From assembly GCA_977030845.1 (NCBI GenBank), contig OZ365115.1:34658001-34722000 (forward strand): a DNA stretch of 64,000 nt, given 5' to 3'. The position numbers and the translations under genes were made by a program. Shown piece after piece: positions 1 to 64,000 of the stretch; within the stretch, counting starts at the first letter, position 1, and every line of letters starts with the position of its first letter. This DNA is from Fimbriosthenelais zetlandica (lineage: Eukaryota). The notes beneath the pieces were generated by a model. That model did no database searches and was not told the origin of the DNA. It was given only the letters and a program-made list of their open reading frames with translations.

Positions 1-1340
1 CTCAGGGAAAAAGAATAGAGCCAAAAGTAAAATATGAGATGGCCGCTTTTTGAAACAATGAATGTTGCAATGTATTTAATTAGATGATATATATTTACCA
101 ATAATCTAGCAATGCATTAGCCATCATATGTTAGTCATCAAAATGATCTATATATATATCCATCTATTTTTCTTGTTAACCTACACTCTTTATTTTTCCA
201 TGTCGCTTGATACCATTCCAATACATTGCCATGCAATAAGCCTATGCCTTGACAAATATGCATTTGACAAATATGACTGGACCATTAATTATATAATTTG
301 AAGATCTGTATATTAGTTCATACTGAACGACATTTCTGAGTAAATCCACATCGTTTGTCAGTGCCTTGGTATTTAGGTCACACCCTAGTATTGAACCAAT
401 ACGTTACCATAGTAACTAGGGTTCCTGGTCTAGAGATATCACGTTCATAACGTCCCCTTACTGTGATATATGGAGACACCGATCCCCGGCTAATCTACGG
501 TTAAAATACTCCACTCTGCTAGGTCTGAGATTGAGCGCAGTTTGTAGAGGAGAGGGAGGTGAAGACGGAGGAGGAGGGAGGAAGGGAGGATGAGTCGGGA
601 TGAGCGGCAGGATGAAAGGCGGGATGTAACGCATGTCTCCCCCGCCCGGGAGATCTATCTCTACGCCTTCTCCCGCCTGGATCTTCCCCTTCTCCCCAGT
701 CTGCCTCCCTGTCTCCCGCTTCCCCTTTCCTCCCTCCTCCCCTCCCATTTCTGCGGTAACCCAGGTAGCAATTATAGGCTTTTAATTCAGGCAATTGTCT
801 TACATTTGCGGTTCATGCTCCTAATTGTAGGGTGGGTTGTCACAGCTTGTGAATTGCGGTTCTTGCAAGTACATAGATTCATTGCCATAGGAATGCAGAG
901 ACTATACGTACCACATGCCGCAAGATGTGAAGTGAAAAGTTGCAATGATAATTCATTTGGGGGTCATCTCATCTCCTTCTCCCTTTGCCCGCTTCAATCA
1001 AATTTATCGATTGAAGAATAATTTCCATTGTCTGTTAATCCAAGTAAACATTTTGATATGGAAATGGGAATAGCGTAAATTGTGAGGATATACATGCTCA
1101 TATTTCTTTGAAAAAGCATCGAAAAAATACATTGCTTTTAAATACCCTCAAAGAAAGCATGGAATTATGAATTAAAATCTTAAATTTTCTTATCAAACAC
1201 AAGGAAATGGTCAGAAAAATTGCCGCATGCTGGCTACAAAAAGTGATTTGAGCCTGGGAGAGGTAGGCGTGACAAGAGGACACATGTTGATGCGCTCCCG
1301 GCCTGCCGGATCCATCAGCATCCCGACCCAACATTCCATC

Positions 1341-1398
1341 AGACAAGATAATGTCAATCAAATGATGAGTCAGCCAATGAATGGCGGGGGGCGTGGCC
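1341..1398 (+). promoter_or_regulatory. Dense promoter/enhancer-like motif cluster ~1.9 kb upstream of the ATG
   Basis: GACAAGATAA (1342), TGAGTCA AP-1 (1366), AGCCAATGA CCAAT box (1372), AATGGCGG YY1-like (1380) and GGGGCGTGGC Sp/KLF (1388) lie within 60 bp. TSS unknown. Confidence 0.45.
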
Positions 1399-1559
1399 TA
1401 TTACAGACAGACAGGGAGGATGAGCGGGATCCAAGGAGGCTGGGTGAATCATTGGTGGAGGATCAAAGTAAGGGCGGTGTCTCTCAATGCCTTTACTCCA
1501 TCCTCAGGCTTGGATTCACGGGTTCTCAGAGCCGTGGTATTGTCACTGTCTTTACCATT

Positions 1560-1835
1560 GTCTTTTACATGCCTCTCACCACAGACAGTGGGATACATGC
1601 TTGGCCTTTTACATGCCTCTCACCACAGACAGTGGGACACATGACTGGCCTTTTAAATGCCTCTCACCACAGACAGTGGGAGACATATAGCTGGCCTTTT
1701 ACATGCCCCTCGCCACAGACTGACAGTGAGAGACATGGCTGCTTTGATAACTCAATTAGTAGCAATATATAATAGCACTGGAAGAAAGACAATTGCAAAT
1801 TAGGAGAACGCTTGGGGAATTGAACCTGAGACCTC
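1560..1835 (-). mobile_element. tRNA-derived SINE-like family A copy with ~4 units of the 44-bp repeat
   Basis: On the minus strand: B-box GGTTCAATTCC (1816-1826), body TTCTCCTAATTTGCAATTGTC.TTC..CCAGTGCT, then 44-bp units CATGTAAAAGGCCAGCCATGTCTCCCACTGTCTGTGGTGAGAGG. The same layout recurs at 42218 and 57607. Confidence 0.7.
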
Positions 1836-3284
1836 CCACGGACAGGTCGAGTACACTTCTGTACTCCCTTGTGTCTATAACACTGTCCTTAATCAAACAT
1901 AATCAACTCCCCCCCCCCCCACCTCGACCACCTGGTTCTGTCCTTGATTTCTTCCCAGTCTCAGAGGTGAACCTGTCATAACAGATCAGCTGGTAGTGAA
2001 GCAATAGACACATGCAGTGAAATCCCAAGTGAAGCTGACCTATATTAACATCAAGTGCGGAAACTGATGCAAACTAATATGAAAGTTGCAAATATCCATA
2101 GTGAAAAATACCCCTATACTGGCACGAGGGGCGATGGCTTTAATATTGGGAGAAATTTTAGTGAGACTGGCCTGAGGGTGGGAGGGAGGGAGGGAGCCTA
2201 TGTACTATACTGACATGATCAGACAGGTCAGATCCCTCGCTCCTACTGCTGACCAGTGCTTTCTACTGACCACTGCTCCCAGCTGACCATAGCTCGATCC
2301 TACAATTACTGACCAGTCCTATAAATTGACCAATGCTACTAGTTGCACTCAAAACATTGCCTTTGGGATTGACCAATGCATTGCAACTGTACTAGTTGCA
2401 CTTTAAACCTTTACTCCTCTGAGAGAAGTTTCTATGATAGGAAGAATCTTTGATAGATAAATTAGATGGGTCGGGAAAGAAGGCTAAGAATGCCATTTTA
2501 TTATGTCAAGAGAAATGCATCAAATTGAACTGCCTCATTTGCTGCAGTACTCATTTGACCCAGTAAATGCTTGAACACTCATTTGCCTCTCTAATAGCTA
2601 GAGTAGGTCTACTCACTCTCCTATGAGTACTCATTGGCCTCTGACGAATCCTGAATTATAGGCAATTCTGAATATCACTTTTGTGTATGTTCGAAATTTC
2701 ATAACCAGATTTGTCTCTGAGAAGTATTCTAGCTATCGCACCCACCTGCCCCCTTACCCCCCTGCCCACCTAACTCTACCTGAGGGAGCAAGCTTGGATG
2801 GAACCAATACAAGCCATGACATGGTCAACAAGTCTGAATATGTCTCAATATATCAACTCAGCCAGTCCCACAGCGGATACTGGACGATTATGTAACATCG
2901 AGTGTGTCCTATACTCCCGTGTATACATACCCCCCCCCCCCCTCCCCCCCCCCCACCTACCTGATGCCTTCTACCACTACTCACCACCTACACAAGTCGT
3001 GAGGAGTACGCATGCGTGAACCAGGTGGTGTCCTATTGACAGGCATTCCGTGTTTTTGTCACCAATCTTCTCATGTCAACTCTCTCCGGCTCCTATGATA
3101 TCTTCTAAACGTTCCTGGTATAACAGAACAATCAGAAAGCTTGGCTTCTAAGTGGAAGTAGTAGCACTCCTATACTGCAGTGGATACATTATTACCTCCC
3201 ACCAGCAATTAACTCAACACAGCTCATAACACACACACACAAGGATTAATTAATCTACTAAATTATTATCAAGAATTAACAAAA

Positions 3285-3321
3285 ATGAGGTCCAAACCCA
3301 AGGCGAGACGATTGGCAAACG
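3285..3321 (+). CDS. MECOM/PRDM16: Coding exon 1 of Prdm3/16 (MECOM/MDS1-EVI1 / PRDM16 family PR-domain zinc-finger transcription factor)
   Basis: AAAA-ATG AGG TCC AAA CCC AAG GCG AGA CGA TTG GCA AAC G|GTGAGT translates to MRSKPKARRLAN, then a phase-1 consensus donor. It matches the remembered N-termini of human MECOM (MRSKGRARKLAT) and PRDM16 (MRSKARARKLAK), whose first coding exon is also 37 nt. It splices in frame to 47207. Confidence 0.92.
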
Positions 3322-6300
3322 GTGAGTGGGGATGGTGATTCCATTCTTTCTGTGTTTTCCTTTCTGGTGTGTGTGTGTGTGTGTGTTGGTTAGGTATGTG
3401 TGAGTTACCACTGTAGACATCATAGTTGATTAGGTTTAGAAATGAAAATTCTACAAGTGACAAAGGGAATAGCTGTTTAGGAAGTTTGATGGTGGCTAGT
3501 TGTATCAGATGGCCGCCTATTTGAGTACGGTACAGTTGTCGAAATGTCTTCGGTCGTTTTCCGGGTGTTTAAACATTGAGAAATCATTGAAAAATTGAGG
3601 AAAGGTCAAGAAAGGTGTTTGTTTGTATTGTGGTTTCTGAGTGATAAAATAAAGGATTGTGATTGGTTGGGAGGTGAAAGGGGCGGGGCTAGTCACGATG
3701 GTCATCCATTCACAATCTGAGGATCTTATATGATGGATGTTAAGATCAAATTTTCGGTGAATTAGTTGATTTTATTTAGGATTTTGTTGGGTTACATCAA
3801 AAACCTTTATAGACAAATCAAATGATGCCTTGATTTTGTCTGAATGATTTTCATTTTCCTTGAGCCTATTTTTCAGTTATTTTTTTCTTTTTTAGATTTT
3901 TTTTTTCATGATCTTGAGTATCTATATATCATTTTCTATGACAGATCTGTGAAAAACACATCTGTATTCACATCTTAATCTATCTTTAAGACAAAGAAAT
4001 TTGACTAAATATATCCAGGTGGATCAACAGTGAGTTTTCACTATCAGAGATAAGACTTATCAGTCTGTCATCTGTATTGCTGTGCATACTTGACTTTCAT
4101 GCGGAAAAGCTGGCTGCTTTGAAAAACAAAGAATATAAACTACCATGAAACTTATATTGATGAGCATTTTCTAATGAAATTTCCACATAATTGTGATACA
4201 TTCACCTACAACATCAGACTTCAGCTGTTCTGCTGGGTCACCTACAACATCAACAACAATTCTGCTGGGCCACCTACAACATGCACCAAACCTTACCGTA
4301 GTTCTGCTATCTCTCAAATTCGATCATTTAATGGCCTAGAGCTATTGGCTTCACGATCTTAGACATATAAAACAAACAATTTCCCTCTTTATTAATAACA
4401 ATTTAATCTTGATTTTCGGAATTGAACTTAAGTCCAAAAGTAAGATGAAAAATGATGGAGGATATCCGTGAGAGCGGGGGAGTCTGTACACCTCTGTCTA
4501 TCTCTGAAGTTTTAAACTTTTATCTGTAGTGAATGTGTCAACATGGCCTCGCTCGTCTCATTGTCCTGTATTTTATGATGGTCGCTAGTCCTCATCCGGT
4601 CCGTCTGCTAATTCTCACACTTCTCTTCTACGAAAAGAGCCGAGAAACTGAGGCACTGACGGGGGCTCCAGTTACACTAAATCCTTTAAATTATCCATGA
4701 TTTGATCCCAATATTATAATTCACATTTTGGCAATTAGTACAGTGATTAATTGCTAATTTTTTGTGTCTCTTATGGTCTCCAAATGTAAAAGTTACCTAT
4801 ATCCCTCTAAATTATCCATGGATCCCTCCCTTGAGGGATTTTTGGCCAAGTTCCCTATATATCTCCGAAACCCCTTATCTGTGCCTCTTTAGTACCTTGT
4901 ATCGGTGAAGTATTGATGGTCAAAAAACACGATAGGAAACATGTTTATCTACATTGCGTCAAGCTTGGTTTATTTCTGTCCATCTGACGAGAGGCTGATT
5001 GACATGAAGTTCAGAGAGTTTAGAGATTAGATCGGTTGGTTACACAAAACAAGATAACATCATTAAGTTAGATTTTTTTTTATATAAAGATGCGGATCCG
5101 GAGGGGTTTCGTTTGTCGGAATTTTCTAATCGGTGGGTAGGTGCGTGGGTAATTTACTGTTGGAAATAACATGATATGGAATTCTGATTGATTATCATCA
5201 TCTATGATGGCATTAGGCCTACACATATTATAAAATGATTGAGTTTCTATTAGACTTTAATGTCTTTCAGGTTACGTAATGTCTTATTGGCGAATTAATT
5301 AAGATTCTTTCATCTAATTTTGAGTTCTGTGGCAGCTAACTGTTAGTAAAGCTACTTCAGTGTCAGTGAATGACCCATTTTCCGTCTGGGCCTGTAGTTC
5401 AATTATTACTTTCCTCTGGTTATGTTAAGGATTAGGACTGTACCGAAGGTAAGGCCAGAAAAAAGTATTGTATACAAAAAATAACCCATACAGAGATGTA
5501 AGTTTTATCAAGGAACAAATAATAACATTTCTGGAAGCCAGAACAGAACCTTGAGCTAGATTTGTGCCTAAATTTCCTAAATTTGATATTTTTTAATTGG
5601 AAAAAAGTATGTTCGAGTGACGCGTGTGGTGACGCTAAACATAATATTTTTTTGGCCTAAGAAGCATTTAGTCTGTGAATTAGGATACAGTACATCTAGC
5701 TGAATAACTGATCCACTATAGATCTAATCTGACCACTGGCTACTTCTATTCATGGCTCACAACTTATTACAGGACTCTAAATTTACTAATGGTATATTTA
5801 TAAATAGTTTATCTGGTTTATCACATTAATACAACCGGTTCAGTGTAAATGCAATGGAATAATTATATAATTTGCCACGGTTGTAAAACCAGGGTTGGAT
5901 TTTTCTTTGCTCCCATGTTTTTTGTTTCTCTATCCTTTCCCCTTTCATGTTCTATCTTTCTTTCTTTATTTGTTTTTCAACTTCAAATCTGTTCAAAATA
6001 GCACCAGCACATATGGACATACATATGTTGAGTATTTTTTTATTGTGTGGGGACAGATTTGAGACTTGAAGTCCAGTTGTGGAGAGAGGGGCAGTGAGTA
6101 CATTCCTGTATTATCAATACATATAGGGTTCAGATGTCGGGGTGAGGCCCCCACCCCAACTCACCCAACATCTCACCCAACAACTACCCCAACAATACAA
6201 AATAACCATCAAATGAAGCATGAGACACAGATACATTCATCCGCCACTAACATGAAAAGACACCTCCCCGCTACCCCGCACCAAATGTAAGACCCTCGCT

Positions 6301-8108
6301 GATTGGTCAAACACAATGTTAGCCCTATTGTGATTAGCCATTGAGCCGGATACGGAAATGCCCTGGGGGACATATAGTTGTGATTTGCCGCTATGGTTGT
6401 CTATAATCATGGCATGGTTGTCTCGGAACGCGCACAATTAAAGAGTAATTTGTGCCATTTTGAGGTATTGGTGGGCGCTGGCGATGGTCAGGAGCGAGGT
6501 ACAGGAGTAAGACAGTATGGGCTGGATTCATGACATGCAGAGACAGTCTGTTACTGAGGTGGGCGATAAAAGGGGAAGTGAGGGTTGACTGATGGCATTA
6601 GATGGCTCACTTCACATGTTGGTGGGAGGAATAGAGAGGTGACCGTTACAGCATCACCAGATGGGCCGGGTTAGCTACCCTTACAAGAGACACACTGTCT
6701 ACATGTGAGGGAAAAACTGAGGACATTTGGTGGAATTGTAATTATCTGACAGATGATGAGGTGAAACCAACAGTCAGTCATTATATGACAGATGGAAAGA
6801 GGCACTGCATGAAAGAGGCAATGTTTACATAGAAGAGGGCGGGAGATATTGAGGTGGGTGGGGAGTGGAAATTATGAATTATGACAAGTGTCAGGACATT
6901 ATACTTAGACTTAGGTACAGTGATATAGCTACATGAGATTATAGTAAACTTACAGAAGAATAATGTTCACTTTATAATATTAATCTTGTCACCAATGATT
7001 TTGATTCTTATTCAGATTATAAATGAAAATGGGCATTCTCATGCACTCCCTGCCTGAATTACTTCTGACACAAATATCTTTTCGCCGAATACATATTATT
7101 CTTTCCTGGAAATTGAGGGCTCCCATTCCAAAGCCTTTCTAACATCACTATTATCTTTGTTGCATATCACAATAGCCCAATAAATGTTATAGCATTGTAG
7201 TTTATAGCTCGCACGACTATAGCCATTGCGATATTGCAACACATTTCATGAGACTATACCCTGAAGAAATAAATTTGAAAGAATTCTTGGATTTCCTTTC
7301 ACAATAGTCTTATCATCGTCTTATCAGCTTATCAGGGAGTAGACAGCGTCTGGAAGCTCACAGTCTGGGGACAGGAGAATAAAAAAGCGGGAACTGTTCA
7401 TTTTTGAAACAGGATCTGTTTGTGTACAGTTGAATGGAGACATGATAAGGTAGACTATTCCAGCCTCTAATTCCCAGTCATGGCGTGGTACTGGAATATC
7501 AAGCCTCAATGTCCAGAACCATTATAGCCGCACTACTGCCACTCGCAACGGTGCATATTTCCTGAGACAGCGCCGGAACTGGTGTAGCGTGAAATGTTCT
7601 CCCTTTTGTGGAGGTTGGGAGCATTGTCCGCGGCGAGCATGGGAGCCGTGGGTGCTCCTACATGCTTGGTGGCACCGATGTCTCTACATATACTCAACCT
7701 TTGTCTGCTGCTCTCTACTTGAAATGTTTTACAGGGAAATGATTCTCAGAGCATCCAATTAACACTTGTTGGTTCCTTTATCTATGGTCGATGAGTGGTG
7801 GCAGATTGGTGGGAAAATCCCAGAGAGAAAGGGAGAGATGGAGAGAGCGGGAGAGAGAGACAGAGACAGAAAGGCAGATAGAGTCTATTGATATCTATCA
7901 TAGCTTCATGCACCTGCTTGCTAATTAAAGGACTTCTGCATTCCTTTAAACCTAGTTAAAGGTTTGACCGAACATCAATGAATTTAGACCTATAACATTG
8001 AATTTGATATGTTGAATTTAATGTTGGTGCCATGTATACATTAAAAGGCTGCTAGGGTAAGATTCCTCTGATATATTGAAATGGAAAATTGATGTAGTAA
8101 GTTGGAAA

Positions 8109-8177
8109 GGGCACCTGGTTTGCAAAAAGGGCTCCTAGTTTTCGAAAAGGGCTCCTGGGGGTGACAAAGGGCTCCTA
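8109..8177 (+). repeat. Short tandem repeat AAAGGGCTCCT, ~21-bp period, ~4 units
   Basis: AAAGGGCACCT once, then AAAGGGCTCCT three times. Confidence 0.7.
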
Positions 8178-11100
8178 TAAGTTGGGCAAACTGCCCTGCA
8201 TGGCACTATACCTTCATTTTGCTGCGTATGGATGACAATATGTGGCTTACCAATCCATGACATAATCTACAGGAATTTAATAAATGAGAAAAAAATGTGT
8301 CAAAGCAGCTGAAAAAGGTGTGAGAGCTTGATTAGGAATGATGGATGATGCTGTAATGGATGATTTAATTGATATTGTTCTGAGTTAACAAGACGATCAA
8401 AAACTGTCATTGTTACCACAAGATAACCAATGGTCGATACAGACGGGGGTGGAGGAGCTGCTTGGGGGCTTAAACCCCACTCCAGTTAGTACCAGATTTC
8501 TCCTTTTTTCATGTTGATTAAACTAACCTTAGAGCACTGACTAACTCTGCTATATAGAGATCATTGCCTTGCTCTTCTTGAAGCCCTTTATGGCTATTTG
8601 CTGGCTGGACTTTGATTCTGATATAGGGTTTTCAACTTGGGTTTTCACTGGTTGCCACAGGAAAGCAGGGACCTCCTGTCACATGTCCCAAGAAGAAAAA
8701 TGCAATGACAAATTTCAAGAATGGCAAGACAAAAAACCTTGTAATGTGCCACCAGTGTCTCCCGCGTGCTTTACTGATCCCCTGAAGGCGATGACCGATC
8801 CACTTCTGCTATTCTCTCTATTTTTATGTTTAAACAACTTTTTCCTTCACTTTTTTCGCGAAAAGGGATTACAGTTTAAAGACACCCCACTCGTCCACAT
8901 GATTGGCTCCTCAATCTCAATGTAGTTGACTCCGACCTTACTGAGATCAAATGGTTTCCAGGCAGATCAATCCAACAAAATTGATGGAATTAAAAATATC
9001 TTTCACCCAAAAAGAGCCCTTCTTCTGCAGGTCGAGGATTGACATGTTTATTGTCGATTAAAGTCGTATACTTTAAACGTAAACACTACATCATATTAGA
9101 GATAGCCTTTTGAGTTTTATCTCAGAGGAGAAAAGAAGAAAAATGAGAAAAACAATGCGGGTGTTAAATGATGTGTGTTTGTGGGGTGATCGGGGTGCCC
9201 CATGGTGGCGCTCTGACACACCACAGACGGTGAGAGGTCACCGGGGGTCAGGTCCGTCCTCCTCCTACCCTCACCACCCAGATGAAGATGTGACGACATG
9301 TTAAAACAAGATGTCCCGCTCTTCAGCACGTGGAGGCGTGAAAACCACCCGCTTCCTGTCCTCTAATCAAGGTCAAGGTCAGATAAGTTGATCCGGGTCT
9401 TATTGTCCAATTACAAACAGGAAACGCGTTCTGATAACGTTTTTGAATCGTCTCCAAGTAAAAAAGCGATCGGATTGAGCGAGGTTCGGTGGGGAAGTGA
9501 CTTGCCGAGTTTAATGTCATTTATCAGGTTTGTTTGAGTCAGTTTGAGGGTAGGAGGATCAGTGGAGGATGGATGGCGGCGGATGGTCGCCTGTTATAAT
9601 GGATCGTTCCCCAGGGGGCGGTGCGGTCAGTCTTCCCTGAGAAAAGATTTATGGACAAAGATGGTCGATATTAACACATCAATTTCATAAACCGGCGTGG
9701 AGAGACTTAATCACAATATGACAGTTTTATGAAAGTGTCGCCGGGCGGGGTCGCGCGCGCACCTCATCTGTTTGGTTTTATCTGTGTGGGACAGCAGCGC
9801 CCTCCTGAGACGGCGGCAGAAGACGCCATCAAAAGATGCTCCCCGAGCTGCGCATGCGTCAATCGGGGGATTTACTGGGCTTGATTTATCAACGTATAGG
9901 GGGCATCGTGATTAAATGGCTGACTGTCAGACGCCATGACAGCCCTGCCGTCAAGGGGCCCGCCACCTATTGTCGCGATTCATGTAAGGATGTCGCAAAA
10001 TGCAATAAAACGCGAATAAAGCAGCGCCATCCCCTGCTGGGGCGGCCAGACTGGGAACTAACGGCTGGTTTTATCCTGGCTCGCCAGGGGGAGTTGTGGA
10101 GTATATGTAAGGCTGGGGGAAGTGAGTGAATGAAAGATGACAGCATGGACAATCCGCGATTAGCGGCCCGCAGGCCCAGCCGACGTCACAGACGCTGACC
10201 ACGCATGCGCACAAATGGAAGTGATCTAAGATCAGCACTTAGCGTGATGGGGACATGTGTCAAGCGCCAACTACCGGCGCTAAAAGGAACCCACCCACCG
10301 ACCGTGCTCAAATTAACGACCATCCGCTCATACTGCCTCCCCCAAGATGGAGGAAAATGTCCTACACTACCATAGTAAAGTCACGTCCTCCCCAGACCGC
10401 CAGAACGGCTTCCGTCCATCAAGTGACCTCAGGTCAAAGGTCATGAATCTGAGGTCACATGAAGGGCATTGAACCAACCCAGGAGATGAGGAAGGGCTTC
10501 ACTCATAATTCATTGTCCTCTCTCTCGGTCATTCTCTCCTCTCTCTTTTTTTCTTTCTTTCTCGCTCTCTCTGTCTCTCTGTCGCTCTCTCTCTCTATCT
10601 CTCTGTGTCTCTCTGGCTAAGCAATACTAAAACTACTCCGTCCCCCTTTGCTTGTGAGAGTGCCCCCAAACTCCTCCACCCCTTCCTTCCCACCTGCCCC
10701 CAGCCTCCCCCTCCCCGCCCCTGCCCACATAACGGATGGAAGATGATAAAGTTGGCTTCCATCAGCCTGGTTAAGCTTTCAGTTGAGGGCAGTAGAGTCA
10801 GAGTATGAGAGCTTTCACTGCTATGTTTACGAGAACTCCAGCCTGGCCTACAGCCTAACATCAACTCAACAAATGAGAGCGCTATATGAGCGTCTAACCC
10901 CAGCTAAAAGTAGGCTCAGACACTCTACTGAGAGCACAGGCAGTCCACCCATTGCAGAAGGTTAGGACTATCGTAGAGCTCTAGTAAAACTGTCCTAATT
11001 ATGTTTCAAATCAGCTGAAATTTAAGAGTACAGGGCCCACGAATAACAGCCTCTTAGGCCCTCTTAATTAGTCCCATCTTAAGCGAACTTAAGTCATTTT

Positions 11101-12808
11101 ATTTTATTATTTGCGGGAGTGCCTTAAGATGCAACAGCTATTCTGCAATGCATTTCATGCAGCCTAACATTCCTACCAGTGTCTACTGAGAGAGCACATC
11201 CATCTATGGCCCGATCATTGCATAAATTCACCTATAAGTCTTATATCTAAGGCCCATATCCTATCTCAAATAAGTATATTTCCTGACAAGGCAAATTAGG
11301 AATTTAAGCAATGGAATTTAAGGTCAATATCTGTTTAGGACAGAATAAAGCCTTGTAAAGCCTATGGCCGTGGGCAATCCCGCAGCTGAACCATTCTGGA
11401 GCTTGTTCCCCTGTATCAATGCTGCTGAATCATTACACGCTTCGTTCCTTCATTTCATTGAAAGTGTTTTGAATAAAATGTAATGATTTTATCCCCTGCT
11501 TGTCGCCAATAACACCCCCGCCTATAGAAAGCTTTTGTGAGGATCACCCTCTCTGCTCTCTCTTTCATTCTCTCTCTGCTCTCTCTTTCTCTTATTCAGG
11601 CTCGCGCCCGTCCATCGCGCATGCGCCATGACACGCTGTGAAGGTGTGCGGTCAGTAACGCGTTATCTCGCCACGCACGCGATCTGCCGAGACTTGAGCC
11701 TCGTTTTGGTCACGCCAATCGTCCATTAAGGACCCGCTGAAAACAAACAGGACCAGCAGTCCTCTATCCCATCTCCCCGACACTCTCTCCCATCCTCCGC
11801 CTCCTCCTACTTCCCAAATCTCTATTTTACTTTAAAATGAAATCCTGTAAAGTGACGTCACAAAGGAAGGTGATGGGAAGCAGGCTTGCGCATGCGTACA
11901 TAGCCCGATCACGTGCACTACCCGACCTTGCCCCATGTGACCTGTATTATCCTCGATGATTGGTCGATTCAAACCCTTCGTGAAGGCCCAATGAAAACCT
12001 GCATGGAGAATAGGCCTATCTTTATGTTATCATACTTCATCAAGTATAGTAAACATTTACAACCTGAGGAAGTTATTTTTCTCAAATGTTATCATGATAT
12101 TTAATGAGTTTAGGTAATTGCGTTGGCCCAAAACGATTTTCGTTACCTTGCGTGTGTGTACGCTATACACAAAGTAGGACCTCCTGTGACATGCTGCCAC
12201 AAGAAATGTGAAAAGAATGTTGCAAGAAATTATGGGAAGATTATTTAAGGAACTGAGTATTTTATGTGTGTGGATATGAAGTAAAGAAAGCATCTGAAGT
12301 TGGCCAATGAAGTGGGAGGGTTGTGAGAGACAGGTGAAGTATTTACCTTTTCACTGTCTTGTATAGTCATGATCAGCTTGGCTAAAGTCCAACCCTTAAT
12401 CTCATTAAAGTACCAGGTACTCGAGACAATTAAATGAGTGAGTACTTGGTTAAGATGAACCAAATCTATAATTCAGGCCTATACCCCTCTCTACTACACA
12501 GCAAGGAGCCCAGCATCCTTCCACCGAGCAATGATTGCCTTTTATAGCTCCTATATCATTAATAATTCATTGCGTTTAGATTTTAAATTCCAGTTTAATA
12601 TTAGACTAAATATTGCACTGTACTTTCACTTGCCGCATTGACCCCACTTTAGGTACAACATCTCCAGTAAATCTCATTGCTTTATGAACCCTCATTGCAC
12701 CCAATGATGACAAGGTCAAGAAGCCCTCCCCAATGTCATGGCAGGGTCATTGAGGTTTGGATGAGTGACTTTACCCTGATATGGGTATATATGAGTGTGG
12801 GTGTGGGT

Positions 12809-12839
<31 letters not shown>

Positions 12840-13640
12840 GTTATAGGGGGTGGTGGACTAGGGGAAGAACCGCCTAAGGCCGGACTTATGCTGACCATAT
12901 TAATATAAAGATGAAAGTTTAAATGGATTATACGATTTATATATAAACAGCCTTCAGCAATGATTGACTTGATAACTCGTTGTCAATTCTAATGATGCTT
13001 CGTGTGCAGAGAACATATAGATATATAGATCCATGAACAGATTGGAACTTATTAGTGCTAATTGGTCTGTATTTGTGAATACCTGAGTTTTTTTGTTAGA
13101 ATCTTTTGCCGAATTAATATCGTCTAAAATGGTTTGTTATGCATTTGCATTGCCAAGGTTTGGAGGCTCTTTGGTGGTCACCAAAAAGTAATAGTATGAA
13201 CCAAAGCTTATTTCCTCAACGTTTCAGATTTTTTTTATATTTTATTAGCCCATTAGGTAGTATTGAGTAGGTGACTGTATGAGAGTCGACACTTGCCATC
13301 GTCGGCCCCCAACACTGTCTCTATCCAACCCACAAATCAGGGCCGGAAAAAGCTGGAAAATATCCCAAAATGATACTTTGTGGGTCGGGTTAGATAACTG
13401 TCTTAGTATCCTGATCAACAAGCCTGAGTTTAATCACATTATGTGGTGTAGAGGAGGTCTGGGGTATAAATATAAATAAGAATAGAGAGTGGTGTCGCCA
13501 TGGTTGGTCTAATCGCCACCAGATGTCGCTGGTGTCTTTTTGGCCATTGTTTTAACGCTGTCTTTAATCTTCACAGACGGTGAGGCTCCCAAACCAGGAA
13601 CGTTTCATTAACTTATACAGACTCAACTTTAGTGGTTAAT

Positions 13641-13768
13641 ATTGTCCTTCTCCAGTGCTGCTAACTGGGATGTAAAAGGCCAGCCATGTCTCCCACTGTA
13701 TGTGCTCAGAGGCATGTAAAAAGGGCCACCCATTGCTCCTATTGCCTGTGATGAGAGACATGTAGGCC
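13641..13768 (+). mobile_element. SINE-like family A fragment (body plus ~2 units)
   Basis: ATTGTCCTTCTCCAGTGCTGCTAACTGGGATGTAAAAGGCCAGCCATGTCTCCCACTGT, shared with the other copies. Confidence 0.7.
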
Positions 13769-13798
13769 TTAAATCCCTGAATGCGCTGGTTATCTTAC

Positions 13799-13955
13799 CT
13801 ACTGAGCTAATTCCCTCAATGAGCTGGTGCTTAAACAAACTCGTTGCTCTAACCTACTGAGCTAACTCGCTGAATGAGCTGGTGCTCTAAGCTATATCTA
13901 ACTCCATGAATGAACTGGTGCTCTAACTTACAGAGCTGGTGCTCTAACCTACGGA
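13799..13955 (-). repeat. Degenerate tandem repeat of a tRNA A-box/D-arm-like sequence
   Basis: Repeated GAGCTGGTGCTCTAAC. The minus strand reads GTTAGCTCAGTAGGTTAGAGCA, resembling the tRNA 5' half TAGCTCAGTNGGTTAGAGC. Confidence 0.5.
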
Positions 13956-14567
13956 GTAACCTCTTATAAGTTCTAAGTAGATACTGTATAAACTATAGAG
14001 TAATTGTAGTGAAACAGTGATGTGATGTGGAGCAGGTGGTGGGGTGCATGTTTGTCTGTAGGTGGAGCTGTTTAAGCATTGATTAGCTCCGAGCATGTCT
14101 GAGCACTCGCTACATGGGTGATCACTTTCACTAATTATCGCTCACCTTCACTCCTCCTATTCTCAGACCAAAGTCTATTGTTTTATGACTGGTCCAGAGC
14201 CGATCAACCCAAGGCTCTATAAGAGAACATAAATTTATATTTGACTTTCAAAAAGAACCCCTCCCCTCGCCTTCAGAACCCAGAACATGGACATTTTATA
14301 TTCAGATATTGTTGAATGGCATTAATGGCAAGCTTAGGCATCTGAATAATCAGTACCTTTGGCCCAGGACGGGTTCTCATATTTAAAGGAGAGATTTTAA
14401 CTTTCTAAAGGATTAGCTTCTTTGTCAATATACATGAACTTCTGTGGAGGTCAATCTCTTGTCCGCTCCCTCACAAGTCTTGTACATAGTTATGCAATTT
14501 CTTTTTTTTTTCCAAATGTATTTCCTTCCTTTTCCCGATTCAAAGATCTATACGAATATCTAGTCAT

Positions 14568-14663
14568 TGGTCTTTACATGCTTTTCACCAGAGAGAGTGG
14601 GAGACATCACTGATCTTTTACATGCCTCTAAGCACAGAAAGTTGGAGACATGGCTGGCCTTTG
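14568..14663 (-). mobile_element. SINE-like family A fragment (~2 degenerate 44-bp units)
   Basis: TTTACATGCCTCT...GGAGACATGGCTGGCCTTT. Confidence 0.6.
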
Positions 14664-15386
14664 CTGTGCTAGTAGCAGCCAATAATACAATTTGTAGTCA
14701 GGCTCAAGCAAGTCTATTAGTACATGTTTCAGCCTGTACAACATATTGTCATTTTTGAGGGTCAATCGAGACAATACATGTCTACATATGGCCAGGCCTC
14801 GGCCAGCAATGTAAAGAAGGTTACATAACAATCTTAAAGCTCTTATTAGTCGCACCCATAACCCTCTGTCACATACAAGTGTACCTGAATCATATAAAAC
14901 CCGTCTATTATTCACATGTATTCTTCAAAGGTCACGACTCCTGCTTTTGTTTGATTTGTGGCTAGTTTCAGCTGGGATTTTTATTTGTTCAGAATTCATG
15001 AATAACAGTGTGTCCTGAGGGGTACTTGTAGACCCCAAGCCTGGGTTAATTGCCTACAATTTGGATCTTGAATATTGTATTTTATATATACTCTGAACTA
15101 TACCCATTAAATTTACCAAACCGATGCAAACCGCAAGAATGTGAAGAATATAGCCCTTCTCTCTGCCCTCCATCCCCCACGCCCCTTAATCTAAACATTA
15201 AGACAAATTAATTCCATGAATTAAAACTAATTAAGGCCCCTCTCAAGACACACCCTCCATCCTTCTACCAGCCTAATCCATCAGACGCATGGGTATACTT
15301 AGTATTTAATTGGATGTCGGAATGACCGAGCTTATATGCGTATGTACTTCATCAAATAATAGCAAAATCTCTCTAGTCACATATGT

Positions 15387-15458
15387 GTCTTTGGTTTGAC
15401 TTGGTCAAGGTTCGAACCGGCGAACTTCCACACACGGGACAGAAACTCAAACCATTAC
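15387..15458 (-). mobile_element. tRNA-derived SINE head fragment (family different from A)
   Basis: The minus strand reads ..GGAAGTTCGCCGGTTCGAACCTTGACCAAGTCAAACCAAAGAC: a B-box GGTTCGAACC followed by GTCAAACCAAAGAC, a junction I recall from marine-invertebrate SINEs. Confidence 0.4.
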
Positions 15459-18400
15459 ATGGTGGTTGGAAAATGATTTAACAATGAAATATAGTTTGAT
15501 ATTGTTGACAAGGAACGCGTTGTCACTCTCTCTGTAACACAAGATGGACTCGTGTTGCCAACATTTCCCTCATAAACTTCATATTTGTATCAACTTCCAG
15601 TTGTTTTTTAAAGCCATTATTTTAAATAAACATACTTGGCCATGACTGGGCGCCACCACCCGGGTTTTATTAGAACTGAATAGAGAGCCCCCTAGCGAGA
15701 GCGATGAGAGATATTTTTGTATTTTCCGGGAACGCTTCTATTGTCTCTATTGTCCGCTAGGATCGCTGTGTAATTGGAAACAGAAAATGACATTTACTCA
15801 GGCCTGTCATTCAGTTATAGTCTGACTATAGATATCAAGTATTAAATCATTACCACATGTTTCATACACATTGATCCGTGTAGCCATATCCTACTGTCAA
15901 TCTCTCACTTTTACCATTAATTTTTGAGAGGCATTCATGATAGGTTTTAGTGGTGGATCCAGCATTTTTGAAGTGATGGTGGCCCAACAAATTACTATTT
16001 GAGAGAACATACAAATCGTCTGTGAAAGGGAGGGTGGATTTTCTTTTCTCGCATAAAAGAACAGAGGCGGATTTAAGCAGTGGGTGTATTTCAAAATCTA
16101 AGCGTCTTTTGAAGGTAACAAACAATGCAGAGAGTTCCAAATATTATCATGGGAATAAAATAAAGACAAGTTTGGTCAATAATCTGACAGCACAATTTGT
16201 CTGTTCACGTCCCTGAACCACTTAGTATGACATGACAAACTGTACAGACACTCAATAACAGAACGTCTCCATGGTAACGAGTATATAAAATAAAAATACT
16301 CTTTATATTTGTCCTTATCTTTTCATGAGTCACATCCATAAGTCTTCATGACACGAACAATCTCTCTTATCTTCTCCAAGAGTTTTTTTGTGTATTTGTC
16401 TTTTTATTTATTATTTTTTGTTTGTGATGTTGTTCAGCTGCAATGACAAGTTCTTCTTATTATCGATCATTAGTTACCTTCACCGCCGTTAGGGGTCTCT
16501 CAGGTAAAAGTTGTTCTTCCGGTAGATTCTCTTTTTCACTGAAGAGCTCCCTTCTCTTTCTTATCATTGCATGAAATACAGTATATAATTGCATCTTGTA
16601 GGCCTATGGGAATATGACATACGAAAAAGTATATTTGAAATAATTAGCCTATAGGCTCTCTTGGATCTTTTTGAATTTGCACCTGCTCACTCTCCATAAC
16701 TGAGGCCTCTTCTTTGTACTATACCATTATAGGCCTAGTTGTTTATAGTCCCTTTACCTTTATAAGAACATATTGCACACAATTATAGACTCATCATGAC
16801 AGGTTTGTCGCCTTGTCGTTGAGACAGCAGCGATATGGATTTTCTTCCCACCTCTCCACCCCCGTCATCCCCCTCTAACCCTCACACCACCCTCCCTCAC
16901 CACCTCAGTATGTTCCTCCCTCAGTGAGGACCACGATAAGCTCGCCCCCCCCCCCGCCTCCCCCCGCCCCCCTCACATCTAGTGAGGACCATGATAAGGC
17001 CCTCATCTATGACAGGTGTAAGCAGCAGGACGCTGGTATAAAGTGTGGTTCCATGTAAAGAGACGCCGCTAGCAGGTACAGAAACATAGACCCTGATTAA
17101 TACCATATATACACACTATTCACTATATTACCCCCTCCCTGGATACTTTATACACCCGCCCCCCCCCCCCCCCCCTCATCTGACTATGTACCCCTCCCAT
17201 CTGCCAATTGCTTCTATTCCCAATTTAACATGGTCAGGGATACATCTATATAGCCTAGACGTTACAAATCTTGCTGTCAATTGCCTGTATTCCCAACAAG
17301 GTCAAGGAATAATGATATATCATATAGGTTCCTAAATTAGTTTGAGACTTTGTCAGGCAAAATGATTTATCTAAAGATGTTTGTTCGGAAATAGTACAGA
17401 GTCCAAAACCATGAGAAATTGTCAGAACATAGAAGCACACCGGCTCATGATTCACTGACATGAAGCAGCGAGTATAGGATGCGTTCTCCACTCGATGTAT
17501 AGAATTCTACACTCGTATAGATATGGTAAAGTCGCGGCAGGACCCGCATTAAGTGGGTCCAGCCTGATTAGTGCATCTTTTCCGCATTATTGACCGCACT
17601 TTTTACTATCAATCACGGCGCCCCATCCTCTCCAGGGTGTCCACCCTGTCTCCTGCTCCTGACCTTGAAAGTGACCTTGAAATTGACCCTGGGATGTCTT
17701 TGTCGCGCCTGGCGTTCCTAGGAGTGCTACCAATTTGCAGAAGACATCCTAACTACCCGAAGCCAGCTGTAGACGCGAGAAATATTGACTCTTAATGTGA
17801 CCTCTGACCCTTACCTTGACCTTCTCCTCTCATTAAGGACAACCTTGACCTTTGCCAGTGACCTTGGGTTGAAGATTTTGACCTTGATAGTAGGATCGCT
17901 TTGCGAAGGGCAGGAGAAGCTATCAAAGGATAGGAGGGAGATGGGGAGTGAAGAGGGAGGTGGGAGGTGTGAAAGGGTGGGAGCTGGGGGAGTGGGGGAA
18001 CAGACAGTTGAGCCTGTCAGAACACCTGTATCATTATTATGATAAATGCACTATCTGATCGCTTCAAAATAACCTTTTATATTCACAACTTTCGTATTGA
18101 AATCCAAAGATTGGACCAAATGTGACCCGAGAATGCTTTGATCTTAACATCTGTATTTCAAATATCAACTAATGACCATAGAATCTCAGAAATGATTCAG
18201 TCCAGAAATTTCTTCTTTTGTTTTGTCCATTTGGTTAGCTTTAAGCTCATGGAAGATATTCAAGTAGCCGCCAAACGAGGAAAGATATTGCTTTGCCTTG
18301 CTCAGGGGCGGATCCTAGATTTTAATAGGAGTCTAAATATACATTTTAGAACAGTTACTGGAAAGTATGATGTTTCTGTGTGAACAATCAAGTTTAGAAA

Positions 18401-19254
18401 TCCATAAAGCACAATCTTTTAGAAGAGTTGAAGACTCTCTTGGTGGTAGAATGTACTCGTCCACGATTCGCCATACCTGAATGATAAACTTTAAGTGGTT
18501 CCATGAGTATAAACCGTCCCCGGGGGCAGCAAGCAGTCACCCATCTCACTATATGATAACCCTTGCTCCTCTCCTCATCCCTGCCTGGCTGACTAGATGA
18601 TTGGGGAGTGACAGCTAGAGATGGAAGAGCTAAATACAGACCAGGGGTGTCTATAGGCCACCGTCACTGGCAGCAATTCGCAATCAGCGAGCAGGAACGC
18701 TTGACAGTTGATTTTACTTCTGATTTACTCCCCCTGTCATCGCAATTAAATTGATTTAAGATTTGATTTATGGCACTTTTGCTTTTCTCGTGATTTCCCT
18801 ACATTTGTGACTTTGTAATTAATGACTATTAGGATATAAAGTGGAGGAGTATTTTAAATAAATGCTTGCTCAACCAACTGTACCATGTACTTAGTGCATT
18901 TACTATAGTTAAAGTTGGAGATAAAACAGGTTGGTTTTTTGTAAACAAAACATGAAATGCTTTCTCTGTAATTGTTTCTCATAAACAGAAGTCATTAATC
19001 AAAGGAAAGGTTCAACTCTGAAGTTTGTATACTCCAGGGAAAATGTCATTTCTGTTATCAGACTTGTCATGGATGTTTTAGATGTCATGAAATCACATTT
19101 GATTGACTGATCCAGGTATTCTTTTTGATGAGCTCATAAGTTGATTTCTAAAGTTCTCATGTGATTTTGTATCTTTGTAAGAACATGGCTCTGTTGTCTT
19201 TTATGCAACACATATTTCTCAGATAGATTTGTGCTCTAAAGAAGTAACCCTCTG

Positions 19255-19415
19255 AAAGAGCTGGTGCTCTATTAAACTTCATAAATGAGCTGGTGCTCTA
19301 ACTCTCTAAATGAGCTGGTGCTCTCACTGAACTTAGAGTAAATTTTACTCTAAGCAATGAATGAGTTGGTGTCTGAACTCACTGAATAAGCTGGAGCTCT
19401 AATAAAAAGAGCTAA
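19255..19415 (-). repeat. Second GAGCTGGTGCTCTAA tandem cluster (same family as 13799-13955)
   Basis: About 5 degenerate copies of AATGAGCTGGTGCTCTA. Confidence 0.55.
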
Positions 19416-22400
19416 CACGCCTGATGCTCCTATCTATTTCTAATATGTATAGATTTGTACTGTGGATCGGTTTAGTGTAGACGGGACTTTAGTTCAGTGA
19501 ATCACAGCTGGTGTGAAGGAACCCCTCCTGGGTTAAGCCTGGAGCAGGGATGAGTCCCCGGATGGTACTGTCTGACAGCGATGGGGGCGTGTATGACAAC
19601 TACTGTCATTGTAATTGACAGATTTGTCTTTGATTAGATTAGTGCTAAGTACAAGCATATCTACGCGGGGAGGCATGCTGGAGTGGTGAGGGGTTGGGGG
19701 TGGGTTGGGGGTAGGGGGATGGGGGGTTGGGGATGGGGCGGGTGGGTTGGGGGTAGCGGATGTTCAGGGATAGGGCGTCGGGGAGAGGAGGAGGGCTACG
19801 GGGGCCACAGGCGAGGAAACGCTTTCATATTTACATTAGAGATTGAATGAATTTTATTCATATTTATACTAGAAAATGTATGAATGTAAACTTTGATAGG
19901 GAAGCCTATGGTAGGGTTTGGGTGGGGTAGATGGGCGAGGGAAGGGGGGTATACATACAGGGGCTTTAGGGGAAGAGGAAGGGCGTTCATCTTGTAATAT
20001 CTTAAATCATTTATAAGTTTAATCTGAAACAATTGACTATTGAGTGAACCCCTACTGAGAATTGTCATCCTCCCATAGCAGGCTGACTTCTACTCGTTTA
20101 TAGAAACTCAATTATCAACTTAGTCTGTGGGAATGTCCGTTGCCGTTTTTCTCTCATGTTCTTTCCATCTTATCTTTTTCCTGCCCTTCCTTCCCACTCT
20201 TTGCCTCTTTTCAACTTGTAATGATCTGATGTTTTTCAGAAATTGGAATAAAAACCTACCCTTAGTATAGACTACCGCTAATGCTAAGATATATATTTTT
20301 TTAAGGGAAATAAAAACACTAATCCGGTACTTTGGCTCCCTGATATTGCCCTTACTCGTTCTTCTGCTCTTTGCTTTCTTCATTCATTCTTTTGATTGTT
20401 TGCATTATCTTCTTATCAAACCCCCAACTCCCGGTCTCATTAGGCATACCAGTTAACCTTACAAGTTAACCACTTCCCAAAGCCCGGCCTGGTTCATGTG
20501 AAAACGCCGCATGAAGTGCCCGGATGACACCCACAGGATGTCAGAGCATGCTGGGAATTTGTTAGAACTGTCTCTCTGCATTATCCCGCGCGGTGGCGCC
20601 ACACGTAAACAACCCACCCTATTATCGCTCACTCTCTCTGACAATTCTCACAAACCGAGAATTTGTCAAAACAGGGGGGCGAAAATTGGTGAAATGAGCA
20701 CATGATGCTGGTCTTATTATACCCTTCAGACAGATGTGAGAAGAAAAACACTGACTGTGTACTTTATGAAACAAAAAAACATGAACCTTCATAAGTCATT
20801 AAGTTAGCCTTTTATCGTTTTGACCTTGTGAAGATGATCTTTTTCTATGATCTCTGGTTCTAGACGTAGTCGTTTAAAAGAGGGAATGAATGCGTCTAGC
20901 TGCACCTATTTTTCCTATAAAATTCATTTCGGAAGATGATTATATTTTTAGTGTACTGGCAATAGATATATCTAAGTATCATTGTTTTTTTAAGTACTGT
21001 AAATTTTGCTTCAAATTGGAGTATACGTTAAGCAAATAGAAAAAAACATGTCCGTATGAAAAGCGGGATTTAAAACAGTTAGATAAATAATGACTTTCCT
21101 TCTCAAGATGGACAAACTTTATTTTTTCTTCACACAATTTCAAATGCTCCTCACATGATGGGACATTGAATCAATTTGTCATTATTACAGATTTCAGTTC
21201 TTATTTAAAGCTTAAATGATATCTTACTTTGTTTTTGTGCTGCTATGGGGACCATCCCAAGTGCCAAAGAAAAATAAAGTGTCCCCAAGCTCGTACCCAT
21301 CTGTGATTGACAGGGGACAGCTGCGCGACTAACACTTCCCCTACACACGTATACCGCAGCGTTTTCTTTAATTGAGATTGATTTGTAACTGTCTTCTTCA
21401 TTATTTTCGTCTATAGATGAGGGCAGGGCTCCGGACGTGTCAGAACATCTAGATGATACATACGGTATGTTCTCCATTAATTCTCTAATTTAATTTTGGT
21501 CTCAAATGTTAAGTATGCTCCCTTTATATTTCACACCATCCAAAGAGCACAAGAAGAGAATGAAATGTTAAGTACTCTATGCAGTGACAAAATGTTGGTT
21601 TGGAAAATCAGAGAAGAAATGTCCTAGATGCTATATTTGTCTTTAGAAAAGATTGGCGACGGATTGGAGAATCAGATTAGTGTGTTCTAGGCTTTATGTT
21701 GGGCTACATTAGCTGATGGCCCTTCTCACACTCTCAGCGTGGCTGGCGTCTAAATTGAGTCAATTTAAGACTTGATATGTGTGAAGTGAGGACGAGTGAC
21801 ATGTATTGGTTCTGGCATCTTTAACAATATCTAATGATACATTTGGTTTAGCACTTTAAACTGAGGGGTCTGTTTCCGGACGACAGGGCAGATTCCCAGC
21901 CTTTATTAGAATGTTTAAGACACGTATTTATACTTTAACGATTTTCTTTAAAATATCACCCCAAAATAGATTTTCTTAGGGTCAGTCACTGTGTATCGAA
22001 GCTGAAGATCTGCCTCTTTACTTATATTGTCTTCATTAGAATGCCCACTTTAACTATTTACTTTAAGATCTGCAAAAGAATATTGAAAATAGATTTATAA
22101 GTATTTTGGTAGGGTTGGGGCAGAGGCGGAGGAATTAAGTTGTTTGGAGGTGCGGCAGTCTGATCCCCTATAAGCCCCCTGCTCCCTGGATCCACCGTAT
22201 GGTATACCCCCCCCCCCAACCCCCAGCCTCCTGGACTAGATCTGTACCCGTCTGGTTTTCTTTATAACGTCTAACTTGATCCCGTCTAATTCACGCCGAC
22301 ACTTTTCCGCGCCTCCCTGACAGGAGAGTGTCAGTCCAAAGGTGAGCATGCGCATCTCAGGCTTCCCGGTCGTTGATCCGGATTGAGGAAGGACTGGGGG

Positions 22401-24589
22401 CACTCCCCACAAGGGGGCACTCCCCACAATGTTGGTTAGTTACTGATGCTCTTTGCCACTCTTTGTTCTTGTTTCTTGAACCGCAAGAGTTGCAAATCAA
22501 TATACTTGCCTGACAACAACAAGCAATGACTAGCAATATGGCACCAATAGCAAGTTGCACAGGAACATTGCAGTGAAAAGCTGCAAGAATTGCAAGACTG
22601 TAGTGCAGTTCCCCTCTTTTTCCCCATACCACCCTTCCACTCATATCTGAGCTTCTCTGACCTCTAGTGTCGACTCAGGAAACCAAATGAGGAAGGATCC
22701 ACCTCCTGACCAAAACCACGTGGTGCAGGCCAGGTCCTGTGACCACCAATCACGTGGTACTTATGAATCACATGACAAGAGGTCAGCTATCCCAAGATGC
22801 ATCTGTGACCTTCAGATACTGTATCTGTATCATATTTTAGAAGATACTCAGGAAGAAGGCTCTGGAATTCGAAGACTTCACTTCAGATCTTCATGCTAAA
22901 ATTATACTATAAACGTCATCCTTTCTTACGAAATATTGGGTTTATTTATCTTCTTCTATTAGTTGACATACTGTTTATGAGCCTTTGAGCTATGACATTC
23001 TGTATCTGACATTGGATCAGACCCCTTTGAATGATGCACTGTGGCAATAAAGCATACTTTGGGAAGATGTTTTCATATCTAAAACAGAAAGTCATGAAAA
23101 TATGACATTGATTTACGTTTTATAACCATCGCAATATGGCTGCACTTCCGCAAGGATTATTTTTTGGGTTCATCAAGATTAAGGGTGTTCTCCACTGGTC
23201 CGATTTTCTTTGTGACACAATGCTATTTGAGAGAAGTGCCTTAATTGTGCTATATGAGCGAGTGGTGTGGCAGATATGGTATTTATGACCTTAGAAATCC
23301 CAGCCACAAGGGCTTGCTACAAGAAAATGGCTAAAGAACCCGAGTAGAGCTACCCTAATAGAAAGGTCAGCCACAAGGGCTAGCTGCAACAGAATCGCAA
23401 CACTCACAAGGCAGAAGAAATCCAGTGGATCAACCCCCTTTAAAATTTGGCGAGGGATGATAGTGACATGAAACCATCATCTGTCTTTATTAAGAGGACA
23501 GTGAGGGGGGAGGAGGGGGAGGAGGGGGAGGAGGGGAGATAACTGATTTATCTTCACAAACAGAATCTAAACCATACCATGACTACCATCATCACCTGAC
23601 AATCTATCACCGCCATCCCATAATGATCCAAGGTCAAGGTCATCACAGCAGCGGGGGGTGGGGGCACTCACCACCTAACTGTTCCTTGAAACCCTGGATC
23701 TTGCCGCCCCCAAACAAGAGAATTGCGACCAAAAAACCATACCCCAACTCCTAACCCACTTTAGTTGTTATTTCAATTTCTAAAAGAAATATTTGATAAT
23801 TTTGCAATCTCATGATCCCTCCCTTCTCCCTGGATCCGACACAGAGTTGTGGTTTGGGTAGTAAGGCCGTGAAGGGTAGATATGAGGGATATGAAGGTCG
23901 GCCTGTGTACTCTAAAGGTGTGAGATGACACCCGGAAACAAAGTAAAACCAGCTGGATGTCAGACGAGACTTGACGAGAGTTGGCGAGAGTCAGAGGCTA
24001 ACCAAATACTCTATCATCACTCTGCTCCTCCCCGTGCTCAATGATAAATAAATCATTCTACAAAATCATCTTCTATTGAGGAGTATCTCTTAAAAACATA
24101 ATTTAAACTTTTTTGTTTATGGACCTATACTTTGGACAAATCCCGATGATATTTCCCCGGGGAGATTTCCAGAATTATGCCTGCAAATACTATCAGATCT
24201 ATGCTTAAAGACTCTAAATTGTGATTGCCCTTGTATTTCTGAATACTATTTGGCAGGACAAAAAAGTGATGAATTTATTGGAATAGATTTGAAGCAGATT
24301 TGGATTAGGATCTGCCAGAAGATGATATGAACCAGGAGTGGGATGGTAGGAAGGAGGGGTGTTACTAATACAGGAGATGTTGGCAAGGTATGAGAGAGAT
24401 AGCTCCAGTTAAGACGAAGGGGGTGGGGGGTTAGCGGGCTATAGTGAATATATTTAAACAAAATAAATAGTAGAAATGGTTTTGAGTATAATGTGGCTTC
24501 CCATCTTTCTGTTTTCAATCTGTCAGCTTGCTTAAAACGTAATGTTTTTATACATTGATCCTGGGACCAAGCCCAAAACTAGACCTCTT

Positions 24590-24676
24590 GGCTTGGTGTG
24601 TGAGCAGCTTTTGGTCGGTACATCGGCTTGTTGTGTGAGCACTTTTTGGTCGGTACATCGGCTTGGTGTGTGAGTG
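24590..24676 (+). repeat. 35-bp tandem repeat, ~2.5 units
   Basis: GGCTTG.TGTGTGAG at 24590, 24625 and 24660. Confidence 0.85.
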
Positions 24677-25881
24677 CCTTGGGTGTTTTAATATTAAGAG
24701 ATGATACAGGGAGGTACGGTGGGATGAGAGGAGGAAGAGAAGCTGTCATGTTCTCAATAATGTTTGCCAGTACAGAAACTACATCATGTCTGACAGATCC
24801 ATGTCTTACTTCTGACAGCGCTCTCTGCTCTCCCTCTCTTTCTCTCTGCTCTCTCTCTCTCCCTCCTTCTCTCTGACTCCCAAGTGATGCAAGAAAAGAT
24901 ACATTGGGTTTTCTTAGTGGAGTTGTTCAATTGCTATTGCCTTCATTGATGAAGATTCTCTCTGTTTTCCCGAGTTTTAATTATATTGAGATTCTATTGG
25001 ATACATTGCTAACTTTTGTGATGCCTCCCACAAGTGTGGAAACTTTAACATCCAGAAAGTGTGGTAACTTTTGAACATCCAAAAAGTGTGGTTAGGAAGA
25101 CAAATATTGGGGCGTCTGTGTCGTTTTGCCCTCTGAAAGATACATAATTATTGATGTTAGGTTTGAGCTTTGTCCGGTGGGGCTCTGACTTGTCTCAATG
25201 AACTTTAGCTTTAGGCTGAAGATATGTGTTAATGGAGCAGAAGGAGTCAGGGTAGAGCTAAACTAAGCCGGCCTTTTAACACACAAATGACTTCACTTAG
25301 CTAATCCTCCATTGTCTGCTTTACGGATTAAGTTGCTATGGCAACAAGTAGGAATGTACACTACTGTTAAGGCAGGTTGCTATAGTGACGCCCGTCACCT
25401 TGGTCACTGAGTAAACACCTTTGTTTGGTGACGTATCATATGAGGGGAGTCTATGACTTGGCAATTTAAGGTTTCCTAATGGGAAGTAACGGAGGATATA
25501 AATTCCCTGCGGAATTTGTCAACTTTGGGTTTTGTTTGTAGTAGGAAAGTGATGTCTATTATCTATTACAACATCAAATGGTACATAGACAACCCTAAGC
25601 TTGGATAAACCTTGACAAATATTAGCAGGCCATATATTTTAATCTCAACTTTGACATAAGACACTGTCAATAACGTTAGTTCATTCATACATTTCCATAA
25701 TCCGTCTTTTATGATTGGAAATTGCCGAAAAAGATACTGAAAATGTTACACTTTGACAACGGCATCAATCTATCTACAGGTGTGTGCCCATACTGCAGCC
25801 ATATGTGCAGTCTCGTATCGTAAAGTATCCCTAACTATAAACGACAGAGCACCACATTATTATCTCAAATAGCTTGAGAGC

Positions 25882-25980
25882 CAGAATGATGGTTTGATGT
25901 AGGTGACCCAGCAGAATGATGGTTTGATGTTGTCGGTGACCCAGCATAATCATGGTTTGATGTTGTAGGCGACCCAGCAG
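25882..25980 (+). repeat. 30-33-bp tandem repeat, 3 units
   Basis: Repeated ATGGTTTGATGT....G.GACCCAGCA. Confidence 0.85.
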
Positions 25981-28900
25981 ACCACCTTTCTTACCTATCT
26001 GTTTGTCTTCACTTCATATTCATTCTCCTCAACCCAGTCTATGAAATTGTCAAGCGAGGGAAAATATTTACTTTTTAACAATCCAAAATGAAAACTTGTC
26101 AATGAAGAGTGTCTGTTCCCACTCAGTCCTAAGCCGCAGTCCTTGAGAGCAATAGAGGAGAGAGGGAAGTGAAAGGTGACATTTTAAACGATGCTCAATT
26201 AGTGACACCTAACAAGCCCACCTGTAACATTACATAATACAATCAACTACACCTGATAAACAAATTCCAACTTTTCTCACCTGTGTCACCTGTACAATAG
26301 ACTAGCGGAAGCATCGCGGCTATGATGAGGTATGAGTAGTCTACGCCTCGGGTCTTCTTGGAGGCAATTCACCTTATCTAAGTGGTCTCGTCTGTATAAG
26401 AGGCTTATAATATGTTAACCCACTGTGAGATTTGAGTCAGGGTTGTTGTAGGGTATCTTGTACCACTCTACTAGAATTCACTGGCATTTGATTGTTTGTC
26501 ATATTTGTAAGCAGTCCATCCAGAAGCTACTTGTTGCTTTTGGGTTTAAAATCTAACTTTAAAAGAGCAATTATGACATCATTTTCAATGAGGGATGGAG
26601 AGGGAAGGTTAGGTGAATGAAGTGTGACACTTGTCGGCCTGAGGGAGTGCCCCCAAGGATCACTCCTAAGAACTAGAAGCGAACTAGGGACAGTTAGAAC
26701 GGTTTAAGACCATTTTTATTCAGACTTCATAGAACATATATGGGTATCATTTGTATCGAAAGTAAGACTTTTTGAATTTATTGCTTTTGTCAGATTCCAA
26801 GGTCTTCAGTGTGCAGTACTGTATACTATAGGCATCTCCTTAGGTGTCAATTTTTGTTATGTGTGCTCTTCCCCCACCCGCTCGCCTGTTTACTGTAGTG
26901 GATTTACTGTAAGTATGGGAGGGTAAGGAGTGAGGGTTGGGGTAATTATGTAATCAGACATAGCTCAGGTGTGTGGAGTAGGCAGATTCCCAGGTAAGGG
27001 GGAGGATTAAGGACAGGTGTGTCAGGTGTGAAGGTGTCTTATGTACATTGTCAGTGTATGATACCTTTCTCAACTCAGTTTAATCACTCAGTATGAATAA
27101 TTTAATGCCTGAACCAAATTGTCTCTATTGCATGAAATAAGTGGTACACCGACTAATAGCAATTGATATGTGGTTCTAAATACGGACGTGGTAGCTGACT
27201 TTTTTATTTTATCAAGATTTCGCTATACATTTACCAGCAATTATATTCCAGCAATTCTCATTAATATATTAGGTATATTGTTAAGCCTAACCTCGTAAGC
27301 TATACAAATCTATTCTGGGATAAAACAAATTGTATCTTCCCAATATAGGCCTAGTTGCTATGAAAGATAAGTGAATTATTCACAAAACCTGCACTGATTT
27401 AAGGAGGCGAGCTATTGGAAAATAACTGTTCGCAATAAGGCGCAGTAACAAGCAGTGAGAATAATTACGTTCCTATTTCCATGGCCGCGGTCAGACCGCA
27501 TGTTTTCAGGACAAACCGTCGCCTGATAAACTGCTGCGTCATTCTATCTGCTTTAGTTAGGATTCCTCCCACCAGGGGTCGAGATGATTCCCTTTGATTG
27601 TCGCTAACAGCGCCTCTCAAAATGCGTCCTCAAGCCTCACAAATGACGCCATTTGATGCCCCCTGCTCCCGCCACTCAATGCGCATGCGCATTTCATTTA
27701 TTCCATTAGCCTCGCTCTCGTCGCGTCCAGGGGGAGACAGCGAAAGCGAATCTGCTCCCATTATCGCTCACCTTTCCTTGATGGACTTCCCCTAGCGGAC
27801 AATTACTGCAAATTTGTTTTTGATTTGTGCTCTCTGCCGGTTTTTCAAGGTCAGAGTCCTTCTAGTGGCTTCACCACAGATGAGCCAATGGGAGATGATG
27901 TTACCAAAGTGGTGTGTGCGCATGCGCATGTATTGGAAGCCACCAATGGCTGGTGATGATGTTACTGAAAGGCGGTTGCTGTGGCAACAAGACAAAGGAG
28001 CAATCACGGCTTGTCTAAACCGCATCGTGTGATGATCAGGCCGCGCGGGAGCCAAGTGTCAGACCTAATGACAACAGCTCATTCTCTCTCCCCGCTTTAA
28101 ACTGTCAAAAGGTCCCCTGACATCAAAGATTAGCCTCCAGATCTCTATCCACTGCAACTGGATTAGATGAAAATCCTGTGATAACATTTGTAAAATTCCT
28201 TTAAAATGTGAGACATCTTGGAGAGTAGGCAATTAGATAAAAATTCTTTAATTGTTCAGAGACAGACTCAGTTCCTTCTTAAAGGGTGGGGGCTTTAAAT
28301 TTGAGACATTTTGGAAGTATACAACTAAGAAAATCCCCTAAAAGGTAAGGAACGGAGCCAGGTTGTAAAAGCGGTTTCCAAATTCTTCAAGAAATATCTT
28401 GATTTGATTCGAGTATTGTACTCAATTGATGACAAGTTCCTTGCCTCAGATAACATCTATTTGATGTTGAGTCTGTTGTCGGACTGATGTGCTCCCTTTA
28501 CTACCTTATAGATTGATGGTTGAACCGGGCTGTATCTTTTTATAAGCTTTTAGAGCTGAAGTCTCTTCCCGATGAAGAGACTTGTAATGGATGTAGTCTG
28601 CCATAGAGAGGTTACCATGGCTCCCGTCCATCATACATACAGACAAAACCTCCCGCCCTCCCGCTACCAGGCCATCCTGCCCACGGCAAGAAATATCCCC
28701 CAAATTGATTCTCATAAAAATGGAGGAAGAAAAAGCGATGACGGCTGGAGGTAAAATTGGGAGCAGATGGACGGAACGGACCCTGGACCAAGTCTGCTGC
28801 CGCGTTGCATGATGGGATGGTCGCCCGAGGCTTGTGATTGGTTAATCCTTTCACGTGAAATAACCGCCCATTCCAAGTCCGAGATAGACTCCCTTTATCC

Positions 28901-29349
28901 CATCTTAATCAGCGTAATGTAATTAAATAATTAATACGGCATCAACAATGGATCCTCACCATGGTGCGCGTCACGAGTGAAGAGCAAATCTCGCCGATCT
29001 GCGTCCAATAACGCGAGAGATCACGAGATGAAATTTTGGCGCCAAAAAGCAGAGGAGATTTTTATGATGGGAGATTGATGAGGGGGGCCTGACTCGGTGG
29101 CCGCTGCCGGCATTGACAGCGGGAAGAGAAAGAGGCCTGTCACTTGACTATTGTTTTTAGCCTGAAGCATTGTAAAAGGGAGCAGCAGAGAGGTCCGACC
29201 AAGTGCATCTTATTACAAGTCACATTATTGGAAGATGGATAGAGGCTTTTCATGGCAACAGTACCCATGCCAACCACCGCTCATCACTCTTGAAAATCGG
29301 CCTCCAAGTGCGCTCTAACTTGATGACTTGGTGACAGGCTCTCTCAGAC

Positions 29350-29672
29350 GATTTTTACTCCTTTATATTCTTCTCTCTCTTTCCTCTCTCTCAACTCCAT
29401 CTCCCCCTCCCACCCCCTTGCTCCGTCACTCCCTCTACTCAAATATACTTTCCTGTCTCCTTCCTTCTCTCTCCTCACCCTCTCCCCCTCCTCTCTCTTC
29501 AGATCTATTCTCTCCATCTCGTCTCTCACTCTGTCCCTTATCTCTTTCTCACTTCCTATCCCCTCTTTCTCCCTCTCTATACCACTCCCTATCGACCCCC
29601 CACCCCTCTCTCTCACTCCCTGTCGACCCCCATCCCTCCTCTCTCTGCTCTCTCTCTCCCTCTCCCTCTCTG

Positions 29673-29721
<49 letters not shown>
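29350..29721 (+). repeat. Pyrimidine-rich low-complexity tract ending in a (CT)n microsatellite
   Basis: Almost all C/T on the + strand; pure (CT)n at ~29684-29720. Confidence 0.9.
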
Positions 29722-29722
<1 letters not shown>

Positions 29723-31020
29723 TGTCTGTAGTGGACTGTTGATCATATTTCTGCAGGAGCCACCATTTTCACCATGTTGTGGACACTTCTCTCTGATCTG
29801 CTCCCTTTTCAACCTTACAAACCCTTTCCATCTCTTCCCCTCGGCGTCTCCCCCTCTCCTCCCGATCTCTATCATGACAGTTCAATTTAGCCTGGGTTCA
29901 TCCTACCGAATTAAATCACTCATGTTGAAATACACACAAAACCTCTTCTCGTGTCGAGTCCTTTGCCCCTTGATTTGCACTACAAATGGCTTTAACTCGC
30001 CGCGTGCGTACAATGATTGGAGATCGCGCGTAGATGAATGCTGCGCGCGCATCTTCGCCGCCCTCTCAAAAGACGCCGATTGAGACATCCCCCGCTTGAC
30101 TGCTCATTGGTTGTTATGGCAACAATTGGTATTGTGATAAGTAGGCTGTAATCGCGTGCTCATCTTCCAACCCTTAACCCTTTCTTGTTGATTTTTTCTG
30201 CCATAAAAAGAGATACACTCGATTAAATTACAGCTTAAATACAGACAATTTTCAGCGGGTTTCTTTCGAAATGAGGAACAGTTTCTTAAAAAGTTGGCAC
30301 TGGAATTATGGATGTTTTAAAATGAAAAAAAATAGATCTAGATACGAATTAATTGGTCAGGGGTGAAGGGGTTAATATAAGATGGCGTGATAATCTTCAC
30401 AGCGCCCTCTGGATTACACTCGACATGAGCGCCACCTACCGTGCTCTACCTGTAATAGACAAACTCCCTATTATCGCTCAGTCTTTGATGTCAGCTTTGA
30501 TGTTGTAAATCACTCCACATCTCCCCCATTATCGCCCATTGTCTCCTATTATCGCTCACCCATGTAAATGAGATGCTCTAGTGGTGTTTACTAAGTTTAT
30601 TCAAGCTTAACTCGGGTCTGTACTCCTTCTAGATGGTTTAACATATTAGTATTCCCGAAATTAAACGTGGCTTCTGAAGTTCTGTTCACTTAGTGCATCC
30701 TAAATTCAACATGCGAATTGTTGTGTACATCAGTGGAAGTGAAACATGATTCTAAACTCTTTTGAGCTGAAACTTCTTCTTTGAATTGGAAAGCTGTTGT
30801 TCCATAAATAGTATTTTGAACTTACCTCAAAATGGACAATGGTATGAACCATTTCAATCTTAACAGCTGAACAGGCCCCTAGTATTACAATCTAATTATA
30901 CCTCATCTAAATGCGGGACATATTGGGATGACGTAAAAGATGACGTAATGAGTGACGTCAGGGTCAGACGTCGCACGTCCCATAAGTCACGTGTCCACCA
31001 GGGACTAATCCTTGAGATCT

Positions 31021-31036
31021 CCACTAGGTGGCAGTG
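31021..31036 (+). promoter_or_regulatory. CTCF-like site
   Basis: CCACTAGGTGGCAG matches the CCACYAGRKGGCR core. Confidence 0.5.
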
Positions 31037-33538
31037 TAAACAACGACCTGCGGGTCCAGACTCTCGTCTAGTCTCGTCAAGTCTCGCGAGAAGCAGTGAG
31101 TAAACACGGAGGGTCTGACAGTGAGTGAGGCAGCAGGGGGGTTTCCCAGAGTCTGTTAGTCCACGGTGGGAATCTCCATCATCCCCGATCCTCTCTCTAG
31201 TTTATTGGTTTGTTAAGGATGTCCTCCTAAATGCTACAGATTTAGATCCTTATTCAGCTTGTAATATGTTTGTGACATTGCCTCATCCAATGGGAGCCGT
31301 TATTAGCATCATTGCAAGAAACTGAGCATGTAAACTAAATAATAACAATGAGATATCATGCGTGAAAATGTCAAGACAAAACTTTAAAAATGGTTTTGTC
31401 ATTGAATATTCTGTAATTTAACTAAAATCAAAATTATGATTCCTGGATTGACTTTTGAATGGGAGATATCATTTTTCAGTTAAGGAAAATGAAAAGAAAA
31501 TGACAACATATTGATTGTGGATGAGATCAATATGGAATGAAGAAGAGCGGGGTTAGACCGGCCGTCTGATTGACTGACTAATGTTGTTGATTCACGACGA
31601 TTATGATTAATTACTGATGCACACAACCTGCCAGTCCCCATCATCTTCCAATGCTTCATTTAGCTCTTATCGATTCCCCAAACCTTCCCCGTGCATCGTT
31701 CCATCAAAAATGTCAGATGAAACGCCCTCCAATGATCACAGAATTCAACACAAACAGTCATTCAAGCCAAATCTATTTCCTCTGTGGGATCCATGCGGGG
31801 GATCCGTGGCACTTATACGGCGGATCCGTGCAATCTGAGGGGATGACATGGCACTTATACGGCTTCCGGTCAATAGATGACGTTCATATCATCGGCCGGC
31901 AGACAACAAGTGTTTCCGTTGAAGCCCGACTATGGCAGGATGGGCAAATAACGGAAACATCCGTACAAACGGACAAACCGCGCCATTCCCATCTCAAAGT
32001 CAACACTTTGATTCAGCAGCGAACCGCTAAGCTCGCCCAAGCCACTTTTTCGGTAGTCTCTATTGGAAGATTTTCTTTTGGCGATAGCTTATTTTTCTTG
32101 TGCTATTTTCTTCTGGCATTTGCTGTGCCACGTCCCACTCCTTTCCGCCCACTACGCTACTCACTACTAAGAAAAATGCAGGGACCTATCACTTGCCCAA
32201 TGAAAGAAGGGACCTATCACTTGCCCCAAGAAACATAATTATTGCAATGAAAAGCTGCAGGAATCGCAAGGCTCCCAAGTGCAGTTAGGCCTTGAGCAAA
32301 CATGGCGGTTTTTTTGGTGTTGACAGTAGCTTTCATGAGACGACTGAGAGCTGTGATGTATTGATATTATGGGATGATAAAAAGTAAACAATGTAAGCAT
32401 TGGATGATGTAAATATAGGAGCTTTAGACTGCGGTGATTATTACAGATAAGCTTCACTTTGACATTGAGCTTTTGTATGACATACACCAGGTCATTCAGC
32501 CCCACGTCCCCCTCCCTGACACCCCCATACGGCACATGATCGATGGCTCACAGTCTTATATTTCAACTTTTCAAACTTCTTCGCTGATAGAATGGGACCT
32601 CCTTATAATGATTTCTTTACTGAGATGATGGTTAAAGAAATAGTTAATATCCTCAAGGTTTTTTCTTGGAATTTGAGGATTCAAAACGTGTCAATAGCAA
32701 CTTCCGTTACCCACCCACCTGTTTTGCCATTGGGAGGCACTGCCATGATTTTTTTTTAAATCTTAATAATATGAAATTTTAGTTAAGAACTTGGTCCCTT
32801 CAACCACTTCCTAATTCCCAACATGGCCTTGGTTATCCTTGTATCTTGCCTCACTGAATTTGATACTTCAAAGGTATGAATTCATATAAACCTGCAATGG
32901 TATCCCATATACCAATATCCCATACTTTATTCCTAGTTTATTAAAATATTTCTTGACAAAAACTTCACAAGAATCATTCACCCGTCTCTGTATAAACTCA
33001 CCATGGAACCGGAAGTAGTAATATGACCTTCACATGACCTCTATGCTTCCATTGAGCGGAAGTAAAGTCTTCAATATCAGTGAATCAGGAACTCATCGAT
33101 TCTCGTCCAGTGATGAGGTAGTCTCGCGATATTACCACGGTAATCACGTGAGATTTCAGCAGAGTCACGGAAGCGCCATTGTGGCGCAGTGAGAGTTCAG
33201 AGAAATACCTAGGATGAAATGAGACGCGAGTAAACCTATAAAAGAGCAGGGAGAGTCTTTGATGTCTTTCGGCAGATTTCCAGGTGTTTTGGATGTGTGT
33301 GGAGGTTACTGATCATTGGTCAATAGGATGAAATGAGAGGGAAGCTATGTTCTATCATGTAACATGCGAACTCCCGACTCGCCATCAAAAAGCTGGGTGG
33401 ATGGATGGGGGCGGTGGAGCGTGATCCTCAACCAAGCCTTACTCTCTATAGCCATGCTTCAGTGAAGGTAGAGGTAAAGGGACTGTAGTTATAGCTCCCA
33501 TACCAGGAACATAGGCTGATCATCATGCAGTAACTCCA

Positions 33539-33625
33539 CTAGGGATTTCTGTCTTTCGATTCTTGCAATTCATGACAATTGCTGTACTTGAAAAGCTGCA
33601 AGAATCACAGAGCAGTAATCCCTGA
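33539..33625. repeat. Palindromic mini-element of a degenerate dispersed family (MITE-like)
   Basis: AGGGATT...AATCCCT ends with inner GATTCTTGCA/TGCAAGAATC. Related GAAAAGCTGCAAGAAT or TTCGATTCTTGCA pieces occur near 22575, 32250, 35055, 39090, 41030 and 63030. Confidence 0.5.
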
Positions 33626-35545
33626 TGGAGTCACTTTTAGACGATGCTAACTTAGGCCAACTCTACTTCGTTTTTCACTGATTACAGCTCTTGCAGTTTT
33701 TATGACAATTAGAGCTGCCAAAATTGTGTTAAAATAATAATCCTTTACCCATTTATATAACCCTGACGGTCTGATTTAGTGTCGTACTCTGGTCATCGTC
33801 CACTGAATCTGTCTGTAGTATCCACCATGATGCCTCACCACTGAACCGTGCACTATATACCGTGCATTATGATTCTATTATAGCACTCACTCAGCCGCGA
33901 GTCAGGGCTTCATGTGCCCGCCGCTCGCCAGAGGCGCTCTACGTATAACTGTGGGGGCAGTCATCTATAAACTGATGTGTCGTGTTCACTAAAATTAGCC
34001 CAAGATGGCGGACGCACAGGGGTCAAAACACAATACACTAATGTGCTTAGGGTTAATATTATTAAAATAGTTAGTGAGTATATACATTGGCTTGAGGCAA
34101 TTGGAGACAAAAATGGAAATTTATTACACATTTTGTACTTTCCCTCAATGTCATCATTTTATGGTTTTTTAAGTATTGTTTTAATCCACCAAGGCGACCT
34201 TTTAGTCCTGATTTCAAAAAGCATGATCGCATAATGTGACCTTTGACCTTCTTTATGTGACCTTTGACCTTTTTCTGCTTTGTTAACAAATCTGAACACA
34301 GAGGTAGTTATTGTGCTGAGGCTATACATGCTGCAGGAAAAGCAAGCTAGCTTAATTTACACCAATACTTAAGGCTGTATTCTACAGCTGTGACTATCAG
34401 AGGTATCAGAGGCAGAAAGGTGTAAGTTGTGATTGAAGTTGAACATGGCAAATGTCTTCCTACATTTGTGCACTTTCATTGAGACACAAAGCTCGCTTTT
34501 GTCGCAAATCGCACCAGTGGGGGAAGGCCTTATAAGCATCAGGAAAATCAGTGCTTCCGGTGAATTGGGGAGGTGTAGAGGGGGTGGGAATGAACGGGGG
34601 GAGGTGTAGGGGTGGGAATAACATGGACCTACAAGTAGGAGCCAGATGTATCCATGCCAGGGTATAGTGAGGCTACTGTCTGCGGCGAGCTGACCAGAAA
34701 CATGACGGCGGTTAGCTCAACAATTGTTGTGTGTGTTCACTCCTCATGTCCCTATCACTCCATGTCTCATTGCATTTTACCCTGGTACTCTCCCTCTATA
34801 TACTCCCCACATACTTATTGAACCCTTAGGGGACTTAAATACAATGAATTGCATCGAAGATGAATCTCCCTTGTTTTGCCTTGGCTGGTATAAATTGAAG
34901 TCAGAGTTACTGTTGTCAAAGGTTGCCTGTCAAGAGATGAAGCAATGCGTATCCAACCCTTTATTGCAATTTGGTTCTTGTGGCATGCAGGGATGAGCTC
35001 TTGCTGGACTGAATTGATTCCACTGCAAGTCCAGCAAACGCTCCAAGTAAATTGCAATGAAAAGCCTATTATTTTAGCAACTGAAAGTGCAGAATCAAAT
35101 GAAAATTGTGAAGAATCACACAACAAAGATCCCTAGTTCATTTCTATGTACTGATCTTTATAATTTACCAGTGATGATGGCATTAATGTTGAGCATGTCT
35201 TCAGTATGGTGGTTATCGTTTAACGTCTTCAGGCTTTAGTTTCCATGATGTATGGGCTATATATGACATATAGAGTAATCTGTTTCCTGAGTTAATGAGG
35301 GTGGGATAATGAATCTGATATAGGGTTAATTAATACCTTTTTGTACCTCCAGTATGTCAGTGAACTCGGTGAGGGATGCTTTAAATCCTGAACCCACTAA
35401 CCTACATTCATGATGAATTAATCTCTTGGTTTTAAGCTTTAATAACGTTGGTCAGATTAATATCACAAGAGGAGGAGACACACTGTTGATCCATCATAGA
35501 TAATACATGTAGTCTCATGCAAGTTTACAGCATGTATGCATGCCC

Positions 35546-35663
35546 CTTACATGCCTCTCACCACATGACTGGCCTTTACATGCCTCTCAACAACAGACAG
35601 TTGGAAACATGACTGACCTTTTACAATACTCTCAACAACAGAGAGTGGGAGACATGGCTGACC
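35546..35663 (-). mobile_element. SINE-like family A fragment (~3 units)
   Basis: TTACATGCCTCTCACCAC...CAGACAGT...GGGAGACATGGCTG. Confidence 0.65.
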
Positions 35664-38156
35664 CAAGTCCATTGAGTCAAAAACTCTAATAAAACGATTG
35701 CGTTAATGAATAAGTAGAGTTTTAGATAGTGAGATAGAGTTGGTTGTAGAGTCGTTAGAAGGTGAGGTATAATATTAATGATACAGTTTATCAGTCGGGC
35801 GTCCTTTATACAGGCCAGGTGAGACCAGGTGTGAATGATAACGGTGATAACAGTAGTAAATATTACACCCACCACCTCCTCGTCCCCCACCCACTCCCCC
35901 ACCCCCTACACTCACACACGTGCCACTCCTGTGATCAGGCTACTGTATAATAATACCCTGTACATTTAAGCCGCTACTCCAGTGCTGACAGTTAACCCTC
36001 AGCACTATTGTGGCAATGTTGGTGGTTTTATCATAATGAAAATCGCAAAGAATCTGTGGCAAATGAAATCGCACCAGTATGGACTTATGAACCCAAACAA
36101 ATACAAAAGTTACAGTTGCTTCCCTATGTTTTTACCCGTTACAATGGTGAAAATACTCCAAATAACAAATCTAAGGTGGGTATGGTGCGTTCCAAATTCT
36201 CTAAATTATACATGAACCCAATTGGTTTCTGCTGAAGTGCTTTAGATTCCCCGCACGTCTGCCCTGTCAGGAGGGCAGGGAGGATGTAGTGAGAGAGAGG
36301 GTTCTCTTCCTACCTCTCCTCATCTGTTTACAGGTCAATCAAGGTCAAATTTTTTCTGATGTTGCCTCGATTTGGTCCTCATTATCTCCAGAACGAGGCT
36401 GGAATTTTAAAACGGCTTCCTACATTGTTTCAGTGACTGCTGAAGCCTGAATGGTTAGACCTTTGCTTCCAGGCATGATTATACTTTTCACTGAAGTTTA
36501 AAATGGATTAGAAAAGCCAAGCTAAAACACATGTTGGGTCATCATCACATTCAAAGAATGAAGTTTATATTTTATGACATTTTGGTGGGGAAAAATACCT
36601 GAACTTTTGTATTTTAAGTCTTCCGGGTTATGAGCTCTGAATGTCAGTTAGGTTTTGAGTCTTGAGAGAGTTGACACGGTCCCCTAGAGTTTTTTTTTCT
36701 TGTTCCTCCCTTTTTTATTTTTTGTGCCCCTCCTCCTTTTGTATAGAATCATAAGGAGATGAACGATTTTCCTCAGTGAGTAGAGAAATCGGGAAGAAGA
36801 AGAAAGGAGCAAAGCAGCTGAGTCAATAGAAAATGTAAACAGAGGACCAATATTGGTTGGCAAGGAGACGGCGGCCATGATGATAAAAGAGGCAAACTGC
36901 GCGACTAGAACAAAGTCTACTTTCACTATCTCTGTCCTAAATAATCCATGCCATGGTCGTGAAGGCAGTTTAACAGATGCTTTCTAGTTAATCTCAGATG
37001 TTTGTGGTCTTTGATTTTCTTGGTTTTTTCCCTAAAACGCCGTAATGTGAAAGGCCAGTTAGGACTACCTTAGCTAGGATCTTAGTTGTCCATTTTAATA
37101 GTGGGTTCACCTCTTGTAAGCTAGTTACCTCATGAAGAGTTCTGGAGTCATTATATTTTAATATTTGCTCTATCTCTCTGAACCTTACCGACATAGATGA
37201 ACACACAATAACAACAAAGTAGGTGTTACAGCGTGAACCAGGGTACCAGCACACACAGCCTGGGTACCAGTTAACAAATCCCATCCTTCATACCCCTATT
37301 ATCGCTCACTAAGACACCTAGCGACCGCCTAGACATCCACACCTAAACTTGATCCAACATAGCAGTCTTTGTCCATCTATTGTCCACGGACAACTGGACG
37401 TTTCCCAGACTGACAGCTTTGCCCTCAGCTGCTGTATTGATTTAAGTGTCCACTTGTGTCAAACACGATGATTGAGCCATGGTCAGTGTCAATGATAGCC
37501 GTACGGGGGTTAGTTGGTATGTCAATATGTGGTCTAAATGGTCAGACAATAGACAGTTACTCCCCACGGACGGTATGACAACCACAATGACGTCATAAAA
37601 GGATTGTCATAGCAACACCGCCTGAACTGAGCATCCTGTCACCTCTCTGTTCTTTCTTGATTTATTTCATTTCACTGTATTTTTCAATACAGAAACCATT
37701 CTAACTGTTTCCCTTGACTCCCTGTTGATTTATCAACAATATTTAATTGCCAAATGTTGCCTCGGCTTGTACCGAGCATTGACTCTATCTTTCTCAGAAT
37801 CCACTGAACTCTGGCATCTCTTTCACTGAATGATGTCTGAGACCAGCCACAAAACCCTTCTCCACATCCTCTATGGCCTTTTACGCGCCACTCACGGCCG
37901 TCTCACTCTCACATTTGTTCGCATTTTCACCCAATGATGGCGAGATTTCCTCGTCACTGCGGGACTACCGGAAGTGCTTGGGCAGTCGCTAGTTTTGCCC
38001 CTCCCAAGCTGGAGATTTCCCCTTCCTGCGCGCACCAGTTTCCGCATGTCACTCTATGTCAGTTCATCACTGCACCCGCCCTGAGTTTCCTTACACTAAC
38101 GGCGAGTTTGTGGCTCCGCCGGCCATTTTTCTTTTCTGGGCGTTTTTAAGAATTGT

Positions 38157-38560
38157 TGAGAGAAGAGGAGGAGAGGAAGATGTGGTAGGTTAGATGAGGG
38201 AGAGAAATGAGAAAGGGAAAGGGGACGGGAGGGAGAAGAGGGAGCAGGGAAGTGAAAATGGGAGGGGCGGAAAGAGTATGTATACATTTGGATGTATACA
38301 TAGAGAGGAAGTGGGAAAAGGGAGTGATGGGTTATAGAGAAGATGGAGTAGAACATAGAAAAGGGGAGGTGGAAAGCAAGAAGAGGGTTCATAGGGGAAG
38401 AACTGGGGAAAGGAAGGGGAGAGGAGCGGGAAATATGGAAAGGAAAGAGTGGAGAAGACAACAAGGAGCAGAAGGAAAGACTTATAGAGGGACTAGGGAT
38501 GGGCAAAGCAAAATGAGAGGGGGAGGGGAGGGAGATGGAAAGAATAATGGATACAGACAA
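38157..38560 (+). repeat. Purine-rich (GA) low-complexity tract
   Basis: Strong A/G bias on the + strand. Confidence 0.8.
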
Positions 38561-39961
38561 GATCAGATGATCAGTTGAAGTTTAGAATTAGAGGGGAGCA
38601 GGGACTATCTTCTGGAGGCGAGCCAGGATGGGCCACGATAGACGATCTCTCACGATCTCTCACGTCTGATCCAGTATTTATCTGAGCGATAATAGAAGCA
38701 TCAGTAGGCGGTTAATAAGAGGGCGAGCAAAGTGGTCGTAAATATGTCGTCCTGGGTTCTTATTAGGCATCTAAAGATGAGCTAGGATGAGCTGATGGTC
38801 CTACTCACTATCTACAAACACTCCCGATGACAAGGACCGCTAGTAATCTATCATAGGCTTACTGGAGATGGCTCAATAATGGTCTGTTTACTTTGGGCCT
38901 TTCTCTCGATACTCAAAGGATAAAAAGGATATTTAAAACTCATTTTAGTCGGGTTTTTCTTGGGAAAATGGAAAGGATGATTGCATCTTTAAAGCCATTG
39001 AGCTTTCAATTAGAAAGGTCGAGATTTTGAAGTGCATTTGCCAGACTGTCAGTTGGTAGGCCAGTCACAATCAGGTTCACATTGATTGCGATTCTTGCAT
39101 GCCCTTGCGATTGTGCGGATTTGGATGAAAACACTATAGATTTGAGGTATCAACGAAGCGAGCTTGCACATTGCATTTATCTGAGCTTTGTTGGTTTAAC
39201 TGGAACTCCATTAGGGATTTCAGCAAGAAAATTCCAATGACAAGTTGCACGAATCGCAATGCTAAAAAAGCGGAGTGGAGTTAGCCTATTAGCACTGACA
39301 AGTGTCAGTGTTTATTGGGGACGGTGAATAGAATGCTGACACGTCAGTCTATCTATCAGACAGAGGGCTGTAGCTAATTAATCCCACAAAAAGCCGCCAT
39401 CTTGATGAGCACCGCGTCCCTCACCCATTTACACTGACGGACGCCCAGCCTTCCCGTTGTTAAAAGAGCGGGAAAATGGAACAAAATGTCGTCTGCGACA
39501 CAACCGGAAGTGGGCTGTCTCGCGTCTATACATCAGAGCCCTCTAACGGCCACTAATGTAGACAGTAGGCCTCCTTCCCACGATCAGTTCCACAAAAAGA
39601 TAAGGCCGTCTGAAAATCAAAGGAAGAAGGGAATGGAGTGGAGGCTGAAAATGGCGACAGGAAGTGCTAAACTGACGCGCGTGCGCAGTGAAAGGATTTC
39701 TATGAGAGGAGAGAGACTGGAAGCTTGGGTCCTGATGCTGACTGCCTACACTAGCAGGAACTCACAAGCTCTCTCTATTGCATAATCAACTCTCTTTTAC
39801 ATAGTCTGTCTAGAGTTTACTTTGGAGTAAAAGACTCTTTCTAAAGACTATATATCGGGAGAAATTACTGCAAAGTTCAGTGTAGACAGAATCTATAATT
39901 GAGGAGGCACGTGTCCCCACTTTGGTTCAGAGTGCCCCCATATTGGGGCAGGTGACTCCTG

Positions 39962-39977
39962 GCTCCCCCTAGCGGCC
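39962..39977 (-). promoter_or_regulatory. CTCF-like site
   Basis: The minus strand reads GGCCGCTAGGGGGAGC. Confidence 0.45.
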
Positions 39978-40324
39978 GAGGCCGGAGTAACGAGGAGGGC
40001 AAGCTCCGCCATAAATCATGCGCCATTTGCATGGCAGAATTAATTTGTCGGCATTTAATGAGTAAATTATTGATGTTAGCTCAGGCAGATGGGGTTAGAT
40101 AGGGACCCGTGCGCGAGCCTTCAATCGTTCATCTCTCCTTATTCTCATCATAACAGAGTGATTCATAACTGCTCAGCGCGCCTTCCCCGCGCGCGCACTG
40201 CGCGAGGCGGTATTGGGGGTGAAGGGAAATTGGATGGATGAATGGGAGGAGTGGATAAATCTTAATCATTCTCTACATTATGGAATTAATCATAGCTGCA
40301 GATGCTGGCATTATATTGACACTG

Positions 40325-40440
40325 CTGTCACTTAGCTGTCACAAGCTTCTGTCACTTAGCTGTCACAAGCTTCTGTCACTTTGCTGTCACAAGGTTCTGT
40401 CACTTTGCTGTCACAACGTTCTGTCAATATGCTGTCACAA
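40325..40440 (+). repeat. 24-bp tandem repeat x5, each unit holding two CTGTCA
   Basis: CTGTCA at 40325, 40336, 40349, 40360, 40373, 40384, 40397, 40408, 40421 and 40432. Confidence 0.92.
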
Positions 40441-41321
40441 GTTTTCGGAATATAGAACTGTCATATAATAGGGAAGGGGCCTTGGCTTAGAAATTTAGAT
40501 ATATCTGCGAATATTAAGGCAATGCTCCGAAATCAATGAGTTTAGCAGTAGTTGTGTCTGTTAATTCCAGCCTTGTCTCACATTATCTGTGCAGCACCCA
40601 GTCTCTTGTCTTTTATTATGTCCATGTCCTCCTCTCTCTCCTGGCGATACACGCATGCGCACTGACACGAAATGCCGGAAATGGTTGTGACGCGGAAGCA
40701 GGTGGACGGCGAGAGAATAATGGCAGGACGAGAGAGTGTGATGAAATATAGACGCTCTCCCTCTCTCCTCCCTCTTCCCTCTCCTCCCTCTCTAGCTCCC
40801 TCCGTCTCTGTCTCCTCTTTCTCATCCCTCCCTCCTTCCTCCTTTCCTGCCCCTTCCCTCTAGCTCTCTGTCCCTCCTTCCTCCTTCTGCCACCGTTTTC
40901 TCACACCTCTTCCTAAATCTTTCTAAGACAACCTTTTTTACTGTCTATTCAACATGTGTTGCAAATGTCTACTTTTCATATACTGCTCACATGGGCAATG
41001 GGATAACTCTACCAGGGAATTTTATCTTTCGATTCTTGCAACTGCTGTTACAATCTGCTGCAATTGATGCTAGTTTAAGTCAGCTCTACTTGTGTTTTCA
41101 AATCTCTGTAGTCGTAAATATCACCTTTGTTCTTTTATCAACATTTCATTTCTACTGACCTAAATAACTCTTTTTCTCTTCGCGGAAATGATTATAAATT
41201 CAGTATTTTTTGTGCTTTCTGAGTTAATTAATATGTTTGATGTGCTGGGCTTTGTGTGGGCCTGTCAGTTGGGGTAGTTTACTGTTGTCAATATGACTGA
41301 TAAGGATTTCAATAAAGAGAT

Positions 41322-41335
41322 AAGACAAGATAACA
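41322..41335 (+). promoter_or_regulatory. EVI1 N-terminal zinc-finger consensus site
   Basis: AAGACAAGATAACA matches the EVI1 consensus AAGAYAAGATAABA; it is preceded by an overlapping GAGATAAG. Confidence 0.5.
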
Positions 41336-41527
41336 GCACAATGTGCTCGTGGTACCTGAGCTTATAAAACAACTGGTGGCTGAGGCATTGCCTTCTGGGA
41401 AAAGGATCCAAGGGGCGGGGGGGGGGGGCCTTCTGGGAAGCATCTAGTGGTGGCGGGAAAAATAGGATTTGGCAATATTTTTGACGATGTGATTCGCCAT
41501 TTACGAAGCTGGAAAAGGGGGTTGAAG

Positions 41528-41856
41528 TCTCCCTCCCTTTCTCTCTCCCTCTCCCTCCCTCTCTCTCCCTCTCTCTGTCTTTCTCTGCCCCCTCTTTGCC
41601 TCAACCTAACCCACTCTTGCCCTCTCTCCCTCTCTGCCTCTCTTTCTATGCCTCTCTTTCTCAGTATCTTTCTGCCTCTCTCTGCCTTCTCTCTCATTCT
41701 CTCCCATTCTCTATCTCTCTTTCCGGGTATCTCGCCCCCTCTCCCTTCTCCCCTCTCTCATGTCCCCTCTCCCTCCTCCCCCCTCTCCCTCCTGCCCCCT
41801 CTCCCTCCTCCCCTCTCTCATGTCCCCTCTCCCTCCTCCCCCTCTCTCCTGCCCCC
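41528..41856 (+). repeat. CT-rich tract with an internal ~60-bp duplication
   Basis: CTCTCTCATGTCCCCTCTCCCTCCTCCCC occurs at ~41753 and ~41813. Confidence 0.85.
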
Positions 41857-42217
41857 TTGAAGCTACTCGTCCGTGTGGCTGTGTTTTCTCTGACACTCAG
41901 TAGAGGGGGCTGTGATAAGTGTCAGAGATAAGGCTGAAGATATGGATCCACTCTACAAGTACCGGGTTACCATAGAGACGCGTGCCCTCTTATCATCTCA
42001 CCACTAGAGATAAGACAGAATGAACGATACCTGGATACCGCCAGGTGCGCTGAGTGGGCGGAGCACGGGGATGTGAGTAGTATAGGACAAGAGTGGTTAA
42101 AACATGGTTTAACTCCATATACTACTAATACAGATCTACTAGGTCGCACGGTTCAAGAGATTGCTTGCAATTGATGATTGCCAGGGCCTTGCGATTGCTT
42201 GCGAGTGGCACATGATG

Positions 42218-42455
42218 GAGGTTCAATTCCCCATAATAAGCATTCTTCAGGTTTGCCATTGTCCTTCTCTATCTAGTGCTGATAACTGGGATATCAAAGG
42301 CCAGTCAGTGGTGAGAGGCATGAAATGGCCAGCCATGTCTTCCATGTCAGTTGTTAGAGGCATGTAAAAGGCCAGCCATATCTTTAATTGTCTGTGATCA
42401 GAGGCATGTAATAGGCCAGCCATGTATCCCACTGTCGAAAGGCATGTAAAAGGCC
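42218..42455 (+). mobile_element. SINE-like family A copy (B-box, body, ~3-4 units)
   Basis: GGTTCAATTCC at 42220, then AAGCATTC..TTTGCCATTGTCCTTCTC..AGTGCTGATAACTGGGATATCAAAGGCCAG and repeated GAGGCATGTAAAAGGCCAGCC. Confidence 0.72.
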
Positions 42456-43830
42456 TTTGCACTCTCTCCTTCGTCAGGCTGAACATTCTTATTAATTTAA
42501 AGAAATATATTGTTAAATATTGTATCTGAAAACTAGCGAGCGCGACACAAAGTATAATAAACACAAAGATGAATTGAACTTGCCTAAAATGCCACTCAAT
42601 GAAGAGTAATAAAAAACATGGCGGACCTTGAAACATTGAAGCAGTAAACCAATATTGATTCAGTATTCACAGCTTTCACAAACCAAACGTCATATCAATA
42701 AATCGGTCCCGCTCCGAACATCTGCAGCTTTCGTTTTCCACGAGATATCGCGAGATAAGACGAGATAAGACGAGATATAACACTCGTGTACCTCTCCAGC
42801 CTCCTCCGGATGTCAAAGCCACGTGACACCCACGTGGTCTGGGCCGAGATCTCGTCATTATTATCACTTCACGTCCAGATCTCGTGGCGTGCGAGATTTG
42901 TGTCTTATCAATGATGGGAACGAAGGACACTTGAACGTTTTTGAAAACGTATGTTGTGTTTGTATACAGATACGGTGAGGCGGTTAGACAAGGCCACATC
43001 TGTCTAAATGCCCATCGAAAAGAAAGTTTAGACATTATAAGTTTTCAATTACTTTTATCATTTTCTGAAGTGTCTGTGTGAACGAGGTCTTCTAAAACAC
43101 CTGGAACACTATTTACTTTATTAAGTTTGATACTTTTTTATCTTTGATAATTCTGTGAGAAGAGTAGGTATATCCGTCTATGGGTGGATATAATTCTAAT
43201 ATGCCTACATTTTGTGGAATCGACTATGACTGAAAAATATTATTTTGCTTTCACTCTCGCTGTATTTCACCACCCTCGTAACTACAGAAAAATTGTTCTA
43301 TTTCTAAATTTAATTCATCTTATCATACAACACCAAAAATATTGCAATTGCACACAACCATTTAATGAAGCACTATAATTAAACAAGTCTTGACGTAATT
43401 AGAGATATTTCAATAATTCATATAAATATGATATTTAAATGACGGATACTCTATTAATATACATAACAGAACTCTCCAATGTATAAAAACGACACTATAT
43501 GTGATGTGAATGGGCGGCCATGTTGTTAAGTGATACAGTGACATTGATTGTGACACATTGTTCTGCGCGCGCAGCGGGGGAGATGACTCTGGGGGTGATT
43601 GTGTATTAGCATATTGAGGCAATCTTCCCCCATTAACCCTCTAAACTCTGACCCCTCTCACCTGCTATTCTAACCCCCCTTAAACTCAATCCAGCCCCGC
43701 GGGGGATCACCATCGCCCGGAGGTGATCCAGACCTCCACGCTCACCTGGTATGGGGGGCACTAGATATTCTTTTTATTATTTTTTTATTATTTCATTTTT
43801 GTTTTATTTGGATTAAACTATGACTATGGT

Positions 43831-44220
43831 CAGATATGTGTCCCGCTGTTTATGGTAAGAGGCATGTAAAAGGCCAGCCATGTCTCCTACTGTCTGTGGT
43901 GACGGGCATGTAAAAGGCCCGCCATGTCTCCTACTGTCTGTGGTGACGGGCATGTAAAAGGCCCGCCATGTCTCCTACTGTCTGTGGTGACGGGCATGTA
44001 AAAGGCCAGCCATGTTTCTTAATGGCTTTGGTGAAGGTCATGTAAAAGGCCCGCCATGTCTCTTAATGGCTTTGGTGAAGGTCATGTAAAAGGCCAGCCA
44101 TGTCTCTTAATGGCTTTGGTGAAGGTCATGTAAAAGGCCCGCCATGTCTCTCAATGGCTGTGGTAAGGGACATGTAAAAGGCCAACCATTGGTGAAGGTC
44201 ATGTAAAATTCCAGCCATGA
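43831..44220 (+). repeat. 44-bp minisatellite (~8.5 units) derived from SINE-like family A
   Basis: CATGTAA unit starts at 43863, 43907, 43951, 43995, 44039, 44083, 44127 and 44171 (period 44), followed by a truncated unit. Confidence 0.92.
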
Positions 44221-47007
44221 CCTTTCGCATTAGATGGTTAAATTTTCCAAGTAGAAAACCCCAATCACAAAATCATTATCAACTACAATACACCTAGTTG
44301 CCATAGATTCTGGTAGTGCCATCCTGCCCGTCCACCCCCCGCCCCATCACCCATCCACCCCCCGCCCCCGCCCCATCCACCCCCCGCCCAGTCTGCCTGT
44401 CTCCTCGCCCATTACCGCGCCTGCCTCCATATTGTAGCTGGCCTGGGTGAGCTCATTAAAATGTGTAATTAATCCACACACTTTGCTCTATTATTCCCCC
44501 ATCAACTGACCAGAACGCCGACTGACGTGACGTCACGGATTGAAGGTCACTGATTCTCCTTGTCACAGGGCCCAGCCATGCGAGACAGGGAACCCGGACA
44601 GCATGACGACCAGAGCGAGGCTCACCGGAAGTGACATGGTCCAGGGAGCAGGCTGGCTTTATTATAGTTGTCATGGTTACCGTGAAGGCAGGTGTGTGTC
44701 GGGTACAGATGATGGTATTATAGAGCGGGATGGGTTAAAGGTGTTCACAGCAGAAATATGGACGACTGGGTGCAATCTGCTATTTCATAATCATTCATTT
44801 TATCTCCATTGGAAGGCAAAGATTAACAATCAAATGGGCAAGTGCGCCAAAATAGTTAGTTCTAATCGAACTTTCAGACAAATATGTACCTTTTGAATGA
44901 CCTCATACATTGTCATTTTACAGGTCATTTTACCTGTTTATATTGGATAAATACACCCCAAAAGTCCCAAAATCCTAGCTGGCCACTTCCAAGAGACATG
45001 TATTATACATGCCACCAACCGATATGGGATAATTTTCCTAATTTTCTGCATATAACATTTGGATTTTACTACCTGAATAACCATGAGCAACAGCCACATA
45101 AACTGGGAACAATATCACGGTTTTGGATTCAAAAAAGTGTTTTATTCCCCCATTACCTTTGCCACCAGAACTGTCACCGCATTTCAAAAATATCAACAAA
45201 GTAGCCATCTTGTATGACAGCTCGCGGTGCTGTGCTCGTGGTTACCGCTGTGACAGATAGAGGGAGCCACACCTCTCCCTGTCTGTCATTGATTCACACA
45301 CAATATTGCCCCCCATCCACACACCCTCTGTGTCATCCCACATGAAAAGAGATAGGCTTTCAAAGCCCCCCACCTCATCCCTGATCAATTGTGTTTGTTG
45401 ACGGTTTCAGTCCATTGCCATAATCAATCTGACAGCGCTAATTTGTGGTGAAAAGCCATTGTCACCCGCGCCGCCATGTTTTGTGGTGTCATCAATCACC
45501 GCGCATGCTCGCTCACCCTCTCAGCCAATCACAGCAGCCGTTGCATATGTCAGCCAGTGAGAATGCGCGTATCATGTATCCATGGTGGACTGATACGGAC
45601 TGATAAGAAAGTGGGTTATCACGTTTCTATGACAATGTGACTGGGATGGGGAGCAGATTGGAGCTGAGATAACCGAGTAAAATGTGAGATAGACATGACA
45701 GTGGGGTTCTCCGTAGACATGTTGGGCTAGCTTCATACAATACAAGATCACGTGACCACCAGACGGTCATTGTGTACTGCTTTGAACTCTGAGACCACTG
45801 ACTTATTCCGTAACTCAAAAGTAATTTGAAAAGTGAGGAATATGACAAAATGATGATGTATGTCTAAAATTTGATAAACCATTTTGGAAGTGACAGTTTT
45901 GTGGGATTAAATTTCATTATATTTATTTGAAAATTTATCTTGAAAATTTATCTAATTCTTTATTATAATCAGAATCTGTTATTTAAACTTAATAAATAGA
46001 TATGTTTCGCAACTTTCTGCAGACAAAGGAAAGTGGAATCCGGAATCCATTGAGATATGGCTAGCTAAAGCTGCACTGGCACTTTCTATGTCAACATACA
46101 GTAAACTTGTCAAATCCAAAACACAACAGACAAATATTATGGATTTGATAAATTTATTTGTTGTTAACTTCATACATTCACACTAAAAGTGGGCCACACA
46201 TGATTGTGTCTTTTCGGAGAAGACATTTTTTTCAAAACAAAGGTTTTTGTTCTCCACACATTGTCAGCCCGTCAGGAACAATAACAATTCCAATATTTAT
46301 AAAGCAATATAACTTATAGATTTCAGTATCTCCAAATTTATCTGATGTCTGCATCGTAAATTACCTAAATCTAAATTTATTTTTTTTAGCGGTAGCATTG
46401 AAGAAGAGACCTGTTTCTTTATTAAATAAATGTTGTCAGTATTGTAGATTAACTTTGAAAATTAAAATATAAAAATATCAGTTGATATGTCATGATATTC
46501 ATCAAATCTTTCCCCATCTGGTCGTGTAAAACAATGAGGCAGTTTCAACATTATGCAGTCTGCCGGCCACAATAGTCAATATTCTAAATAATAAACAAGG
46601 TATTTATTCTGTCATGACATAAAACTGCAGACACACCTCTCGTTCCATTCTTATCTCTAAAAGTACAACACAAGAAGTGGTGTCGATGATGACACCGGAG
46701 CTGCCCTGAGGAAGGTCAAAGGTCATCCTCAAGGTGACCTTGACCTTAGAGGACAGAGACAGTTGACACATCTCTGTGGTCACGTGGTGGCCTCCAGATG
46801 ATCCTCACTAAACGTGTTATCTCCATGGAAACGTATTGTCTTAAATTCCTACACTATCATGATAGTACAGGGTTTCACAATCCACGGTTTCCACTCTAAA
46901 TAGGGATTGCAACTTCAGCAATTCAAATGAGTAAAGTTAAGACTTATCATTCTTGTCTTTGACCGTTTTAAACCTCAGGGAAAAGTACATGTAAAGGCTA
47001 CCTAACT

Positions 47008-47075
47008 TAAGGTGCCTACACACTAATCCGATTCTCCATCCATGCAGCTCCATCTGATAGCTGTCCGATTCAATA
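47008..47075. mobile_element. Solo TIR of the 55256 MITE family just upstream of exon 2
   Basis: ACACTAATCCGATTCTCCATCC...CCATCTGATAGCTGTCC matches the MITE terminus. Confidence 0.6.
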
Positions 47076-47206
47076 TTTCAATATTTCCAATGCTTGTAAC
47101 TTGAACAGTCCGATACGCCGAGGTAAGGGTAACTAAAGTGACTTCTCTTACAGATTCAATTTGCTAATTACATTATTTTGAATATTTTTTGTTGTCTTTT
47201 GAACAG

Positions 47207-47493
47207 AGTCCGATGACCTGACATATGGGAACTCGCCGGAGGAATCCCATGACGACGATCTTGACGATGTTCATTCTAACACCGACGAAACGCCAGAACC
47301 GGAAGTTAAAGATGAACTTCCGGTTTATATACCTGATGATATCCCGATCCCTGAAGGGTTTCAGCTGCAGGAATCGGGCGTCTATAGCGGCCTGGGTGTA
47401 TGGACGCTTTGTCATATAGAGGAAGGAGAGAAATTCGGACCTTTTGGAGGAATACAGAAAGATAGTGTAGATGATCCATCGTCAGCTTGGGAG
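47207..47493 (+). CDS. MECOM/PRDM16: Coding exon 2 of Prdm3/16: acidic linker plus N-terminal part of the PR/SET domain
   Basis: Branch-like CTAAT (~47164), T-rich tract and TTGAACAG acceptor. The exon reads (E)SDDLTYGNSPEESHDDDLDDVHSNTDETPEPEVKDELPVYIPDDIPIPEGFQLQESGVYSGLGVWTLCHIEEGEKFGPFGGIQKDSVDDPSSAWE and ends in a phase-0 GAG|GTAAGT donor. It aligns by eye to MECOM YIPDDIPIPAEFELRES..GLGIWTKRKIEVGEKFGPYVG...DPSYGWE with the same exon end. 37+287=324 nt, 108 codons, no stop. Confidence 0.96.
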
Positions 47494-48909
47494 GTAAGTT
47501 CAACATTTTACTAACTTCTGTAGACGCTGTTGTTCCTTTCTATGTTTTCTTCATTTGAGTGTGGTTCATTTGTTCCCTTACTCATTGGTGTTATTGGCCT
47601 TTTCATTTTGTGACACTTTTCAAATTGTTACTGTTTTCTTTTTGGTGAATCACCTATACTTTTTTATGTGTGTCCCTTAATTGTCACACATTCGAAAATA
47701 AATTTATATGTCGTATCGCTCTATCTTTTGCTAGTAAAAGACATATCTGTGTGAGTCGGACAAAAATGGTAATTTTTAGTTTCGTTTTCTGCTATTAGGC
47801 AATTAGCAATCCAGACAGATTTGACCATTGGTTGATACTGTAAGCACAAGTCCATTTGCGTCCGATTGTTTAGAATGTTTTGCCCCCAAACCAGAAATAT
47901 TTTAATTCAGGGTGATTGCGAAGCAGCTAAAGAAGGCATGTGTCAATTCAGTTAGCCTGAAGCAGGAATAAAGAGAGAGAAAGGAAAGCAAATACTATCC
48001 CGCTCTCTTCTGAAGCTCCCCTGAAGGCCATTGCATCAGCCCAGGTTTAGCTTATTGTACCTCCATCAGTGGAGAGTTCTAACTAGGGTGGAAGGTAAAC
48101 AGCCCTCAGGGAGCGGTCATTTCAGCTCACGGCTCTCTAAGGGAGCATCCATTTACCAAGAAAACAATCCCTGAATCTGTCCAATCATGTTTACTGAGTG
48201 GGCAAGCTGAAACGATGCCATCTATCTGGTGCTAATCGATGGTCTATCCGGTGCTAATCGACAGCACTTAGCGAGGATTGAAAAGGATAAACAGAAGCTA
48301 GGAGTTTTATTGTCTACTTTAACAGACAATTACTTCAAGCGTGGTTCTGTTAAATCAGACAAAAATGGATATCAGAATGGACATTCTGACCACACCCCCC
48401 CCCCCCCGTCTCCCACCTCTCTTAGATTAGTTTTTATCTTTCTCAAGGAGAGCTGAGACCCAAACTCCCTCTCTTTCTCTATATTTCTCTTTCTCAGTTG
48501 CTCTCTCCCTTTCATCCTCTCCCTCTCTCTCTCATTCATTCTCTCTCTCCCATCCCCCCTCCCTCTCTCTCTGTTCTGGACCTGTCATGGCTTGAGAGGA
48601 GCCTATAAGACTACGCCATGAGTCTACTCCATGTAGATAGGGAGCCAATAACATCTGCCATTCTAGAATATTCCAGTCAGAAGGGCTTCCTATAAAGATG
48701 GACAGAAAGACAGAAAGTCAGAGAGAACGCCAGCATTGAGGAAGTGGGAGGGAGGCTAAAAGCCTCGCCCGTCACTCGCCAGAGGGCGCTGACATCGCAG
48801 GAAGTCGCATCGCGCTGCCCAACAACCAGATGCATTCTGGGAAGTGATCCGTCATCCCGGCCTGACATCTGGCGGACAAAACTGTCGTTGTGGCTTCTGC
48901 TTTTAAGGG

Positions 48910-49045
48910 CTGGTGGGGTGGGGGGGGGGGGGGTGGGGGAGGAAGAGGTGGGGGGGGGGGGGGTGGGGGAGGAAGAGGTGGGGGGAGAGTTGGGCAAGCC
49001 AGGAGTGAACCTTCTAGTGGTGATGGTTTGGGGGGGGGGGGGGGG
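48910..49045 (+). repeat. G-run tandem repeat (~30-bp unit) with G-quadruplex potential
   Basis: GGTGGGGGAGGAAGAGGTGGGGG twice, plus long G runs. Confidence 0.8.
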
Positions 49046-49866
49046 GTGTTGCAGGACCATATAGACAGTTTTTTTAGAGATCGACCAGAATTGCTGCTCT
49101 TTTTCCTTCTGCCTCACTTTTAGATGTATGAGACGGTATGTTTGGTATGTGATGGGATGGGGGATGGGAAGGTTGAGATGTTTTTGGATTCGTGTATTTG
49201 GAGTCCAATTAACCCGATTTTGGAGTGGGGATTTTACCAGTATTTTTAACAGTGTATAGCAGATTGGGGGTGGGGGTAGACCTGCATTTGCTGCTTTTAT
49301 TATGTCTGAGAATATTGCAATGATAGGCACGATCTGTCACTCAGAATTCGTCAAATTATTCTCATGAATAATAAAAAGAACATAAAAAGATCTGCCTAAA
49401 TTGCTACATTGTAGGTTCTTTCTCTATCTCATGAAGATGCTATCTTAACTGTTATCGTAGTTGACTATTGTAATAGTGGAGGCCCAGTTTAACTGCTATC
49501 TTAGATATCCATCGCGGTAGTGGAACCCCAGTCTAAGCTATCACTACCATGATGGTGGATGCCCATTTTAGTCTAGGCAACTCTTTTATTGCAAGAGAGC
49601 CCCCCCCCCCCCTATCCCCGACCCGGGGGCCAGCGTCTGTGACGTCACAAATGAGCATCTGAAGGACGTTGTTGTCATGCCATGGACCTTTAAGTGGACA
49701 TGATAGTGGACAGGTCAGCCGCTGGGGGCGCCACTAATGCTCGCACCATCCTCGCCAGCCCGTGATAAATTGCGATATTATTTTAACCCATTAGTGCTCT
49801 CTCTCGATTATGGGCGCCGCCCAAATCGACATCCTTTTAGAGATAAATTGTACCAATTATGTGAGT

Positions 49867-51150
49867 TAGGGAGGCGAGGAGGGGTGGGGGATGGGAAGGA
49901 GTGGAAGGGTGGTGGTAGAAGGGGGTTGGGGAGAAGGGGAGGATCGGAGAGAAAGGGAAGGTCGGTGGTAGAAGGGGGATGGGGAAGTGGGATCGGGGAG
50001 GTGAGGAGAAGAGGGCTGGACTGGAGGGATGGTAGTTATAAAGTGCAAGATGTGTGGAGAATGGGATAGAGAGGAAGAGATACAGAGAGATAGATACAGA
50101 CAGAGAGACAAACAGGAGAAAGGGAGAGAGGGATGGGTCGGAAGAGAATGGGGATGGATGGAAGGCGGGGTGGAAGTAGGGATAGATCGGAGGTTTTGGA
50201 AGGGACGGACGGTTTGGGGAAGGAATGGGAGGGAGGGTTTGGGGAGGGAGGGAGGGAGGGAGTGATGGGAGGAGCTGCAGTCAGAATGATAACCCCCTCA
50301 GTGCATTAAGCTCGCCATCCCCGCCACACGATGAAAAAATGACTAAGTTCCGATGTCTTGTATTATCTTCGTTTTATCGCCATGGCTTGTTCTGCTAGAG
50401 TGACGGCCCACCATTTACATTCAGGGAGCGCGGGGATGAAAGCCCGCCCAGCCCGCCTGTGTGCGTGATCATATTTTGATTAGAGTATCGCTACGTCATT
50501 AATATGGCGGGTAGGAACGCTGGGTAATGACGTAATTGTCTGACATGGTGACAAGATAAAGCGACCATCGTGAAGGATCAGCCTGACTGGATGTCGCATT
50601 ATGTCATCGCGCTGATCGCGGTTATTGACGGCCTTTATAGATCGACTAATTTTATGACAAACAAAAACGCACTCAGAGGGAACAGGGGGTGGAGATAGGG
50701 AAAGGGGAAGGGGAGGGGGATAGAGGGATGGGGATGGGGAAGGGAAGGGAAGGGAAGGGGGGATAGAAGGAGGGGGTAGGGGACAGGATAAATGGATCAA
50801 CAGAAACAGCGATAGAGGGAGATAGAGGTAGGGAGAGACTATAGATGGTGAGAGGAGAAACGTAGATAGGATGGAGAGGGGATAGAGACAGGGAAGGAAA
50901 GAAGGGAGACAGGGGGAGCGAGGAGGGAGACAGACAGAAAAGAGAAGGATAGGGTGAGGCAGACAAAGAGAGCAGAACGAGAGAGGAGATACAAAAAACG
51001 AGAGAAATAGAACTAGTGATAAAAAGTAGTGGGCGATAAAGGGGGATGTGAGAATGATGGTCGGAGTTGGCCGTGTGGGGGCGCTGCATGTATGGGGGGG
51101 GGGAGGCAGGGCGGTACATCGGGGGGGAGGGGGGGGGAGGGAGGTAGAGG
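49867..51150 (+). repeat. Two long purine-rich tracts (49867-50272, 50681-51150) flanking a CpG-rich spacer
   Basis: G/A-dominated on the + strand; the spacer 50280-50670 is mixed sequence rich in CG. Confidence 0.8.
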
Positions 51151-52304
51151 GGATATTAATTAAACCTTACATCATCCATAACTTATCCTCTATCAGGGTG
51201 ATCGCTCATTTGCTCTCATATGCCAGCTCCGAAATTACATGTAATTAATTCAACAAGACGGGATGGGTGAGTGAGGGGTGGTGGCGAGTACCATCCATCA
51301 GTTAAACGCCCATCCACTCAAACTACCGTATCTTACAATAATAATCTCACAATATCTTATAATATCTTACAATAGTAACTTTTATTTTTTACAAATTCCA
51401 TGTTAACATGTATATTCAGGAAGTCATATATATATAGGTCTAATTCCCATAGTGAACGCATTTCTAATACGATGGTTCTTATGATAGTTTTTGTGTGGGT
51501 GCGTTGGGCCATGGGTGATGTAAGAAGGCCCAAAAAGAATCAGATTCCATTTGCCAAATATACAACTATTTCACTGGCCTTTGAATATGACACCCGTTGA
51601 ATATGAAGATCGACTGTCAAGCAAATCCACAATGGAATATCCTGCCAAAAGGCCATCTCACTAAAGCGACCATATCCCACTTTAGTCCATAATTAGTCCA
51701 GTCCCATGGGTGGACGCACTAGTGGGAAACTTCTGTATATAGATACATAATCGCCGTTTTTCCTCTGGTGAAAAAAACACTGCACTAACTAAAGAAAGAA
51801 ATCATTCCCAATAAAAGCTCAGATGCTAAAGGAAAAGCTTTCAATTTAATCATAAAAAAAACTTGTACTCAGTTTAAGGACTGACTTTCTATTTCTTCCA
51901 CCCCCCCCCCCCCCCCCACCCCCCACGCCCCCTTTAGTTCCTCCAGCGCTCACTAGGGGGAAGCTGAGTGCAACATCTCCGCGGAGGGAGCGGTTTGTTT
52001 AGGCATTCAGTTTTGATGAGGCGTTTGTATGTGAAGGGGGCATTCATTAAGCCGCATCACAATAGAGTCAGCCATTTTTTGTTTAATCTATCATTCCTCG
52101 CGCGCTTTTTCATCTAGCTTCCCCCGTCTCGGCCTCACATCTCGTGAGATGCTTTCAGACAGCTCTGATGGGCCATTCCATGCCGCCAAGCCTCCACCAG
52201 GCATATTAAAATTTAAAACTTTTAAAGCGTATTCTTCAGACCTGACAGCTTCTTTAGTGGTGAATTCACTGAGGCTCTTTTCAGATCTTCATGTTCCTCC
52301 CCTC

Positions 52305-52570
52305 TGCTGCTCCGCTCCATCAGACCCCCCTACACCCTCCCCCTATTCTCCCCCCTCCCCCCTCCCCCCTACCCCCACCTCAACCAATCCCCAACTCCCT
52401 CCCCAATACATCCATCCATCCCCCCACGCATCCCTTATACCACCCTTGTCCCAACATTCTCTCCCACCCCCAAACTTCCTCATCTCCCTCTCCAAACTCT
52501 CCCCATCCCCATCCCCATCCCCACCCCCCCCCCCCCAACCCCCAACCCCCCACCCCCGGCACACCCACTT
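52305..52570 (+). repeat. C-rich low-complexity tract (G4 potential on the minus strand)
   Basis: Multiple runs of 4 or more C. Confidence 0.8.
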
Positions 52571-52972
52571 CACCACATGATTGGTTTTAAATCCAATCAT
52601 CCTTCAGTGCAGTAAGCTCGTGTTAATCGGTACTGAGAACATTATTCAGCCTAATTCTCTCTCCGTCTCTGATTTGCTTTCTTTCCCACCTGTTCTAACG
52701 CACCGTGAAGATTATAAAAAGTCAAGTATTGAAGCTTTGTTGCTGATAATGCTGAGCATCCAATGATCAGGTGTTGATACAGGGGTGGGTTCATGATTTT
52801 GGAGGTGGGTGGGGGTCGAGTGTGAGCTATTTCTTATTCGGTCAGCGCTCCTTCATTATATAGACAATCTATCAATAATATTTGTTTGGGAAGGGTAGGA
52901 ATTTACCACAGTGAATCCAAGATTTTCAAACTGTGTGTCCGGGGGAGGGGGAAGCCATGTGAAAAATGGCAA

Positions 52973-53116
52973 TGGGAGACACGGCTGGACTTTTATTAGA
53001 CTCTGACCACAGACAGTGGGAGACATGACTAGTCCTTTACATGCCTCTCACCAGACAGTGCGATATATGCCTAAGGTTTGAGAGATGGACAATTGCAAAT
53101 CGAGAGAATACTTCTG
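52973..53116 (-). mobile_element. SINE-like family A fragment
   Basis: CCACAGACAGTGGGAGACATGAC..TTTACATGCCTCTCACC followed by GACAATTGCAAATCGAGAGAA, like 1786-1808. Confidence 0.65.
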
Positions 53117-55255
53117 ATAGGGGGTTAGGGTGAGAGGGTAGAGACTGATCAGGCGTTCCTCCCACCAGCCCGCCATCTACTGGTAGTTCCTCAACATGAT
53201 CATGTAACATCACATGATAACTTTACATGCTATCCCGGCATGCACCACTACCCCGGGTGATGGGAGAGCATGCTAACTGTTAGGCCAAGCACCATAAACA
53301 GTTGGTTCTTCTTAATAGGAAAACTAGTAATGATTCTTGCCAGTTTACAATATAAAGTTTGACCTTGCATGACCTTGAACTCCTCTTTACTGGATTGATA
53401 GGCTAATCAGTTCATAACATCAGTTCATAACCAAACAGCATACAGAAAATAAACCTAGCCACCCTAAAAAAACTTTATTTAAATGGATAAAGTCTTACTG
53501 CTTATAATCCAGTCCAATAACTGACATTTCAGATTTGGGACTGACTTTGTCTCGCCTTGGCCTTTGTGTTTATAAACTGCCTGCATCACGGGGTCTCTAT
53601 GGATACTTGTCTCAGCCCTCTGGTGCTGTCTAATTAAACTATACCCACCCCCTCCCCCACCCCTACCCCATCCTCCATCACAGGTGTGTTGATTACAGGT
53701 GAGTTAAATATTAACACCTGATTAGAAAACTCACCCTCATCCATCCTGCTCCGGTAAAGGTTGGATCTGGTGGGAGCAGGAGGTGGGCGATAATAGGGGG
53801 TGGACGATAATAGGGGGTCCTGGAGGTAGGTGAGTGATAATAGGGGACTTGGCTGGCATCTTGGAGTCTAAACCGTGAAATCTCTGATCTATCTATCTTA
53901 AAGAGACTCATTGTTATATTAGTTTTTGTGAAAGAACTGTTGCCAAATGGAAATATGGAAATAATATGCGCAATTTTGGTAGATTTTGGTGCTGTTTGTG
54001 GTTTTCTTTTTTGTTTTTTTTTTAAATATCGGTAGTGTGAATAGATGCGGCAACTGGTGGATCAAGACTGGGGTCCAGGGAATCATCATAACCTTCATTC
54101 ATAACAAATGGATGACATTATATTTGTGGCTATTGGAAGAGATAACGACAACTTTTACTGGAGATATTCCCTTTTATCAAAGATCCACTATATCTTCACA
54201 GTAAAAAAGAGATGGAATAAGTCATCTTGAGTGGGACCTCACAGACAGTAGAGAGGGGCTCGTGAGGTGGAGCTGATCAAACAAAGATGGCGCTGTGTAT
54301 ATTATGCTGCATCATTCCTCTCTAACCCAGGGGGTGTCCTTCGTGGAGTTCTTAAACCTTTTTTCACGTGCCATCCTTCGTGGAAACAATCACGAGTATC
54401 TGTTCATGTTTTTATCTTTTTTATCTTGCCTTAAGTGGCTGCTTTCTACCCACAATACATTGCTTCTTCCTCTGTCACGTGTCACGACAGAATCCTGATA
54501 TCTGAGACTCGATTTTTTCTCTTTTTTTGTCTCTAACTTGACTTTTAGGTCAGTAAGGATGTGTCCTTTCTTCTCCTACATATCAATCGAACTAGAGATA
54601 ATACAGTTTTATAATCCTCCATCGTTCCTCTAAGAATGTTACAATTTTTAGATCTTTGGGTATTTTTCAATTATCTCTTTTTAAAATTATTGAATAGATA
54701 ATTTTCTAACATCCATTTCTAAATTTGTTGACGTTTTGTGTTATTTTTATGCCTTTAATGTAGTTCCAGTATTTTGAATGAAAGAGCTTTTATAATAACT
54801 ATTACCACTGTTAAAGTGAACTATTTATGCAGTTAATGTCATCACAGATTCAAAAGTTTCAAAAGCTTCTTTAGTATGTAACGTATTTGCCTTCCATTCA
54901 GTTTCTTTTTGAAGAATATTTATTCTATTTTATTCAGGAGGTACACCATTTACATGTAAGACGTTGTTTTACAGACAACATCTCTTGTCTTCCCACCTCT
55001 TCCCGAAAGAATATAATATTCGTTTTCAAATTCCTTTTGAGTTAAACATTTCTACAAGCTGTTTGAAGATCTAAATTCCAGGGATGATGATAATATTCAC
55101 TTTATATGTTTTTTTCTGTCAGTGACAGTGGGAGGAGAGGGATGGAATCTGACTGTTATTCCACGTGTCCCCCCACGCTTCCACACTCACCCTATATTTA
55201 CATCTATGGCATCTTTTTCTCTCTACATTGTGTCTCGCCTTGCCCTGGTCCTGTG

Positions 55256-55472
55256 TAAAGCCAGGAATACACTAATCCGATTCTCCTATCCGTTGCCATC
55301 CGATGCCCTATTTCTAATGACATCTAAAGATCGAAATTTTGTCAGTGGTTAGCCTTACCTAGGTGTAAAGGACTGGTCAAATTGCAAGCATTTGCTACGA
55401 ATAGAAATATAGTTTAGGACAGCTATCGGATGGCTCCGGATAGAGAAACGGATTAGTGTATCCCTGGCTTTA
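55256..55472. mobile_element. MITE-like non-autonomous DNA transposon (217 bp, ~55-bp imperfect TIRs, TA at both ends)
   Basis: The left end TAAAGCCAGGAATACACTAATCCGATTCTCCTATCCG..GCCATCCGAT is the reverse complement of the right end ATCGGATGGC..CGGATAGAGAAACGGATTAGTGTATCCCTGGCTTTA. Confidence 0.8.
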
Positions 55473-57606
55473 GTATTGGGTTTAATGTTATCCCGTGTCG
55501 TGCAGCCTCGTGCCCCGCCTATCTGTCTGCCCCATCCGTTTTCACAATCCACAATGTGACGGCATCTGAGGCCCAGGATGCTTATTCTCTTTCCAGATAA
55601 AATCGTCTCATTCATTCTACATCCATTTAGGGAGTTTTTACTTTTTCTTCTCCGTTTCCCCGACCTGTCACCGTTTGTCTTACGTCAGGAGAATCGCTTG
55701 TGACGTCCAGTGACGTCCCGTCCCATCTCCAGCCGTCGCCATGGCTACCGACTATAAAAGGTCTGTTTGTTTTGGGAGGCCATCCCATAATAATGCCCCA
55801 CACCTGATTGTTGGGATGTCCTCTGGTGGTGGTGGCTGACACCACCCCACCGTGACCTCCCAAGGTCAGCGTCCATCAGGCGGAGGGATATTCAATTAAA
55901 TAGTTCCAATAGATCACCGCGTCTCGCTGATCTTCCTATCTGCCTAACTTTGACATCAAAGTTGGCAAAAAGATCAAATTGCCTGAGTGTACTTGTGTTA
56001 ACCCTCTTGTTGTTGCCCCTGGCGACGCTGTCTTGTCACCTTGGCGACCATCTGGATCGTCTCATCGCCTCTCCGTGGGGTCTGCGCATGCGCCCATCTC
56101 CTGCCACGACATCCGAGCCGGTTTTCGGCCGGCTTTTGTTTTGACATTTTGTCTATGGCAGAAGAAAGCTGCAGTGTTTATTATGCGAGGATAGATAACC
56201 AGGGGAAAGCTGACAGACGCAGAAACAATTTATACCCTCTGGGATGTGTGCTATAGGTGTGGTCACAAAATAACAGACGTGTCATCTTGGGCTAAAGTGG
56301 GCATCTGTCATGGGGGGAGAGAATCACCTCTTATAGAATGGGATATGGGTGGAGAAAGTGAACGACCCAGCTAACAAAAATACTGTCACTGTACCCCCTG
56401 ATCATGCCTAGATAAATCCTGGTGGAAGCTTCTATCAATGGGGAATGGGAGGTCCGATCCAGGATTTTTAGTGACATGTCCTTTTCGTTCTTACTTAATT
56501 CCCTTTTTCAAATTAAAATTTGAAATTTGAAATATCCATCAAAAAAATCTGATATTTTGATACGTTTTGCCAGCCTTTTCATAGAATGAAACGCGAAGAA
56601 ATTGTGTGGAAATTGAGTCGGACTGTTGCCCTAAAAATAATGTTATCACCTTGTATATTTTGAAAATCACTAGGAGCTCTGACCACTATATATACCTTCT
56701 AGTTCCAGCAACGAGTATGGTTGGTTCCAGTATGTAATATTTATACCACCCCAGGGAGCATTCCTTAATCTCCTACATCCTGATAAGCTTCTTTCATTCT
56801 AGCTTTCTCAGGTCGTGTTGAAGGCTCAACAAATCATCAGATTGTTGACCATATTCTATTTTATCTGTGACCATCAAATATCGCGGTATTTTCCCAACAA
56901 ATTCTCGTCCACCGTACCCCTGAGTGCGGGTGTTTACATTGAGCTGTCATTAGTCACAACAGTCCTGGACTTCCCATTGACTTATGGGCCACCGTAGGTC
57001 ATATCTCCCATCCCTAACGTTTAAAACAAATTTAACTATTGAAAAATACTTCTAAAATTCACAAAAATCCTCGTGATATTCTTTGAAGTAGAAGCATTCT
57101 TTGTAGACATCTTTAAGGAAAAATAATGATGTATTTTCAAGAGAGATGTCGTAGAGGTTTTCCTGATCTTGTGATTTGGGTGTAAGTGTAGACTGTTTTG
57201 GTTTCCAAGCACCCACTTTATTTCTGACATCCTAACTGACATTCAGGGGAAGATGGCAGATTCTGGAGGCCTCCAAGGTCAAGGTCAAGTGTGAAGGTCA
57301 GCTTAAGGTCAGGGGGCAGTGTCTGTGTTCTGGACAGGTTGGATTCAGGTTTACAGGCCCTGTGTAAAGTGTTAGTACTTGGGATTGTCCACAGGAGGGG
57401 CTCTTGATAGACTAACCCGATTGACTGACTGATTCTAACATTCATCTGAGCAACAATAGTTTGATTTAACACTTCCTATTTCACCTGTTGCTCAGAAGCA
57501 ACTACAATTCAGTTGCTAGACTCGACACCTAATCAACTAGATCCTCTCAAATTTAAATTTGATAACATTTGTGCCACTTTGGGTCATTTTAGAGGCTGGG
57601 TCTGGG

Positions 57607-57770
57607 GAGGTTCTGGGTTCAATTCCTCATGCATTCCCCAAACTTGCCCTGGTCCTTCTCTACCCAAGCAGTGTTGGGATATCAAAAAGTTACATATTAA
57701 GAGCATAACTATAATTGTCTTTGCCCTTCTCTACCCGGTGCTGCTAACTGGGATATCAAAGGCCAGTCCT
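57607..57770 (+). mobile_element. SINE-like family A head/body with partial internal duplication, no expanded array
   Basis: B-box GGTTCAATTCC (57616-57626). CCTTCTCTACCC...GGGATATCAAA occurs twice; the second copy has GTGCTGCTAACTGGGATATCAAAGGCCAG. Confidence 0.65.
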
Positions 57771-58173
57771 GCTCACTGGATATTAAAGCTACCATGACAC
57801 ACACTTTTCAGAATGTGATAAATTGGTTGATGGACTGGCCTTGTGTGTACAAGGCCTCAGTCGTGACAGGGTGGTAAGCCAGGCATGTGAATGTGACAGG
57901 ATGAGTGGGGGAAGGTACTTGACAGTCGTGTTAAACTATTACACATGTCTGTCACTCACTGAGGAGGAAGATTCACGGGTTGACAGACGAGCACACTGTC
58001 AACTCACTCACTCGTGACAGCTTATCTACAGCCTGGAAATTAGACCCAGGTTTTACTGTCACAACTTCCATTCATAAATGTCCAAAATCAGACTGTCCCT
58101 TCCTCCAACGAGTATAGAACTCATTCTCTGGTTGCTCCAATAGAATTTGATGCATCAGTCCAAGTTATAAGAG

Positions 58174-58202
58174 GATTGAATTGAATTGAATTGAATTGAA
58201 TG
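58174..58202 (+). repeat. (ATTGA)5 microsatellite, possibly an antisense retroposon tail
   Basis: GATTGAATTGAATTGAATTGAATTGAATGAA. Confidence 0.7.
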
Positions 58203-58690
58203 AACTTTATTGCGGATTGAAATCTTAGCACCTCTGAACAACCAGAATAAATACATCATATATGTTTATCTTATCTTAAATATGTCGCCACTCGTATGAT
58301 GTGTTAATTATTTCAGGGAGTGGCGTTGTCTCTCCCTTGAAATTATTATTTTTTCGATGTCTGCTGTATAAAGTAGTAAGCCAGATAAATGAAATACAAG
58401 AATGGTGCATCACTGTATCATTTTGAAATGAATAATGTTACAGCAGAACGTATTTTTATTGCCTGAGATGAGAATATTTCTGTGATGCTAACTGGGGATG
58501 TTTGACACATGCCATCATGTCTGACTGATCCACCCACCCCCACCCTGCCCCCCCCCCCCTTCCCCCCTCTCTACTCCCATCTCGTATAACAACTCGGGCT
58601 GACCTCAGGCGGCCGAGGTGCTCACTACTTTAAGTGTCTCCTCCCTAATACCAAGTCAACCACCCAGACTTACTCATTCTTTATCATGCT

Positions 58691-58830
58691 CTGTGTGTGG
58701 TGAGAGGCATGTGATACAACAGTCATGTCTCCCACTGTCTGTGGAGAGAGGCATGTAAAAGACCAGCTACGTCTCGCACTGTCTCTACTGAGAGGCATGT
58801 AAAGGGCCACCCATATCTCCCATGACTGCC
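58691..58830 (+). mobile_element. SINE-like family A fragment (~3 units)
   Basis: GTGGTGAGAGGCATG...CATGTCTCCCACTGTCTGTGGAGAGAGGCATGTAAAAG. Confidence 0.65.
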
Positions 58831-61659
58831 TATCCATGTCTCCTATTTGCCTTTTCCCTGTTCTTTCAGTCCTTCTATACCCTCTTCCTTCATCCACATT
58901 CTTTCTCTTCTTATCTCTTCTCGTCCCTTCCTTCTTCCATTCCCATCCTTTCCCCTCTTAACCTCCCCCCCACCCTTGTTTGTTTTCACCCTGTTCCACG
59001 TGCCTTATAAGATTACCCGTGGGGTCAGTAGGGACTATGGTATATCGGGTTTTACCCCATTCCCAGGTCACCATATGAGCCCGCTGTCTACTACCAAGAT
59101 AATTTGTTGCTAATGGCGCGACGTCCCGATGTGACATTGAGATGACCTTGACTGTGGCTCCCCACCGGCGACGACAGTCGAGGAGTGTTGCCTTAGCAAC
59201 CTGTTGATATAGGTCCGCCATCTTGGTTATCTATTCTCTCTCGCTCCCCTCCCTCCACTCAAAATCTGAGAGGCTCAAATTGGATCTTTTTCTGGCCCCC
59301 TATCGCGCATGATCCAATCTCAACTTCCGGTGATGACAAACGGATCCATGGGAAGGATTCTCAGAACGAGGCTTACCGGGTTACCCTGTCCGCCTTTGTT
59401 ACATTGTTAGGCCAAGAAGATATCTTTTTATACTTAAAAGTGTCTGACGATTCTTTCCAGCGCTTAATATCCTTCCCAAAACAAACTATTTTCCTTCAAA
59501 GTTTAATCGGGATATCCAGAATAGATTGTCTTTGACTTGCGCCCATATTAAAGAATAATGACTTGCATGAAGATATGTTAAGCATGAAGAGCAAATATTT
59601 GTATTTAAATAATGGGTTATTTCAGTGCGCTTCGTGGGCCTATAATGAAGAGACAACTGTTTCTCTCAGCTGGCGTCTCTCTATCTCACGACGTAGTCCG
59701 ACACCACGCGACAATCAAACAAGTGAAAACAAAAGTAGATCGAGTAATAAGAATTGTTGAGGACATTTGAACCAGTGCTTCAACCAAGTATTCAGTGAAA
59801 CATCAGGGCCTTATTTGGGCATGTACTTTATGGATTTTCACTGCTTGCAACTGTTGCAGTTTATGCTATTATAGGCATCTATCAGCAAAATTATCAGCAA
59901 AAGAATTTAGATTTGATGATCAGCGGGTTAAATCCTTTCAGTGAAGTGTCGCATTCTCACCTGGTCGCTGGTTTAGTCACCAATATAAACTGATATAACA
60001 AGACCCAGCTCAATGATAGCCTTTAGTCCCTCCACCCTTTGTTGAGTGATCGACACCAAGACCAATTAGTGGTCATCTCCCTACATGTGTGAACTGACCA
60101 CTGTCCAGTATACGATCTTACTCACCTAATCCTCTATATACATACCATACAACTGACCACTGTCCAGAAAAAGGACAATAAATGACCGGACACAGCAGTA
60201 GAAAGTCTATACCACACAAAGGGTCAGTGATGGTCACTTTCTCCGGGTTTTACACTGGTCAAGCCTGGTTTAATCCGGACTTTAATCACCATTTAGCTGG
60301 ATCATTGTGTGTGTTCAATCCTCAATGGTCAGGCTCGGATGTCCAGCTGTTATTTCAGGCTAAATTGACCATTATTGACCACTGCAAGCTCTCCCTGGAC
60401 TCTTACCAAGTATTTCCTATACAAAAGTGACCAGACCCTTTTATTCTCGACAGTTTATTCTGAGGATTTCCCATCTCATATTATTAAGGTGCAGTTGTAC
60501 CCCAACCTTTCCTGAACTTTCAATTCAGGAACAAACAGACAAAGACGATGCTTTTTTAAAAGATATCCTTTTAAATATAGTCTTTTAAATGCACTATTTT
60601 AAAGTACATTTTGACAATTTCATGATCAAAATGTCTGCTTGATTTTCTCTTGGCATAGAACATTGAGCTTAGGATAAACGCAGCTATCCATAAAGTAGAA
60701 ACACTTGAAATAAATTCTGCCCCAAACCAACCTATATCAATATGAATGGGAAGGTAGTGGCACTTCCCCTGCTTGTCACCCACTGATGGGGAATGATGGA
60801 AAGGGGAGGGAAGCATATTCTCTCTATTCTCTCTATATTCCACATTGAGTAAATGGACGGACTGAGACAGAGAGAGCCTAAATGCATGGCCCACCGGGAA
60901 GACCCGCCCCGAGCACTGCCACTTCGCACATCAATCTGTTTCGTTATTTTCCTTCTCACTCTGCCTTCCACCATTCCATTTCCACCCTCAGCCTCAATAC
61001 CCGAGGGATATTTGCCGAAAATCCCACAAGAAGTGGGTGAGGCGGATTGACATGGACACGCTACAATAGTGCTGCACGACGCTACAATGTTAATCTTCCG
61101 CAAAGAAGGAGAGAAAAGAGGCAATGGTGAAGTCTCGCAGCATCTCGCCCGGGACGAGAACGCCCGAGGCTTGGTGGCCGGAAATGATCAGGTGACAGTG
61201 GTGTTAATTCACCTCCCAGACAGGAGATGGAGACGAGGCCAGCCCGGGAAAAAGTCAACCCGCTCCCGCAGATCACTGCCTGGAAACTTCTAGAAGAATC
61301 ATAGTCTCCTTTTTGTTTTGCCGGGTTTGATGGGGGAAGCTATTATCTGTGACGTTTATTGTGGTTGCTATGGACACACGTTGTGGGCTAATTTCATGGC
61401 GCCTGATTCTGAGTCAATGCTCGGATGTATTCTCGCGGTAATAACGTACAATCTCGTACATCCCGAGAATTCCCTGTGGGTCTCTACTCAAGGGAAATGT
61501 GACTGTACTGAATCAATATCAAGAGATAATAATTGTAGGGACTTTTTTTTCTCTTGAAATAATTTAGGTCAATAATCACTTAGGTTTCTCCAAGAGGCGT
61601 CATTTCGTGCCATTGAGACCTCGAAAAGTCAAGCTTACTTTCCTTCCATTTGTCTTTTT

Positions 61660-61751
61660 TTCTCCAAATTTCCCATTGTCCTTCTCCACCCAGTGCTGCT
61701 AACTGGAATATCAAAAGCCAGCCACTGTCTATGGTGAGAAGCATCTAAAGG
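61660..61751 (+). mobile_element. SINE-like family A fragment (body)
   Basis: TTCTCCAAATTTCCCATTGTCCTTCTCCACCCAGTGCTGCTAACTGGAATATCAAAAGCCAGCCACTGTCTATGGTGAGAAGCAT. Confidence 0.65.
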
Positions 61752-62867
61752 AATCACTGTAGAGATAACTGGAGATACAAAAGCTGGAAACTGATGTCAT
61801 GAACGTTGGTGGTCCTTCTATCATTCACTTGACGAAGCCTCAGATATGCCCCTCCAGCCTCCCCCTCCTCGTCCCCATGTCTCCCCTCTTCCCTCCTTGT
61901 TTTCCCTCTCATCTCTTCCCCTCTCCCTGTTCCCAGGGGAGCCCCCTGTATCCACCTGTCCCCCTTATTTATCCCCGTCAGTCTTACAAGCGCCACCTGT
62001 CCGTGAGACAGACAACCAGATAGTGGGGACAGTGATGTATTTTAAACATTGAAATAAACCAGGACTTTAGATAAGGCTATCTGAATCCAGAGTGAACATG
62101 TCACTTTAACATGACCTTGATGCTTTATTAGCAGACATTCCTCATCTCATTAATCAAACCTAATGTCAAACATTCCATTTATACCATTCACAATGTCATG
62201 TCAAGGACAGAGCTATGAACAAAGAGAGCTTTGCCTTCAGCAAGAATCATCCTTCATAATGACTTAAAGATGATTATCCTAGTCCAAATTTAAGGAAATA
62301 CTTTTGCTACTTTTGCTAACTAGTAACAGTTCCCAACATAAATTTGATTTAGTTGAAGGCTCTCAGGGGTCTTAATTTGGCTTAAGGAACTATTTAACCA
62401 AGTATAGTCAGAAATATGAGCTGCAGTTTCTCGTGTAGCTACAGACATAAAACTGCCAAGAATAATAATTATTCATTTTTCGAGCGTAGTGTTGTAATAT
62501 ATTTCGTTATATTTTCTATACGTTTATGGTACAACATATGAATAACTTCTCATGTATTAAGGAAGCTATAATGTGCAACATGTGCAAAATGAAAAACAAG
62601 TAGGCCTTAGATGCACAGGAAGTGACGTGGATGGTGCATGCGCAGTGAGATCTAGTGAGGCATTCTGGGAGAGGTGGTGATGGGTAAAATATGATTAGAT
62701 TATTCACCGCCAGGTTAGAACAACACAGACAATTGTGTGTTATAGTCTATCCCGACTCACTGACAACCTTAGTTCACTCTTCAGACTCTCATCTCAACTA
62801 TAAGAGAGAATCTTGCACTTGCAGTTTTCTGCTTGTTATTGACAGGCGAATTGAGAGAGAGATTGAG

Positions 62868-62910
62868 AAAGAGATGGAGAAAGAGATGGAGAAAGAGATG
62901 GAGAAGGAGA
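62868..62910 (+). repeat. 12-bp tandem repeat (GAGAAAGAGATG)x3
   Basis: Directly visible; it gives the EKEM repeat in ORF 62691-62942. Confidence 0.85.
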
Positions 62911-64000
62911 AGGGTAGAGTCAAGGTAAAGAGATTAAGATGAAAAAAGCTAGAGAGGGGAAGAGTTGGGGAGCCGAGGAGTTGGAAGGCAAGCAGAAATA
63001 TCAATGGATGACTTATTTCTGCCTTGCTTTTCATTGCAACAACTGCAAAAGTTTCACGGGGTGAAAAGCCAAGGGTATCTGGCATTTAATAGCAACAAGA
63101 GTTACTGCAAGAAAACACCCTAGCAAGGTTAGCGGGATAGATTACGGTGCCATATGGATCTTCTAAGATGTGATGACCTTTCATGACCTTGTGAGTCTGG
63201 AAGAGGGAAACAAAATAACAGTTTGTATAAGGCGGGGCGTAGACTGGCTCTCACTCAGTCTCTCTGCTCCTCTCTACTCTCCTTCTCCTCTTCACAACTA
63301 CTTCACATTATATCGTCAGTATAAATCAATGATCAGAATGATTAAACTAAGTACTTTTACTTGACTCGGGAATGAAAGTTTTGTCAATACTTTTATACTT
63401 CCGAATGGACTCTAGACTGTATTTCTGGACAACTGTTGATTTAAAACGCATAAACATGTGTAGAAATCCTCAATTTAATCCAAATTAAGGGAATAATAGT
63501 TAGAGTGTTGCACAACAATACTTTACTTATGTTTGTGTAATTGTCTCATTATCATATCTTTGAGAAGTCATAACAGTCTGTTGCCGGGGGAAATATTATT
63601 ATTGTTCCATAGAAAAAGCATTTTGGTATGGAGACAAAATGTCCCAAATGTTCTTGAGCACATAGAGCACATTCTAGTCCCCTTCTGCTCTTCTTTGTTG
63701 AAACATTTTGTAAAACTTGAAATCAATTGATCAGACAAGTCATAAAACAGAGCAGTTTGTTTTGTAAAGTGTTGGACCCGCCTAGAGTCAATAGGATAAG
63801 TTAGGACGGGTCTACTAGCTGGAGCCGGAATGTTGGAGGAGGTCTACCTCCCCCCGAGCCATCCTTGAGACTGAAATCTCAACGTTACACTTCACTGATG
63901 GAATCAAAACAAAACACAAAATCCAAGAGCAAGGCTCGCCGCCGGACTTTGATGGTGTTTATTTTATTTGGTTCGCTTTGGTCAATCTTTATTCTAGCAG

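Follow-up and report, generated by a model that had tools for sequence, protein, structure and literature searches.

A word of ~18 nt recurs 13 times, dispersed, in a non-coding stretch of 64 kb of Fimbriosthenelais zetlandica DNA (the window, the whole stretch analysed here), and we tentatively propose, on the basis of its sequence, that selection may maintain it as the recognition sequence for one sequence-specific factor, which probably reads it on DNA. The word is oriented and is built of a pyrimidine pentamer, an invariant core ATTATCGCTCA, a C and a pyrimidine. Its recurrence is confirmed by each count made in the window. The exact 11-mer ATTATCGCTCA occurs seven times against 0.03 expected, a number reached in none of 100 shuffles, the 16-mer CCCYATTATCGCYCAC with up to two mismatches occurs 11 times (0.08 expected) and the oriented 18-mer CYCCYATTATCGCYCACY with up to three mismatches occurs 13 times (∼0.6 expected). 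The original prediction had reported the 11-mer enrichment and the positions of the copies, and both were reproduced exactly. Apart from a 44-bp minisatellite family, no other non-repeat word of the window is as over-represented as this one. Four, six, one and two copies differ from CYCCYATTATCGCYCACY by zero, one, two and three mismatches, respectively, and at four or more mismatches only background is seen, giving a bimodal distribution.

The word has sharp edges. Information content across the 13 copies climbs at position −1 and drops beyond +16, no flanking position around the window copies is conserved, and self-BLAST of ±400 bp found no similarity between copies. All copies read TATCGC, TATCAC or TATCGT, and the CpG is kept in 11 of the 13, the CpG observed/expected ratio of the window being 0.52. 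Seven loci are solitary, and the only tandem pairs are 30523/30543 (20 bp apart) and 53782/53799 (17 bp apart), with TRF detecting a 17-bp repeat at 53778–53818. The solitary copies are all in the same phase and hence are not random pieces of an array. The individual copies are listed in Table 1.

Table 1. Copies of the 18-nt word in the 64-kb window.
Feature	Position	Strand	Start of exact 11-mer	Remarks
Motif copy	6558..6575	-		variant CCCCTTTTATCGCCCACC, 1 mismatch
Motif copy	14129..14146	+	14134	5' CCC absent, 3 mismatches; 11-mer core exact
Motif copy	20616..20633	+	20621	exact 16-mer
Motif copy	27755..27772	+	27760	0 mismatches to degenerate 18-mer; flanked by NRF1-type perfect palindromes at 27681 and 27918
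30.5-kb triplet, copy 1	30465..30482	+	30470	CAG at end; CTCF-type word 24 bp upstream
30.5-kb triplet, copy 2	30523..30540	+		GCCCAT variant
30.5-kb triplet, copy 3	30543..30560	+	30548	20 bp after copy 2
Motif copy	37293..37310	+	37298	exact 16-mer
Motif copy	38681..38698	-	38683	3 mismatches; 11-mer core exact; CAG at end
Motif copy	51028..51045	-		TTTATCGCCCAC variant
53.8-kb triplet copy	53782..53799	-		0 mismatches
53.8-kb triplet copy	53799..53816	-		CGT variant; 17-bp tandem duplicate of adjoining copy
53.8-kb triplet copy	53829..53846	-		CpG decayed to CA; + strand reads aggtag/GTGAGTGATAATAGGG, a consensus splice donor

The two homotypic triplets described in the original prediction are present, but because they are in part local tandem duplications the window holds ∼9 independent loci, not 13. 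By independent locus the orientations run −, +++++, −−−, with a + block at 14–37 kb, a − block at 38.7–54 kb and a convergent pair 1.4 kb apart. The single orientation switch that had been claimed is nevertheless weak and statistically insecure: the runs test on nine loci gives P=0.07 for three or fewer runs, and P=0.036 only if the copy at 6559 is removed post hoc. Two convergent transcription units were rejected as its cause, since neither AT nor GC skew switches at 38 kb.

Other discrete factor-type words are likewise enriched in the window, which holds 16 of CTCF type (among them a perfect match at 31021) against 5 expected and 12 of NRF1 type against 0.19 expected, and thus has the appearance of regulatory DNA. 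Association of the motif with CpG islands is weak, three of the nine loci lying at or adjoining an island. No convincing coding ORF or zinc-finger exon was found in the window, and ten window ORFs gave no match in the protein collection searched. Weak GTAA/GTGA words stand 16–23 nt upstream of four window copies; as +5G is missing in all of them, they are probably due to chance. In addition to the consensus donor at 53829, a candidate splice site of recursive type lies at 53699. Literature searches with motif strings turned up only primers, and those on annelid chromatin loops and CTCF, and on introners, yielded nothing specific.

By sequence matches the motif is also present in two or more further animal genomes, represented by metagenome contigs (WGS sets JAAUXT01, JAAUYA01 and JAAUXW01 among them) that are of animal origin by PDB and Pfam comparisons. 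The scan was a triplet search in which only ATTATCRYYCA was specified, and most of its 120 hits are unrelated tandem repeats that merely include this string. Five contigs (L027, L024, L059, L032 and L030) match the full 18-mer despite the shorter query, and others (among them L070, L112, L001 and L113) have numerous separate sites with the exact GCT core; viral contigs gave a single hit. Contigs of one set are depleted in CpG, and in them the full 18-mer forms tandem arrays of 17–30 bp units, with long arrays in L024, L059, L032 and L030. Most of these units have lost the CpG (ATTATCAC), which is therefore not indispensable, the CA variant being dominant and the TG variant rare. The doublet at 30523/30543 of the window and doublets in L027 share 87% identity over 38 bp. 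The other set is GC-rich and contains the identical 11-mer core 72 times in 65 kb. The number of extra sites in this set is 24, where 1.06 would be expected (∼1 per 2.7 kb), and they are mostly direct doublets. Among the 72 copies only YYYNY-core-N6-CGTG is conserved, with nothing beyond ∼26 nt, and in many of them a palindromic CACGTG lies at a fixed 4-nt distance from the core, an arrangement typical of a composite DNA element.

Across these other genomes the core is found at ∼1 site per 3–7 kb. Sites of the word multiply locally by tandem duplication of 17–35 bp, yielding homotypic doublets and triplets. In the other genomes the motif lies in Kelch, PMT, p450 and Cys-loop channel genes, where its flanks are equally unrelated, and the motif-bearing introns of L112 and L113 are unrelated outside units of 26–35 nt. 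In the GC-rich species arrays are intronic, the genes concerned being Kelch, PMT and USP-like. Of 34 arrays, eight begin 6–25 nt past a GT[AG]AG[TC] donor, against ∼0.7 expected, and some others stand 21–23 nt before an acceptor; sense sites exceed antisense sites 8:2 (P=0.11). The densities, which are figures for contigs of other genomes, come close to a motif equally dense genome-wide, an outcome that the original prediction had named as counting against it.

The combination of randomised flanks and an intact core implies either selection or an undescribed mechanism that copies ∼18 nt. We infer selection from a core that remains within two mismatches amid fully randomised flanks and that keeps its CpG in a CpG-depleted region. 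The factor would be a DNA-binding protein, most likely of the multi-zinc-finger type, because an asymmetric footprint of 16–18 bp would fit ∼5–6 fingers, or of the BED-finger type, because the TATCG sub-core resembles BED-finger sites. The word would act genome-wide inside transcription units. Its strand preference within genes would arise because the opposite orientation puts a strong cryptic donor into the transcript: the reverse complement of the motif is a consensus 5' splice site, (A)G/GTGAGC, a feature that the original prediction had missed. A sequence-specific site had been proposed there too, and this part of the proposal stands as the leading candidate. Four observations sit uneasily with it. 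The known factor motifs compared (DRE, hDRE, GATA and CTCF) give no match; a near-invariant word of 11–18 nt at ∼1 per 3–7 kb resembles master copying more than degenerate binding sites; intronic donor-proximal placement and the sense bias are explained only indirectly at the DNA level; and the CpG is lost in the CpG-depleted arrays.

Each of these known classes was compared directly. The DRE (DREF site), the octamer palindrome TATCGATA, has no match in the window, and the 15 near-matches to the hDRE bound by ZBED1, TGTCG(C/T)GA(C/T)A (PMC7471704), overlap none of the motif copies; none of the 13 copies matches either. A GATA site (WGATAR on either strand) is excluded for 12 of the 13 copies, which read CGATAA on the reverse complement, with only the CpG-decayed copy at 53829 reading TGATAA; the absence of GATA and DRE consensus matches had been correctly foreseen. 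None of the 16 CTCF-type words (CCASYAGRKGGCRSY) coincides with a motif copy.

The motif nonetheless has the TATCG/CGATA sub-core and the CpG in common with the DRE and hDRE of DREF and ZBED1 and with the CGATA clusters of BEAF-32, and BEAF sites come in clusters of three like the two triplets of the window. However, the motif is asymmetric, 18 nt long and intronic, whereas the DRE is a promoter-proximal 8-bp palindrome, and BEAF-32 is, to our knowledge, confined to Drosophila. CTCF sites, which are bound by a multi-finger protein and function in an orientation-dependent manner, are like the motif long (∼15–20 bp), oriented, information-rich and dispersed with unrelated flanks, but their sequence is unrelated, CTCF-type words occur separately in the window, and CTCF density is far below the ∼1 per 3–7 kb inferred for the motif. 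The ZNF410 clusters at CHD4 are likewise homotypic and consist of a long zinc-finger motif in which TATTAT/ATAATA occurs. ZNF410 sites are essentially restricted to one gene, whereas the motif occurs in many unrelated genes and has only six letters in common with it.

A selfish or neutral dispersed mini-repeat without host function is an unlikely explanation that still carries appreciable weight. It could be the sole recognisable remnant of a mobile element, such as a transposase-bound subterminal repeat or an introner-type element, or a minisatellite core spread by small-patch copying. The very high density of nearly identical copies, their tendency to form 17–35 bp tandem arrays at many loci and the 38-bp doublet common to the window and L027 all suit such a repeat, and its presence in genomes of very different composition within one metagenome project would fit horizontal spread. 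The resemblance of TATCG to BED-finger sites points the same way, BED fingers being derived from hAT transposases, which bind short dispersed repeats. An element body, however, is missing, with nothing past ∼26 nt conserved in the 72 copies, nor in the 13, and the single phase of the solitary copies speaks against array fragments. The motif copies show neither terminal inverted repeats nor target-site duplications in excess of chance, adjacent direct repeats being no longer than at random positions; with flank similarity also absent, copies of a transposon, MITE or SINE were rejected, and the original prediction had likewise held that the motif is not a transposon. A piggyBac-like end (CCCTA...) was rejected by eye, no copy being preceded by TTAA, and an LTR-element primer-binding site because CA follows no copy, so that there is no ...CACCA. 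Jeffreys-core or PRDM9-type minisatellites do share a core of 10–16 nt among numerous short tandem arrays that vary by locus in unit length and spacer, but most copies of the motif are solitary, and in contrast to PRDM9 motifs, with their rapid turnover, its core is identical in genomes that differ greatly in composition.

It is also possible, although we consider it improbable, that the word is a sense-strand intronic element of pre-mRNA near splice sites, read on the RNA by a protein or by base pairing. It might enhance or mask splicing, since the 3' half of the word, GCUCAC/ACUCAC, is the complement of the donor GUGAGC/GUGAGU, and the CA variant that dominates the arrays is the perfect complement of GUGAGU. 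The intronic arrays of the GC-rich species, the positions of arrays next to donors and acceptors and the 8:2 ratio are all consistent with such an element, as are minimum-energy folds, which in most donor-proximal cases pair motif and donor with energies as low as −14 kcal/mol, and flanks poor in G and rich in C on the motif strand (P∼0.02). Against it, the invariant 11–18 nt word is much longer than usual RNA-binding-protein motifs, we know of no snRNA complementary to it, and both orientations occur in the window, presumed to be a single transcription unit. Window copies have no strong donor upstream, the GC-rich species shows no conservation of the base expected to pair with donor G+1, the 8:2 bias is insecure at its P value, and the palindromic CACGTG partner points to DNA. 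No consistent fold of the motif loci was found (mean z=−0.47), nor any Rfam match in the window or in 15 loci, and a structured RNA gene was rejected. The motif resembles introners and intronic splice enhancers (G-runs) in that in other genomes it is intronic, mostly sense and near splice sites at both intron ends. Introners, however, are similar along their whole length whereas the similarity here is limited to ∼18–26 nt, and known splice enhancers measure 3–7 nt; an introner was rejected given the unrelated remainder of motif-bearing introns and the fact that the window copies are not introns.

A bolder version, which we regard as distinctly improbable, would make the motif a cross-lineage intron-marking signal of marine animals, an 11–18 nt 'anti-donor' element at ∼1 per 3–7 kb of transcribed DNA, read by a dedicated protein or guide RNA that determines which splice donors are used, among them cryptic or recursive ones in giant introns like the present one. 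Least of all, a locus-specific enhancer code or CTCF-like directional looping or insulator element of the PRDM3/16 giant intron, as originally predicted, is very hard to sustain: the triplets, the opposed orientation blocks and the regulatory look of the window would suit it, but the orientation pattern is insecure, CTCF-type words are separately present and enriched, and unrelated genes of other animal genomes carry the motif at a density as high or higher, so that it is not specific to PRDM3/16.

By its sequence distribution the motif thus looks like a genome-wide signal for a binding factor rather than a private PRDM3/16 code. Long 'motifs' derived from one window need a genome-wide count before they are given a locus-specific reading, and either outcome considered here, a selected site or a selfish repeat, corrects the unsupported notion of a private PRDM3/16 regulatory code. 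If the word is a selfish mini-repeat, ∼18 nt would be copied without flanks by a mechanism not described. If it is a selected site, its factor would have perhaps 10^5 targets, a figure extrapolated from local densities, within genes of at least two to three animal genomes, and would be a major new player in the chromatin or splicing of spiralian-type genomes.

The 11-mer ATTATCGCTCA occurs in the window in six copies on the + strand and one on the - strand (dinucleotide-preserving shuffles predict 0.03), and the 16-mer CCCYATTATCGCYCAC with up to two mismatches in 11 copies against 0.08 expected. Among window words of equal length the motif is the most over-represented, a dispersed 44-bp minisatellite aside. 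The coordinates of the original prediction, which had listed 13 copies, were all correct on recounting. Aligned, these copies share the block C-Y-C-C-Y-ATTATCGC-Y-CAC-Y, which is the predicted 16-mer with one more base on each side; its edges are abrupt in information content at both ends, no flanking column is informative, and sensitive self-BLAST found no flank similarity between copies. Relative to this 18-mer, four, six, one and two copies carry zero, one, two and three mismatches, respectively (about 0.6 expected altogether in the window), and the four-mismatch class is mainly CT-rich low complexity; hence, the family is discrete, without a continuum of decay. The central CpG is kept in 11 of the 13 copies (window CpG o/e 0.52), and the local setting is C-rich and G-poor on each copy's own strand (P about 0.02).

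The two homotypic triplets of the original prediction (near 30.5 and 53.8 kb) are present, but they are in part local tandem duplications, with a 17-bp repeat at 53778-53818 (TRF) and a separation of 20 bp between copies 30523 and 30543, which leaves about nine independent loci. Likewise, the predicted single switch of orientation is visible as the pattern -, +++++, --- but is statistically weak (at most three runs, P=0.07), and P=0.036 is reached only with the copy at 6559 set aside after the fact. Neither AT nor GC skew changes sign near 38 kb, so that two convergent transcription units gain no independent support.

Comparison with known elements leaves the motif unknown to the tools at hand: the defining tests failed for DRE, hDRE, GATA and CTCF sites, for introners, for an RNA family and, on flanks and target-site duplications, for transposon copies. 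BED-finger sites, BEAF triplets, CTCF sites and minisatellite cores resemble it in general respects only. No Rfam family and no convincing coding ORF or zinc-finger exon were found in the window, and folding of ±40 nt around the copies gave no consistent structure (mean z -0.47). Target-site duplications are absent, since direct repeats next to the copies do not exceed in length those at random positions. Association of the copies with CpG islands is weak.

Several other words are enriched in the window, and these are collected in the table together with the splice-like elements near 53.8 kb. A CpG-rich patch at 9.8-11.9 kb holds a cluster of four of the NRF1-type palindromes, and two perfect ones, 237 bp apart, lie on either side of motif copy 27755; such sites may be promoter-like islands. 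The CTCF-type word at 31021 is perfect, and another precedes the 30.5-kb triplet by 24 bp.

Coordinates of word families and splice-like elements in the window
Feature	Position	Strand	Remarks
NRF1-type palindromes (GCGCATGCGC, <=1 mismatch)	9850-11897, 27681, 27918, 40651, 56084 and others		12 found, 0.19 expected
CTCF-type words (CCASYAGRKGGCRSY, <=2 mismatches)	31021-31035, 30428-30442, 53169-53183, 9194-10277 and others		16 found, 5 expected
hDRE-type words (TGTCGYGAYA, <=1 mismatch)	54480-54489	-	15 found, 6.7 expected; sole exact match TGTCGTGACA, other 14 near-matches
44-bp minisatellite, unit containing GGCATGTAAAAGGCC...	1562-1720, 13670-13712, 14596-14650, 35547-35663, 42304-42446, 43853-44183, 53006-53042, 58691-58803	both	Dispersed; most over-represented word set of the window
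Motif relative at 4 mismatches (TTCTTATTATCGATCATT)	16454-16471		Presumably a better fit to an Onecut/cut-type ATCGAT site than to the motif
Polypyrimidine tract ending CACAG|GTGTGT	within 53684-53846	+	
Recursive-splice-type junction TTACAG|GTGAGT	53699	+	15 nt beyond CACAG|GTGTGT
Second consensus donor	53829	+	Reverse complement of a motif copy; 130 nt past the 53699 junction
8-bp inverted repeat GGTGAGTT...AACTCACC	within 53684-53846		Between junction and second donor

Metagenome contigs were scanned for a homotypic triplet (ATTATCRYYCA, again ATTATCRYYCA, then ATTATC, with variable gaps), a pattern that returns exactly the two triplets when run on the window. At least 120 contigs were retrieved, most of those listed being unrelated tandem repeats, and two groups among the matches listed far exceed what the pattern requires. 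Group A (L027, L024, L059, L032 and L030 among these matches, from the WGS sets JAAUYA01 and JAAUXW01) is CpG-depleted, with a GC content of 0.37-0.45, and encodes animal proteins, including a Cys-loop channel exon in L030. An unrelated repeat common to two of its contigs indicates the same or related species. Group A has the 18-mer in full, from the CCCC-Y prefix to the CAC-Y suffix, both as solitary copies and in tandem arrays whose period is 17-30 bp and whose spacers differ between loci, and one L027 doublet matches window 30522-30559 at 87% identity across 38 bp. Array units mostly have CA instead of CG, the TG alternative being rare. L027:1-2250 consists of tandem units of about 159 bp made of a C2H2 zinc-finger coding fragment, with one to four motif units of 20 bp interrupting each of them past ...CCACATTGTAACAA; the end of the contig has two intact finger-like units and a poly(A) run. 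In L030:740-1010 the motif and a copy of the adjacent exon's donor (ACTCA|GTGAGTA) together form a 30-nt tandem unit, and the array has one open frame, which reads as a decapeptide repeat. A single contig from a viral collection has two exact cores inside 49 bp (L121:353-401).

Group B comprises eight JAAUXT01 contigs among the matches listed (GC 0.52-0.59), assigned to one species by their common repeats and to an animal by their Kelch, PMT and CYP2-like P450 exons. The core ATTATCGCTCA with up to one mismatch occurs 72 times in 65 kb, giving the logo YYYNY-core-N6-CGTG with no other conserved position; in many copies a palindromic CACGTG lies at a fixed 4-nt distance. Leaving out the triplets by which the contigs were retrieved, 24 more sites remain where 1.06 would be expected, or one per 2.7 kb, chiefly direct doublets spaced by 25-39 bp. 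The sites are intronic, and 8 of 34 arrays, in a hand count from a listing, start 6-25 nt past a GT[AG]AG[TC] donor, whereas our own estimate of the chance number is about 0.7. Verified exon junctions of L113 and L112 are among these, and further arrays lie 21-23 nt upstream of an acceptor.

The reverse complement of the 18-mer, (A)G|GTGAGCGATAATAGGGG, is a consensus 5' splice site with a G-run behind it, a property that the original description missed; the chance of G|GTRAGY within a random 18-mer is about 0.5%. On the - strand, the best five of the + strand copies read AG/GA/GG|GTGAGC, and the - strand copies read on the + strand are mostly weakened donors (GTGGGC, GTGGAC, CTGAGC), with the exception of 53829 (aggtag|GTGAGT; Fisher P 0.10 for the link of variant with strand). 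Sense and antisense sites in group B stand at 8:2 (P=0.11 only); P values for this sense bias, the variant-strand link and the orientation pattern range from 0.07 to 0.11. In most minimum-energy folds of group B the donor pairs with the motif. Since the base opposite donor G+1 is not conserved there, donor complementarity would be a lead rather than a defining feature.

Random flanks around a near-invariant core, in 13 and 72 copies, imply either selection on the word or copying of only about 18-26 nt. We know of no process that moves so short a piece, and for this reason we tentatively propose that the motif is a selected, putative recognition site of one sequence-specific factor, present genome-wide inside transcription units. 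A selfish mini-repeat would account for the site density, the near identity of copies and their tendency to form arrays, but as it would need such a copying process we consider it somewhat unlikely. That the word is read on RNA is suggested by the intronic position and donor proximity of the sites and seems unlikely; we lean towards DNA since the word has the length and asymmetry that a multi-finger protein would require, contains TATCG, the sub-core of BED-finger sites (PMC7471704), has the CACGTG at fixed distance in group B and occurs in both orientations in the window. The locus-specific insulator or enhancer code of the original prediction is very improbable, the simplest reading being a genome-wide family of which the window would hold an ordinary sample: extra sites in the group B contigs (one per about 3 kb) are of the same order of density as nine loci in 64 kb, which probably comes close to the genome-wide density that the prediction itself named as its refutation.

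Thus, we propose that selection would keep the word as the site of one sequence-specific factor acting genome-wide within transcription units, that new sites may arise by local tandem duplication, and that a gene-strand preference could result from selection against the cryptic donor made by the opposite orientation.
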